Shown: in pieces, positions 1-64,000 of the stretch
How the letters are laid out: each line of letters starts with the position of its first letter
Numbering within the stretch: the first letter of the stretch is position 1
Source of the DNA: Lepidodermella squamata
Lineage: Eukaryota > Animalia > Gastrotricha
Assembly: GCA_047495785.1 (NCBI GenBank)
Contig: JBLDXI010000028.1
Span: forward strand, 1,488,001 to 1,552,000
Reading direction: 5' to 3'
Length of the DNA: 64,000 nt
Position numbers and translations under genes: made by a program
The notes under the pieces: model-generated
Told to the model about the DNA's origin: nothing
The model's database searches: none
The model's input: only the letters and a program-made list of their open reading frames with translations

Positions 1-930
1 GTGCTGATTTTTCCTTGGGACACTATCAGCAACCTGCCCTGCTAGAAACGTCAGAGCTAGTAGGATCGTCACGGCAAAAACTGGCCGATCAGGCTTTTCT
101 GGTGGCATAGCAAAACATAGTAGCTGCAAACCAGACAACAATGAAGAAGGTATCATCAGATGCATGACGTAGTAGTCAGGTCTCCGCCGCATGACAATTG
201 AAAAAGCGACTTCACTCCTATGATTGCCATCGATATCAACTTGGTATAAAGCATACGAGGAGTTCAATAAATCCCAGTTGTCATTCGAAGTCAAGAAGCT
301 GTCGAAAACTCGAAAATTAACAGGATAAGCAAACGCAACGGCCAAAGCGTTTTCTTGCATTGTAAACACGATTTTGCACTCTTGTTTATCGAAAGGGAAG
401 TGCTGAAGGTCGAACGAGCATTGCGAGAGAAAAGATCCATAGCGGTTCCAGGTGAATTCTATCGAATGTTTCGGCGGGTTGGTGTATTTGAGGAAAAACC
501 TATTCACAAACCCTTCGTTCATTCCGAAATTGCGAGGGGTGTTGCGATGATTAATATTGGGCTTCCAGAATAGGTCCTTGTCCAAGAATAAGATGAATTG
601 GTAATCAGGTGTATAAGCTGGGCACGGGATTGTCCATACAAACCGCAGAGAGGCAGACAGTGTGAATGTTTCCTGCAAATCATCGATATCGTCCAAATGC
701 TCCGGTTGCAGCATGACTGTTACATTGGTTGGCGAGCATGGATACCCGCGACCTTGGCCTCTAATGCAAGTGGGCGTGTAAATTTCGGGGATAATGTTTG
801 GACATTTCTGCAGCAAATTGAAAGTTTGCTGTTTTGTGAGGCGTTCCAAGTTGTTTACATCAAGCAGGATTTGACCATAACCTGACGATGACGAGAATAT
901 TAAGACTGATATAATCAGCAAATTTTTCAT
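1..930 (-). CDS. Divergent pLGIC (Cys-loop/nAChR-like) subunit #1, 3' end runs off the window
   Basis: Not in the ORF track; translated by hand from ATG at 930: MKNLLIISVLIF (signal peptide)...KCPNIIPEIYTPTCIRG...C...WTIPC...FWKPNINHRN...CSFDLQHFPFDKQEC (Cys-loop)...M1...PDRPVFAVTILLALTFLAGQVADSVP (M2). The frame stays open to position 1. Confidence 0.92.
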   Translation of the reverse strand, partial: MKNLLIISVLIFSSSSGYGQILLDVNNLERLTKQQTFNLLQKCPNIIPEIYTPTCIRGQGRGYPCSPTNVTVMLQPEHLDDIDDLQETFTLSASLRFVWTIPCPAYTPDYQFILFLDKDLFWKPNINHRNTPRNFGMNEGFVNRFFLKYTNPPKHSIEFTWNRYGSFLSQCSFDLQHFPFDKQECKIVFTMQENALAVAFAYPVNFRVFDSFLTSNDNWDLLNSSYALYQVDIDGNHRSEVAFSIVMRRRPDYYVMHLMIPSSLLSGLQLLCFAMPPEKPDRPVFAVTILLALTFLAGQVADSVPRKNQH

Positions 931-960
931 TAAGAAGACGATGTTCAGGGCTAGATCCGA

Positions 961-968
961 TTATATAT
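961..968 (-). promoter_or_regulatory. Putative TATA box for pLGIC #1
   Basis: ATATATAA on the minus strand about 30 nt upstream of the ATG at 930. Confidence 0.45.
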
Positions 969-3173
969 GAAGGCATATTATCATAACAGTTATTAGGTCG
1001 ACATTATTCGGCTCGGTAGAGAGCACTTAGAATAGCGTGACTTATTTGTACTAATGAGTTACTTTGACGAGTGCAATTCTGACGATCCATGAGTGGAAAA
1101 ATGTGTCGCAATTTTCTGTAAAAATATGGGTTGCTTCAAGTGTCCCCAGCTCGTGAAAAGCGAGGACCCACCTCTTAGCGTGTTAGAGAGTATTCGAGAG
1201 CTTCTGATTTAACCTGAAAAAATCCCGATGGGGCTTCATGCTATGATTTAACTAGAAAACTCGAAGAAAACAGAACGAATGCCTATATCGTACAGCCAAT
1301 AACTGATTCACTACCCAGCTTTGTCACACTGAATGGCCATTAAATTCGAAGTGAATCCCCGGAGCCATCTGGGTTCGCGATTAATTTCATATATGAACAT
1401 TATAGATTATATATGGCAATAAAGCGCCGATATATTGCTCTGTTTTAGCAAATTTGCGATGACTGATGACTGCGGCGCAACCTGCTATTTAAGCTAAGCC
1501 TAATTGCCTTATCGTTAAAAAATATGGGAAAATTGAAGTGATTGCGTATTAAAAATTAACATATTATGGAGGAAATTCAGGCAAATGAGCGCGAGATTTT
1601 CCTAAAAGGCGTGCATAAAAGTGTTAAATGGTCACGAGGGCTAGCTTTCAGCCATTCATTCGGTTGTTGAAGATCGGAAAAGACACCCGCGCTCATTTCG
1701 AACCGTTGCTCTCATGCCATTTAGATAGTTTAGATTATATTTTAGATGGCATTAGCTTGGAATAGAATTTCATCCCGCAATTCGACCGAGCTCTTTCAGG
1801 CAAAATGTATGTATGTCATCGAAGATGAAACGGGTCGATCATCGATCAAATGAGACTTCCGCAAGAAAAGGGAAGAAATTGATGTTTTGTTTTGCCTTAA
1901 GGTAACCAAACACTGCTTTTTCGACTGTGACTGTCCATTCACACCATTGTGGAGTGAAAGCAGTTATGGATTGCGAGAGCTGTTCCCGCAGCAAGGGTCG
2001 TCACTGTTCTCGCTATAAAACGGCCTTGCAAAATTTATGAAACGTACTGGCACTCTGACAATGCATATTGTTCATTCATCGCCAATGAGCGTATGGGAAT
2101 GGATCTGACAATTGTCAGCATAATTGATGATCGGTGTCAAATCTATCGCTTCTGCTCGCCCCTTGTTCCGATAATTAATTAACATGTTTCAAAGATTATA
2201 CAGACATTGTTGCCAGTTGATCAGCTTGAATACTTCGACAATACCTCGACTATATCAATGATATCTGGTTCCAGTAGTTATAATCTGTTTTTAATCTGCT
2301 CTGCTATCGATTTTTGTTTATTAGAAATTTGACCTGATCCCAATTGCCTGTTTTTCTTGGCTTTTAATGACGAAAGTTGTTTCTACTCGCACTACAACCT
2401 ATCCGGGGTCAGCTATACGATAGCCATCTGCTGAAAAGCACCAGCTCAGTTGCGTGTGAAGAGTATATATCTTGGCCAAGTGTGTGCCACTTATTTGGTT
2501 TACAGCGTACTTTTTATCGACCTCGCCTACTCTTTAAGGACAAAAAAACTTGCGTTGAGTACCCTTGATAGGCCAAGTATTTAAGCAAGCTTGAAGTTAA
2601 TCGGCTTAGTAATCTCAATTTTCATTTGCTGCTACTGAATTTACTGGAACGCGTTTTTACGGATGCTTTTGATGGTATCTTACTTATCGGCAAGGCAGAA
2701 GCAGTCTCCCAAGCAGAAGAAGTCATCAACGAAAAAATTGCTCAATCCTAATGTAGATGAAGTTTTCGCTTGCGAAAGCCGCCCACACGATGCTAGTCTA
2801 CCAAGCAAACCGGTCGTTTCGAAAGTGCGAAAGTCCTCCAGCTCAAGTTCCTCCAAGTAGCGCTGTATTCCAGGATGACTTATGATTTATTCTCAATGGC
2901 TGCTGACTCTGTTTCTGTTAATAAAATTAATGCGGCAAAAGACAGTGGCTTTGTTGAAAAATACTACAAATGATGGCTATGCTTGTGTGGCTTCCGCCAG
3001 CCAATATTGCCATCATTTGCGATGTTAATTCGACTGAGTACACGTATAACTTACAACGAAGGTTTGAACAACATATTATTGGTAAATAATTACCTTGGGC
3101 AAATCATTTATAAGCAAATATTCTTGCAGAATGTACCTTACCAGTGTACCATTTGATAAAAGAAGGGTAGGAG

Positions 3174-4337
3174 ATGCTGAGCCGTTATCTTTTTTTGTTG
3201 ACGCCAACTTTCGTTTTGAGCGTAAAATCAAAGCCTGACGAAGAATTTATCGCCAACTGTTCGCAGTTTGGCAAGACAGTCTATACACCGACCTGCGTCG
3301 AAGGACGTTACATGACCGGGGAAGACTGTTCGCCAACTCAAGTTCAAATAACATTTATACCCCAACGCTTTCATGAAATCAACGATGTCTCCGAGACACT
3401 GACCATTTCTGGTTCTCTTGCTCTTTCATGGGAGGTCGACTGTGACAACTACTCCCTCCCCAAAGAGAGAACATTCTACATCGACGAAGACCTAGTTTGG
3501 AAACCACACATGCACCACAAGAATGCCATGCTAGATTTCGGCCTGACGCAAGGTTTTACTAGCAGGTTGTACGTATGGTACGTCTCTGATCGTTCAATCT
3601 ACGATCTCGAGGCAAACGTCCTGGTTTTCTGGCAAAGAGTTGGCGTATTCACATCCCACAGCCCGATGGATTACGAATACTTCCCGTTCGATAACCAGAT
3701 TTGTGAAATTGTTTTCGTAATGCAGGAGCATCAAAATGGCTCAGTATTCAAGCTGACACAATTCTCAAAAGTTGAGTCCTACTTCATGTCGAACAGCCAC
3801 GGAACTGGATGGACCTATGTTGGGTGGAGCGCGAAGGAAGCTTTCATCAATGTGAACGGCAATCGCAGTGCTGCTGTATTTGCGATGCATTTCAAACGAA
3901 AGCCTGAGTATTACGTTTACTACTTGATGGTTCCAATTCTTCTGCTAACTATCCTCGAACTAGCTGGGTTCATCATTCCGCCGAGGATTCCTGACAGGCC
4001 AATCTATCAAGTCACAATCTTACTCGCAATGACGTTTCTCCAAGGTGAGATATTGCAGAGAGTGCCTCAAAAATCACAGAGGATTTTTTTGAATAATTAC
4101 ACGGATATTTCAGCAATTATTTGCTGGAGTAGCACGATTTATTCCTTGGCCATTATGGCTTTTGTGACAACTTACAAGAAGTGGTACAGTACCCCTCTTC
4201 AGTCGAAATTTATGTCGAAATTCAGTCTAACGCCAGCCAGGATTGCAGATTTAGCTGCTGCTTGTTTTATGATTTTTATATTTTTAGGCAATAATTCTTA
4301 TGCGATTTCAATAGCTAAAGAGCGTGGGTGTTTCTAA
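3174..4337 (+). CDS. Divergent intronless pLGIC subunit #2 (first Cys-loop Cys replaced by Ser)
   Basis: Signal peptide, WKP motif, SPMDYEYFPFDNQIC loop, KRKPEYY pre-M1, PDRPIYQVTILLAMTF M2, four TM helices. Confidence 0.93.
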   Translation: MLSRYLFLLTPTFVLSVKSKPDEEFIANCSQFGKTVYTPTCVEGRYMTGEDCSPTQVQITFIPQRFHEINDVSETLTISGSLALSWEVDCDNYSLPKERTFYIDEDLVWKPHMHHKNAMLDFGLTQGFTSRLYVWYVSDRSIYDLEANVLVFWQRVGVFTSHSPMDYEYFPFDNQICEIVFVMQEHQNGSVFKLTQFSKVESYFMSNSHGTGWTYVGWSAKEAFINVNGNRSAAVFAMHFKRKPEYYVYYLMVPILLLTILELAGFIIPPRIPDRPIYQVTILLAMTFLQGEILQRVPQKSQRIFLNNYTDISAIICWSSTIYSLAIMAFVTTYKKWYSTPLQSKFMSKFSLTPARIADLAAACFMIFIFLGNNSYAISIAKERGCF

Positions 4338-4531
4338 ACTACTTTGTGTGAAATGTGCGAAAAACTAATAAATCGATCAAATCGGGAAAAATCCACCATC
4401 AAGCTTCCACAATGATCACATCAATGAACCTCAACATAATATATGATTGAAACATTTTCCCGGCAATTTCGAAAGCCACGCGAGCTTTAATGGCATGGAG
4501 TTCGCGTATGATCATGAATATGAACTTGATA

Positions 4532-6943
4532 TTAATTGGATCCTCCCATCATCTGCTTCGATGAACCCGAGAATACGCCGATTTTGGAGTTTTCAACCTT
4601 TGCCACCGGCCATCGATTCGACCAAACTGGGTAGTTCAATATCAGATAGATGGAGTTGGAATACATAAGTGACCCAACCACAACGACCGTGATTTGATTG
4701 ATTTCAGATCCCGACATTAGATAGACAATCAGAAGGAAAGCAAAGTAAATGGTTGTTGCGTTTCCTATTGCCATTCTTTGAAGGTTACTTTCGAACTTGT
4801 AAAACACCAGCGGTGTCTTGAGCTTGGTCCGACTGTCGTAAGCGAAGAAACAGCTGACAAGTAGGATGAAGCCATTTATACCTATTATTGCTCCAAGCCA
4901 CGAGAATTCATCTCCTGAGCTGCAGAAATAATTTTTGATGTCATAATACGAGTCAAGATTTTCGTCGAAGCTAACAGGTGTGGTTGAATGCCCAACTTTG
5001 AAGGGATCAACTCCGAATATCCAAATCAGTACAACAGCTAGGATACACGTAGAAGCAAGGAAGGATGCGAAGGACTGCAGTCTTTTGGACGTTGGCACTC
5101 GCTTGCTCATGTGACTGTTGAAATCAGCTGCAGTTATGCTATTGGCTTTGCTCTGAGACATTAGGTTTCTCAGAGATCGCATGATATCGCGTAACCCAAA
5201 CATTCGGACCAGCATCACTAGATTGCAAATTGTTATACCTATGGACGTGAACAACGGGCGAATCTGGCATAAAGCATCTGGGTAGTACGAAATTTCTAAC
5301 AGCAACAAAATTGCTCCCAAGTCTAGGATTACACACCCGAACAGAAGGAGAGAATTCGTTGGACAGTCGAAAAAGAAGATGAATTTTTCTCGATTAGCAT
5401 TCCGAGACAGCGAAAGATAAATCGACACATGCGTTATTGTTGAAGCTATAGCGATCGATAATAACACGCCAAAGGACGACGCTGGGAACTCGGATGATAG
5501 GTGGATTACCTGGGACAGGTCTTTGGGGGGCTGTCCAGACTTGGTATACCAAACTGGGGCACTCATTGGAGTCAGTTTCCAAGTACTAGCGTTTTTCAGT
5601 GTTCTGATGTCATTATCAGTTCGAGTGATTTTGTAGACAATACGAACAGATCCAGGAACCTGCTGTACTACGAAAACGTCTTCGTTGTCGATCAGCAAGC
5701 GTTCAGAAAATCGAATCCTTCCAACCCTTAAACCAACAAAATCCGTCAAAGCTGTACTGGCATTTACAACGTGCCGGACCAAATCTGGATTAGTCGAAAA
5801 GTCTTTCAAGCTCATGTTGTACTTTTCCCGTAGTACGGCTTCGCTTCTGTTCAAGGCTAGGATGGTACCCATAGCTGCGTCATGGCAGATGTGCCTTTGA
5901 TTCATATCCCCGACTCTTGTGCCGTTTAGCTCTCTGGCTAGATAGGCTTCGAAATAATCGTTATCATAGCCAAATGAAGTCGGTTCGAATTTTTCCCAAG
6001 CAAACTGAACCAAACCGAAGAAAAAGGTAACCTTCAGCATTTCGGCTATCATTAACCTTGTACAGCCTGGTATCAATGGCAAGCTGGGATCGGCAGCTGT
6101 GGTATAGGCGAAGAAATTAACGATGTAAACGTAGTAAGGAGCTGTCATGCCGGCATTGTACGCTAAGCAGAGAAACTTCACGTAGTTCGCCCCGATATTC
6201 CCATGAGCCATTACAATGACTCGCGCCCCGCTAGATTTGATGGCATCAATCACATCTTGATTCACCTCGGGTTCACTTCCGAAATAGGGCACGTCAATGT
6301 CATTCTCAGCGAAAATGTTCTGTAGCATTCGCCCGAAAATGTCGTCATTGGCATTTGCTGATGACGTGAATATAGCCATTTGATTCCATCCACCAACTTT
6401 TCTCGCGAACAGCGGAATGAGGTTGCCAATATTTTCGTAAGGTCCCTGGGCTCGATACAAGTGGTTATACAAGTTCCGTCTTGCAATAAGAATAGGGCCA
6501 GCGCACCCTTCGGCAAACTGAATGAACTTGTTGACCTTGACTGTCAGTGCATTGGCTAGAAAAGAGCTTTTTTACATTCTATTTTCGAAAAATGACCTGG
6601 AAAACTTACTCTGACAAGCTAACGAAGTTCCAATCACCATAGGAGACATGTAGGAATTGTTCATTAGATTTCCTTCAAACTCCCATAAGAAGTTCACAAA
6701 ACTCTGAGAGGCTCTTGCCGCAGCTGATCCTTCATCTTTGAGTACCATCCGAATGTGATAATCCGGCAGAATGTCGTTGCGTGAATTCACCGTATCAATC
6801 ACTAATTTAGCCGCCGCGCTGCAAGCCGTCGGAATATTTGGGCTGCTCAATGGCATCATATTCAACATAACTAGCTCATTGGGCTTTCTTGACTGGGCAA
6901 ATGCAAAAGCGTGAATGCAAACCAGTATAATATAGCGAGACAT
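4532..6943 (-). CDS. Class C GPCR, GABA-B receptor-like (Venus flytrap + 7TM), 2 exons, ~785 aa
   Basis: Exon 1 6943-6610, GT-AG intron 6609-6556, exon 2 6555-4532 join in frame (ACQ-T-NALTVK). Signal peptide, VNSRNDILPDY VFT motif, seven hydrophobic helices with TM3 and ECL2 Cys, no cysteine-rich domain. Confidence 0.9.
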
Positions 6944-7699
6944 TTTCGTTGATATTCGAGACTGAAGCGGTACTGCTTTAAAATGCTGCTTTTAAGGTCA
7001 AGTTTGCTAATTAGGGTGAGTGGCGTATATTCATCAACATGTAATTGGTGTTTTCGAGAATTTAAGGGGTACAACGAGACGTTGATACTTGACACCCATC
7101 CAGCTCATTAAAAAGCTGTCATGGAATTCTCGCGATGACACGACTTGCGCTAACCTTTATCGTGATGAAAGAGTCTAGGTAATAAGAAAACAGGCGGCAG
7201 ACGCCGACGAAAGTCTCTCAGAACAGGGCCATGGATCTTATTACACCTTAATTAAACATTCCATGGTTAATTAAAATAATGGGAGCTCGTTAAATATTAC
7301 TTATCACCTTGAAATCGCATACGATTGCAAAAATATAGAATTGTATTTCTTCAAAAACGCCTTATATATGATTCAGCCAGATTTTGGATGGATGTTTAAA
7401 AGCATGAACCGCCAGTTCAAAGAAAATTAAAGAATTTATGCTTCTTAAAATGTAGAAGGACTTTCGATTTTCCGGAAACTGAGAGTAGATCAAATACTTA
7501 TCGAAATAGAACATATATGCCATGGGACATTAGAGTTAGGAATGTCAGCTTGAAATGGTTCCACCGTTTCCAGTTAATGCAGGTTTCCTGTTCTATCCAG
7601 AACGTGTAGCTATGCAGCTACCCAGAATTGAATACGATTCCTAGTTACCAGGCGGAAAAAATCAGGAAAAATCATGAGCTCATTGATTTTTGATGCCTG

Positions 7700-7777
7700 C
7701 ATGAGACACCTATCACTTTGCCTTCTCTTGTTTGAATAGCAAGACGTGCCCTTTCCTCGCAAGCATAGGTTTTTTTA
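7700..7777. repeat. Duplicated 3' flank, copy 1 (copy 2 at 12681-12762)
   Basis: catgagacacctatcactt..ccttctctt..gtttgaatagcaagacgtgcc.tttcctcgc.agcataggtttttt is near-identical at both loci. Confidence 0.85.
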
Positions 7778-8956
7778 TTACAAATTCCCGGTTCTATTCA
7801 TTGTTACTACCCAGTGTAGGACAATTCCGAGGTACCAGGCGAGAAAAATCAGGAATACAACGCAATCAATCAGCCTGTGGCGTTTTATGCGTCTCAGAGC
7901 GCCTTCTTTCATTACAGGCTGCTTGAACCATTCTTTAAACGTATTCGAATAGCCGCAGCTTACCAGAAAATATAACGTGTTAATCCAAACGAAGAGCTGG
8001 CACAAATCGGTGAAGGTCAATATGTGTACTTGCTCGGTTTTCGGCGGCACCCGATCTAGAATTTCACCCTGAAAGAATATCAAGGTCAGCAGGATCGTAA
8101 TACCAAACACAGCCCGGTCAGCAGCAGTTGGCGATATAGCAAAGGCCGATAGTTCTAACAAAGCGAGCATAGCGCATGGCAGCATTAAGTGGTAGATATA
8201 AAATATCGGGTTTCGTTTCATTAGAAAAGCAGTTTCGAAAACTGTCAGATTTCGCCCGTTCTTCTCCGATTTATAGTAAGATCTATAACTTCCATTTTCG
8301 GAGTACCAGTTGTCATTTGAACCGGAATAGCTGTCTTTGAATCTTACAAATGAGTCGTTTGTGAATGAGACGATTTCACTGGGCTCGTCGAGAGCCAGCT
8401 CGACCACACAAGTTTGGTTATCAAATGGGAAGAGCGTGAAGTCCAAATCGCATAAAGCCGTCATTGCGCCAACTTTTCGCCACCTAAATGTAAATCTTTG
8501 ATCAACTAGACTATACCAGATCTCCATATCTTCTACAAAACCATCAGTCATCTCGTTGTTAAAGACAGCATTTTGATGGTAGAGATGCGGCTTCCACAAA
8601 GCCGCTGGATCCACGCGAGTTCGGAAGTCAGCGCCTGGTTTGTAAGACTCGCACTCTATTGTCCATGTCGCCGTTATCCAAGCAGATAACGTGTATGCCT
8701 CATCCTCATCGTCTACGTTCCACAGATAAGCTGGTTCGTATAGGATCGCTATACCAAGAGGTTTACATCCCTCCTTGTTGAGCTGGCCACGTGGGCATAG
8801 AGGCGTATAACTCTCCGGTGATAGATGTGAACAGTTGCGTAACAGCTCAATTGCTGCTCTGTTGGTTAGCGAAGTAAGCTCGTTACCAACGGCGAACAAA
8901 ACCAGGGCCGAGAGAGATAACAGCAAGAAGAAAACAGCTTTCAATTTAAATAACAT
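7778..8956 (-). CDS. Divergent intronless pLGIC subunit #3
   Basis: Signal peptide, CDLDFTLFPFDNQTC Cys-loop, ADRAVFGITILLTLIF M2, 4 TM; close paralog of 12763-13941. Confidence 0.93.
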   Translation of the reverse strand: MLFKLKAVFFLLLSLSALVLFAVGNELTSLTNRAAIELLRNCSHLSPESYTPLCPRGQLNKEGCKPLGIAILYEPAYLWNVDDEDEAYTLSAWITATWTIECESYKPGADFRTRVDPAALWKPHLYHQNAVFNNEMTDGFVEDMEIWYSLVDQRFTFRWRKVGAMTALCDLDFTLFPFDNQTCVVELALDEPSEIVSFTNDSFVRFKDSYSGSNDNWYSENGSYRSYYKSEKNGRNLTVFETAFLMKRNPIFYIYHLMLPCAMLALLELSAFAISPTAADRAVFGITILLTLIFFQGEILDRVPPKTEQVHILTFTDLCQLFVWINTLYFLVSCGYSNTFKEWFKQPVMKEGALRRIKRHRLIDCVVFLIFLAWYLGIVLHWVVTMNRTGNL

Positions 8957-11385
8957 TGTTCAGGGTCACATGATATACCTAGTTCTAACTTAAAAGTAGT
9001 CCATAGATCGGTGAATCACGTTCACGCTCAATTTACACAAGCCGTTCAAGCGTGCCATGTTAGAAGAGATAGACCTGGCGGTTGAGTTGAGCTAGCCCTC
9101 CAGTGACCCCCGGTGAGTGAAAAGTGCTAACCGAATACTTTTTCTTTGCTGGGCCTAGTCGAAGCGCTGCTTCTTAAAAACTAGGAGAGAGTGTCTTTCC
9201 GTGATTCGTAGCTATTGTGCTAGAAAAACATACGCAAGGTGATATGTTGAATGTTGACACACAGAAAAAATCATTATGCAAAAGAATCAGGGTAAATCAT
9301 CCCTAGATCCTGTGACCTTATTTCTCTGCTTACATTGTGCGATGTGCGATTTCTTTCCTTATCTAAAGAAAAAATTGGCTCAACTGATGGAAAAGTAACG
9401 CATTGTTTAAAGGCACACTATATTGCATTTCAAAAGCAGGAGAAACAGTACAACATGTATAAAACAATACAGGAGCAAGAGAGTAGAGTTGCGCGCCTTA
9501 GTTAAACTTAGGTTGAAATGCCTTTCATTTATATGCTGCATACGTCCTACTCTACGCGCGGCACAGAGTAAACGTGTCACCTGGGCTTAGTACTTCGATG
9601 TGCCGCGAACACTTGATTATAAATCAGTCAAGCAAATGATCACCTGTTATTCCAGAATTACAAGCACAAATCCCATTTCGCACATCTAGATCTGCGCGCC
9701 AGAACGGTGTGCCGGAAAGAGGAACAAAAGAGGATTAGCCAAGTCAATCGTGTATCCGATCGCTAGAAAAAGCAGAACGCCAGTTTTTGTGCATCAAAAG
9801 CAGCACGACGTTTGTTTCTATTTACAGCACACAGCACACTGTTCCGGCGCTCAAGTCGCGATATAAATTATTGAGAGCGGATAGCGAGAAATATTCGCAA
9901 TACGTAGAATTCAGTATGGGAAAAGTTTGCGCAGATTCGGTGATTTGCTAGTGGGGGTCGTCGCTAGAGTGGACTTCTCGTATAAAGTTGATAGTGGTGT
10001 CAAAATGTAGCTCTCATCGTGAAGTAAAAAAAGCATTACAACCAGTGCCGTGATAGCCTCTCACCTTCTTACATAACGTCCCAAAGAAAAACCCAGTCCT
10101 GCACAATTTAGTAGGGGAAAAATTTGGTTTTCAAGGTTTTTCATGGGTCCCCTACAAAGTAGGGAAAATTTTGTAAAAGGTTTGAAAACAAACGTTTCAA
10201 AGCAGTATGACCTCAAATTTTTTGTATCAGAAAGTGAATATAACATTTACATATTTCAAAAATAAATAAATTGCATCCAAGGTCGATTTTTTGGGTCTAT
10301 GAATGATCGAATGGAGGTCGGAGTATTAGCGTCAGTTTGAGAAGAAACGAAATCAAAATAAACAAGCTATTGAAAGCGGTTTGCATCAGTCCTCAAAATT
10401 TTAGACCGCATGATATTATCAAAAAGGATAGGATTAGGACTGAGCACGCCAAAGGTCGAGCAGAGACGACGGATGATGATTTTCCACTATCAATTTCAAA
10501 CCTAGTCTCAAATAATCTCACCACTACTAAAGATTATTTCGCTAAATTTAGGACAATTTGTAAGGGGAGCTTTTGCATACATACTCTCATGTAAAAACGT
10601 TAGGGCTCTGTGTTTTTCTTCGCATTGGCTCCACCATCCTCTTGTTATGGAGTTCAAATCAGCGGTTTCCTATAGTTCGTTTGTTGAGGGTGTATTTGAG
10701 CCGACTATACGAAACATCTCTTGTGAGACAATAATTTATTTGGAAGCTCATACGCCCAGAAGAGGGCAGAGGGCAGCTTGACAATGTTTGGGAAAACAAC
10801 ATATATATGCACGACAAGTTCAGATTTAGGACTAAGGTGTATCCAAGGGAAACTAAGTTATGGCTAGGAAAAAACAAAGTTGTGGATCAGACACTTGATC
10901 AATTATGTTCCGATGATAGTAACAAACTATAACAACGAACATCGCAACAGTTATAAATAGTAATAAAGTAACAATAGCATCAAGTTGATAGATCTGCAGA
11001 AAGATGAATTCTAGTAAAATAATATCCCTTGGTATATTATAAACGCGCTTACTGGCGATCCCAATCCTTCGTCAAACAGGGTAGCCTTTTAACGGCTTTT
11101 TAACACTGTCATCGCGTTGTACTTGAAAAGATCCGCCTGTTTAATTATGTGTATTACAAATACAACCTAGAGCGACTTCTTTCTAACGTTTGAAGAAAGC
11201 AGCTGCCAGTTTTAATTATTTATAAACCGCCAATACAGCAGGATAAGAGCCGCTCTTGTCCAATGTAAGCAATGACTCACTACCGTAAATTAACAGATCT
11301 CATAGCCTCGTAATTCACTTTTTTTCCAGGAATTTTCGAGCCCCTGAAATATGTAATTTCTTTCGCCAGATCAAGTTTTATTACT

Positions 11386-12543
11386 TCAAAAAACACCATG
11401 TTTAAACATTGTGTCAATAGCGTAGATAATTATTCCAAGAAAAGCCAAGAAAGCGAATGAAAACATTGCTTTATCAAGCAGCCGATGCCTGGGAATGGCA
11501 AACAGGAACGGGTGCACTTTGATCGGCGTTAGGAAGTGGTCTCGTTTAGCCTTTGAATATCCACAGCTAATCAGGAAATAAATCGTACACACCCAAGAGA
11601 ATAGCTGGCACATGTCCGCAAAATTTAGGATGAAGACTCTTTCAGACTTCGGAGGCACTCTATCTAAAATCTCTCCTTGAAAGAACGTATGGGCTAGCAC
11701 TATAGATATAGCGAATATTGGTCGATCCGGGAGAGAAGGAGACATCGCGAAAGCCGTCAGCTCAAGGAAAGAAAGAAATACGCATGGAATCATGATATGA
11801 AAGATGTAGTAGGTAGGGTTGCGACGAAATTCTAGGGTGAAAGCTATTTCGCTATGGTTTGAACCATCTATCTCAACCATACTTAGCTCATAGTTTAAGT
11901 TGAAGACGCGCCATTTATCATTTGAACTTGGAAACTCTGCTGTTGTCTGAATCACAGTCTTTTCAGTGAAACGAACAGATTCAACTGTTTCTTGCATAGT
12001 GAAGACTAAATTGCAACTCTGCGAGTCGAAAGGAAAGTAATCGTAGTCCATTTGACAGTGGGATGAAAATGCCCCATAGCGGGTCCATGTGAAGTTCAAA
12101 GATGAATCATTCTCCGAGAATTCCATGAAGAACCGATTTGCGAATCCTTCAACCACGCCAAAGTTTCTCGGCGTCTTTTGCTGGTTTATACTTGGCTTCC
12201 AAATCGCGTCCAAATCAACGTACAGCAACCTTGAATTGTTGATCTTATAACCCGGGCAAACGACCGGCCATGTAAGATCCAGGTAGGCTATCACAGTGAA
12301 ATGCTCAGACATGTCATCGACCTCTCCAAATCTTTCAGGCTCGAATGAGATCGTCACATTGGTCGAGTCACAAATTCCACCTTCGCCAGGGCCGAAAACG
12401 CAAGTTGGGGCGCAGATTTCTCTCGACAAATTCGGGCACTTTCTCAGCAAATCTATCGTCCAGTAATTAGTGAGCTGGACCAACTCATTACCTCTTGTCA
12501 ATGCGATGAAAAAAGAGCAGAAAATAAAGTCAGCTTTCATCAT
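11386..12543 (-). CDS. Divergent intronless pLGIC subunit #4
   Basis: CQMDYDYFPFDSQSC Cys-loop, RRNPTYY pre-M1, PDRPIFAISIVLAHTF M2. Confidence 0.93.
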   Translation of the reverse strand: MMKADFIFCSFFIALTRGNELVQLTNYWTIDLLRKCPNLSREICAPTCVFGPGEGGICDSTNVTISFEPERFGEVDDMSEHFTVIAYLDLTWPVVCPGYKINNSRLLYVDLDAIWKPSINQQKTPRNFGVVEGFANRFFMEFSENDSSLNFTWTRYGAFSSHCQMDYDYFPFDSQSCNLVFTMQETVESVRFTEKTVIQTTAEFPSSNDKWRVFNLNYELSMVEIDGSNHSEIAFTLEFRRNPTYYIFHIMIPCVFLSFLELTAFAMSPSLPDRPIFAISIVLAHTFFQGEILDRVPPKSERVFILNFADMCQLFSWVCTIYFLISCGYSKAKRDHFLTPIKVHPFLFAIPRHRLLDKAMFSFAFLAFLGIIIYAIDTMFKHGVF

Positions 12544-12649
12544 ATAGGTAATGAGGCTGAATGAGACAGCGACAACTGGGTCATAGATCCGCCTGCTTCA
12601 TTATTTACCTAAGCCACTGTGCTGAAATGCTTATTCCATCATAGCGGGC

Positions 12650-12656
12650 TTTTATA
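12650..12656 (-). promoter_or_regulatory. Putative TATA box for pLGIC #4
   Basis: TATAAAA on the minus strand about 107 nt upstream of the ATG at 12543. Confidence 0.4.
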
Positions 12657-12762
12657 ACACTTGAGCTGATAGAATACCTACATGAGACACCTATCACTTC
12701 GCCTTCTCTTATTGTTTGAATAGCAAGACGTGCCATTTCCTCGCTAGCATAGGTTTTTTTTA

Positions 12763-13941
12763 TTACAGATTCCCGGTTCTATTCATAGTCACTACCCAGT
12801 GTAGAACAATCCCCAAGTACCAGGCGAGAAAAATCAGGAATACAACGCAATCAATCAACCTGTGGCGTTTTATGCGTTGAAGAACGCCTTCCTTCATTAC
12901 AGGTTGCTTGAACCATTCTTTAAACGTATTAGAATAGCCACAGCTTATCAAAAAATAGAAGGTGTTAAGCCAAATAAACAATTGGCACATATCTGTGAAG
13001 GTCAATATGTGCACTTGCTCGGTTTTAGGCGGCACACGATCCAAAACTTCACCCTGGAAGAAAATTAACGTTAGCAGGATCGTAATTCCAAAAACAGCTC
13101 TGTCAGGGGCAGTTGGTGTGATAGCAAAAGCAGCTAGGTCCAACAACGCCAGCAAAGCACAAGGCAACATCAAGTGATATGTGTAGAATATAGGGTTTCG
13201 CTTCATATATAACAGCGCTTCGAATACCGTGAAATTACGCCCGTCCTTCTCCGCGACGTAATAGGATCTATGATTTCCTTTATCCGAGTACCATCTATCA
13301 TTTGATTCCGAATAGCTGTCTTTGAACCTCACTAAAGAGTCGCTGGAGAATGTGACAAGCTCACTAGGGTTGTCTAGTGCAAGCTCGACCGCACAGGTTT
13401 GGTTATCAAACGGGAAGAGCGTGAAGTCCATGCTACATAAAGCGGTCATATCGCCAACTTTCTGCCATTCGAAGGTTACAATTTGAGATGCTGAACTGAA
13501 CTCAATCTCCAATTCTTCTTTGAAGCCATCATCCATCTCGTTGTTGAAGATAGTATTTTGATGGTAGAGATGCGGCTTCCATAATGCGTTAGGATCAACT
13601 GGAATTTTGAAATCATATCCTGGTTTGTAGGACGCGCACTCCACTTGCCATGTCGCCGTTATCCAAGCAGATAACGTGTAGGCCTCATTCTCATCGTCGA
13701 CATCCCACAAATAAGCTGGTTCATATAGGATTGTTACGTCCATAGATTTACATCCTTCCTTGTTAAGCTGGCCTCGTGGGCATAGAGGCGTATAACTTTC
13801 CGGTGATAAATGTGAACAGTTGCGTAGCAATTCGATTGTTGATCTTTTTGTTAACAATGTAAGTTCATTTCCAAAGGCAAACAATACCAGGCTCGAGAGA
13901 GACAAAAGCAAGGAGAAAACAGTTTTCAAGGTAATTATCAT
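12763..13941 (-). CDS. Divergent intronless pLGIC subunit #5
   Basis: ORF extends to 13989; Met at 13941 (MIITLKTVF) aligns with the start of paralog #3; CSMDFTLFPFDNQTC Cys-loop; 4 TM. Confidence 0.92.
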   Translation of the reverse strand: MIITLKTVFSLLLSLSSLVLFAFGNELTLLTKRSTIELLRNCSHLSPESYTPLCPRGQLNKEGCKSMDVTILYEPAYLWDVDDENEAYTLSAWITATWQVECASYKPGYDFKIPVDPNALWKPHLYHQNTIFNNEMDDGFKEELEIEFSSASQIVTFEWQKVGDMTALCSMDFTLFPFDNQTCAVELALDNPSELVTFSSDSLVRFKDSYSESNDRWYSDKGNHRSYYVAEKDGRNFTVFEALLYMKRNPIFYTYHLMLPCALLALLDLAAFAITPTAPDRAVFGITILLTLIFFQGEVLDRVPPKTEQVHILTFTDMCQLFIWLNTFYFLISCGYSNTFKEWFKQPVMKEGVLQRIKRHRLIDCVVFLIFLAWYLGIVLHWVVTMNRTGNL

Positions 13942-15119
13942 GGGTAGAAATTGCGTAAGAATATTCTTAGTTTTTAGGAGTGTGTTCATATGTTGTTTGC
14001 TAAAACCTAAAAATGCCGTTCGACCCGGTTTCGAGGTACTGTTTACTTTGCGTAACGCTAAAGCTTGCTAAATAGATATGCTACATATAGAAGTAAAATA
14101 TTGTCACGCTCTCTTTCGTCAGGCTAATCGGCTGTCAGTTAAGAATCTAGAGCAAGTCTATTATTGGCGCTTCCTAAGTGCTTGCTTCCAGTTTTCCTTG
14201 CACATGATTATTGAAGTCGGATAAAAGTATAAGTAGTCAGTAGTCGTGAATCCTAGCAACAATTTTCAAAAACAGTTTACAAATATTTGAGGCGCGAGAG
14301 CTTTGTTTCATATGAACGCTGTGAGTCAGTCTCTGACGCTGTTACTACTTATCATGGCGTGAATTAGATGAAACGGTTAATGAATTGAATGCTAATATTT
14401 GAGGCCTATGATGTCCGGGCTATTGTTGTCTTGATAGCCAACAGCTAACGCGTAATCTCGGATAAAGTTGGCTAAAATGGGCTTCAGACACGAGATGGCT
14501 CGCAGGCTGGTAATTCACCCGGTTACTTTTCTCCCGGTGACAAGGTTCATACTTCATTGGAATAGAAATTTTCTAGTTTGAGAAAGGACATCGCATTCTC
14601 AAACCAGTGTTATAATGTTGCGCTTCTTTCGAGGCAAATTCCGGTGGTGTTCGGTTCAACATAAACGCACGATTATTACGGTCTAATCGGCCTATCTCTG
14701 CAATCGATTAGTGTTCCTTCCCGAAGTTTTATGAAGTTTCATTGTCAAGATTTCTGTCCCAGTAGATTTAACCACGGTATCACTAATATGCTTGTTTATT
14801 AAACGCAGTGAATTCATTTGACAGAAGAATGATTTTTCTAGATTTGCCCAAACTTGGAAGGGAGCTTTTATTATTCGCATGTTTTAGTCAAATTCGCGGC
14901 CTTTGCTCCCTCGCTATTGGTGATGTTTGATCAGTATTGAACGTGAACTCAATCGCGAACCAAAAATGGCCATTTTGTTCAATAGAGACAAAAATGCATG
15001 TTTAAATAGTGCATAATATTTTAATGCACTTCCGTTCTGCGCGAAGCCGCTTTTTGAGTAAACAGAAGGCTAACAACCGGCATCAGAATAAATATGATGT
15101 CATCAAACAGGTTCGAAAA

Positions 15120-16502
15120 ATGGCACGATTTCTTCTCTTCACGCTCTCCGTAGTTCTCCTCTCAGTTTTGAACTGTTCAGCCAAAACTGTTGTGGAAGAT
15201 TCGGAATTACCCGAACTCAGCCTTAACCGCAACATTACCAAAAACAAGCGCCGTCTGGTCAGCCAGCTGAAAAAGTATATTTTGAAGCAGAAAGCAGAAC
15301 AAATGCTGACAAGTGACGATTTCCCAGTCGATGATGGCGAGTACGTCAATGTCTCTGTTCACTTTTACGCTGACCGATTCGCGGAACTAAATGAACTCGA
15401 CCAATATATCGGCGTTAACGCTGATGTCACGCTATCTTGGGTCGACAAATTCTTAACTTGGAATAACCACTCCGATTTCAAAGACATCGAATACATCCAA
15501 GTTGCCCAATCTTTCACATGGATTCCTGGTGAGCCATTGAGATTTAGTTAACGCTGTTTAATTCACCTCTATAATACCCCATAGCAATGACTCATGTTAA
15601 CAATATCGACAACTTTTACGTTGTAATGAAAAACGCGGCTAGTGGGAGTTCCAACATTCGGAATCTGAATATTTACAGCGATGGATCTGTAATTTGGTAC
15701 CCTGCGACAAGTTCCTACGTTGCAAGATGCGATCTCGACTTCACGAATTTCCCATTCGACCGGCAAATCGTCTACTTCCGATTTCAATCTTACGATACCT
15801 GCGAATTTGTGAGACTCAGCGATCTTCAAATGGCCATTGGCTTCTACGGCATCAGCTTTATGCCTGAAAACGGGATTTGGGAGTTTGAGAAATTTGAAAC
15901 CTACGAAGAAGGATGCATACCTGAGCAGGGTGGGAATGAAAATTCGAGTCTATATTCGACAATCCAATTTCGAATCTATCTGAAGAGGAAACCTGGCTTT
16001 TACATTACATCTTTCATGATACCATGTGCTTTGCTGAGCCTCGCTCAAATAGCCACATTCTTCATTCCACCATCTGCTCCGGATAGAGCTTCTTACGGGG
16101 TGACAGTTGCGCTGGCATTCGGTGAGATTAATCAATTTAGCCATGGCTTTTTTTAATTCACATACAATTCCAGGTGTTCTTCAGACTGTGATTGCTTCGC
16201 ACATTCCTACAACGTCGCAATTTGTCATCGTCAATGCTGTTGTAGGCGTAGAGACAGGAATAGGAGTCGTAATCACGATATATTCAGCTTTTACCTGTTT
16301 CCTATGGGACAAACTGGTCGACGAGCCTGAGCGAATTTGTGACGCACGTAAAGTCGAAAGAAACCGCCGCTTCATAGCTCGGCTAGACTTTGCCGTTAGC
16401 ATGATAGTTATACTAATTTCGGTCGGAGGTGGTATTTGGGCATTTCTTGCTATGCAGACAGATCGCCCACCAGCCAATTTGAAGCTGCGGGAACATAAAT
16501 GA
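15120..16502 (+). CDS. Intron-containing nAChR-like pLGIC subunit #6 (3 exons)
   Basis: Exons 15120-15528, 15585-16121, 16174-16502; phase-1 GT-AG introns of 56 and 52 nt join WIP-A-MTH and LAF-G-VLQ in frame. Canonical motifs SWVDKFLTWN, DGSVIWYP, CDLDFTNFPFDRQ, LKRKPGFY, PDRASYGVTVALAF. Confidence 0.88.
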
Positions 16503-16726
16503 ACTGATTAAAGGACATCCCTACATAATAAAACATTCTGTGCTGTTTCAAGAGTCTACTTTGAAATTAAATAGTTAAGATACCTGGACCTTTTCAGGGG
16601 ATATTTACCTGAAATATGTCGTCAAAAATTTGCATCTGTCCAAGTCAATCACTCAGGACTTAATTGATTCGCCTAACCGGTGGACGAAGTGAACATTTTC
16701 CAGGCTTCATAGTTGATTTCGGAGTC

Positions 16727-18010
16727 ATGTCAACCTCGATTCAGGATTGCGACGTACGTATTTGAGCCAGCAGGGCCATTTCCATATTAGAATTTGCCGT
16801 TCACAGATTTGTGGTAGAGGTACCGGCGAAGTTCGATTGGGAATCGTCATGTGTGATCCTTGCAAGGTAACGTTTCGAGATGGTCAACTCGAATTCGATA
16901 TTTCGCTTTTCACCACAGAAATTTTACTATCGAGCTAAAAAACGCGACTACTCTTGCTGGTGGGGAAAAGGGAAATGCATAATAGACGTTAAATCGAAGT
17001 CAAAGTTGTGCTCTGCTTGCCGCTACAACAAATGCGAGGCTTTGATAGAGGCGGCTCGGCAGAAGCATTGTACTCCAAGAAAGACTCCAGCCATCACTGA
17101 TCAGCCCATACAACATGGTCTAGTTGAGAAAGAGAAAGACCTTTGCTCGACAGTCAACGCCTACTCCGCCTTAAATCCTTTACTCGAAATCGTAGGTTTT
17201 ACTGAAATTCTGTATTTACAGACTCCACTGAATTTTGAATTGACTTCTTCAGGCCAAGGAGATGGGAAAAGTAGATGTTACGTTTCGTAGCCTGGGGGAA
17301 ATTATCTGCTGGATAAGGGAATACCGCGTGCGTCGGTTTTCCTTGGTAACCAGTCAATTCATTCGAGCGTTACCTGGATACTCCAATCTTACTATTGCTG
17401 AAAGATGCCAATCCTTTAGCATATCTTTCATGGCTATCACAATTCTAAAGTTTCTGGAAGCTAATGATAAGACATACGGTATTTTCCTCTACGGTTTGAG
17501 TCGGCATCTACAAGAACAATTTGTTCTATTCTTTCCATTCTCAATTGTTAGTTTTGCTTTCATCCACCAATAATTGTCTGTACATAAGTCTGCTCCTAAT
17601 AGCTGACGCTCGAAGACTTGGAAAATCTTCATAGACGATTTACAGAGTTGGGCCCACTCACACAGGCTGACATGGCCCTGCTTTGTGCTCACATTTTCTT
17701 TAACGGTAGGATCATTGAAGAGCATGATGAGCATTTTGTGATTCCATGATATGGAACGAAAGATTCAGGCGATGCGGTACGACACAGGATGATTGCTGAG
17801 GAATATTTGGCCATTTCGTTAAGGAGCAAGGAAAAGGCCAAGTTGGCCCTTTTACTGACTGATCAGCTCAAACTAGCTGTTGGACGCCATTTCCAGCGCT
17901 TAGTTACACTTGTGGACTCAAATGCTCTGCTGCATCGAGCGGACCCTATCTCCCAGGAGATATTGTCGAAACTCTCTAGTGGCAGGATGAATCAGCAAAT
18001 TAAAAGTTGA
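16727..18010 (+). CDS. Divergent nuclear hormone receptor 1 (C4 zinc-finger DBD + short LBD), 6 exons
   Basis: Exons approx. 16727-16753, 16807-16866, 16919-17191, 17253-17546, 17603-17705, 17763-18010. CDICGRGTGEVRLGIVMCDPCKKFYYR...CWWGKGKC...CSACRYNKC; LBD signature FIRALPGYSNLTIAER. Confidence 0.82.
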
Positions 18011-18344
18011 CCTGTTTATAACGATAGCCGCCCTAATATATATCGATATTTCAGCCTTTTCGCTTTCGAGAAAAGAGAAAACTTGATAGCCGACTCAAGA
18101 TGCGTTATTTGAAAATCGCACAGTTGTCTACAAGAACAGTACGCAATTTGACCTCAATCTAAAATAAAACTAACATGACGTCGAGCGCTTTTCAGACGGA
18201 TTTCCCTAATGTCATTATTCTTGATATAATAACAACGCATCAGACATCTGCATGTTACTGAATGATCTATCAACATCTATCAAATTTGATCGTTTTCAGT
18301 CAGCGAAGTTTTCTCGCTATCAATTCATTATCTAATAACACAAA

Positions 18345-19665
18345 ATGCAGCCTTGTGAAGTAAGTTGAAACCCTTTACTTAACTAACATTATTACGTTTA
18401 CACCAATTTTGCAGATTTGTGGCAGATCCACAATCGAGCATCGATTAGGAATAGTGATGTGTGATGCATGTAAGGTATGTCTGAGCTTGCAACATGAAGA
18501 AACATCGCATTTCCTATACCTTTTTAGAAATTTTACTACAGGGCCAAAAGGCGGAGTTACTCTTGTTGGTGGGGAAAAGGAAAATGCATCGTAGATGCCA
18601 AAGTCAACGGAAAGCTGTGTTCAGCCTGTCGGTACAAAAAATGCGAGGCGTTAATTGAAGCCGCAAGACGGAAGGGTAAATTTCTGACTGCAATAGATTA
18701 TATCTAATGATTTATTTTGACAGAATCAGCCGTCATCCAAGTTGAGCCAATCGAACGAGCTCTTGTCGAAAAAGAAACCGGCCTGCAGTCAATTTTCCAT
18801 GCCTATAAAACTTTAGACAATGTGATCGGAATTGTAAGTTCCTGTTGTACTTCATCTGTTAAATGACCGATGCTTCCTTCTAGGCTGAAGAAATGGGCCG
18901 AATTGACATGCATTTCACGGATATTCATGAAATTCTCGGCTGGGTAATGGAGTATCGTATGCGCCGCTTCCCGATCGTTGTCGGCAACTTTGTTCGAGCT
19001 CTGCCGGGCTATACAACCTTGTCAATGGAGGAACGATGTCGGCATTTTAGCAAATCATTCATGGCCATCACTATTATGAAATTCATGGAGGCAAAGAAAG
19101 CGTCCCAAAATAAAGAGTACAGTCTGTTTCTCTATGGTCTCAGCAAGCCTCTCCAGGAACAATTCATCCACTACTTTCCCTTCACCTTTGTAGGTCATGC
19201 TGGATGTAATTAAATCTCAACTGAGTTTTTTTTTATACAGTTGGCAGTTGAGGACCTTGAGCATTTGTATAACCGATTTGAAGAACTTGGTCACCTATCG
19301 CAAGTTGAAATGGCCATGCTGTGCAGCTATCTATTTTTTAATGGTAAGCTGAATGCTTAATTTTTTGCACCCAATCTCCGCCTCATACTTACTATGCAGA
19401 GTCTCCTTACTCTCATCAATATTGGAAAGCAGGGGAGCTCTACTTTTCAACTTTGTTCAGTAGTCCTGAGAGGGCGATTCTGGCCTTCAAACTAACCGAA
19501 GAGATCAAACATGCAATCAACAGGCATTTTCAACGTGTAGTTACTAAAGTCGACTCAAATGTCCTTCTGAAACGCGCGGATCCAATATCTCATGAAATTT
19601 TGACAGAAATATCATGCGAGACCTCGAATCCTTATACCAAGGAATGCTCCAACGATGGTGAATAA
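18345..19665 (+). CDS. Divergent nuclear hormone receptor 2, tandem paralog, 7 exons
   Basis: MQPCE|ICGRSTIEHRLGIVMCDACK|KFYYRAKRRSYSCWWGKGKC...CSACRYKKC; FVRALPGYTTLSMEER; same intron positions as NR1 plus an extra intron at 18676-18723. Confidence 0.82.
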
Positions 19666-19811
19666 CCGAAAAGCTTTTTACGAGCGTGCACAACTTCAGT
19701 TCTATTGGGGATTCACTCATTTAATCATTAAAAATTCATATCTCGCGAATCGTCGAGCTTTTGGAATTATTAAGCTCTGTGGAAATGATTCATAAGCTGA
19801 AAAAATTAAAT

Positions 19812-20936
19812 ATGTCTAGTTTGGCTATACGTGTAATTGCATTTCTCTCATTTGTCACTAAAGTTCACTGCGATTCAATACAAGAGCAAATTCTTAGCAA
19901 TTGCTCCGGCCTAATTGAATCCGATGTAATTTCTCCGAATACAGGTTACTTCTCGGCTAATAATATTAGCGTGAATCCGACCAAATTGAACATAACAATC
20001 GTCATAGACCGCCTATCGGAGCTCGAAGAAGCCTCAGAGAGAATAAGCTTCACCGGAAGGTTAGTCATTGCTTGGGCTGTCGAATGTCCAGGGCTGATAA
20101 TACAACCGAACCAAACGATCAACGCAAAGGCCTCAACCGAAACATTTTGGACCCCAGAAATTTATCACACGAAATCAGTTAGCGACGCTGCGATGAAGGG
20201 TGATTCATTTTCGAGAAGTTTGGCTTTCAGAGCTGAGTCAAATCTCATCAGTTTCCAACTTAAAATAATTGGCTTATTTTCTTCCACCTGCGAGATGGAC
20301 TTCACCGATTTCCCATTCGATCATCAAACCTGCTCTTTTGACCTTCATTTGGAGAACGAGCTGAGTGAAGTTCTGTTCTATAATGCTACCTTTGAACTCC
20401 GTAAAGATGGAATCATACCATTTGGGAGTAACTGGATTCTACTCTCTTCGAAATTAGTAGATGACACCACTTCGATCAGTTTTATTCTGAAGTTATCAAG
20501 GATACCTGAATTTTACATCTCGAATTTGCTCATGTCAGCATGTTTTACCACCATAATTCAGATGGGCGGATTCTTCATGCTGCCCAACATGCCCGATAGA
20601 CCTGTCTATGCAATCACGCTGCTGCTATCGATGACTTTTCTGAAAGGCAGCATCATTCAATTCATACCACCCAAGCCGCAAAGAATCTTCATGAGCACCT
20701 ACACCGACTTCTGCTCGATGATCAACTGGCTAACCACGCTGTACATGCTATTCAGTCTTTTCCTCGTCAGAACTTGGCCCGATCACTTTACCGCGAAAGT
20801 TGTTGTATTCCTCAGTCGCAGAAATTGCTACTACATGACAAAAATTCGTCTCCTAGACTTGTTTGCCTTTCTAGTAACTATAATTATCTTCATTTGGTTG
20901 AATATATGGGCGATGCAAGTAGCAAGTAGACATTGA
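19812..20936 (+). CDS. Divergent intronless pLGIC subunit #7
   Basis: Likely start MSSLAIRV; CEMDFTDFPFDHQTC Cys-loop; PDRPVYAITLLLSMTF M2; lacks two of the four family N-terminal Cys; very short loop C. Confidence 0.92.
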   Translation: MSSLAIRVIAFLSFVTKVHCDSIQEQILSNCSGLIESDVISPNTGYFSANNISVNPTKLNITIVIDRLSELEEASERISFTGRLVIAWAVECPGLIIQPNQTINAKASTETFWTPEIYHTKSVSDAAMKGDSFSRSLAFRAESNLISFQLKIIGLFSSTCEMDFTDFPFDHQTCSFDLHLENELSEVLFYNATFELRKDGIIPFGSNWILLSSKLVDDTTSISFILKLSRIPEFYISNLLMSACFTTIIQMGGFFMLPNMPDRPVYAITLLLSMTFLKGSIIQFIPPKPQRIFMSTYTDFCSMINWLTTLYMLFSLFLVRTWPDHFTAKVVVFLSRRNCYYMTKIRLLDLFAFLVTIIIFIWLNIWAMQVASRH

Positions 20937-20948
20937 AATTCCGTTTTA

Positions 20949-22097
20949 TTAGACGTAATCTCTATCTATTGCTACTCCTATAGCGTACAAATTGACAGAA
21001 ATAAAATAAGCAACTGCAACTGATGCCGCAATCATATCAGGCAGTCTTTCAGGGCAATTTCCTCGAGTTTTGGTCGGCTGTTTGTATTTCTTAGCTCGTC
21101 GTGCTATGCCCAGGGTGACCAGAGAATAAACAGTGCAGAGCCACGCGAAAAGAACAAATAGGTCTGTGTAATTGTTGAGAAACACTCGCTGTGGTTTTTG
21201 AGGAACACGTGCGAGAATTTCGCCTTCGAAGAATGTCAAAGCAAGTAGAATTGTGATGCAGAATACTGGGCGATCTGGAACTTCAGGTGGTATGGCGAAG
21301 CCTGCTAGTTCTAGACTTGACAAAAGAAGAACAGGCATCATCAGGTTGTAGATGTAGAAGGTGGGCTTTCGTTTAAAGAACAACTCGAAAACTACAGAAC
21401 TGCGATTGCCAGACACATCTAAAGATCCAACCCAAACAGTCCAGTTTTTATATTCCCAGCTGATACCACCTTCATCGAGAAAGTACGGCTCGGCATGGCT
21501 TTCAGTGTTCAGGATGAAAGTTGCAGCTGCATCGAGCTCTTGTAACAAGAACTGAATTTCACAAGATTGAGAATCGAATGGGAAATGTGTGTAGTCCATT
21601 GGGCATAGCGAGTTGAACACTCCAAACCGTTGCCACAACACTTCAAAGGAACTAATGTTATCGGAAAATGGTGGCACATCGACAAAGAGCCTGCTAGTGA
21701 ATCCATCATCCATTTTGAATTCTTTGACTGCATTTTTATGATGGATATGGGGTTTCCAGATCGTTGATTCCGCGACGTAGAATGTCGTGTCATTTTCGAG
21801 GCGATAATTGGTGCACGGAACATGCCAGGATAAAGCTAAAGAGCTTGAAATAATCAGAGTCTCAGCTTCGTCGTCAATCCCATGAAATCGTTGAGGAGAG
21901 AAGGTGAGCCAAATTTCTAGGGGCGAGCAGCTTTCGCGTTCGTCTATTCTCCCTTCGGCGCATGTCGGAGAATAAACCAGAGGTCTCGCATTAGAGCAAT
22001 TGAGCAAAATCTCAATGTCGTAATCGATCAATCGATCAGCGGCAAATGTCACGTGGACAATCAGGGCAGCCACGCATGCAATATTAGTGATTTTCAT
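20949..22097 (-). CDS. Divergent intronless pLGIC subunit #8
   Basis: CPMDYTHFPFDSQSC; PDRPVFCITILLALTF; 4 TM. Confidence 0.93.
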   Translation of the reverse strand: MKITNIACVAALIVHVTFAADRLIDYDIEILLNCSNARPLVYSPTCAEGRIDERESCSPLEIWLTFSPQRFHGIDDEAETLIISSSLALSWHVPCTNYRLENDTTFYVAESTIWKPHIHHKNAVKEFKMDDGFTSRLFVDVPPFSDNISSFEVLWQRFGVFNSLCPMDYTHFPFDSQSCEIQFLLQELDAAATFILNTESHAEPYFLDEGGISWEYKNWTVWVGSLDVSGNRSSVVFELFFKRKPTFYIYNLMMPVLLLSSLELAGFAIPPEVPDRPVFCITILLALTFFEGEILARVPQKPQRVFLNNYTDLFVLFAWLCTVYSLVTLGIARRAKKYKQPTKTRGNCPERLPDMIAASVAVAYFISVNLYAIGVAIDRDYV

Positions 22098-22166
22098 TAT
22101 GAATCGCGAAAAACTGCTAAAATCACAATGAACTCAAAACTCAATTCACGCTCATCAAAAAGCTTC

Positions 22167-22173
22167 TTATATA
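22167..22173 (-). promoter_or_regulatory. Putative TATA box for pLGIC #8
   Basis: TATATAA on the minus strand about 70 nt upstream of the ATG at 22097. Confidence 0.45.
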
Positions 22174-22288
22174 TGTTTGCTTTTCATTCTACCAGTAAAA
22201 AACTCAGACACTGCTTCTTCAGTCAACAAATCTTCAGTTTTATTTTATTGTCTTTTCAGTAGTCACAGGAACAGCTGGAAAGAACTCC

Positions 22289-23518
22289 TTAGACCCATCC
22301 CTTGTCTACTGCCACGAGATAAACACTCAAAGTGATAGTGATAAGCCCAATAGAGGCGAGACTAGCTGCAATCAAGTCTAACAATCTGCCATATGATATT
22401 TTCAGTAAATGAAGAGGGCTCGATCCAACCTTCCAACTAACCATTTTCCGCAAACTATCCTTATAACTTCGAGCCAGAGCGAGGCTAACTAAAGAATAAG
22501 TTGTGATTGCTAGCGCAAGAAGAGTGCAATTATCCGTATAGGCACTCAGCAGAATTTTCTGCGATTTCTGAGGAACCCTAGTGAGAATTTCACCCTGGAA
22601 AAAAGTGAGAGCAAGCAATATTGTGACCTGAAATACAGGTCTATCAGGTAGATTGGGCGGCATTATCAGCCCAGCAACATCCAAGCTCATTAGGACCAAT
22701 ACTGGCACAAGTAGATTGTTGATGAAGTACCATGGATTTCGTTTGAAATTCAATTGAAAGATAACCAAGCTTCGTGACCCAGCAATCTCGACGATTCCAG
22801 TTGAGTAACTGAAGGATACATATCTCCAACTCGATCCGACGCTTTGCATGAAAGCTTCATCGACTAAACTGGTATTGGAGACGGTGAACACCGAAGCATT
22901 GCAGTGTTCTTGCATTACGAAGGCAATGATACATGATTGATTGTCGAAAGGAAAAAATGCGTAATCCATAGGACAATGCGATGAAAACACCCCAATACGC
23001 TGCCAAATGAATTTGAAGGTATCGTTTTCTGCAGCATCCTTATTTGGCGTATAACTAACAAGCATGCGGCTGGTGAAACTGTCTCCTAGGCTGAAACTTA
23101 GCACAGCATTTTTGTGATGAATCTTCGGACGCCAGAAAAGACTTTCATCGATGTAGAACATTGTCGTGTCGTTCTTCCTATAGTTCGGACAGGATAAGTA
23201 CCATTCAAGGGTTAGACTTGCTGATACAACCAGAGTTTCCTCAGCATCATTGATACCGTGAAAGCGTTGAACGTTGAAAACCATGTTTATCGGCGTTACT
23301 TTACAATCATCGGGGTTTGATAACCGGCCGTCCGAACAATTTGGAGTATAAATTGCTGGGCGGAAGTGAGGGCAAGCTCGGAGAATCTCCGAGCTTCGAT
23401 CGTTGAAGAGTAGGTCGCTGGGTGCATTGGCTGCAATCAATCGGGTCAGCTCGGCACCGGGGGCAATTATTGAGCGAAAGAAAGCAGTAACAAGAGTAAC
23501 AAACACTATGAGAGTCAT
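22289..23518 (-). CDS. Divergent intronless pLGIC subunit #9
   Basis: Signal peptide starts at Met60 of the long ORF (MTLIVFVTLV); CPMDYAFFPFDNQSC; PDRPVFQVTILLALTF. Confidence 0.92.
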   Translation of the reverse strand: MTLIVFVTLVTAFFRSIIAPGAELTRLIAANAPSDLLFNDRSSEILRACPHFRPAIYTPNCSDGRLSNPDDCKVTPINMVFNVQRFHGINDAEETLVVSASLTLEWYLSCPNYRKNDTTMFYIDESLFWRPKIHHKNAVLSFSLGDSFTSRMLVSYTPNKDAAENDTFKFIWQRIGVFSSHCPMDYAFFPFDNQSCIIAFVMQEHCNASVFTVSNTSLVDEAFMQSVGSSWRYVSFSYSTGIVEIAGSRSLVIFQLNFKRNPWYFINNLLVPVLVLMSLDVAGLIMPPNLPDRPVFQVTILLALTFFQGEILTRVPQKSQKILLSAYTDNCTLLALAITTYSLVSLALARSYKDSLRKMVSWKVGSSPLHLLKISYGRLLDLIAASLASIGLITITLSVYLVAVDKGWV

Positions 23519-24885
23519 ATCTATGCGGTTGGCAGAGAGTGTTTTAGGTAATTTTAATTTTGCATTAGTCTTCGAAAACGAGGCATCTGTTTCCCTTGAG
23601 ACTTGAAGATTCATGAATATTTCATTTGTCACTGACTGGTTCGTATTTTTCATTTTTAACAGATATTTAATGGCTCTAGAGAAGCTTTCAGCCACTTAAA
23701 GGTTCAATCCGCGGTGAATCCGCGAGGGCTATAAATTTATCGGTGGTAAAAGGGGAGAGAATCATCGAAAACACACCATGAGAAGTGATGGGAATAGTTG
23801 CCCATTAAAAGGGATTGTTTGAGAGGGGGTGTATTCTGGAAACTAACCTACATTTCAAGAAGCTGGTGGATGTGATGGGCCCTGGTGGAATCGGAAATAG
23901 CAAATTGGAAAAATGAAGGAGCGTGTCTTTTCCTCTGGAAAAAAATATGGTTCAGTTACGAGTGGAATGGATGTGATTATAATTTATAATTGCTTTTCAC
24001 AAAACAATTTAACAAAATTTAACAAAATTACCTTTAGGGATTTTCAAAAGGCAATCAACCATAAAAAGGTTTCAAAACCCATGGGAAGGATGAAAAATAA
24101 GACTCGTCATCTGCAAAGCGCTAAGGGGATGAGTGAATTTGCGTATTTATTAGCCCGAAATTTCAAAGACTCGAAAAATGTATTGCAAACGATCAATTAA
24201 GCTAAGGTTCACGTGATACGAGTCTTCAGATTGTTTTTCTAAATACAAGGAGCTCTTAAAGTGGCGCACTTAGTTCCAAAGGATGATGCGAAGCAACACT
24301 CACATAATAAAAATTGCCCGCTGAAACATGTATTGTTCGAAGAGTGGGGAATGTGAGTTGGACAATTCGATAATGTACACAATTAGTAATGGTTTCAAAT
24401 TTTGAATTCAATCAGGATTGATTCCTTGTAAAATAATTGTACTAATGATAGATACTAATTATTTTCCCAATATTCTCAGCAGTATTCATTCATTTCGGGG
24501 ATTAATTCTCATTTCAGTATTCCCAAGTTCAGGCACTGCGTTGATGACACCAAGAAGGCCAATTATTACTTTTTTCTTGTCAATCCCGCGATTACATGGA
24601 ACTAACATTTTCGGTGCAAAACGTATTTCCATACCAAGGCTACTTACTACTCAACAATAACTAGCGGTGATTGATTGGCTGGGCCGTTAAATTATGCGCA
24701 GTTTCAAGTGGACGCAATCCTTGCCGCAGTCCATTGTGAGCGAGATTGAATATTTAATAGCTATTAGTCTCCTTACAGGAAAAACAATGCGACCACACGG
24801 TCTTAGAAGTAGCGTACGCAAAAAAGATGACAGCACCGCCTAATTTATTGGACGTGTTTGTTTTTACTCGTAAAATCACCCTAAA

Positions 24886-26043
24886 ATGTTGATCCTATAT
24901 TTCCTCTCAGCTTTGATACAAAATGTGCTCGCCCCACCGGCAGATCTTGGCGAAGATTTGATAACTTACTGCCCTCAGATGAAGCCGCGTCACTACACCC
25001 CAGCCTGCCAGGAGGGTCCGAATCAGGCATCTGAGATTCCATGTTACCCTACAAGAGTAGCCCTTGAATTTTCGCCTCAGCATTTTGACGCAATCGACGA
25101 TACAAGGGAAACCATTTCTTTGACCGCCCAAGTCGCTGTGTCGTGGTATGTCCCGTGCGAATCCTTCCGTCACGCAAGAAATGCTCAGTTCTACGTGGAT
25201 GATGCCATGCCATTATGGCGACCAAGAATTCACCACAGGAACTCAGTTGAGGACATATTGATGGCAAAAAACGTAGTAGGACGAACTTTGGTCTTAGCCT
25301 ATCAGCAAGATACGCATGTTCGCTTCTACTGGTCTCGAGTTGGGCTTCTTCACTCATTCTGCAGGATGGATTACGAAATGTTCCCCTTCGACCGACAAAC
25401 TTGCCCGATAACATTCTTGAATGTCGACAACATCAAAGCTACGTCCATGTTCTACGACAGTAGGAGTAAAGCTGCAGAGGATTTCATGCCGGACGGCGCG
25501 GGTTGGCTGTATGAAGGCTGGTCGATCACATCCTCCGTCGTTTACATGAGCGGAAATCGTAGTGTCATAACTTTTGAAATGAAATTCCGACGAAAACCTG
25601 AGTTTTTCATATATCAGCTAATGGTTCCGTTCTATCTTTTGACAGCCATGACTCTGGTTGGGACACTACTGCCTCCTAACGCGCTGGAACGACCTATTTT
25701 CAAAGGGATAATCCTTGTTGCAGCAACTTATTTCGACCTCGAAATTCACAGCCATGTTCCGGTGAAGCCACAGTCTGTTTTTATGACGAAGTTTGTTAAA
25801 CTGTGCATGAGCCAGGCCTGCTTAAGTACTATATACTCTGTCTTGCTTTGTGGTTTATGCAAATCTCATAATTTCTTTATATCAATACTAGCTATAAGGC
25901 TCTATCCAAGCCGTCCTAATTTAGTATTAGAGATATCAATCGGGCGAATTATTGATTTATTAGCAGTAGTTTTCCATCTCGCTGGTTTCATCTCGATTTA
26001 CATGCTTGCTAATGATACAGCAAAATCGGCTGGTTATGCATGA
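24886..26043 (+). CDS. Divergent intronless pLGIC subunit #10
   Basis: CRMDYEMFPFDRQTC; atypical M2 LERPIFKGIILVAATYF. Confidence 0.92.
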   Translation: MLILYFLSALIQNVLAPPADLGEDLITYCPQMKPRHYTPACQEGPNQASEIPCYPTRVALEFSPQHFDAIDDTRETISLTAQVAVSWYVPCESFRHARNAQFYVDDAMPLWRPRIHHRNSVEDILMAKNVVGRTLVLAYQQDTHVRFYWSRVGLLHSFCRMDYEMFPFDRQTCPITFLNVDNIKATSMFYDSRSKAAEDFMPDGAGWLYEGWSITSSVVYMSGNRSVITFEMKFRRKPEFFIYQLMVPFYLLTAMTLVGTLLPPNALERPIFKGIILVAATYFDLEIHSHVPVKPQSVFMTKFVKLCMSQACLSTIYSVLLCGLCKSHNFFISILAIRLYPSRPNLVLEISIGRIIDLLAVVFHLAGFISIYMLANDTAKSAGYA

Positions 26044-26681
26044 GTTGTTTTTGTAAGTACCAGGTGGTGATATATTTTGTATGCGTTCGAGCGTTGGTGT
26101 TTTTGATGAGTCAATAAAGCAAGATGAAGATCGGTCAATATTATTTCAAGAGACAGGCATTGCTTCCGATCACGATTCAAGCAAAATCAGGCACCCTTGC
26201 GAGACTTCCGAGAATGCCGGCGACGAATATGACTTCCGAGACTGGCTTGTTTATCACTGTTTTCCACATGCTTGAATGATAGTTTCAATGAAGAAAGCTT
26301 AGAACATGTATGTACATTGGATATCAATTTTTTGATCAAAATTGGGAATCAGCAGTGTTGGCGTATGGCGTACTCTAAGAGTCTGAATACTTTCGTCATG
26401 CTATGAAGAATGTGTTCCCGTCGGCAATACATTATGGTGTTAGTTTTCACGCATCCTCCGCGCGTGTAAGACAATGCCTGTTCAGGGTTGTCTGAGAATT
26501 TTCCGAAGATAAAATCCGATGAGCGTAAATTTCAGAAATTGGGAAGATTCCCTTAACTGGCAAATGTTTGTCCAGGACACGACGAGTTTTTGAATGTCTA
26601 AATTCGGCAATGATCACGATGATTTTTATTTAGATTTACCTATAGAACTGGAAGTTTTTAGCTGGCAGCGCATTGGCAACA

Positions 26682-26874
26682 ATATCGTTAGCGTCGTTGA
26701 ATAACTCAGATTTAGGCTTGTTTACATCATTTTCAAGGTGATAGGTGACAAGTAAAAAGTCTTTTGTTTTTGTCTCTCAATTCACCTTAAAAGCCTCTTT
26801 TTACTTGTCACCCGTGACCTTGAAAAGGATGTAAACAAGCCTAAATCTGAGTTATTCAACGACGCTAACGATAT
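26682..26874. mobile_element. MITE / foldback element with long terminal inverted repeats
   Basis: Perfect 47-nt inverted repeat atatcgttagcgtcgttgaataactcagatttaggcttgtttacatc at both ends, extending imperfectly inward (ggtgacaagtaaaaag / ctttttacttgtcacc); TA at the termini; no coding capacity. Confidence 0.8.
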
Positions 26875-27088
26875 GTTTAGGCTGCAACTTTTCATAATAG
26901 AAATATCGCTGATTTCCTGCTCACAGACTTACGTAAGGAACGAACAACAGAGTTCAGAAGCCAATGTTTGGGGAAGCTGTAACATAGAAAAACGAAGACA
27001 AGCCTGGAAACGGCGTAACTTTCCTCCAACTTCAAACTTGGCTAATTTCCCGGGATTCAAATGGTTGCGCATTCGTCTCGGGAGATGA

Positions 27089-27234
27089 TACCGTTAGCAT
27101 CGTTGAGTTACGGATTTACGCATGTTTACGCCGTTTTAAAGGTGAAAAACGAGCGTAAATTGGTTTATGCATCTTCGTTCACGTAAACACGCCCCTTTTT
27201 ATCATCAAAATGTTATTCAACGACGCTAACAATA
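27089..27234. mobile_element. Second MITE of the same TIR family
   Basis: Termini ta-ccgttagcatcgttgag and ttcaacgacgctaacaa-ta match the TIR of 26682-26874; the interior differs. Confidence 0.65.
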
Positions 27235-27686
27235 TGTCTAATCAATCTTAATAGTTTATTCCCCGTGCGTATTTGCTTGAGTGGACTGTAAGGGGTGTTC
27301 AGCATCATTGCTGGGCCTACCTTAATCGAGATCTAGACGAATTACGGAGGTGGCCCATTCAGTGCGGGGAGAACTCCTCAATCGCATTCAAGCATTCACG
27401 AACCTTAACTTCTCTCCAAACTCACGTAAATTACGCAATAGTAGTAATATCGCGCCTTAGCTTTAAATGCCAACGAAAACCTCCTTTCACCCAGCCCGAA
27501 ATGAAGTTTATTTGTTCCTGACACGTCCATTTCTTTTACTTCCTTCGTCGCATGCTCCGTTTGATAAGTATTTCCGTCTGTAGGAGGGAATCGAGAACAC
27601 GAAATTCTTTATAATCTCTCTTGTTGCTGACACTTTTGATGCATTTCATTCTACATTCTGTGATTATTGCTGTATAGGCTTTACCG

Positions 27687-30018
27687 ATGATGCGCATTTC
27701 ATACAAATACATCGTTTGCGCATACCTTATACCTCTAGCGCTTTGCTTAGAGCTCAACAAGCCTAATGGCTTGGCGATGCTAGTGTTCATTCCATTTACT
27801 GGAAATTCGCCCCGTGATGGAAGCATGTGCAGAGCAGCGATGCAAGTTGCTATAAACTCTGCCAACAATCGCTCGGATGTTTTGCCTGGCATTATGATCA
27901 ATCCTCAGTTTGAAGACGAGGGACATCTTAGTAAAAAGGTCCTTGAAACAGTCCTCGATTTCTACGGAGAGAATGACACTTACAAGTCTCCTTTGCTTGT
28001 GGGCCCATATTTTACAGTAAGATTCCTCCTACTACGTTGAGTTTTGCATTTCTTTGATAATCTATTAGGCTGGATGCAGACGACTCGGATCGATCCTACC
28101 ATACTCAAATTTGGTAGCCATAAATACGAACTGTGCTGGATCGATGGAACATTCTGGCCTGAAGCGCTATGCAAATATGTATCGGCCTCGCCCATCATCA
28201 GAGTTGGCTGCCTTTGTAACACTCCGACTGATAAAGAACATCAATCATTGGGGGAAGGTCGCAATGATCGGACGCATTGACAACTATCGAGACTTTGAAG
28301 ATCTAATCAGTACAAATCGGCTGCTGATCAACAATGGAATTCAAGTCAAGTGGCTGGAAGGAGTTGAAGAGATGATTGAAGATTGGATTTTCACATCTCT
28401 AAAACAGTCAAATTTGCGCGTTATCATTGTTCAGATAACAGTTATAGAAGAACTTATCAGATTTTTCTGCTCAAGTTACAATTTCGGTATAACTGGCCCT
28501 CACTACGCCTTTATCGTTCAGATGAGCGCGATTTTCGAGATCGACGAAGTTGCGAATAGTTCTTGTAGCCGTGATATCATCCAGAAACAAATCGAAATCA
28601 CCTACTGGGTAGGAACTAAAATCTTTGCTGTTGAGAATCATGGTGAAACGGACCTTGGTTATGATCTAACTGACTTTGAGGAAAGATTCAACGACTTAAC
28701 AAAGTCTTCTCGAAAGCCCGGTTATATCGAGCGGCATCTGTGCCATGACGCAATGCTAGAGGCTATCTTGACCCTGGATCGAGCAAACAATGCTCTGATG
28801 CGGCGAAACCTAACGATTCTGGACTACGCAAAGCAGCCGCGCTTGGTCGAGCTGATTACGAACAAAAGTGCTGGAAGTATTGAATTTCATGGCTTGAGAA
28901 ATGGCCACTACAAGTATTCACACCGCCTCGAGCTGGATGACGAACCGTTGGGTGTATTTAAGTGGAAAAACACGATCGGCTACTCGCTTCTCTACGAATT
29001 TCGCCATAACTCGAGTGATACTGACGATTTAATTTTGATTAAATTAGGTGAGCAAGATTCAGCGATCCGCGACACTCCACTAGTCATCCTGCTTCCTTTG
29101 GATACCGTCATCAGTCGACGCATTTCGGAAATATTCGGGGCGATATTCATTCTTCTTAACTTTTCAATGATTTTGCTTCTCGCGAAGACGGAGACGGGAA
29201 TTAAAAAGTTCAGCGAATGCTTGCTCCTGCTTAATTTCATCGTCTTAAATGTTTCTGCGATTCTACTGGTTGAAATTGAATCTGAGAGTGCTCCCGGGTC
29301 TGTAATCTGTATATCAGTGAACATCTCAGCAGTTCTAAGTTTGAGTTATATCAATGGCGTGATTCTGTCGCAATTGATTGTTATTCGAAGGACATTGCGG
29401 CCGAAATATATGTTACGGCCAATAACTCCACAGATCTTATGCCGACAAGCCACGCCCAAGTTTGGATATCGAGGCGTTCCGTTAAATTTCACAGAGGTGA
29501 CTGATCGAGACAAGCGAACGGCTTTGATATTCAGCTTTGGAAGTTTAGCGATCGTCATAATATCGCTGATTTCGCTGCATATTGTCGAGCCTATCACCGC
29601 CGATATCCGATTATTGGAAACGGCCTACAACGCAACAGCTGACTCATTTATAACAAAATATTTCACTACTTGTTCCAGTGACAGTTCTATTTTTTTAATT
29701 TTACTCGCTGCTGGCAACGGGCTGGCCTTACTGTTTTCCTTGTTAATAGCGTTCTCGATTAACAGAAAACATGACTCAGGAAGTATTACTTCAGCAGCGA
29801 AACCGTTTATTTATGCAGCTATCAGCAGCTCGTCTTGGTATTTTGCTTTCGTTTTCGTTGAATTTATGATAGCTGGGACGTCATATGAATTCATAATTCT
29901 ATCACCTATGCTTCTTTGCTACTCTCAAATTTCTTGCTGCTTACTGCTATGGCAACATCAAATTCGGTTTTTCAAGATATTGAAATCAATTATACAAAGG
30001 CTATTTTGTGTGGGATGA
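27687..30018 (+). CDS. Class C GPCR, GABA-B receptor-like, divergent subtype, 2 exons
   Basis: Exon 1 27687-28016, 52-nt intron 28017-28068, exon 2 28069-30018 in frame (GPYFT|AGCRRL). ANNRSDVLPG VFT motif, RHLCHDA motif shared with the other three GPCRs, 7 hydrophobic helices. Confidence 0.88.
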
Positions 30019-30273
30019 TGCTAGGAAATGCCATTCGCCGCTGATTGGTGAAACGTTCAGATTAATAAACATGTATTACATGAAGCCTTTCGAAGCGCTC
30101 TGCGGCAGAAAAAATGCGGCAGAAAAAAGAAGAATTCACTCGGAAATGCCTTGAAAGACGGTTGAAATCTGCGTCTAACGCCTCCATGTGTCTGTTTTTT
30201 TTTATGACAAGCCCACCTTCTAAAAAATCGCATAATCCCCCATGGGGAAAACTTTTTCCATCTGACCTATGTC

Positions 30274-30573
30274 TTTTTTTATCCGACCAATGTCTTATTT
30301 CATCCGACAACCCAAAATGTGACTAAAACTTGCCGACTTGCTTTTTCATATTTTCAAAAAATGTCAGTAAAGAAGTGACTACTCGGATCACCATAAATCT
30401 TTCACTATAAAATTCTGCCAGTTCAGGGGCCAAATTAGGGCGCATAAAAGGTGTAAGCTCCTACGGAAAAATCGAACTCGGGAAATTCGAGAAAATCGAT
30501 ATTTTCATGTCGGATGATTTTAGTCACATTTTTGGCTGTCGGATGAAATAAGACATTGGTCGGAATAAAAAAG
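30274..30573. mobile_element. MITE-like element with ~55-nt inverted arms
   Basis: tccgaccaatgtcttatttcatccgaca..aaaatgtgactaaaa (about 30274-30328) is inverted at about 30518-30573. Confidence 0.7.
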
Positions 30574-31110
30574 TCACACCCAATTCCTTGATTGCCACCG
30601 CGGACGTTGAGCTGAAAATATTTTACATTTTACAAGCTTTAGCCGCCGAAAAACTTGTGTCCAATTGCATAGGTAATATATAGGTCACCAATCAACAAGT
30701 AACAAGAAAAATTCTAAACGATGTCGTGAGTCTTGAAACACAAGTAATCATATTCCTGCAGTAATGGCAAAATTTCGGATTTATTACTTAGCGACCATCC
30801 ACCCGAAGGTGCTCTCGGTCCGGATGTCAGAGTCACATAAAACATTATAAAATTGACAGTGCACAGATCGGTAGATAATATAAAATAATATTGTTTTTTA
30901 TTTTAATATATTATTTAATTAAATAATATAGTAATAAAACATAGTCAATTATTATGCCATGTTCGCATTCGTTATTTCTCTATATGATATTCAGGGCCAT
31001 GAGTGGCAGATCGATTCAGTCACGATGCCTGGCCAAGTCTTCATGTTCCACTGACAGATTTTCGGCGTATTAACAAATATCAAATATAATGCTTGCGCTT
31101 AGTTTTACGT

Positions 31111-31503
31111 AGAACAGGAGAGAAGGGTGGATCTTGGACCCTACCATCCGCTTCGAAAAAAGCCCAAATCAAGCCGTGGAAGTCGACAAAGAAAAACGGG
31201 CACACTACGAGCCTTGCGCAGAATACTTCAAGGAAAGATACAATCTAACTTCCCTCGAAGTAATCGGTCTCTTCGTTGGAGCCCGTGGTACCATCACCAA
31301 GTTCTTCCGCGACTTCGCAAAACGTCTCGAACTACCGCAGTCACTCATGTGCGACATCGTCATTTCAACGATAAAAGACTTATGCAAAATCATAAATAAT
31401 CATTTGTACAGAAAGAATTAGTTAAATGTAAATACCCGCGTCTATAGGCAAACTGTTACTTAGTATCAGTCGGATCATTGTTTTTACAATAAACTACTAC
31501 TAT
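31111..31503 (+). mobile_element. 5'-truncated non-LTR retrotransposon fragment (restriction-like endonuclease C-terminus, 3'UTR and tail)
   Basis: GWILDPTIRFE...EVDKEKRAHYEPC...IGLFVGARGTI resembles the C-terminal RLE domain of R2/R4/NeSL-type elements; followed by a short UTR, AATAAA and an (ACT)n tail. Confidence 0.7.
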
Positions 31504-31721
31504 GGTCAATATTTGTATTAATACAGTCGGACCTCGATGTAGTACTTTTCGGCCGGTCCCTTTTCTGAGCTAACAAGTTAATGTTGGCTCGCAAGTGTAA
31601 ACATTTTGCCAAGGTGCATTTTTTTCTTGCCCCCGGTGAAAGTGAGGTCTTTCTCCTTTCCGGTTTTGTGATGCTCTGAAGTCATCCAGGCTGTCAAATT
31701 TGTTAAGGTTTTGCATTGAAA

Positions 31722-32696
31722 ATGAATGTTACGGCTAATTTCATTTTAATTTTAATTATGGTCAACTATTGTCATGCTCGAAATGTGCCGCCAAGCTCAA
31801 TGAGGCGAGCCCTTGAGATCCTCGACAATTGTCCTCAATTCTCCCCAGAGTCTTACTCCCCGACTTGTCCTTTTGGAAGGATAAGCGGTAAATGCGATGT
31901 AACTGAGGTTGGGATGTATTTCAGCGCCGATCAGCTGAGAACTGTTGACGATATCGAAGAAACCTTTGTCATTTTCGGAACACTGCAGCTCTATTGGTAC
32001 ACCGATTGTATTGATTATATCTCCAACAGATCGATGAAATTCTACGTGGATGAGGACGTGATTTGGAGGCCGAGGATTAACCACCAGAATTCGCCCCTCA
32101 ACACCGACATGTCAACCGGTTTCTCAACCCGTATGGTAGTTAAAATCGAGAACTCTTCATTCGCATTTCAATTCGGAATCACAGGATCCTTTGTATCAAC
32201 TTGCGATATGAACTTACGATGGCTCCCAATCGATGTCCAACGCTGCGAGGTCAAATTCATGCTACAGGAGAATCGCAACGCTGCCGTGTTCAAGCTAGAC
32301 AACGTAAGTATGTTTCTCTCGGGATCTTTCGAATCTGACATGTGGCGGCTGGTAACACGTGAAGTGTGGATGGGGTTTAGGGAGTCAGGCGATTCGATTA
32401 GATCGGCTGCTACTTTCACAATATCAATTCAAAGTGTCCCCCTGACTCCTCAGAGGATTTTCCTAAGTGATTTCATTGATATGAACGCCTATTACTCTCT
32501 AAGTCTGAACGTTTACTTTCTGATCTCTCATGGCATTTCAGAAGCACATTATGATTACTTCAAGCAAACATTTGGCCCCTCGAAAATGCAGATATCTATG
32601 AAAAGAATATTTGACGCCATTGTTTTCACGCCAGCCGCGGTAGTTTTTATTGGGATCAATGCTTATGCGTACGGAGTGGTGTTTAAACTTCTATGA
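31722..32696 (+). CDS. pLGIC subunit #11 with in-frame deletion of pre-M1, M1 and M2 (2-TM variant or pseudogene)
   Basis: Intact signal peptide, family Cys motif, Cys-loop CDMNLRWLPIDVQRC; the beta10 strand AATFTISI joins directly to the M2-M3 loop QSVPLTPQRIFL; about 60 aa shorter than paralogs; no stops. Confidence 0.8.
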   Translation: MNVTANFILILIMVNYCHARNVPPSSMRRALEILDNCPQFSPESYSPTCPFGRISGKCDVTEVGMYFSADQLRTVDDIEETFVIFGTLQLYWYTDCIDYISNRSMKFYVDEDVIWRPRINHQNSPLNTDMSTGFSTRMVVKIENSSFAFQFGITGSFVSTCDMNLRWLPIDVQRCEVKFMLQENRNAAVFKLDNVSMFLSGSFESDMWRLVTREVWMGFRESGDSIRSAATFTISIQSVPLTPQRIFLSDFIDMNAYYSLSLNVYFLISHGISEAHYDYFKQTFGPSKMQISMKRIFDAIVFTPAAVVFIGINAYAYGVVFKLL

Positions 32697-33183
32697 ATCT
32701 ATTATGATCCGTTAATAATTATCGTCGGTGTATCTTTTTTATTCTTATAATAAAGTCAAGTTTATCTATAATCGGGTTATGAAGGCTAGGTCTGGTTTGG
32801 AATGAATCTTATTTTGTTCAAGTTTATATTTGGTTCAGATATTTTGATTTTGATTTAGTTTCATTCGCTTATTCGCATAAGCAATTGTTTTAATTGAATT
32901 TTGCATCTATCGATTCATCATAATCACAGCCCTCAAGCAATTATGAATTTTTGCCATGGTTGAACTCATTCCAGGAAGGCGGCTTCCATCATGAATAAAA
33001 ACCATTGTTTAGAAGAAGGTTCTACACGTTTCAGAAACTTTTCCATCACCATAGCGTCGACGGCCTTGTTTTTCAGACAACGCCGGCGATGAAAAAAATG
33101 TTCACGTGCTGCTACAGGCTAGCTGCGGTTTAGAAACAGCCGTGTATCCATTCTCAAGCTTTTTTATCTAAGATTGTGGAGCC

Positions 33184-33834
33184 ATGAAATTAGCTGGCTT
33201 GGTTTTATTGCTTGGCTACTGCCTAACATTTGTTTACGGCCAATCTAGCAGACGTCAGCTCCCTCTTCAACCGGACTTCGACGTCACTCGATACCTTGGG
33301 AAATGGTACCAAATCTACCGACCTGTTTCGGCCACATTTGAGAAGGGAACCGATTCTTACGAGGAATACTCTGCCAATGCAAACGGAACTGTAACCTACG
33401 TCCACGGTGAATGGTGGCCGACTGAGAAAAAGTGGAGTATCACCAGAACATTAGCCCGCGTCGCCGATTCGAAGGAACCAGCTCAGTGGGTTGTGAAATT
33501 CCCTATCGACAACCAGACTTTTATTGATGACGACTACCGCGTGATTTATACCGACTACGACAATGTGGCTGTCATCTTCAGTGGTATGCAATACAATGGA
33601 AAGGATGTCAAGAATGGTTGGATCTTCGCTAGGAAGAAGACACTGCCCGATTTGGTGATAGATATGGCCCAGACGCTTCTTCTCAATCGGGGAATCAATA
33701 AGACGGAGTACGTCAAGACAATTCATGGCGTTGCCCCGGTCGCCACTTATTGGGTCCAGCCCGTTGTACCAGTCTATCAGGTTTATTACCCGCAACGAAG
33801 CTTTTCCTTCTGGAACAACTGGCCTTTCTTCTGA
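33184..33834 (+). CDS. Secreted lipocalin (apolipoprotein D-like)
   Basis: Signal peptide; SCR1 FDVTRYLGKWYQI, SCR2 YTDYDNVAV, SCR3 WIFARK; intronless. Confidence 0.9.
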   Translation: MKLAGLVLLLGYCLTFVYGQSSRRQLPLQPDFDVTRYLGKWYQIYRPVSATFEKGTDSYEEYSANANGTVTYVHGEWWPTEKKWSITRTLARVADSKEPAQWVVKFPIDNQTFIDDDYRVIYTDYDNVAVIFSGMQYNGKDVKNGWIFARKKTLPDLVIDMAQTLLLNRGINKTEYVKTIHGVAPVATYWVQPVVPVYQVYYPQRSFSFWNNWPFF

Positions 33835-33973
33835 AACTTTAAAATTATTCATTCAGAACTCAAATTAAACTACTTAACAAGCAAATGTTTCATGCGCTAT
33901 AGGTACTGCCCTGTGCCATTTTTCTCCTTCTTTTACTTATAAATATGTGCAGTGATTGCAGTTTATGCCCGAT

Positions 33974-35131
33974 TTACAAATTATTTATGACATTTCCGAT
34001 AATAACAAATAAATGAATGGCGATAAAGACCGAGAAAGCTACTGAGAAGACGATGGAATCAATAATCCTACCGTTGTTTAGGGTCATGCTAATTTTGCAC
34101 GGGAAGAGCAAGCGAAGACTTTTCCCGCGTCTTGCCCATTTTCGATTAGACTGAAGAGTTGAACACATTGCAAGCATGTATATTGTACACGTCCATGACA
34201 GAAAGGTGCAAGCATCAGTGTAAACACTCAGGAAAATGCGATTCGGCTTCGGAGGAACTCGAGCTAGAATTTCACTTTGAAGAAAAGTTAAGGCTAGCAT
34301 GATAGTCACAGAAAACGCAGGTCTATCGTTTGAATCAGGCGGCAATAGGAAAGCGGCGATGTCAAGGCTGGTTAGGAGGAAACACGGCGCCATTAGTGAG
34401 AACAGGTAGAACTCAGCTCGTCTTTTCAGCCGGAATGTGAACGAGGCCATACTTCGATTCCCTGCATTTTGAACCAAACGAGTGCTCGAATTGAAAGATA
34501 TCAAATCCCAGCTGCTATCACGTGGCATGAAGAAATCAGTCATCCCAGTTGCTGGTCCAATCACGAACTGAACTGCTACCGAAGACTCCTGCATTAGGAA
34601 GTCGATACTGCAGATTTGTTGATCGAATGGGAAAGGCGAGTAATTCATGTTGCAATAAGAAACTATGGCGCCAACTCTTTCCCAGTCGACTTTGAGACTG
34701 CTGTTCCCTGCAGTCACATACATCCTATTCGTAATGTCCTCTGTAGCTAGGCCGAAGTCAGTAACAGCATTCCTATGATGAATATGTGGCTTCCAAAACG
34801 CTTTCTCGTCAACATAAATCACCCTCGGTGACGGCCGTGAGTAATCTGGACAGCTGACAGTCCACGATAGAGATAGGACTGCCGAAATTAGGAACAGTTC
34901 GTCAATGTCGTTGATTTGCTGGAACCGCTGAGCGATAAATGTTACTGAAATCGGCATGAATTTACAAGAATTCAGGTCGGCCAAGTTTCCTTCTGGACAC
35001 CCTGGTGCGTAAGTCGATGGGTGAAGCTGATTGGGGCATTTGTCAAGCAAGTCCTCAAACAACGCATCTCCCTGACTCCACCCGAACACGGAGACTGGAA
35101 GGAGCGATAGAAGAGTCAAAAGCAAGTTCAT
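33974..35131 (-). CDS. Divergent intronless pLGIC subunit #12
   Basis: CNMNYSPFPFDQQIC; NDRPAFSVTIMLALTF. Confidence 0.93.
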   Translation of the reverse strand: MNLLLTLLSLLPVSVFGWSQGDALFEDLLDKCPNQLHPSTYAPGCPEGNLADLNSCKFMPISVTFIAQRFQQINDIDELFLISAVLSLSWTVSCPDYSRPSPRVIYVDEKAFWKPHIHHRNAVTDFGLATEDITNRMYVTAGNSSLKVDWERVGAIVSYCNMNYSPFPFDQQICSIDFLMQESSVAVQFVIGPATGMTDFFMPRDSSWDLISFNSSTRLVQNAGNRSMASFTFRLKRRAEFYLFSLMAPCFLLTSLDIAAFLLPPDSNDRPAFSVTIMLALTFLQSEILARVPPKPNRIFLSVYTDACTFLSWTCTIYMLAMCSTLQSNRKWARRGKSLRLLFPCKISMTLNNGRIIDSIVFSVAFSVFIAIHLFVIIGNVINNL

Positions 35132-35211
35132 TTAGCTGATGAAATCTCTGGAAAAATGAATGATAGAACTTGGTATAAAGCCAGCTGTTTAAACTTCATT
35201 TCATGTTTATT

Positions 35212-36360
35212 TTACAGTTTAGCAGACAGAATCGCATATGTATTCACCGCTGCAAAGAAGAGAAGGGCGAAGATGAATGCTATAAAATCCAGAATACGAT
35301 AGTTATACAGGGTAATGGATAACGAGCATGGTATAACACATCGAATTTTCTGGGCTCGATGGGCCCATGCTCGATATGAACGGCCAATTGCTACGGCAAC
35401 AAGCATGTAAACCGAGCAAACCCATGAAAAAATCGCGCAACTGTCGGTATAGTTACTCAAAAATATCCTATGTGGTTTTGGCGGAACACGTGACAAAACT
35501 TGGCTTTGGAGGAAGGTCAGAGCCAACAGAATCGTCAAAGAAAAAACTGGCCGATCAGCCATATCAGGCGGGATTAAGAAAGCGGGAAGTTGCAGGCTCG
35601 TCAAAAGGAAACAAGGCGCCATCAGGGAGTAGATGTAGTACTCGTATCTCCTTCGAAAATCGAAACTGAATGTTATCATATGCCTTCTTCCGTTGATATC
35701 AATGACTGATGATGAATTGGAAACGCTTATCAACGACCAATCCCCTTCGTTCGCCATAAAATCGCTGGCTAACCCGCTCTCCTTCTTATTCACATCGAAA
35801 TCAACCGCAAACGTCCCTTCGACCATCGCGAAGTCTATATTGCAAGTTTGTGAGTCAAAGGGAAATGAACCATAATCCATGTTACAGTGAGATTCCAGAA
35901 CACCAATACGCTGCCAGTTGAATGCGATTTTGTTCTTCCTAGCGCTGTCGTAGTATGTGTAGAAACGACTTGTCATTCCCTCTGTCAGGCCAAAGTTTGA
36001 AAGGGCGTTCCTGTGGTGAATATGCGGCTTCCAGAAACGATTTTCGTCAAGGTAGGCGATTAAATCCGTCTTGTTCTTGCTGAAGGCTGAACAAGGTGCA
36101 TCCCATTGAGCTTCGAAGTAAGCCGAAGTTGCGAAAACTTCATTAACATCGTCGATTGCGTGAAATCGCTGTCCAATGAATGTGAAACTAACGTCAGTTA
36201 TCTCACATTCTTTTCCTTTCCCATCAGCGCAAGCGGGCGAGTAGACCGTGCGTTTTGTTGCTGGGCAATTTATGAGAATAAAGTCTTCCATAAATTCTTC
36301 CGGGTTGTTTTCATCAGCCGAAGAATAGCTGAAAATTAATACCAACAGCAAAAGCTTCAT
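35212..36360 (-). CDS. Divergent intronless pLGIC subunit #13
   Basis: Likely start MKLLLLVLIF (the longer ORF overlaps the upstream gene); CNMDYGSFPFDSQTC; ADRPVFSLTILLALTF. Confidence 0.92.
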   Translation of the reverse strand: MKLLLLVLIFSYSSADENNPEEFMEDFILINCPATKRTVYSPACADGKGKECEITDVSFTFIGQRFHAIDDVNEVFATSAYFEAQWDAPCSAFSKNKTDLIAYLDENRFWKPHIHHRNALSNFGLTEGMTSRFYTYYDSARKNKIAFNWQRIGVLESHCNMDYGSFPFDSQTCNIDFAMVEGTFAVDFDVNKKESGLASDFMANEGDWSLISVSNSSSVIDINGRRHMITFSFDFRRRYEYYIYSLMAPCFLLTSLQLPAFLIPPDMADRPVFSLTILLALTFLQSQVLSRVPPKPHRIFLSNYTDSCAIFSWVCSVYMLVAVAIGRSYRAWAHRAQKIRCVIPCSLSITLYNYRILDFIAFIFALLFFAAVNTYAILSAKL

Positions 36361-36461
36361 ATTGCCAGGAATAAAATTATCAAATTGTTCAGCCCTGGCT
36401 GGATTTCTCGTTGGACAGCTGAGCACACAAATTCTGAAACACGACACTTTTATTTCATGGC

Positions 36462-37622
36462 TTAAATATTCAAATATTTCGTAACTTTTGCTACGTAAAG
36501 CGCATAAGCATTTATCATAACAAAGCCCAATGAAGACACTAGAAACATTGCAATGTCCAAGGCTCGGCCACGGGTCAGTCGTTTCGGCCACCATTTCTTT
36601 TCACTGGGTTCCTTGAACCAACCGGGATAGTCTCGAGCTAGGTGGCAGGTCAGAAGGGTGTAAATTGTGCAGAGCCACGACAGAACTGCACACATATCCG
36701 TGTAATTACTAAGGAAAATGCGATATGGTTTAGGAGGGACCCTGCTCAGGACTGATCCTTGCAGGAATGTAAGAGCAAGTAAGATGGTCATCGAAAACAC
36801 CGGCCTATCAGGAATCGGAGGTGGAATAGAAAAAGCAGCAAGCTCTAGACTCGCCAAGCCACAACAAGGGAACATCAACGAAAACACGAAAAACTCAGGC
36901 CGTCGACGGAATTCCATTGTGAAGGTTGCGATACTGCGATTTCCCTCGATATCAGCTATCCCTGTCTTGGAATGCACCCCCAAGAAAGTCCAGCCTAACC
37001 CCCCGTCCAGAAAATCCGGCGGTATATAAGTCACGTTAGTAGTAAAACCGAAAACCACCGCTCTGAGGTTCTCACGAGTAGTGAAATCTATTGAACAGTA
37101 TTGATAATCGAAGGGGAAGTCCTCAAAGTCTAAACTGCATGTTGACTCGAATAGTCCAAAGCGTTGCCATAGGAATGTCAACGCCTTCTTGTTGAGATTA
37201 TAGGCCACGTAGAAACGGGTCGAATAGCTATCGCCGTTCATGCCCGGGTTTGAGACCGCATTTTTGTGATGAATCATCGGCCTCCAGAATTCTTCCGGTG
37301 GTAGATTGAACGAGTAGTCGTCGATGTCCTGATGGTATTCAGGGCATTTGATGTCCCAATATAGCTTCACCGAGCCAGAAATTGAGAAACGTTCCATCGG
37401 ATCGTCAATCTCATGAAATCTTTCCGGTAGTAATCGGATTAGCAGAGTAGTTGGGTCGCATACCCCTCGAGGAGGCTCGTAGTGAGTTCGGCCCTCTACG
37501 CAAGCTGGCGCGTAAATTTCGGCGCGCACATTAGAGCAATTCGCCAGCAATTCCTCAGTTTTGGGCTGGAGACCTGCTGAGATGTGTATTAATAAGAAGC
37601 TAATCAGGAATCTGAGAAGCAT
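36462..37622 (-). CDS. Divergent intronless pLGIC subunit #14
   Basis: CSLDFEDFPFDYQYC; PDRPVFSMTILLALTF. Confidence 0.93.
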   Translation of the reverse strand: MLLRFLISFLLIHISAGLQPKTEELLANCSNVRAEIYAPACVEGRTHYEPPRGVCDPTTLLIRLLPERFHEIDDPMERFSISGSVKLYWDIKCPEYHQDIDDYSFNLPPEEFWRPMIHHKNAVSNPGMNGDSYSTRFYVAYNLNKKALTFLWQRFGLFESTCSLDFEDFPFDYQYCSIDFTTRENLRAVVFGFTTNVTYIPPDFLDGGLGWTFLGVHSKTGIADIEGNRSIATFTMEFRRRPEFFVFSLMFPCCGLASLELAAFSIPPPIPDRPVFSMTILLALTFLQGSVLSRVPPKPYRIFLSNYTDMCAVLSWLCTIYTLLTCHLARDYPGWFKEPSEKKWWPKRLTRGRALDIAMFLVSSLGFVMINAYALYVAKVTKYLNI

Positions 37623-38430
37623 GATTATTATGTCTTAAATCTAGTGAACTGCGGCCACATTTCACTTCTAAAATCAGTAAATCCGTCGAAAAAATTTATC
37701 AAGCAAATAATGCTACTTGCGGCAAATATTTGCTAGAGTGCTGCAGTTGTCTCAGATGGACCTCGGAACGCCTTGTGTTTCTGTTTTGTAGAGTCAATAG
37801 ACCATTTTGTTGATTTAGATGTCGTATTATCAACTTCCCCATGCTGTTCATGTTATTCAATTCAATAATGAGAACATAATTAGTCCAAAAAGTCGCTCTT
37901 CGGATTTCGGCGAAGGCTCCCCGCTGAAGGATTTCTAAGAAAAACAGCGGGCACCGATCGATATGTACTTATCCCAGATTGACTTCAAATTTCAATCTGA
38001 AATATCTGATGTCGCTTCCTGCAAGGTTGAATTTAGGCGGAATAATACGCCTATTCGGAATCATGGAAGTATTTAATAGTATTACGGCGGATCTTCCACC
38101 GGTAGAAAACCGAAATCTTTCGCAAGTTCATCGAGTGCCTAAAATAATCGATCTCTAATCGTGGTCACTCATGATCAGTTGATGTTGCTACCCCAGCAAA
38201 GCAAATATTTCCTGTTCGCATGCATAATCAGGTCGATACAAGTGGTTTCGCAAAGATTGGCTACTAAATCGGCCACGGAATGTAATGAATAATTAAATCA
38301 ATTGCACCAAGAGAAGACCACAGCTTGATTTCCGTCTAATCTCTGCTGATCGGAAAAAAACCCGATGATTACCACTTGTGATTTCTGCGTAAAAACTAGC
38401 TTGAGTGAGGAGTCTTCATTTTCGAGTCTC

Positions 38431-39086
38431 ATGGATGTCATTCCTTTTGATACTATTGAAAGGGCCCGGTTTGATGTTGTATTCATCGGAGAGCCATACG
38501 GTAAGCCGAAATAACCACTTTACACCGATTACTAACTCATTTGTGAGCAGTGGGTAAGTCAGCTCTGATCAACCGTTACACCCGTGAGCAGTTCAACTTT
38601 GAATACAACCCCACAAAAGGAGTTGATTATCAATACAAAAGCGTGTATCTCGATGACCTATCAACACTGAGGCTTCAATTGTGGGACTCATCAGGCGACA
38701 GGCGTTACCGCTCGTTGGTACCGCCCTGTATTCAACAGGCCCACGGTTTGGTAATGGTTTACGATGTTCAGAACCGCGAATCTTTCAACGAAATCGACCA
38801 CTTCGCCCACCAATTCGAGCGACTGTGGCGGAACTACGGCATCTTCCGTATGTTGGTTGGCAATAAAGCGGATTACGACGACGTTCAACGTGAGGTACTG
38901 CCATGGGAGGGCGAGATGAAAGCTGAGCAGTTCGGAGCTCATTTCATTGAAACGTCTGCTCAGACTGGGTTCAATGTTGTCCAACTGTTCTTTGAAATCG
39001 CTGCTAGATGCGATGAGTACAATGAACAAGCCGCGTCTTACTCTCAGTTAACGGTGATCGAGGAGATGCCAGAAACATTTGTTTGA
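38431..39086 (+). CDS. Atypical Rab-family small GTPase (Rab6-like), 2 exons
   Basis: Exon 1 38431-38500, 50-nt intron 38501-38550 with a TACTAAC branch point. G1 GEPYVGKS, G2 PTKGVDY, G3 WDSSGD, G4 NKAD, G5 ETSAQ. Confidence 0.88.
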
Positions 39087-39098
39087 ATTTAATTCTAA

Positions 39099-40250
39099 TC
39101 AATTCGCCAAATATGCCACAAAAATAGCGTAAAAAATTATGCCTACAAAGAATAAAAGAGCGGCACAGAAAAACACACAGTCCATAATCCGGTAACGAGG
39201 GACTAATATTCGGCTCATTTTCACATGCCACCAATCTACAGTTGATTTGGCGAGAGCGCTGGAAACCATCATGTAGATGGTGCAGAAAAATGAAAGGAAA
39301 ACATTCAAATCCGAGTATCGACTCAGAAAAATTCGCTCTGGTTTAGGAGGAATGTATGTCTTGATATCTGCTTGAAGAAATGTGCTCGCCAGAAGTAGTG
39401 TAAGACCCATGCCAGACCGGTAAGGGATTTTAGGCGGCAGAATAAGAACAGCTATTTGAAGGCTGACGATCAAAGCGCATGGAAACATCAGAGAGTAAAT
39501 GTAGTAATCAGGTCTTCTTCGAAATCTCATTGAGAAGTAGGCTGCACTATTGTTCAGATGAGAGGAGTCGAGATCAACTCCGCTGGTGCCACCAAGGAAC
39601 ATCCACTCCGAATTCGGCGGCATGAAATCATCATCAAAATCCATCCCGACGTCAATGAAAAATTTGATTGCGTCGGAAGATTCTTGAGATACAAACTCCA
39701 AGGAACATGTTTGTTTGTCGAAGGGAAAGTTTGAAACATCGATCTTGCAGAATGATTTGAAAACTCCATAAAGTTGCCACGTGAAGCCGAGGCCTCGATT
39801 GAGGTAGTCAATCCTAGCATGGAATCTCTCGGCTAAGGAGTCGCCGGTCATCCCAATTTGATCGGCCGAATTCACGTGTAAAATTGTTGGCCTCCAGAAT
39901 CTAGCCGGGTCCAACCTGATGTACATGTTAGACCCATTCTTAGGCAACTTGTAGCCGGGGCAAGCTGACGGCCAGTAGAGGTATAAAGATCCAGATACAG
40001 TCATGGTTTCAGCGAGATCGTCAATGTCGTGAAACCTTTCAGGATAGAATCGAATCTCAACCTCTGTGAGGTTGCAAGAGGAGAGCGATGAAGCAGGACT
40101 TCCATCAGGCCCTATCCAGCAGCTTGGCGTGTAAACCTCCTGCCAAGCTCTCGGACAATTCTCAAACAAATCGTCCGATTTTAACAGTTGACTTCGAGTC
40201 TGCGACGAAATCAATCCAGTGAGGGCTATCAAAATCCAAATTAAATTCAT
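39099..40250 (-). CDS. Divergent intronless pLGIC subunit #15
   Basis: CKIDVSNFPFDKQTC; M2 PYRSGMGLTLLLASTF. Confidence 0.93.
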   Translation of the reverse strand: MNLIWILIALTGLISSQTRSQLLKSDDLFENCPRAWQEVYTPSCWIGPDGSPASSLSSCNLTEVEIRFYPERFHDIDDLAETMTVSGSLYLYWPSACPGYKLPKNGSNMYIRLDPARFWRPTILHVNSADQIGMTGDSLAERFHARIDYLNRGLGFTWQLYGVFKSFCKIDVSNFPFDKQTCSLEFVSQESSDAIKFFIDVGMDFDDDFMPPNSEWMFLGGTSGVDLDSSHLNNSAAYFSMRFRRRPDYYIYSLMFPCALIVSLQIAVLILPPKIPYRSGMGLTLLLASTFLQADIKTYIPPKPERIFLSRYSDLNVFLSFFCTIYMMVSSALAKSTVDWWHVKMSRILVPRYRIMDCVFFCAALLFFVGIIFYAIFVAYLAN

Positions 40251-40303
40251 AGCCTAAAAAAAAAGAAAAATTAAGTGCAATCAATAACTTTATTTGAACT
40301 TCG

Positions 40304-41467
40304 TTAGTTTGAATTTAAGTAGCCAGCCGAGGAAGCTGTTAGATACGCATACAATAGATCTCCTAGGAAAACAGAGCCTGATATTACGAAGAAAGTAATG
40401 TCGAACAATCTTATCCGTTTCACCGATAGAAACCGAGTTTCGCAGTACCAAAACTTCTGGTTCATCTCTGTAAGGGCGCAGGAGAATAAGGAATATAGAG
40501 TGCAAAGCCAAGATAAAATTGAAGCAATGTCTGTGAAAACGCTCAAGAAAATTCTTTCCGGTTTCGGCGGAACGCTGTATCTGATCTCGCCCTGAAGAAA
40601 AGTAGCCGCCAACAGGATTGTAATGCTGAAAGCTGCCCGTTCCGGCCATTCAGGGGGTAGTAAGAAAATTGCTAATTGGAGTGTTGATAGGAATGCGCAC
40701 GGTAGCATAAAGGAGTACAAATAGTATTGAGGCTGCCTGTGAAAATGCATCACAAATGAAGCAGTACTTCTGTTTCCTTTCATATTCGTGATTTTAGTGT
40801 AGGAACTTGAGTTCACCAACTTCCAATCAGTGCTAGAGTATTTTGGCATAAACTCTGCGTCAAACTCCATGGCTTGCTTGATCTCGAGAATCACTGCATC
40901 CGCGTTTTCCTGGGCCACAAAATCCAACGAGCAGGCTTGTTGGTCAAATGGGAATTTGGCGAAATCCATGTTGCAATAAGACTCGAATACGCCGTACTGT
41001 TGCCAGAGAATCCTCATCGCTTTATCAGGAGCGCTGTAGAACGTATGAAATCTCGCAGTGAACTCACTTCCGCCCATTCCGAAGTTGCTGACGGCGTTTC
41101 GGTGGTAAATTGTTGGTCTCCAGATTAGCGATTCGTCCAGTTTGATGTCTTGATCTGTCATTGAGTACCCAGGGCAACGAATGTTCCACTTCAAGAAAAC
41201 GGACCCTGTAACAGTTAGTCTTTCTCGTGGATCATCGATGGAATAGAAGCGTTCGGGGTAGAAACGTATTTCTGCTTTCATTAGGGCGCAATTTCCTAGC
41301 CCTGACGAGTTTGAACTCGACGGACGCCCGTCAATACATCCTGGGGCGTAAATTTCCCATCTAGTATTGGAGCAATTGTAAAAGAATTCTTCGCCCTTAG
41401 TCACCAAGGCGGCTAACGATGGGCAAATTAGGAAGGTCAGTGAATAAAGGAGAAGCAGAAGGAGCAT
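40304..41467 (-). CDS. Divergent intronless pLGIC subunit #16
   Basis: CNMDFAKFPFDQQAC; PERAAFSITILLAATF. Confidence 0.93.
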   Translation of the reverse strand: MLLLLLLYSLTFLICPSLAALVTKGEEFFYNCSNTRWEIYAPGCIDGRPSSSNSSGLGNCALMKAEIRFYPERFYSIDDPRERLTVTGSVFLKWNIRCPGYSMTDQDIKLDESLIWRPTIYHRNAVSNFGMGGSEFTARFHTFYSAPDKAMRILWQQYGVFESYCNMDFAKFPFDQQACSLDFVAQENADAVILEIKQAMEFDAEFMPKYSSTDWKLVNSSSYTKITNMKGNRSTASFVMHFHRQPQYYLYSFMLPCAFLSTLQLAIFLLPPEWPERAAFSITILLAATFLQGEIRYSVPPKPERIFLSVFTDIASILSWLCTLYSLFSCALTEMNQKFWYCETRFLSVKRIRLFDITFFVISGSVFLGDLLYAYLTASSAGYLNSN

Positions 41468-42243
41468 TTCAATATCTCTAGGGCAAAGAATAACGAGTTA
41501 TGTCACCAACGTCGCAGAAGGTTTGAAACTTGTCACTAGAGTTGATTGCTCGTTAAAAATTCCAGCAGTATCGATTTGAATCGTAAACAGCGCTTTCGAT
41601 TATTTGCCAACGAGGAATTCTAACGTTTAATCCAACGTTTTAATTTAGTTTCAATTCGTGCAGATATCTGATAACCATAGAGAATAGAATGCTGATAACA
41701 TTCAACGTCGCACCACCAGAACGCATCCATGCAATAATGCGATACGTCTAGCTTTGTACTGTGAACATATTATTTACTCAGAAGGAGTATAAGAGCGTGG
41801 TCTCAGTGAGGTGGATGAATAATGACGATAACAAATCGATAGTATCGGAGTTCGGGAATTGTTCATGCGATCTGCAAATTTACTACTTAAAGAGTGCTTA
41901 ACATTAACAGAATGTTTTATTAAGAAAAATACGGTAATTGTCACAAATATTTACTCGGCTGTCGCATTTGTCTAATAGCGGACATCGAAAAGGCTTTATT
42001 TCGTGCTTCAGACAGTCAATAAATAAGAATTTTGTGGACATTTAGATGTCGCGGGCAAAAAGTTGTCCAACGAGTCCAACGATCCTCACTGGATCCAAAT
42101 AGCTAATTTTTGCTCTCCGATCGATTGTAGAAGAATTATTCGACCTTGGTGAAAAAATACAATAGGTAATGTTGAGTTTAACAACAAACAGCACTTGGAA
42201 AAATCGTTGGGGAGTTCGTAATTTTCGCCCAAATCTCATGCTT

Positions 42244-43434
42244 TTATTTCATTAGGTTCGCAGAAGAGACCGTAAGGTTAGAGTTCCATGCTACTTCGGC
42301 AATGTAAAACTGAATGGCACAGAATGCAGGAAAAGCTATACAAAAGGCACACAGATCCATTAATCTGGAGCGGCTCACGTCAATCGCACAAGACTTGAAA
42401 AGATAACTGCTACCCGCAAACCATTGGCCGTATTTAGCCTCCTGTTTCGTGACACAGCATGAGAATAGACAATAGAGCGTAATCAGCCACGATAATAACG
42501 AGCTGAAATCGTTATAATTCGCCATAGCTATTCGGTATGGCTTTGCCGGGACTTTTGACCACAGCTCGTTCTGATAGATCGCAGTAGCAAGTAACAGAGC
42601 TACGCAAAATGCAGGTCTCTCCGTCAATCCGGGTGTTAGAGGTACAGAAGCGAGTTGAAGGAAAGTGAGGAATGGGACGGGCATCAGCGAGCTTTGAATA
42701 ACGGAATGCGGCTTACGTCTAACGTCAAGCGTGAACCGAATAATGCTGTCAGATTTTGTGCTAACTGTGCTAAAGTTAACGCTTATTAATTCCCAATTAG
42801 AACCCTGTGGCATGAAATCAGCAAGAACCGATAAATGTGGCCTAACGCCGCAAAAGCGGGAAGTACAAGGCGAAGTAAATTCAATATATAGAGATTGCTG
42901 GTCGAATGGGAAATTCCTGAAGTTCATCTTCTTTTGCGTTGATTTGAACACGCCGAATCGCCGCCAGGTGAATTGAGATGTCTTCCTAAGCTTAATGAAC
43001 TGAAAAGTCTCCGAAAATCCCTTTTTCATACCATATTCACTAGCGGCGTTTGAGTGAGTAATAAGCGGCCTCCAGAAGGCATCTTTCTGAAGATTAGCAC
43101 GGTATTCTATTCCGCTCTTGCCACTACCTTTCACATCCCAGGTTGAATTTCGTAGATTTGTGAACATGCAATTGGTTTCCCAATCCAGTTCCAGCTCACC
43201 CGCGACAGAGATGACCTCGGCCACGTCATCGATGCCAATGAAGCGTTGCAATTTCATGACCAATTCAATCTTCTCCGCCGGGCACATGTCACCACTACTT
43301 TCGGTTTCGGCAATCGGACATCTCGGTGTATAAACCTCGAATGCTAGATTCGGGCATTTCTCGGCAATATAGCTTGACAAGCTTGCATCGGAAGATTCTA
43401 ATAAGAAAAGTAAAAAATATGGTATTTTACACAT
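42244..43434 (-). CDS. Cys-less (Pro-loop) pLGIC subunit #17
   Basis: Loop reads STQKKMNFRNFPFDQQSL with no Cys; otherwise family architecture with 4 TM. Confidence 0.92.
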   Translation of the reverse strand: MCKIPYFLLFLLESSDASLSSYIAEKCPNLAFEVYTPRCPIAETESSGDMCPAEKIELVMKLQRFIGIDDVAEVISVAGELELDWETNCMFTNLRNSTWDVKGSGKSGIEYRANLQKDAFWRPLITHSNAASEYGMKKGFSETFQFIKLRKTSQFTWRRFGVFKSTQKKMNFRNFPFDQQSLYIEFTSPCTSRFCGVRPHLSVLADFMPQGSNWELISVNFSTVSTKSDSIIRFTLDVRRKPHSVIQSSLMPVPFLTFLQLASVPLTPGLTERPAFCVALLLATAIYQNELWSKVPAKPYRIAMANYNDFSSLLSWLITLYCLFSCCVTKQEAKYGQWFAGSSYLFKSCAIDVSRSRLMDLCAFCIAFPAFCAIQFYIAEVAWNSNLTVSSANLMK

Positions 43435-43503
43435 GATACCTTATATCATACAATGACTGGAAAAAGCACAGAAAATTCAATAGTAACAACAAAGCCTTTA
43501 TTT

Positions 43504-44631
43504 TCATTTCCTCTTCGCCAAATTTCCGATATAGGCTTGTAATGCTATGAAGATAGCTAGGAATACAAAGAATGCGACGAAATCAATGATTCGATGGCGC
43601 TTCACGTCGACTCCTATTATTTTCCAAATTTTGCTGTGGTCTGAAAGCCATACGCCTAGTCTGGTTGTTGACATAGATGGGAAAGACAGAGAGTAGAGAG
43701 TGATAAGCCAAGTCAACAGTGAGCTCAAATCGTTGTAAGTAGCCAATGCAACGGCGTATGGCTTGGGTGGTATTTTGCTGAAAAGTTCACTCTGATACAC
43801 TGCTGTAGCCAAGAGAATGCAAGCGCAGAATTCCGCGCGCCCAGAGCTGTTCCTCGGGAAAAGAAGAGATGCAACCTGAAGCGCTGTCAGAAAAGCAACA
43901 GGAATCAGATTGCTGAATATAACAGACTCGGGTTTTCTCCGAAACCGCATAAATAATCGAGTTTTAGCATTGTCTTTTGATACTCTCTTCAGGTCTTTTG
44001 AAACTTCAAGTAGTTCCCAGTTCTGCCCGGGCTGGATGAATTTCGGCGATACACTTAATGACCGGTTCGCAAAGAAAAATGCAGCAGGTTCAATCTCTAG
44101 TCGGAAATCGAGAGATACAATTTGCTCATCAAACGGGTAGTCGGCATAATGCATTGAGCTCTGTGAAGAGACGATAACTCCGAATCTAGTCCATGTAAAT
44201 CGAATTGTACCATTTTTGTGAATCAGACAATAAAGTGTTTCCAAGAATCCCTCTTGCATACCGAAGTCCGCCTCGGCATTTGAATGAAAAATCGGTGGTT
44301 TCCAGATATTTTCCTTTACTAAATTTAGAGCTGCTGGTAGTATCAATGTACTATTGATTCTAATCCAATCACTGCAAATCACGTCCCACCTAGTTTCTAA
44401 GCGTGCAGTTACTGAAAATAATTCGGACAAATCGTCAATGTGAACAAATCGATCAAGTCGAGGTACTAATGTGACAGTCATACGCGAGCAATCAGGGAGT
44501 TTTGAACGACCCAGCAGGCAATTGGGACTGTAGACTTCAGGACTCAGGTTGGGGCATACCTCAACCAACTGCTCACTAATGCTACCATGGGTTGAATAAA
44601 CTGCAATGAAAAGGTGCACGATCCTTATCAT
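43504..44631 (-). CDS. Cys-less pLGIC subunit #18
   Basis: Loop SSQSSMHYADYPFDEQIV; M2 SGRAEFCACILLATAVY. Confidence 0.92.
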   Translation of the reverse strand: MIRIVHLFIAVYSTHGSISEQLVEVCPNLSPEVYSPNCLLGRSKLPDCSRMTVTLVPRLDRFVHIDDLSELFSVTARLETRWDVICSDWIRINSTLILPAALNLVKENIWKPPIFHSNAEADFGMQEGFLETLYCLIHKNGTIRFTWTRFGVIVSSQSSMHYADYPFDEQIVSLDFRLEIEPAAFFFANRSLSVSPKFIQPGQNWELLEVSKDLKRVSKDNAKTRLFMRFRRKPESVIFSNLIPVAFLTALQVASLLFPRNSSGRAEFCACILLATAVYQSELFSKIPPKPYAVALATYNDLSSLLTWLITLYSLSFPSMSTTRLGVWLSDHSKIWKIIGVDVKRHRIIDFVAFFVFLAIFIALQAYIGNLAKRK

Positions 44632-44853
44632 CTTCAGGCTAAATGAGATGGCTACAGGCAGAAGAACGCTTGGCGTAACTGAATCAACGTTTTATCGATG
44701 AAGTAAATACAGAAAGCATGCAATATCCGCGCGTGTGGCTCGAACAATTTGCTCCCATGGCGCAAGGTCTAGCAGTCTGGTTAGGTATTTCTGGAAATCA
44801 ATCATAAGCTAACTTATGAAGCCATGAGCACACTAAATTCCTGAAAGATTTAT

Positions 44854-46014
44854 TTACTCGTTGAAAACAATAGAACACTGAATAGCGATGTAAAGTACAG
44901 TAGCGACAAAGAAAACGGAAAAGTCTATAACCCTAAGCCGTTTGAATTCGATTCCGCAACTTTTGAGGATCTCGCTGTGTTCAGCAAACCATTTGCCGAT
45001 TTTCGCAGATTTGTTCCCGGAAATGCATGAAACAGCTAGTGTGTATAACGCAATCAGCCAAGCTAGCACGGAGCTGAAATCGATGTAAGTCGCTAGGGCT
45101 ATTCGATATGGTTTTGGCGGGACTGTTTTGTACAGCTCGCCCTGATATACGGCTGTTGCAAGAAGTATAGCCACGCACAATTCCGGTCGTTCGGAATAAC
45201 CAGGTGGAATAATTATCGAAGCGACCTGCAGGCCGACAAGAAATGGGACTGGCAATAGCATGCTTTGGATCACACGCTCGGGCCGTCTTCTAAATTGAAG
45301 GAAAATCCGTGCTGATTGCGTTGAATTCTGAACAGACATCTGATGATACATGCCAACATAACCCCAGTTCTGACCCTCCGTCACAAATTCTGGAGCGACT
45401 TCATAAGATATATTACCTAATAGGATACGAGATTCTGCTAGTTCAAGGTTGAAATCTAGTGACACCGTTTGAGTTTCGAACGGAAACGCTGAGAAATCCA
45501 TCGACTTCTGCGATGAAACAAATACTCCGAACCGTCGCCAGTAAAACTCGATATCACCATTTTTTCGAATATTGCTCCAAAACTTCTCGGTAAATCCCTC
45601 AGCCATGCCCATCTCTACAGCCGCGTTGGAGTGGAACAGTGGTGGTTTCCAAAACAAGTCACTTTTCAAGTTCACCCTGGCTTCTTTCGTCCTTTCTGAC
45701 TTCGGGATCCAGATTGGGTGGAGATTTTCTGGTCGGCACCTTACAGACCATCGAGCTCCGAGATTACCAGAAAGAGATACCTGCTCGGCGACATCGTCGA
45801 TTCCAATAAAGCGGTCGAAGTTGAACAACAATGAAATCCTAATTTTTTTACATTTATCGCGATCTTCTCGACTTGTTACGCATTGTGGGGTGTAGGATTC
45901 AGGACTTAGATGTGGACATTCTTCAAGCAGCTGCTCGCTAAGGCTAAGCCCTTCCACTTCACTTAAAATAGCAATTTTGATGATCACGGTGAGATACATA
46001 TAATTCCAGGGCAT
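44854..46014 (-). CDS. Cys-less pLGIC subunit #19
   Basis: Loop SSQKSMDFSAFPFETQTV; M2 SERPELCVAILLATAVY. Confidence 0.92.
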   Translation of the reverse strand: MPWNYMYLTVIIKIAILSEVEGLSLSEQLLEECPHLSPESYTPQCVTSREDRDKCKKIRISLLFNFDRFIGIDDVAEQVSLSGNLGARWSVRCRPENLHPIWIPKSERTKEARVNLKSDLFWKPPLFHSNAAVEMGMAEGFTEKFWSNIRKNGDIEFYWRRFGVFVSSQKSMDFSAFPFETQTVSLDFNLELAESRILLGNISYEVAPEFVTEGQNWGYVGMYHQMSVQNSTQSARIFLQFRRRPERVIQSMLLPVPFLVGLQVASIIIPPGYSERPELCVAILLATAVYQGELYKTVPPKPYRIALATYIDFSSVLAWLIALYTLAVSCISGNKSAKIGKWFAEHSEILKSCGIEFKRLRVIDFSVFFVATVLYIAIQCSIVFNE

Positions 46015-46269
46015 GGTTACTCGAAGGTAGCTGCGAAAGAAAATACATGTATATTAAACTTTTTTATTAAAATTGATTTCGACAAACTGCAGTGCACCTC
46101 AGAGAGTAAATAGAGATTTATTGAAATTCGGTGCTGTTTAAATCCAGCGCTGCAGCAAAATCTTGAAGCGGAAAAAGCAGCTCGCTTTTTACAGAAGTCA
46201 ATTTCAAACGCACATTCAGCATTCAGCATGATGCGTAGATGAATTGGTTTTAACAAGTTAGCTTTGGTC

Positions 46270-48691
46270 TCATGCATTTTTCTGTTGAGCTGGGGCAACG
46301 AGAATTTGCTGATGTGAACCCGAGCTGACTGCTATTTTAGAGTTCTTACTCGTAACTACAGGCCACAAGTTTGACCAAATCGGGAATGTCAAACTCATGT
46401 AATTTCCACCAGAGAAAATTAGCGCTCCAACAACAACCGTTATCATTTGATTGAAATCAGAACCCGCTAGTAGGAAAACAATCAGCAAAAAAGCGAAAAA
46501 TATTGTTGCTGAATTCAGAATTGCAACACGCAGGCAGTTGCATTCGTAGTCGTAGAAATGAAGGATCTTCAGCTTTGTCCGGCTGTCGTAGGCAAAAAAG
46601 CAATTGGCAAGTAGGATGAACGCATTTAGCCCAATAAAACCAGCCAGCCATGGATATTCCATATTCGAAGTACAGGCGTAGTATCGAACGTCGTAGTAAG
46701 AATCAATATTTTCATCAAAGAAAACAGGCGAAGTTATGTACCTAACTTTGAACGAATCAGCCAAGATCCAAGCGATTACAGCAACAATGAAACTTATTGA
46801 CAAGACTAGAGCAACTGCAAGCTGGTAGCATTTCGACTTCGGAACTCTTTGATCCATATGTTCCTTGAACTCTTCCGAAGAAATGGCACTGCTTTGGCTT
46901 TTGAACATGATGGCCTTGAGAGATCGCATGATGTCGCGCAATCCGAATATTCGAACCATGATGGCGCAGTTGCTAATACAAATTCCGATAGTGATGAACA
47001 GTGGGCGGATCTTACACAACGACTCGCTTTGCAGCAAAAGTTCAAACAGCAAAATTATGACACCGAATTCGACTACGACGCTACCCATCAACAAAACGGA
47101 ATTGGTAGGAGAGTCAAAATAGAAGATGAAACGATCGCGATCAGCATGACGCTGTAATCGGATGAAAATGATGACTTGTTTGACAATCAAAGCTAATGCG
47201 ATTAGTAGGAGAATCACAAACGCAGCAACGAAAAATTGGTTAGTTAGATGAAGCATGCTTGACAGGTCTTTTGGTGGCTGACCGGATTTAGTGAACCACA
47301 CCGGGCTTTGAAGTGGTATGACTTTATAGGTACTAGCGTTCAAGAGGGTTCGCCAATCTGTGTCAAGCCGATTACTTTTGAAAATCAACCGAACTGCCCC
47401 AGCGTTTTGTTGGATCAGATACACGTCTTCGGTGTCGATCAGCAATCTGTCTGAGTACTTTATCCTACCAATTCGAAGCCCGTCAAAGTCAGTAGCGGCT
47501 GTGCTGGCATTTACAACTTGCCGAACTAGTTCAGGATTTGTTTCAAAATCTTTCAAGCTCATGTTATACCGCTGCCGGAGTACGGTTTCGCTTCGATTCA
47601 AAGCCAGAACAGTTCCCATGGCCGCATCATGGCAGATATGCCTTTGCCCCATATCGTTGACTTTCGTACCATTAAGTTCTCGCTTGAGATAGGCCTCAAA
47701 AGCATCAGTATCGTATCCAAACGGCGTTGGTCCGAACTTCTCCCAAGCACTTTGAACCAGCCCGAAGAAGAATGTGATTTTCAACATCTCAGCAATCATT
47801 GGACGGGTGCAGCCAGGAATGAGGGGTAGAGCTGCATCTTCAGCCGTTACAAAGGTTAGAATGTGGCCAAAGTAAGCGTAGAAAGGAGCTGTCATCCCAG
47901 CTTGATAGGCCAGACACAGCATTTTCACGAAAAGCCACGTCTGCCCATGCGCAGAAATAATTATTCTCGCGCCTTGATTCTTCATACCCTCTACCATAGC
48001 CAGGGTGAGATCAGCTTCACTCCCATAGTACGGCGATTCAATACCCTGTTGGGCAAGGGCGATTTGAATGTTCTTCCCGAACAGGTCGTCATTCACATTT
48101 CCGGAAAATGTAAATACTGAGACTTGTTTCCAACCTCCGAGCTGCTTGGCAAAGATAGGTGCCATAGTTCCAATACTGTCCGATGTTCCTTGCGCTCGAT
48201 AGAGATGGTTGTATAGGGCCTTTTTAGCAATCAACGCAACCCCAGCGCATCCTTCGGCGAATTCAGTGAAATAGTTCACTTTGACCGCAAGTGTCACAGC
48301 TTAAAAGAAATGCTGAAATACTGGAAGATAGATGGGTTGAAAGCTTACTCTGGCAGGCCAATGACGGGCCCACGACGATCGGTGACACATAGGAATTGTT
48401 CTTTCGCTCAGCTTCAAATTCCCACAGGAAATTTGCGAAGCTATATGGAGCTCTTGTAGCTGCTCCTCCTTCGTCTTTCAGGACCATTCGTATGCGGTAA
48501 TCAGGCAGAACATCGGTTCTTGAGTTAGCGGTATCAATCACAAGCTTAGCCGCCGTGCTGCAGGCAGTTGGCAGAGGTGGATTGGCGACTGCCATCATGT
48601 TCAGCATCACCAGCTCATACGGCTTGGCAACAGGAGGATTACTTTGGCCTGCGACTAGGCTGAGAACAAAAGTGGCAAAGATCAATAGCAT
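46270..48691 (-). CDS. Class C GPCR, GABA-B receptor-like, 2 exons
   Basis: Exon 1 48691-48349, 49-nt intron 48348-48300, exon 2 48299-46270; paralog of 4532-6943 with the same intron position. Confidence 0.9.
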
Positions 48692-48747
48692 AACTTGAAA
48701 TTGTGAGAAAATGAATCGAAATGGGAATGCGTCGATACCCCACCAGC

Positions 48748-48754
48748 TTTTATA
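48748..48754 (-). promoter_or_regulatory. Putative TATA box for the GPCR at 48691
   Basis: TATAAAA on the minus strand about 60 nt upstream of the ATG. Confidence 0.45.
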
Positions 48755-49153
48755 GTCTTATTTCAATAATATCTCGTTATCTTTGCAAACAACTAATATC
48801 CCACTTAGCAAATTGAATGCCTCGAGTAGGCGACTAGGAGTCCGAGTAATTCCAGCCAATTAAATATGCAATCAACTAGTTTTACTGATCTGTGCTTCAA
48901 CTAATAATACTTGATCCACTTCATTTCAAAGAACGGTGCCATTACGTTTAGGACGGGTAGGCCTTAAAGCATAAGCAATTAGATCAGAGTGATCTGCGTA
49001 GTGGGTAAATTGGCCGATCCACAATTTCTGAAATTAAAACACCGACATTTTGCTTTTTGAAACCAATTAAGAGAAAGAAGCAAGCTCGCTAAAATGCTAA
49101 CAGTTAAATTAGTTAATGAAAAGGTTGATTGAAATTGCCGTATCGATCTGTTT

Positions 49154-51551
49154 TTATAGAGAGACGCCGCTATGTTTTGCGGAAAATACAGCAATTTTCG
49201 AGTGCTCCTTCTTCACCACCGGCCAACGATTCGACCATACAGGGAAATACATAATCATAAAATTCGAGCCGGAATAAAGCAGCGAGCCAACAATGAAAGC
49301 TGTCATCTGGTTATATTCAGACCCTGATCCCAGCAAGTAGACGATGAGGAGAAAAGCGAAGAAAATCGTAGTTGAGTTGACTATCGCCATTCGCAGCATA
49401 TTGCACTCGAAGTCATAGAAATGCAATATTTTCATTTTCGTCCGGCTGTCATAAGCGAAAAAGCAGCTGGCAAGTAGAATGAACGCATTCAATCCAATAA
49501 AAGCGGCAAGCCAAGAATACTCAGTCTCCGAAACACAAAATGAACTCGTGACATCGAAGTAAGAATCTAGAGCCTCGTCGAACATTACCTGCGAGGAAAC
49601 GTACTTCACAGAGAAAGCATCAACGGCGAAGATCCAAATGAAAACCGAAACAGCAACCAAACCTGAAATAATCGATCCGATTGCAATCTGGGCAAGTTTC
49701 GACTTAGGAACCCGCTTTTTCATGTGCTCTTTGAAGTCTGCCGAAGTAATGCTGTTAGCATCACTCTTGAACATTATGTCCTTCAAAGATCTCATAATGT
49801 CTCGTAAACCGAAAATTCGGACCATCATCACACTGTTACAAATTGTAACCCCAATCGGTATGAAAAGAGCCCGAATCTTACATAGATATTGCTGGTAGTA
49901 CGCCAATTCCAAGAGGATGAGAATTGAACCAACGTCGAGAACGAAACAACCGAAGAGAAAAAGGAAATTTGTCGGAAAGTTGAAGTAAAATATGAAGTGA
50001 TCTCGATTAACTCTCTTTCGTAAAACAGCGAGGATCGAGATTTGTAAAGGAATTAGAGCCGCAGATATGAATGTCAAAATCCCGAATGTAGCTGAAGGAA
50101 AGCTGGTAACGAGATGAATTACGCTTGACAAATCTTTCGGAGGCTGGCCTGATTTCGTAAACCAAATCGGTGGGTTGATTGGTAATATCTTGTATCCAGT
50201 TGATTTTGAGTCATTATCCGCCCGAATTATTTTATAAATGATGCGAACAGCGCCAGTAATCGGCTGAACCACGAATACATCTTCATCATCGATGAGCAGA
50301 CGCTCCGAGAATTTGATCCTACCAACCCTCAGTCCGATGAAGTCAGTCGCTGCGGTGCTTTCGTTGACAATTCTTCGAACCAAGTCTGGGCTTGTTTCAA
50401 AGTCTTTCAAGCTCATGTTGTACCTTTTTCTAAGCTCTGTTTCGCTTCGGTTTAGAGCTAAGACTGTACCCATAGCGGCGTCGTGACAGATGTGTCTTTG
50501 CCCGATATCGTTAACCCGAGTTCCATTGAGCTCCTTTGACAAGTAAGCTTCAAAGCCATCGATATCGTAACCGAAGGGCGTTGGTTCGAATTTCTGCCAA
50601 CCAAACTGAACCAGGCCGAAGAATAGCGTGACTTTCATCATCTCGGCTATCATAGCCCTCGTACAGCCGGGTATCAACTGCAATCCCGGATCGTCGGCAG
50701 TTGTGTAGGTGAAAAAATTAGCGATGTACAGGTAGTACGGAGCTGTCATGCCAGCGTTGTAAGCTAAACACATAAACTTCACGTACAACCCTGGTTGACC
50801 ATGAGCTGACACGATTATTCTGGCCCCACTTGCTTTGATGTTGTCCATGACAGCTGGAGTCACATCAGCCTCACTTCCGTAGTAAGGAACGTCAATACTT
50901 TGTTGGGCGAAGACAGTTTGAAGCATACGCCCGAATATATCATCATTCGCGTTTGCTGATGATGTGAAAATTGCCATTTGCTTCCATCCACCAATTTGCT
51001 TAGCGAAAATCGGGATCAAATTAGCCATATTTTCATAGGGCCCCTGGGCTCGATAGAGATGATTGAACAAGTTACGTCTCGCGATGAGAGTAGGCCCAGC
51101 ACATCCTTCAGCAAACTGAATGAACTTGTTCGACTTGATAGCGAGTGCATTGGCTGAAAATAGTAGGTTTTGCATTTTAAATAGCTCAAAAGAATTTTTA
51201 AACCTTACTTTGGCAAGCGAGTGAAGTTCCGACGACAATTGGAGAAATGTATGAGTTATTCGATCTATTAATCTCAAACTCCCATAAGAAGTTGATGAAG
51301 CTTTGAGGTCCCTTCATCGCTGCTGGCCCCTCATCTTTTAGAACCATTCTTATGCGGTAGTCTGGCAACACGTCATTGCGGGAGTTGGCAGTATCGATTA
51401 CCAACTTTGCAGCCGTACTACAAGCGGTCGAAATATTCGGACCCGAAACAGGCATCATGTTCAGCATGACTAATTCATATGGTTTCGAGGGTAGGGCAGC
51501 ATTTACTTCAAGAGCAAATTGCATGAAGAAAATATAAACCAACAGCCTCAT
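49154..51551 (-). CDS. Class C GPCR, GABA-B receptor-like, 2 exons
   Basis: Exon 1 51551-51209, 55-nt intron 51208-51154, exon 2 51153-49154; appears closest to 4532-6943. Confidence 0.9.
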
Positions 51552-51835
51552 TACTTGGGATGGTGTGTAAAAATCAAAATAAAGATCAGGTCGATATGTT
51601 TAAGAAAATTTTACACTCACATCTCCTGCCTTATTTTTTAATTATGTTGAGAGTGAGCCGAAACTTCGAGAATCTTTTACTTCTTGCAATTACACGATAT
51701 TAAATCGGGTCAAGAGTTAGTCAATTGTGTGTAGTAAATGCGATCAAGCTAATTGATTGTGTTTTCGTCTGTCTACTACTGACATTCCATATAAAGTTAT
51801 AAAGGCGTCAGACGTCGGACAGATTCAATTTTATT

Positions 51836-53038
51836 TCAGGTCAGGCCAACTGACAAAGCGTACGCCTGTATTCCCAGAAACATCAGGACTGAGATCGCAA
51901 TTACAAAGAAATCAATCAAGCTCATCGTAGCGTAAGATTTTCCGAAAATTCTAACGCTTCGATTTATCCAATGAGTTTTCAGGGGTTCACTCATCAGACG
52001 ATTTGTCATCAACATGTATATAGTCAACGCCCAGGCTAAAATTGAACTCAGATCTGTGTAATTACTCAGAAACGATCGGGTCGGTTTAGGGGGGACGAAA
52101 GATATTATTTCAGTTTGAAGAAAGGTAAATGCGAGCAGGATAGTAACGCAAAACATAGGTCTATCAACAGACCCGACTGGTAAGAAGAAAGCTGTAAGTT
52201 CTAGCACTGATAGCATACAACATGGCGCGAGCAATCCATATACAAAGAAGTCAGACTTGCGACGGAACTTCAGCCGAAAGATCAATCCGCTTTTATTCTC
52301 CAAAAACAAATCGGATGCGTTAACTCGTTCCATTCCCTCGAATGTCCAACCAGCCCCCGGCGACATGAAGCTTGAATGAGGTTGCTGTATGTCCGGCGAA
52401 AAATCAACCGCCCTGTTGTTAGTCTGCATGGCGAATTCCATATCCAAACTTTGGATATCAAACGGGAAGTTTTTGAAGTCCATACCACTTTGGGTTGATG
52501 AAAATACTCCGAAACGCTGCCACCAAAATACAAGGTATCCTTTGGTGGAGGAGTAATAGACTACGTAAAACCTCTCGGCGAAAGTACCATCGTTGAAGCC
52601 GAAATTCGTGACTGCGTTCTGGTGATGAATAGCCGGTTTCCAGAATGAAGTTGGATCAAGATTTATGACCAACTCCTCTGAAGTCTCGTTATCAGGTAAA
52701 TACCACTCAGAGTCAGGATTGTGATCGAATTTGAAGTCTGGGCAATATACCCTCCATCTAATCCTCAAAGACCCTGAAACTGTCATAGTCTCAGCCACAT
52801 CATCGATCCGCTGGAATCTTTGCAACTGTGGGGTTAGTTTTACAGGGGTTGACTGGCACATTGATGAATTTGTGGATCTGAGGCGACCGCTTACGCAAGT
52901 TGGCGAGTATACCATCGGCTGTAAGTGTGGGCATGATTTCACCAATTCCTCAGCAAAATCGTACTTTTCACCTGCTGCGAATACTGCAGACAGGTATAAA
53001 TACATTAAAACGCACGCGCTTTTGACCTGGAAGGACAT
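51836..53038 (-). CDS. Cys-less pLGIC subunit #20
   Basis: Loop STQSGMDFKNFPFDIQSL; M2 VDRPMFCVTILLAFTF. Confidence 0.92.
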   Translation of the reverse strand: MSFQVKSACVLMYLYLSAVFAAGEKYDFAEELVKSCPHLQPMVYSPTCVSGRLRSTNSSMCQSTPVKLTPQLQRFQRIDDVAETMTVSGSLRIRWRVYCPDFKFDHNPDSEWYLPDNETSEELVINLDPTSFWKPAIHHQNAVTNFGFNDGTFAERFYVVYYSSTKGYLVFWWQRFGVFSSTQSGMDFKNFPFDIQSLDMEFAMQTNNRAVDFSPDIQQPHSSFMSPGAGWTFEGMERVNASDLFLENKSGLIFRLKFRRKSDFFVYGLLAPCCMLSVLELTAFFLPVGSVDRPMFCVTILLAFTFLQTEIISFVPPKPTRSFLSNYTDLSSILAWALTIYMLMTNRLMSEPLKTHWINRSVRIFGKSYATMSLIDFFVIAISVLMFLGIQAYALSVGLT

Positions 53039-54271
53039 TTTAGTTTTAAAAATCAGTTATAGCTTGATCGCTGAATGCTTATGATTTGTAAATACTCTGT
53101 GTAATCACTCATCCGGTATAGAATGGGAATATGATGATCTCGAGGACAAAAATACATTTATTCCTGCTTCCATGAGGTGAAATGGCCCAACCAGGAAACG
53201 GGCGCGCATAAATCGATTAACCTACCATCAGCCAGTTTCATGTTTTGGGATCCAGCCGCAAAATCACATAATATCTCATCAAAGAATAGATTTCTCGGCG
53301 GCACTTCAACGTTAGGCCAGGTAAACAAGCAAAAAACACAGCATATTTGGTAAAAAAGCATACGCGCTCACAAACATTGTAGTCGTTAGTAATCATCAAT
53401 AGAGCAGGAAGTTGCACGCTATCCTATATATGAGAGCAAAAGCCCAGTACGCAAAAAACCAACCATGTGTGTCTACATCGGATGTTTTTGTTTCATTACT
53501 GGTTTTTTTGGTATCCTTTCTTCTAAAGTCACGATTTGAACCAAGGGAGCTGATTCGATGAAAGCGAGCCGTATATTACTTGCATTAACTTTGCCGTCCG
53601 TGAACTTCTTTTGATAAGCAATTGATACAACGTTGAATTTGGTGGGATAATTTCCTAATCCTTATCATTATTTTATATAAAATTAATAGAAATTAACTTA
53701 ACGTATGATGAAACGTCGCTTGCTAACCGAAATTGACTTCTGCGAAGTCCTTATTTCGCATCACCAGCTTGTTTTACACAGCAAATGAAGTAGACTAACA
53801 ACTCGAACTTGGCTTTCCCCAATTCCTAATTCAATGTTACCAATTGAAACACCTATCTTCCCCTGAGAAAAAAGGGCAAAGAAAGTTCAATCTTTTATGA
53901 CAGATCGAAGAGTTTCTTTTCCATTACATGCCTGATATTATTTCGTGCGAACCCGAAACCCGAATTTATCAGTCAATTATTCTTTGTCCGAAAATGGTCG
54001 CAAAATCTTTAATCTTTATTGACCCAGCAATAAATCATGATAAAGACTCCTTTACAGACACCACATGATTATGACGTACGAATTCTAATGAGGGAGGTGA
54101 AAAAGGTCACAAAGGCTGCTTAGGCTGCTTAGGTGTGGTTTCCGGTGCACTCTTTAAAGTGAGCGTTTTACAGGGAAAGGAGCACCGCCCAGTTCGCAGC
54201 TGTTTCCTAAACAAATAGACTGCTAGGTCCGCCGTGATTCACACTCAATATCGTATTAGCAATTTAAGACT

Positions 54272-55788
54272 ATGAAAAACTCGCTGTTCATCAGCTCTTG
54301 GCTGCTCATGGTCACCATCGGGGCCCATTCGGCCGAAATAAAAGGGCTCAATCAAAAATTGCTGGTGATCTCATTCGACGGCTTTCGACGGCTTTATTTA
54401 GCCGATAACGATCTTCCAAACTTCAACGCCTTCGGGAAAAGCGGAGTGGTTTCCGAACTCACTCAAAGCGTCTTTCCTAGTGACACATTCCCTAATCACT
54501 GTAAGCACTGAGATTTATGTTATCAAGTTTTACTGTTGACTTTTCAGGGTCGATTGCCACTGGAATGTATTCTGAGAGCCACGGCATCGTCTCTAACAGC
54601 TTTTATGATCCGAAACTGAACAAAACATTCACCATGTCGAGCCTTGATACAGCTTTCTGGGACCAGGCTGAGCCTATCTGGATCGCAGCCCGACGAACGG
54701 GTAACAAGCGAACCGGGGTCTCCTTCTGGCCTGGTTCTGCCGTCAAATTCGAGTTGGGAACTCCTGACTTCTATCGAGAGGTCTACAACGACAAAGTGCC
54801 ATTCGAAGAAAGGATCAATGAAACGGTTCGCTATCTTTCGAAAGAGAACGTCGACCTTGCCCTGCTCTACCACAACGAGCCAGACAAAACTGGGCATGAT
54901 AATAAACCGGAATCCGACAAGGTGAAAAAGGTTCTGAAAGAAACTGACGATTACATGGGCAAGATTCTTAAATACTTGGAAGAAGCCGGCCTGAACCAGA
55001 ACAATTTGAATATCATCACTCTGGCTGATCATGGTATGGTTTACGTTGAAACTCGGCTGTATGTTGGCAATTATATCGATATGGCTAGCATTGAATATGT
55101 AAGCTGGATCTCTCAAACTCTTGTGAGTTTTGATACATTGTTATCACAATTTTTCAGCCGACGCAATATGGTGCGTCCATGGGTGTGAGACCTAAAGAAG
55201 GTCGAGCTGACGAGGTTATGGCAAATTTGACAAAAGCTAGTCAGGAAACCGGCCTCTTCAATGTCTATTGGAAGAAGGACGTGCCACTTGAATTTCACTA
55301 TTCAAACAACGATAGAATCACAGAAATTGTTATCATGTGTAAAGTCGGCGTTTACATGGCAAGAGTAAGTTCTTCATCGCTAAATCTTGTCAATCATTCT
55401 CTTTTCTTGTTAGTCTGCAAGCTCGTCAGGCGGCTCCTCTCATGGATTCGACCCAAAGGAATCCGTTATGCAACCTCTTTTCATGGCTCGCGGCCCGGCT
55501 TTCAAGCAGGGTGGCTTCAAAGCGACTCGAATGTTTGAAACGAAAGATATCTATGCCATCATGGCACATGTAACTGGTATTCAACCCGCTGCAACTAATG
55601 CCAGCCTGGAACGAGTTCGAGACCTCTTTGCTGTCGACCCTTTTGACCCGTCAGCCTCGACCTCCAAACAAACTACAACGAAATCTTTATCAGGCTCAAC
55701 TACTGCCAAATCGCGTGCTGATAACTTGAAGTACAACACTATTTTGATTTTCTGTTTCTTAGTTTTACATGTTGATATAGCCAAGTGA
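54272..55788 (+). CDS. Ectonucleotide pyrophosphatase/phosphodiesterase (ENPP4/5/6/7-type), copy A, 4 exons
   Basis: Introns 54501-54547, 55099-55157, 55365-55413. Motifs SFDGFR, DTFPNH (catalytic Thr), EPDKTGH, ADHGM, HGFD; signal peptide; Ser/Thr stalk and hydrophobic C-terminus (GPI/TM-like). Confidence 0.9.
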
Positions 55789-56368
55789 TACGCGTTATAT
55801 TACCTGCTGATTTTTGTTTCTGTTTACCACGTTTGCTTGCCTCTTCAAATAAATTACAATTTTAGTGCTTCAGACATGTTTTAATCAATCTTGGTCCTGG
55901 CCTCCTAAACGGGATCAATCATCGTTTGCCACGCATTTCATTTCGCTCGGAGGTCGGAGTATGAAATTTTTGCAATAAAATAAATTAAAACTTCGACGAA
56001 ATTCCTTGAAAATTTCAATCACGGTTGACTGCCAGCCTCAGCTGAAAGCTGAAAGATGAATTAAGATGCTTCTTTTTCATGGAAAAAGAGAGCGAGTAAC
56101 CTAACTACCTCTACCTTTGGGATGATGACATTATTTTCATTAACAAAGAAAAGGAAAGAAAACCTTCAGGCAGGGAATTCGCGTAGAACTTGCACATCAC
56201 TCAACAGGCTAGCAGATCCTTAATAAATTTTACATTTGTGTGTTAGATGGTAGAGCTGCAATAACGCATTTTTTCAGCTGTTCGTTAAGAATACATATCA
56301 TTCGCTTGATATGCAAGTCTTACTTCACCAATACGAATACGTCACACTAGTCATTCAAAATCATAAAG

Positions 56369-58187
56369 ATGTACAAAAAGTCACTTCTGATACATTTGGG
56401 GCTTTTTCTTGTATTTATCCTTGTCGACTCGGCTGAAAGAAAAGGACTGAATCAAAAGCTCTTGGTGATCTTATTTGACGGATTCCGCATACTCTATTTA
56501 ACTGAGAATGACCTGCCAACTTTTAAGGCCTTCGGGAAAAGTGGACTGATTTCCGAGCTTACTCGAAGCGTCTTCCCGAGCGACACCTTCCCTAATCACT
56601 GTAAGCAACTACTTTATGTTTTTAAGTTTTATCAGTGGTTTTGCAGGGTCTATTGTTACTGGAATGTATCCTGAAAGCCATGGCATCGTCTCCAACAGCT
56701 TTTACGATCCGAAATTGAACAAAACATTCAACGTCTCCAGCCACGATACCGCATTCTGGGATCAAGCTGAGCCTATTTGGATCGCAGCACGACGAACAGG
56801 TAACAAACGAACTGCATCATCATATTGGCCCGGTTCTGCTGTCAAATTCGAGTTGGGGTATCCTGACTTCTATACAACGGTCTACAACGACAAAGTGCCG
56901 TTCGAAGAAAGGATCAATGAAACGGTTCGCTATCTTTCGAAAGAAAACGTCGACCTAGCTCTGCTCTACCACAATGAGCCAGATTTCACCGCACACTACA
57001 ATAACCTTGAATCTGACGTGGTGAAAAAAGTTGTCAAAGCAGCGGATGATTACTTCGCCAAGCTTCTTAAATACTTGGAAGAAGCCGGTCTCAACCAGGA
57101 AAACTTTAACATTATCGCCCTTGCAGATCATGGAATGGTCAGCATTGAGAAGTTTTTATACGTGGGTGATTACGTTGATATGGCGAGCATTGAATATGTA
57201 AGTTGAATCTCTTGAATAACCATGAATCAGGTTTCACCATGAACATACCAGTAGTTATATAGCGAGCCAAATCGCAAGCGATGTTGAGTAAGTTGGATTT
57301 AGCGCTTACTCAATAAAAAACCCTGAAAACTGAACACGGTACTATATACGTTCGGGAATTTTCGATAGCAAATGTATTGGATTGGGTTGTTTCCGAACGT
57401 CATACCCAGTTTCATTTCACAACATTTCATTGGAACGAGATGCTTAAGTTGTCAATTCGTTAATAGTCAAATATTGCGCCATATTTTAGATTTTTTCCTT
57501 GTATTTTCTCAACTTCCGCAATTTATGAGAATTTTCTGTGAATTTTTTGCAGCCGGACATGTATGGTGCCTATATGGGGGTGAGACCCAAAGAAGGCCAG
57601 ACTAACGAGGTTATGGCTAACTTGACAAAAGCAAGTCTGGAAACCGGACTCTTCAATGTTTATTGGAAGAAAGACGTTCCGTTCGAATTACATTTTTCAA
57701 ACAGCGACAGAATACCCGAAATAATGATATTGTGTAAAATCGGCGTTTCCATTGATAGAGTAAGCACTATTCAACTTTCATAGTTGTTTACCGCTTTATG
57801 TTTTCCAATCATTCCCAGTCAAATAATTCGACTTTTAAGTCCACTCATGGATACGACCCCGAGGAAACCGTTATGCAACCTCTTTTCATGGCTCGCGGTC
57901 CAGCTTTTAAACAAGGCGGCTACAAAGTGACTCAAATGTTCGAGACGAAAGATATCTACGCAATCATGGCATATGTTACTGGTATTCAACCCGCTGCAAC
58001 TAACGCTAGCCTGGAACGAGTTCGAGACCTGTTTGCTTTCGACCCGTTTGACCCGTCGGCTTCGACTTCCAATCAACCTACAACCAAATCATTATCAGGC
58101 TTAACGACAGGAAAATCACATGCTGACTACTTAGCATACAACCCTGCTATTATGTTGATAGTTATGGTTATTAATTTTACGTTTTAA
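56369..58187 (+). CDS. ENPP-type phosphodiesterase, copy B, 4 exons
   Basis: Introns 56601-56646, 57198-57552, 57760-57818; metal-ligand motifs retained (FDGFR, TFPNH, EPDFTAH, ADHGM, HGYD). Confidence 0.88.
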
Positions 58188-58599
58188 TATATTATAGCTC
58201 CTGATAAGCGATGTTCTACCTGCTGAGTTTTGTTTCTGTTAGCTTGCCTGTTGAAATGAATACAATTTTAGTGATTCAGTCATGTTTAATCAAACGTGAC
58301 TCTGACCTACTCAACGGTATCAATTTCATTCGCCACGCGTTCATTTTCTCTTTTGGGTGCCTTCATAATAAAAGACGTCCGGCTAAAAAGGCATTTCGTG
58401 GCACAATGTGCGCGGGAAATTTTCGAAAAATGACTGTAAATTGCAGGAAAATTTGCTGAAATGGATCAAAACTAGCGGGAAATTTCGCAGCCCTGTCTGG
58501 CTTAATTCCCGGCTGTTAAAATTGTTATGCAGGCTGTCAACCGTCATGTTTGCGCATATGGATTGCAGGGTGCAAACAACAGCAATCCGGTGGTGAAAA

Positions 58600-59134
58600 G
58601 ATGGGGCAAATATCTGCCAGCATTTGCGTTTCTACCGCTTGATCTTGTTGCGGGCTCCTTCTGTGGCAGAAAAAAGAGAACGGCCTAATTCAGCTTTACG
58701 AATATTTCGAAAATAATTATGTTGGATTATATCGGCATAAGGTGGTTAATACCAACCCGTGATTCGACACGGCACTCTGGAAATGTTAAGTCCGTGTGTT
58801 GCCGGCCTCAGACAACAAGGCGGAGGTTTGGCACAAATCCTTCCAGGAATTTGTGGGTAAGCCCCACCCGTCACCGTACGAAATTATTTCCTTTTTCAAG
58901 AAGGAGCCGGATCTGAGTGATGGCCGACTCTTGGCTGGGCTTAGTGGGCTACCCTTCAAGCGGACCTACCCACAGGAAGAGAGGCACAACAAAGCGTTGA
59001 AGAAAATCTGCGAGGCAATTATTGATAACCCTATTGCTGACTCTGCTACCCTCGAAACTTACCTTTTTACGATTCATTCGCATTTTGAACTCAAGAAAGC
59101 TAAATATCCGAACATCCCGATTGAGTTTTGTTGA
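58600..59134 (+). mobile_element. Degenerate Mutator-like (MULE) transposase fragment
   Basis: Hand translation gives LPAFAFLPLDLV...YFENNYVG...NP*FDTALWKC*...DNKAEVWH...HPSPYEIISFFKKE, matching the MULE C-terminal pattern (ALAFLP; YF..NY; NN..E.WH; HP); contains stops. Confidence 0.7.
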
Positions 59135-59432
59135 CGAATTTACCCTCCAATAATAAATAGCGCGCTTTTTGTGTAATTACGTGGTTTTTTAGCGCTGTTT
59201 CGACGTTTTTGCTGTTTTGTCGCGTTTGCTGTTTCTTGACTATGATGTTATGTCGGTCTGCCGATTGCACATTACTCTGAATGCCTTAAGCCTTAATAAC
59301 ATAAAAAATAAAGTTTGAGTGTTAGAACTGCAATAACGCATTTTTTCAGCTGTTCCTTAAAAATACATACTGTATTGCTTGATGCAAGGCTTAATTCATC
59401 AATGCGAACACAAGTCATTCAAAACAGTGAAG

Positions 59433-61208
59433 ATGTTGTACAAAAAGTCACTTCTGGTACATTTGGGGCTGTTTGTTGTAGTTAACCTTGTCGATTCGGC
59501 TGAAATAAAAGGGCTGAATCAAAAACTCCTAGTGATCTCATTTGACGGATTCCGCAGACTCTATTTAACGGAGAATGACCTGCCAACTTTCAAGGCCTTC
59601 GGGACAAGCGGACTGATTTCCGAACTTACTCGAAGCGTCTTCCCGAGCGACACCCTCCCCAATCACTGTTAGTAATTGATTAAAGTTTTATAGTTCTACC
59701 ATTATATTTGCAGGGTCTATTGTTACTGGCATGTATCCTGAGAGCCACGGCACACATCTCGTGAGAGTGTAGGAAATGATATTAAAACTTACATATTCAA
59801 TGCTCGCCATATCAACGTAATCACCGATGAATATCATATTTTCTATGATCGCAGCTCGACGAACAGGTAACAAGCGAACTGCGGTATCGTATTGGCCCGG
59901 TTCTATGGTCAAATTCGAGATGGGGTATCCTGACTTCCACAGAGCGGTTTATGACACCAAGGTGACATTCGAAGAAAGAATCAATGAAACCGTGCGTTAT
60001 TTAGCGAGAGAAAACGTAGACCTGGCCCTCCTCTACAACAACGAGCCGGACTACGTCTCACATCAGAATAAACCGCAATCTGATACGGTGAAAAAATCTC
60101 TGAAAGCAGCGGATCAATACTTGTCCAAGATTCTTCGCTATTTGGAAGAAGCCGGTCTCAACAACGAGAACTTGAACATAATCACCCTTGCTGATCATGG
60201 GATGGCTATCATAGAAAATATGATATTCATCGGTGATTACGTTGATATGGCGAGCATTGAATATGTAAGTTTTAATATCATTTCCTGCTGTGTGTCTAAT
60301 ATCCCACAAGTTAAAACACTTTGCTGGAAAATGATCTACATCCCTCATCCATGCCTCATCCTATAAGCGCGATTTTACTGATTAAAAACAATAATTTAGC
60401 GGAAAACCCCGAAAAATCCAGTGGTATCTGGGCTAGACTTACATTAATATCTCCATCGATATATTGTTTCGGATTTTTTATTTCCAACGACAATAGTCAA
60501 TTCTCATGGCTTGGGTTTGAATCTATTTGGTCATTGCATACTATTTTCGTACTTCCGTTACTTTGTGGTAACTTGTTTGTAGCCGAACATGTTTGGTGCC
60601 TATGTGGGGGTAAGACCAAAGGTAGGACGAGCTGATGACGTTATGGCTAATTTGACAAGAGCAAGTCAGAAAACTGGCCTCTTCAATGTTTATTGGAAGA
60701 AAGACGTTCCGCTCGAATTACATTTTTCAAACAACGACAGAATCCCAGACATTATAATCTTGTGTAAAGTCGGAGTTTACATGCATAGAGTAAGCAATTC
60801 TAATCATTTTTTGGCCGCAATATGTTTTCCAATCATTTCTAGTCAGCAAACTCGTCTGGCAGCTCCTCCCATGGATACGACCCTGAAGAAACCGTTATGC
60901 AACCTCTTTTCATGGCTCGCGGTCCAGCGTTCAAGCAAGGTGGCTTTAAAGCGACTCGAATGTTCGAGACTAAAGATATCTACGCAATCATGGCATATGT
61001 CACTGGTATTCAACCCGCTGCTACTAACGCCAGCCTGGAACGAGTTCGAGACCTCTTTGTCGTCGACCCATTTGACTTTTCGATTAAAACTATTACGACA
61101 AAGTCGTTACCATGGTGGACGACTTCCCATGAATTACCCTCACTTGCGTATTTTATCTTTTGTGCATCACTTTCGCTCACATGTGTTATCACTTGTGTCT
61201 TTTTCTAA
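59433..61208 (+). pseudogene. ENPP-type phosphodiesterase copy C, disrupted in exon 2
   Basis: Same 4-exon layout as A and B, but 59752-59847 is replaced by non-homologous sequence with an in-frame TAG (59770-59772) and a later TAA. Confidence 0.8.
59771..60286. repeat. Perfect 79-nt inverted repeat (59771-59849 / 60208-60286)
   Basis: aggaaatgat...ttctatgat is the exact reverse complement of atcatagaaa...atcatttcct. Confidence 0.95.
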
Positions 61209-61294
61209 TGAAATGACACCAAGCATCCTTTATGTAGCTGAAAGCTGAATTCTTACTTTATTATATTTCAGAAGGGAAGATGAACTCACGTTTT

Positions 61295-62506
61295 CTATGG
61301 CTGAGATGTCATAGAAATTGGAGTAACATCAACATAACTGAGTGCAAAAACGTGAATAGCCATAAATGCGATTACAGCGATAAGAAGAGCAAAAAAGTCC
61401 ACTAAACGCCTACGCGATAATCGATATTGTGGTTTCAGGTGTCGAAAAAGCACACCGTTGAAGTACTCAGACTGTGAAGCGATCAATCCACAAAATACCA
61501 AAGAATACACGGTGCAAAGAACGGAAAACATAGCGAGCAGATCAACATAAGTTATCAGATAAATGCGTTGAGGTTTCACTGGCAGCCGAGTCAACGCTTG
61601 GTCGTGAAACATTGTAGCAGCTAGCAGTAATAGTGCTTGAAATATTGGTCTCTCAATTTTGTTCGGAGGAAGTAATAGAGCAATAATTTGCAAAGCTGCC
61701 AATACACAACAAGGATTCATAATGTTCGAAACGTAGAAAGAAGGATTCCTTTCAAAGGTGAACTCAAATGAGGCTAAACTGGCATTTTCGCCATTCAACT
61801 TCAAAACGTCAGTGTAATTGACAGTCCTCAGGAGAAACCAGTTGTCAGACGAGTCTAAAAGAAGTCGACCAGGAACAAAGCTCAACTCGGCTTTAGAAAT
61901 CACTCCTCCTTTGGTGGATTGTTGAATTATAAATTCAATAGAGCACGTTTGAGAATCGTAAGGAAAATCGGTCAATTTCATCTTACAAGTCGACCAGAAG
62001 TCACCGAAGTAAAGATAGTCGAAACTCATCATTCCGCCTGAATCGATTTTCATGTAAAATTGCTTGGTAAATGAGTCGAAATTTCCGCGTGAGTTGTAGT
62101 TGTGAACTAGAGGCCGCCAGAAGAAGCGTTCGTCGATGAAAATTGTAGTATCTTTGTCTTGCATATAACCAGGGCAAGGAATTTTCCAGGAAAGGCGTAA
62201 CGAGCCGCTAACAGCGAAAGTCTCTGCGAAATCGTCGATGCCTATTAGTTGATGCGGGGTGAATGTAAGTGTTGTGTTGACGGAATTGCAGAGCTTGACG
62301 TCCTGGAAATAGGCCATGAAGGAACACGTTGGCGATGAGTATTCTGGCGAAAGGTGAGGGCAGGCTTTCAGGATATCAGCTGTTTTCCCCCGTGTTACTT
62401 CATCAATAATTTCCATTGTAGTTTTCGACTGCATTGTTGTTCTTGCAACAATATTTGAAACGAAACAGCTGAGAATACTCAGAATAACCAAATAAATTTC
62501 AACCAT
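61295..62506 (-). CDS. Divergent intronless pLGIC subunit #21
   Basis: Likely start MVEIYLVIL; CKMKLTDFPYDSQTC; IERPIFQALLLLAATMF. Confidence 0.92.
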   Translation of the reverse strand: MVEIYLVILSILSCFVSNIVARTTMQSKTTMEIIDEVTRGKTADILKACPHLSPEYSSPTCSFMAYFQDVKLCNSVNTTLTFTPHQLIGIDDFAETFAVSGSLRLSWKIPCPGYMQDKDTTIFIDERFFWRPLVHNYNSRGNFDSFTKQFYMKIDSGGMMSFDYLYFGDFWSTCKMKLTDFPYDSQTCSIEFIIQQSTKGGVISKAELSFVPGRLLLDSSDNWFLLRTVNYTDVLKLNGENASLASFEFTFERNPSFYVSNIMNPCCVLAALQIIALLLPPNKIERPIFQALLLLAATMFHDQALTRLPVKPQRIYLITYVDLLAMFSVLCTVYSLVFCGLIASQSEYFNGVLFRHLKPQYRLSRRRLVDFFALLIAVIAFMAIHVFALSYVDVTPISMTSQP

Positions 62507-62952
62507 GCCTATTGAGTATGAAAACTTCAAAATTATACTGGCTAATATTTGCAAATTAGCTGTTGTTTTATTTTTGCTGTGAATGCCTAGGGGATCACAC
62601 TGTAAGCGGACTGCTTTGTTACACGGTCAGTCCTTAAATAATCGATTTTTTGATAGTGCAGCTTTTAAAAGCCTTCAGGCAAACATTATCGACGTAAACT
62701 AAGTGACGTTTAGCATAAAAGGGAGAGCAAGACTAAATCTACTACGCGGACCAGATCTGACCTGGTGAAAAAAGCCGCTAAAAAATAGCAGCGGAAACTT
62801 TTTCCTATATCAGCTCTTTTAAATTTAATTTGCCAAGTCCGGTGTAAGGTGTGAATTTTATTTACTGAAACTCGCATTACACTACACAGGTAAATCGCTA
62901 AATTCTTTATTCACCTTATCCCGATTGGACACCCTTTCGGCCACACGACTAG

Positions 62953-64000
62953 TCACGTAATTCGCAATACAACCGAGAAAAAGTAGACGTTGACGAGAAC
63001 ATAAAGGACCAAAGCAATAATGAAAACGAAAAGGTCAAGCAATCGATTGAACCTAATTGATAGAACGTTGATCCTGAGGCACAATCTCTTCCTCAAAAGG
63101 TCAGGCCGTTCTTTGAAAATACCGCAGGCTATGATCGAGTATACAGCGCATGACAGGGAATGGAAAAAACAGAAGTCTGTGTACATTGACATCAATGTTC
63201 TCTGCGGTTTCGGTGGGATAAAATTTAACATCTGGCATTGTAGTATAATCATTCCTATCAAGATAGCTGTCTTCAGTATCGCCCGTTCTGGTAGGAAAGG
63301 TGGTAGAAAAAATGCGATTAGCTGCATTCCAGATAGCACGCAATAAGGAAGCATGAAATTTGTAACATAAAAAGTTGGATTTCGGCGGAATTTCATGCTG
63401 AAAATTGCCGCTGCTCTTTTTATCTTGTCCATGTCCTTCGTGTCATACCAATCTTCGTAATTCAGAAACGTCCAGTCGAATTCTTCATGGTCAGTTTTGA
63501 AGTGGTTGTCCTTCTCAAGCCTTAGCTCAGTTTGAGAAAATTTTACTGCTTTCGCGTTCTCCTGCATCAAGAAATTGACGTTGCATTGATGGGAATCGAG
63601 TGGGAAGTGACGAAAATCAAGATCGCACGTCGAAACTACGTGGCCATAAAGAAACAGTGCGAAGACCAACTGCCCTTTTGCATCCACTCGGACAGTAAAA
63701 GTCCGCAAAAATCCGTCTAGAAACCCGAAATTATCACGCGAGTTTTGCTGGTAGATATGCGGAGTCCAGAAGAGTCGTTCATCCAAATAGTAAGCGGTAT
63801 CTTTCTCCCAGCCATGCTTCTTACATGGAATAATCCACTGGAAGCGGATTGATCCGGATAAGGACATAGTTTCAGCGGTTTGATCGATCGAGTTGAGCCG
63901 TTCAGGCTGGAGTCTTACAGTAACGTTAACGGGATAGCAATCGGATCTTCCAATTAGAGGACAGCTCGGGGAGTAAGTTTCAGGGGACAACATTGGGCAA
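62953..64000 (-). CDS. Divergent pLGIC subunit #22, 5' end outside the window
   Basis: Begins mid-motif (CPMLSPETYSPSC); CDLDFRHFPLDSHQC; PERAILKTAILIGMII. Confidence 0.9.
   Translation of the reverse strand, partial: CPMLSPETYSPSCPLIGRSDCYPVNVTVRLQPERLNSIDQTAETMSLSGSIRFQWIIPCKKHGWEKDTAYYLDERLFWTPHIYQQNSRDNFGFLDGFLRTFTVRVDAKGQLVFALFLYGHVVSTCDLDFRHFPLDSHQCNVNFLMQENAKAVKFSQTELRLEKDNHFKTDHEEFDWTFLNYEDWYDTKDMDKIKRAAAIFSMKFRRNPTFYVTNFMLPYCVLSGMQLIAFFLPPFLPERAILKTAILIGMIILQCQMLNFIPPKPQRTLMSMYTDFCFFHSLSCAVYSIIACGIFKERPDLLRKRLCLRINVLSIRFNRLLDLFVFIIALVLYVLVNVYFFSVVLRIT

Follow-up and report, generated by a model that had tools for sequence, protein, structure and literature searches.

What kind of channel do the crowded pLGIC genes of this locus encode, and to what use could so many of them be put? 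The initial annotation of the window (the whole 64-kb stretch of DNA that was analysed) had described 22 such genes in an array reaching both window ends, 21 of them intronless, none with a nonsense codon and the complete members about 375–410 aa long. A tblastn search with the window's own proteins recovered 22 loci, the outermost of which (1–930 and 62953–64000) are truncated by the window ends. Twenty-one are single ORFs and one carries two small introns; stop codons or frame interruptions were found in none of the 22, and complete members measure 374–409 aa, so that this description stood throughout. The Neur_chan_LBD domain (Pfam) scored above cutoff in 6 of the 6 pLGIC proteins tested, and AATAAA lies 10–70 nt 3' of most pLGIC stop codons. 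The paralogues are mostly 25–45% identical, with all frames still open; in the gene at 31722–32696, M1-M2 are missing through in-frame loss. The array is less pure than had been pictured: among its 22 channel genes lie four ORFs of class C GPCR type, one lipocalin, one Rab6-like GTPase and three ENPP-like genes. Introns are canonical GT-AG, 47–56 nt long, and the GC content is 42%; an Rfam scan and a tRNA scan of the 64-kb window were both empty. The channel and GPCR-like genes are as follows.

1–930, minus strand: pLGIC with its N-terminal ~306 aa present, cut by the window start (tblastn, open frame); groups with 11386, 7778 and 12763 in the tree
3174–4337, plus strand: intronless orphan pLGIC, 387 aa, first Cys of the Cys-loop lost
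4532–6472, minus strand: class C (GABA-B-like) GPCR ORF (Pfam 7tm_3 and ANF_receptor; paralogy)
7778–8956, minus strand: intronless orphan pLGIC, 392 aa; forms the youngest pair with 12763–13989 (80% identity)
11386–12543, minus strand: intronless orphan pLGIC, 385 aa
12763–13989, minus strand: intronless orphan pLGIC, 408 aa
15120–16502, plus strand: sole intron-bearing pLGIC, 424 aa; introns at 15529–15584 (56 nt) and 16122–16173 (52 nt), both GT-AG
19812–20936, plus strand: intronless orphan pLGIC, 374 aa
20949–22097, minus strand: intronless orphan pLGIC, 382 aa
22289–23518, minus strand: intronless orphan pLGIC, 409 aa counted from the signal-peptide ATG
24886–26043, plus strand: intronless orphan pLGIC, 385 aa, with 9' Val
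28111–30018, plus strand: divergent class C GPCR-like ORF, 23–25% identical to the other three
31722–32696, plus strand: pLGIC family member with M1-M2 lost in frame, without pore-lining helix
33974–35131, minus strand: intronless orphan pLGIC, 385 aa; subject of the AF2 model (pLDDT 93.7)
35212–36360, minus strand: intronless orphan pLGIC, 382 aa
36462–37622, minus strand: intronless orphan pLGIC, 386 aa
39099–40250, minus strand: intronless orphan pLGIC, 383 aa; has coverage in the probable RNA run; allelic variants, 12 synonymous and 3 non-synonymous
40304–41467, minus strand: intronless orphan pLGIC, 387 aa; top coverage in the probable RNA run
42244–43434, minus strand: Cys-less pLGIC, 396 aa
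43504–44631, minus strand: Cys-less pLGIC, 375 aa; zero coverage in run X2; 8 non-synonymous and 6 synonymous variants
44854–46014, minus strand: Cys-less pLGIC, 386 aa
46270–48297, minus strand: class C GPCR-like ORF
49154–51277, minus strand: class C GPCR-like ORF
51836–53038, minus strand: Cys-less pLGIC, 400 aa; sister of the other three Cys-less genes (94/97)
61295–62506, minus strand: intronless orphan pLGIC, 403 aa
62953–64000, minus strand: pLGIC, N-terminus beyond the window end

A class C GPCR query returned 0 matches in the word-indexed homologue search. Duplication of channel and GPCR genes as one block was rejected: the GPCR paralogues are 57–66% identical and the flanking channel genes 25–37%, so the GPCR paralogues are the younger and each family duplicated separately from the other.

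The AF2 model of the protein at 33974–35131 (pTM 0.86) superposed on solved nAChR and GABA-A subunits with Z scores of 27–28, at 2.1–3 Å over about 320–335 residues. The proteins have the hallmarks of the pLGIC superfamily, namely a beta-sandwich ectodomain and four TM helices, a Cys-loop and an M2 with 9' Leu. Structure search does not discriminate between subfamilies, as GABA-A and nAChR chains score alike. In a PDB profile search, nAChR alpha6, alpha7 and beta2 matched at ~1e-30 and 5-HT3A at ~1e-22; the nAChR/5-HT3 cationic branch holds the closest relatives, and no anionic receptor was found among the best 60 PDB matches. With these vertebrate receptors the family has in common the fold, the FPFD of the Cys-loop, the 9' Leu, the acidic -1' and the basic 0' residues, at ~20–22% identity, but it lacks the aromatic box, the loop-C Cys pair, the MA helix and the long cytoplasmic loop, and has an extra N-terminal Cys motif. 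PDB entry 8bx5, which we take to be the Alvinella 'Alpo' orphan pLGIC, matched at 1e-26.

Binding-site and pore residues were counted in an alignment to a canonical Haliotis nAChR alpha subunit. The aromatic box of ACh-gated nAChRs (loop-A Tyr, loop-B Trp, two loop-C Tyr, loop-D Trp) is not conserved: the loop-A Tyr was found in 1/22 proteins and the loop-D Trp in 2/22. As first annotated, the loop-B Trp is replaced in every protein (by Gln in 12) and the vicinal Cys of loop C are absent from all 22. Loop C is gapped, its Tyr positions included, and is about 8–10 residues shorter; 13 of 20 members carry an N-glycosylation sequon on it. With the aromatic box and the loop-C Cys pair gone, acetylcholine binding is predicted to be lost in all 22 proteins. 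Together, these results support the view that the window's pLGICs are non-cholinergic members of the nAChR branch.

The pore is better kept. Among the 21 M2-bearing genes, -1' is Asp or Glu in 19 and 0' is Arg in all; 9' is Leu in 19, with Val or Ile in the other two, and 6' is Thr in most. A -2' Pro is also present, similar to the PAR motif of anion channels. The Cys-loop retains both Cys, 13 residues apart, in 16/22 proteins; four have lost both and two have lost one, and its FPFD motif is near-invariant. The M3-M4 loop, proposed to span about 25–35 aa, is indeed short but measures slightly less (20–30 aa). The initial statement that loops are divergent and TM regions conserved applies to loops B, C and F (mean column identity 0.25, 0.23 and 0.21) as opposed to M2 and M3 (0.45 and 0.41), but loop A (0.51) and the Cys-loop (0.53) are conserved too. 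Extra cysteines characterise the N-terminal segment.

In an ML tree that sampled canonical-type sequences, including molluscan and hemichordate ones, and no cephalopod chemotactile receptor (CR), the family forms a 100/100 clade on a branch of 0.83, together with unnamed metagenome and Logan ORFs and apart from the sampled molluscan, hemichordate and other canonical nAChR-type sequences. The intron-bearing gene 15120–16502 lies at the base of this clade, where the branching order has no resolution, and outside the 100/97 clade formed by the 21 intronless genes and metagenome ORFs. Physical neighbours cluster as sisters, and deep subfamilies of the window recur in another organism represented in metagenomes. 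All four Cys-less genes fall into a single clade (94/97), embedded among Cys-containing neighbours; the loss of the Cys is therefore secondary, and a separate ancestral Cys-less ('Pro-loop') lineage was rejected.

The search for relatives gave no 1:1 orthologue in a known subfamily, the highest identity to any outside sequence being 40%. The word-indexed search was largely insensitive to the family: a single protein retrieved three weak Haliotis matches, and a 75-sequence profile five matches. The metagenomes contain more than 100 cluster representatives of the family, and two scaffolds (L001 and L003) carry three and four tandem intronless members; an Anti-LPS-SCYG domain was also seen on the scaffold of a relative. 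No annotated family member was found among the 30 library matches with checkable database names. A wide bilaterian family (bivalves, Bulinus, the hemichordate Glandiceps and UniRef T1JBH7, presumably Strigamia) was rejected because these are fused multi-domain models; on per-domain rescoring of the exhaustive search, single domains of the top named matches score like canonical nAChRs. Judging from these sequences, the family would otherwise be known only from unannotated metagenome DNA.

Are the genes functional? Only the youngest pair (7778/12763, dS 0.82) is young enough for dN/dS, which is 0.15 overall, 0.18 in the ectodomain and 0.05 in M1-M3, indicating purifying and not diversifying selection. 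The 33 listed allelic coding variants, from a DNA run (X1), comprise 21 synonymous and 12 non-synonymous changes, with 21 at third codon positions. A second run (X2), whose RNA nature is a guess, covers 39200–42800 at 99% identity with a depth of up to 20; it is zero over 42801–45000, where a gap in Logan contigs does not prove absence. Of five genes, two or three have coverage in this probable RNA run; the set is apparently not silent, at least two of its genes seeming to be transcribed. The data support real pLGIC genes under purifying selection.

We propose, with a probability of about 0.8, that the window holds one section of a very large repertoire of pLGIC subunits, orphans gated by ligands other than acetylcholine. 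Each subunit consists of a signal peptide, an N-terminal segment with extra cysteines, a beta-sandwich ectodomain and M1-M4, and the cytoplasmic domain is nearly absent. The pore is kept, as are the elements linking binding to gating (beta1-beta2 loop, Cys-loop, M2, M2-M3); variability is highest in loops B, C and F, which form the pocket. The subunits would assemble into homo- or heteropentameric channels opened by non-acetylcholine ligands bound at a rebuilt subunit interface, separate paralogues presumably serving separate ligands. Cation selectivity is probable, given the likeness of the -1'/0' Asp-Arg pair to the Glu-Arg of 5-HT3A, but this relies on few residues and the -2' Pro recalls anion channels. 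The family may have arisen, probably via retroposition, from an ancestral gene with introns, of the kind that persists in the array, and would then have grown by local tandem duplication, since sisters in the tree are neighbours, followed by long purifying selection. Against this proposal, the sole measurable pair lacks diversifying selection, very few pseudogenes accompany old paralogues, unlike in fast birth-and-death chemoreceptor arrays, one member has no M1-M2 and two have no acidic -1' residue.

Transmitter receptors have become chemoreceptors several times: IRs came from iGluRs, TAARs from amine receptors and cephalopod CRs from nAChRs. The likeliest single use of the repertoire, which we put forward tentatively, would be in peripheral ionotropic chemoreceptors on sensory cells, detecting environmental chemicals and forming an independent parallel to the octopus and squid receptors. 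Such a comparable, probably independent co-option had been proposed at the outset; its gene-level part held (intronless, tandem, intact genes under purifying selection in a clade of their own), and its chemoreceptor part is still hypothetical. Like the CRs (octopus CRT1, squid CRB1), the window's genes and model belong to the nAChR branch, are intronless and tandemly expanded, have an altered pocket that lost the ACh-binding residues and are predicted to keep a pentameric cation-channel architecture (PMC11526382, PMC13174522); they thus fit the description of CRs as intronless, tandemly arrayed nAChR derivatives without an ACh site. The variability of the pocket loops, the size of the repertoire, with many further arrays in the genome besides the metagenome clusters, and the partial coverage by the bulk probable RNA run are in keeping with this use. 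Other receptor genes are interleaved both in the window and at another locus (s1-368327), and the GABA-B-like GPCRs and the lipocalin might be components of one sensory toolkit with the channels; such clustering may simply reflect local duplication, and the younger GPCR paralogues argue against joint duplication of the two families. The low ectodomain dN/dS of the young pair, the near absence of pseudogenes and the age of the paralogues also weigh against a chemoreceptor array. Overall, a role in smell or taste is a plausible hypothesis.

The resemblance to CRs is unlikely to reflect common membership. CRs are a cephalopod-enriched clade inside the molluscan nAChRs, whereas the window family lies away from the sampled molluscan sequences; no CR chain occurs among the 60 best PDB sequence matches, which include alpha7, and these comparisons point against membership in the CR clade. 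The window family also differs in its extra N-terminal cysteines, short loop C and 20–30 aa M3-M4 loop, and it is known from genes alone, whereas CR function has been demonstrated. The parsimonious reading is that the family originated independently of the cephalopod receptors, because it forms its own clade away from the sampled molluscan, hemichordate and canonical-type sequences. The nAChR-like genes of bivalves and annelids are likewise products of massive lineage-specific expansion, many of them intronless and in tandem arrays, through retroposition and tandem duplication (Jiao et al. 2019, PMC6896357). The bivalve proteins were rejected as family members: their top rank came from summed scores of fused domains, single domains reach 95–124 bits, the level of canonical nAChRs, and the tree places them among canonical-type sequences, not in the family clade. 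Reported bivalve and annelid arrays hold at most 12 genes, versus 22 in 64 kb in the far more compact genome of the window.

The family could instead comprise internal receptors (synaptic, neuromodulatory or epithelial) with endogenous non-ACh ligands (amines, amino acids, peptides, protons or ions), like the orphan or re-tuned LGCs of nematodes, a use that we consider possible and only slightly less likely. In nematodes, pLGIC expansions in which transmitter specificity was re-tuned are well documented; in the window family, pore and gating machinery are highly conserved under strong and long-lasting purifying selection, and subfamilies held in common with a different metagenome organism suggest stable old functions. 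Yet at least 22 paralogues at one locus, and hundreds family-wide, exceed the needs of any known transmitter system; the usual segment for synaptic clustering and trafficking is gone with the cytoplasmic domain, and the conserved aromatic box of no known transmitter type is present. Nematode orphan LGCs and Alvinella 'Alpo' resemble the family as invertebrate pLGICs with non-canonical binding sites and re-tuned or orphan ligands; no evidence of specific relatedness to either was found, and their genes have introns and are not known from arrays this dense.

It is very unlikely that the genes are largely non-functional retrogene copies, or former channels turned to decoy, adhesion or immune and stress roles as has been suggested for part of the bivalve expansion, which responds to stress and pathogens (PMC6896357): the member without M1-M2, the four without the Cys-loop disulfide and gene 43504–44631, with 8 non-synonymous to 6 synonymous variants and zero X2 coverage, would fit, but all 22 frames are open despite 25–45% paralogue identity, M1-M3 dN/dS is 0.05 with pore residues kept, polymorphism is mostly synonymous and a full channel fold was modelled with confidence.

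At its boldest, and this we regard as speculative, the chemoreceptor reading would make this a second, independent nAChR-derived chemoreceptor family, with dozens to hundreds of genes in each genome and over 100 marine metagenome clusters, in a poorly sampled lineage of small aquatic animals, acting with repeatedly co-located orphan GABA-B-like class C GPCRs as an ionotropic and metabotropic chemosensory locus. If true, this second case would show that the route from nAChR to chemoreceptor is repeatable, all the more so as its subunit is minimal and its repertoire much larger, and structural biology would gain a compact channel of ~380 aa, nearly devoid of a cytoplasmic domain, with natural diversity in its binding pocket. 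Even without a sensory role, this deep, well-supported pLGIC clade, abundant in marine metagenome assemblies, marks a gap in current pLGIC classifications.

A six-frame ORF scan and tblastn with the window's own proteins detected 22 loci of a single pLGIC family, and every member tested matched the Pfam neurotransmitter-gated channel ligand-binding domain above the curated cutoff. Twenty-one loci consist of one uninterrupted ORF each, and in gene 15120-16502 the frame has to be joined across two introns, 56 and 52 nt long, both with canonical GT-AG ends. No stop codon was found inside the frames of the 22 loci; the gene number, the 21 members without intron and the absence of nonsense codons reported in the initial annotation were thus all recovered. 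The outermost locus on either side is truncated at the window border, confirming that the array continues past both ends. Complete members are 374-409 aa long, and gene 31722-32696 has cleanly lost M1 and M2 while keeping its reading frame. Depth of the DNA read run X1 was even across 6 kb of the array and two haplotypes were present, which indicates that at least this part is not an assembly artefact.

The channel genes are mixed with non-channel genes (class C GPCR, lipocalin, Rab6-like, ENPP), as follows:

4532-6472, - strand: class C GABA-B-like GPCR ORF (Venus-flytrap and 7TM)
16880-18010 and 18893-19665, + strand: two paralogous multi-exon genes
28111-30018, + strand: class C GABA-B-like GPCR ORF (Venus-flytrap and 7TM)
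33184-33834, + strand: lipocalin gene of 216 aa inside the receptor array (Pfam Lipocalin_2, E 6e-15)
38550-39086, + strand: ORF of a divergent small GTPase, Rab6-like (top PDB match Rab6, E 7e-33)
46270-48297, - strand: class C GABA-B-like GPCR ORF (Venus-flytrap and 7TM)
49154-51277, - strand: class C GABA-B-like GPCR ORF (Venus-flytrap and 7TM)
54272-55788, + strand: ENPP-type phosphodiesterase gene (Pfam Phosphodiest), first of a tandem trio
56369-58187, + strand: ENPP-type phosphodiesterase gene (Pfam Phosphodiest), second of the trio
59379-61208, + strand: ENPP-type phosphodiesterase gene (Pfam Phosphodiest), third copy, which looks split into several frames

No cysteine-rich domain was seen in the four class C GPCR ORFs, three of which share 57-66% identity, the fourth matching them at only 23-25%; among 5.8 billion proteins, a word-indexed search detected no relative. 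In some animals, odorants are carried by lipocalins. The Rab6-like ORF lies between two channel genes, on the strand opposite to theirs. Phosphodiest E-values in the ENPP trio (54272-61208) go down to 2e-45 and the introns are small (47 nt, GT-AG, in the one checked). A Pfam search of the two multi-exon paralogues gave no match; one ORF there carries a C-x-x-C-R-x-x-K-C motif resembling the second zinc finger of nuclear receptors, and is a candidate for one.

The 22 proteins were aligned to a canonical molluscan nAChR alpha with a full acetylcholine site (P0001, from Haliotis). The loop-B Trp is present in 0/22, with Gln in its place in 12, and the vicinal Cys pair of loop C, a gapped region, is likewise found in 0/22, as had been claimed for both features. 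The loop-A Tyr is missing in 21/22 and the loop-D Trp in 20/22. Pore residues are retained: -1' Asp/Glu in 19/21, 0' Arg in 21/21, 9' Leu in 19/21 and 6' Thr in most. Cation-selective 5-HT3A has a Glu-Arg pair at the corresponding place, and from the resemblance of the family Asp-Arg pair to it we infer that these channels would be cation-selective, with some doubt raised by the -2' Pro. The M3-M4 loop is indeed short, although its 20-30 aa fall slightly below the 25-35 aa first proposed. The ectodomain carries additional cysteines: three precede beta1 and a fourth follows the conserved Trp of beta2. In an alignment of 75 family members that come from different organisms, two of these cysteines are still >90% conserved. 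An N-glycosylation sequon lies at the loop-C tip in 13/20 members. An AlphaFold2 model of 33974-35131 from a 75-sequence alignment (pLDDT 93.7, pTM 0.86) superposed on solved nAChR and GABA-A subunits with Z 27-28 and 2.1-3 A over ~320-335 residues, which identifies this protein as a complete pLGIC subunit.

A family profile searched against PDB sequences ranked nAChR alpha6, alpha7 and beta2 first (~1e-30), then 5-HT3A (~1e-22), a ranking which places the family in the cationic nAChR/5-HT3 branch at the level of sequence. When 1.84 billion cluster representatives were searched exhaustively with the profile, 246 proteins matched at E <= 1e-30. Named matches among them (bivalves, a snail, a hemichordate and UniRef T1JBH7, presumably Strigamia from its accession) suggested a broad bilaterian distribution, but per-domain rescoring did not bear this out: they are fused tandem gene models whose single domains score 95-124 bits, no higher than the canonical Haliotis nAChR. 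Their sequences are of canonical type: they have the Trp, GEK motifs and a long cytoplasmic loop, and some also have the Cys pair. Proteins with a single domain of at least 135 bits are all ~370-420 aa long or carry N-terminal extensions, and those looked up were without exception unnamed ORFs, taken either from Logan contigs or from metagenome assemblies in ENA. Extensions of 200-750 aa precede the channel domain in four ENA metagenome proteins (P0020, P0055, P0088, P0119). The top identity of these library relatives to any window protein is 40%. Metagenome family genes are likewise intronless and tandem, with three consecutive on scaffold L001 and four within 21 kb on L003, and identical family proteins are present in two metagenome assembly sets and one Logan run. 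L003 (ENA ERZ23486787 scaffold_661), which holds these four members, also bears small genes matching Pfam Anti-LPS-SCYG at 960-1514 and 13133-13693. The anti-lipopolysaccharide factor/scygonadin family is best known in crustaceans and horseshoe crabs, and these genes may be a clue to the identity of the L003 organism.

Maximum-likelihood trees (a quick one of 151 rows and a careful one of 72) were built from the window genes, metagenome ORFs and a sample of canonical-type sequences, molluscan and hemichordate ones among them. Window genes and metagenome ORFs form one clade (100/100, branch 0.83) apart from all canonical-type sequences sampled, and among the sampled sequences no 1:1 orthologue of a known subfamily was found. 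The 21 intronless window genes group with 12 metagenome sequences (100/97); the intron-bearing 15120-16502 falls outside this clade, unresolved at the base of the family. Neighbours are sisters in 7778/12763/11386/1-930, 33974/35212, 36462/39099/40304, 3174/20949/22289/24886 and 31722/61295/62953. This topology fits an intron-bearing ancestor, a retrocopy of it and stepwise tandem duplication, and some subfamilies already existed before the metagenome organism split off. All four Cys-less genes belong to a single clade (94/97), so that the Cys-loop disulfide was lost once, as a secondary event.

Cephalopod chemotactile receptors (CRs) are intronless, arrayed and have lost the ACh site (PMC11526382, PMC13174522). 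The window family has all three features in common with them, and the structural parallel drawn in the initial annotation is therefore supported. Since CRs nest in molluscan nAChRs and the family clade is apart from the molluscan sequences sampled, an origin independent of CRs, whose sequences lie outside our tree, is likely. Intronless tandem nAChR-like expansions have been described in bivalves and annelids (PMC6896357), so this kind of expansion is already known; what is new is the family clade, together with the minimal architecture and the density of its genes.

Mean column identity among paralogues peaks in the Cys-loop (0.53) and loop A (0.51), followed by the beta1-beta2 loop and M2 (0.45 each) and M2-M3/M3 (0.41); the lowest values are those of loops B (0.25), C (0.23) and F (0.21) and, below these, of the M3-M4 loop (0.13). 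The proposed contrast of divergent loops and conserved TM regions therefore stands for loops B, C and F against M2/M3, but loop A and the Cys-loop are also conserved. The pore and the elements coupling binding to gating are preserved and the walls of the orthosteric pocket diversified, a pattern compatible with a repertoire of working channels of differing ligand specificities. Since ordinary pLGIC subfamilies differ from one another in the same way, it does not specifically support chemoreception.

Every frame is open although most paralogue pairs share only 25-45% identity. In the youngest pair (7778-8956 with 12763-13989; 80% identity, dS 0.82), dN/dS is 0.15 for the whole protein; the mature ectodomain gives 0.18 and M1-M3 gives 0.05. 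Between the X1 haplotypes, 33 listed coding differences comprise 21 synonymous and 12 non-synonymous changes, with 21 at third codon positions, a ~five-fold deficit of amino-acid changes. Constraint may be relaxed on the Cys-less gene 43504-44631 (-): of its allelic variants 8 are non-synonymous and 6 synonymous, and, unlike its neighbours, it has zero coverage in read run X2.

Run X2, dated 2015 and labelled 'RNA?' (library type guessed), was matched at an identity of at least 99%. Coverage extends over 39200-42800, reaching a depth of 20 on 40304-41467 and of 6-10 on 39099-40250, and is zero over 42801-45000; transcription of some genes would give such a pattern, the library type being a guess. 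An AATAAA lies 10-70 nt past the stop in most channel genes, and a polypyrimidine-AG acceptor immediately before the ATG in several (e.g. 39099-40250, 42244-43434, 33974-35131, 44854-46014). The eight same-strand channel genes within 33974-46014 (-), where AATAAA follows each stop, have gaps down to 53, 69, 80 and 101 nt, an operon-like spacing with possible trans-splice acceptors.

We give an exteroceptive (chemosensory) role of these channels a probability of roughly one in three: the large repertoire, the variable pocket and the other orphan receptor genes co-located in the window speak for it, but the sole measurable pair (7778/12763) is under purifying selection, pseudogenes are nearly absent and the paralogues are old. 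That they act instead as internal receptors for non-ACh ligands is only slightly less likely, and that they are mostly non-functional or non-channel copies is highly improbable. Together, these results firmly support a large, old and selectively maintained family of non-cholinergic channel subunits of the nAChR branch.
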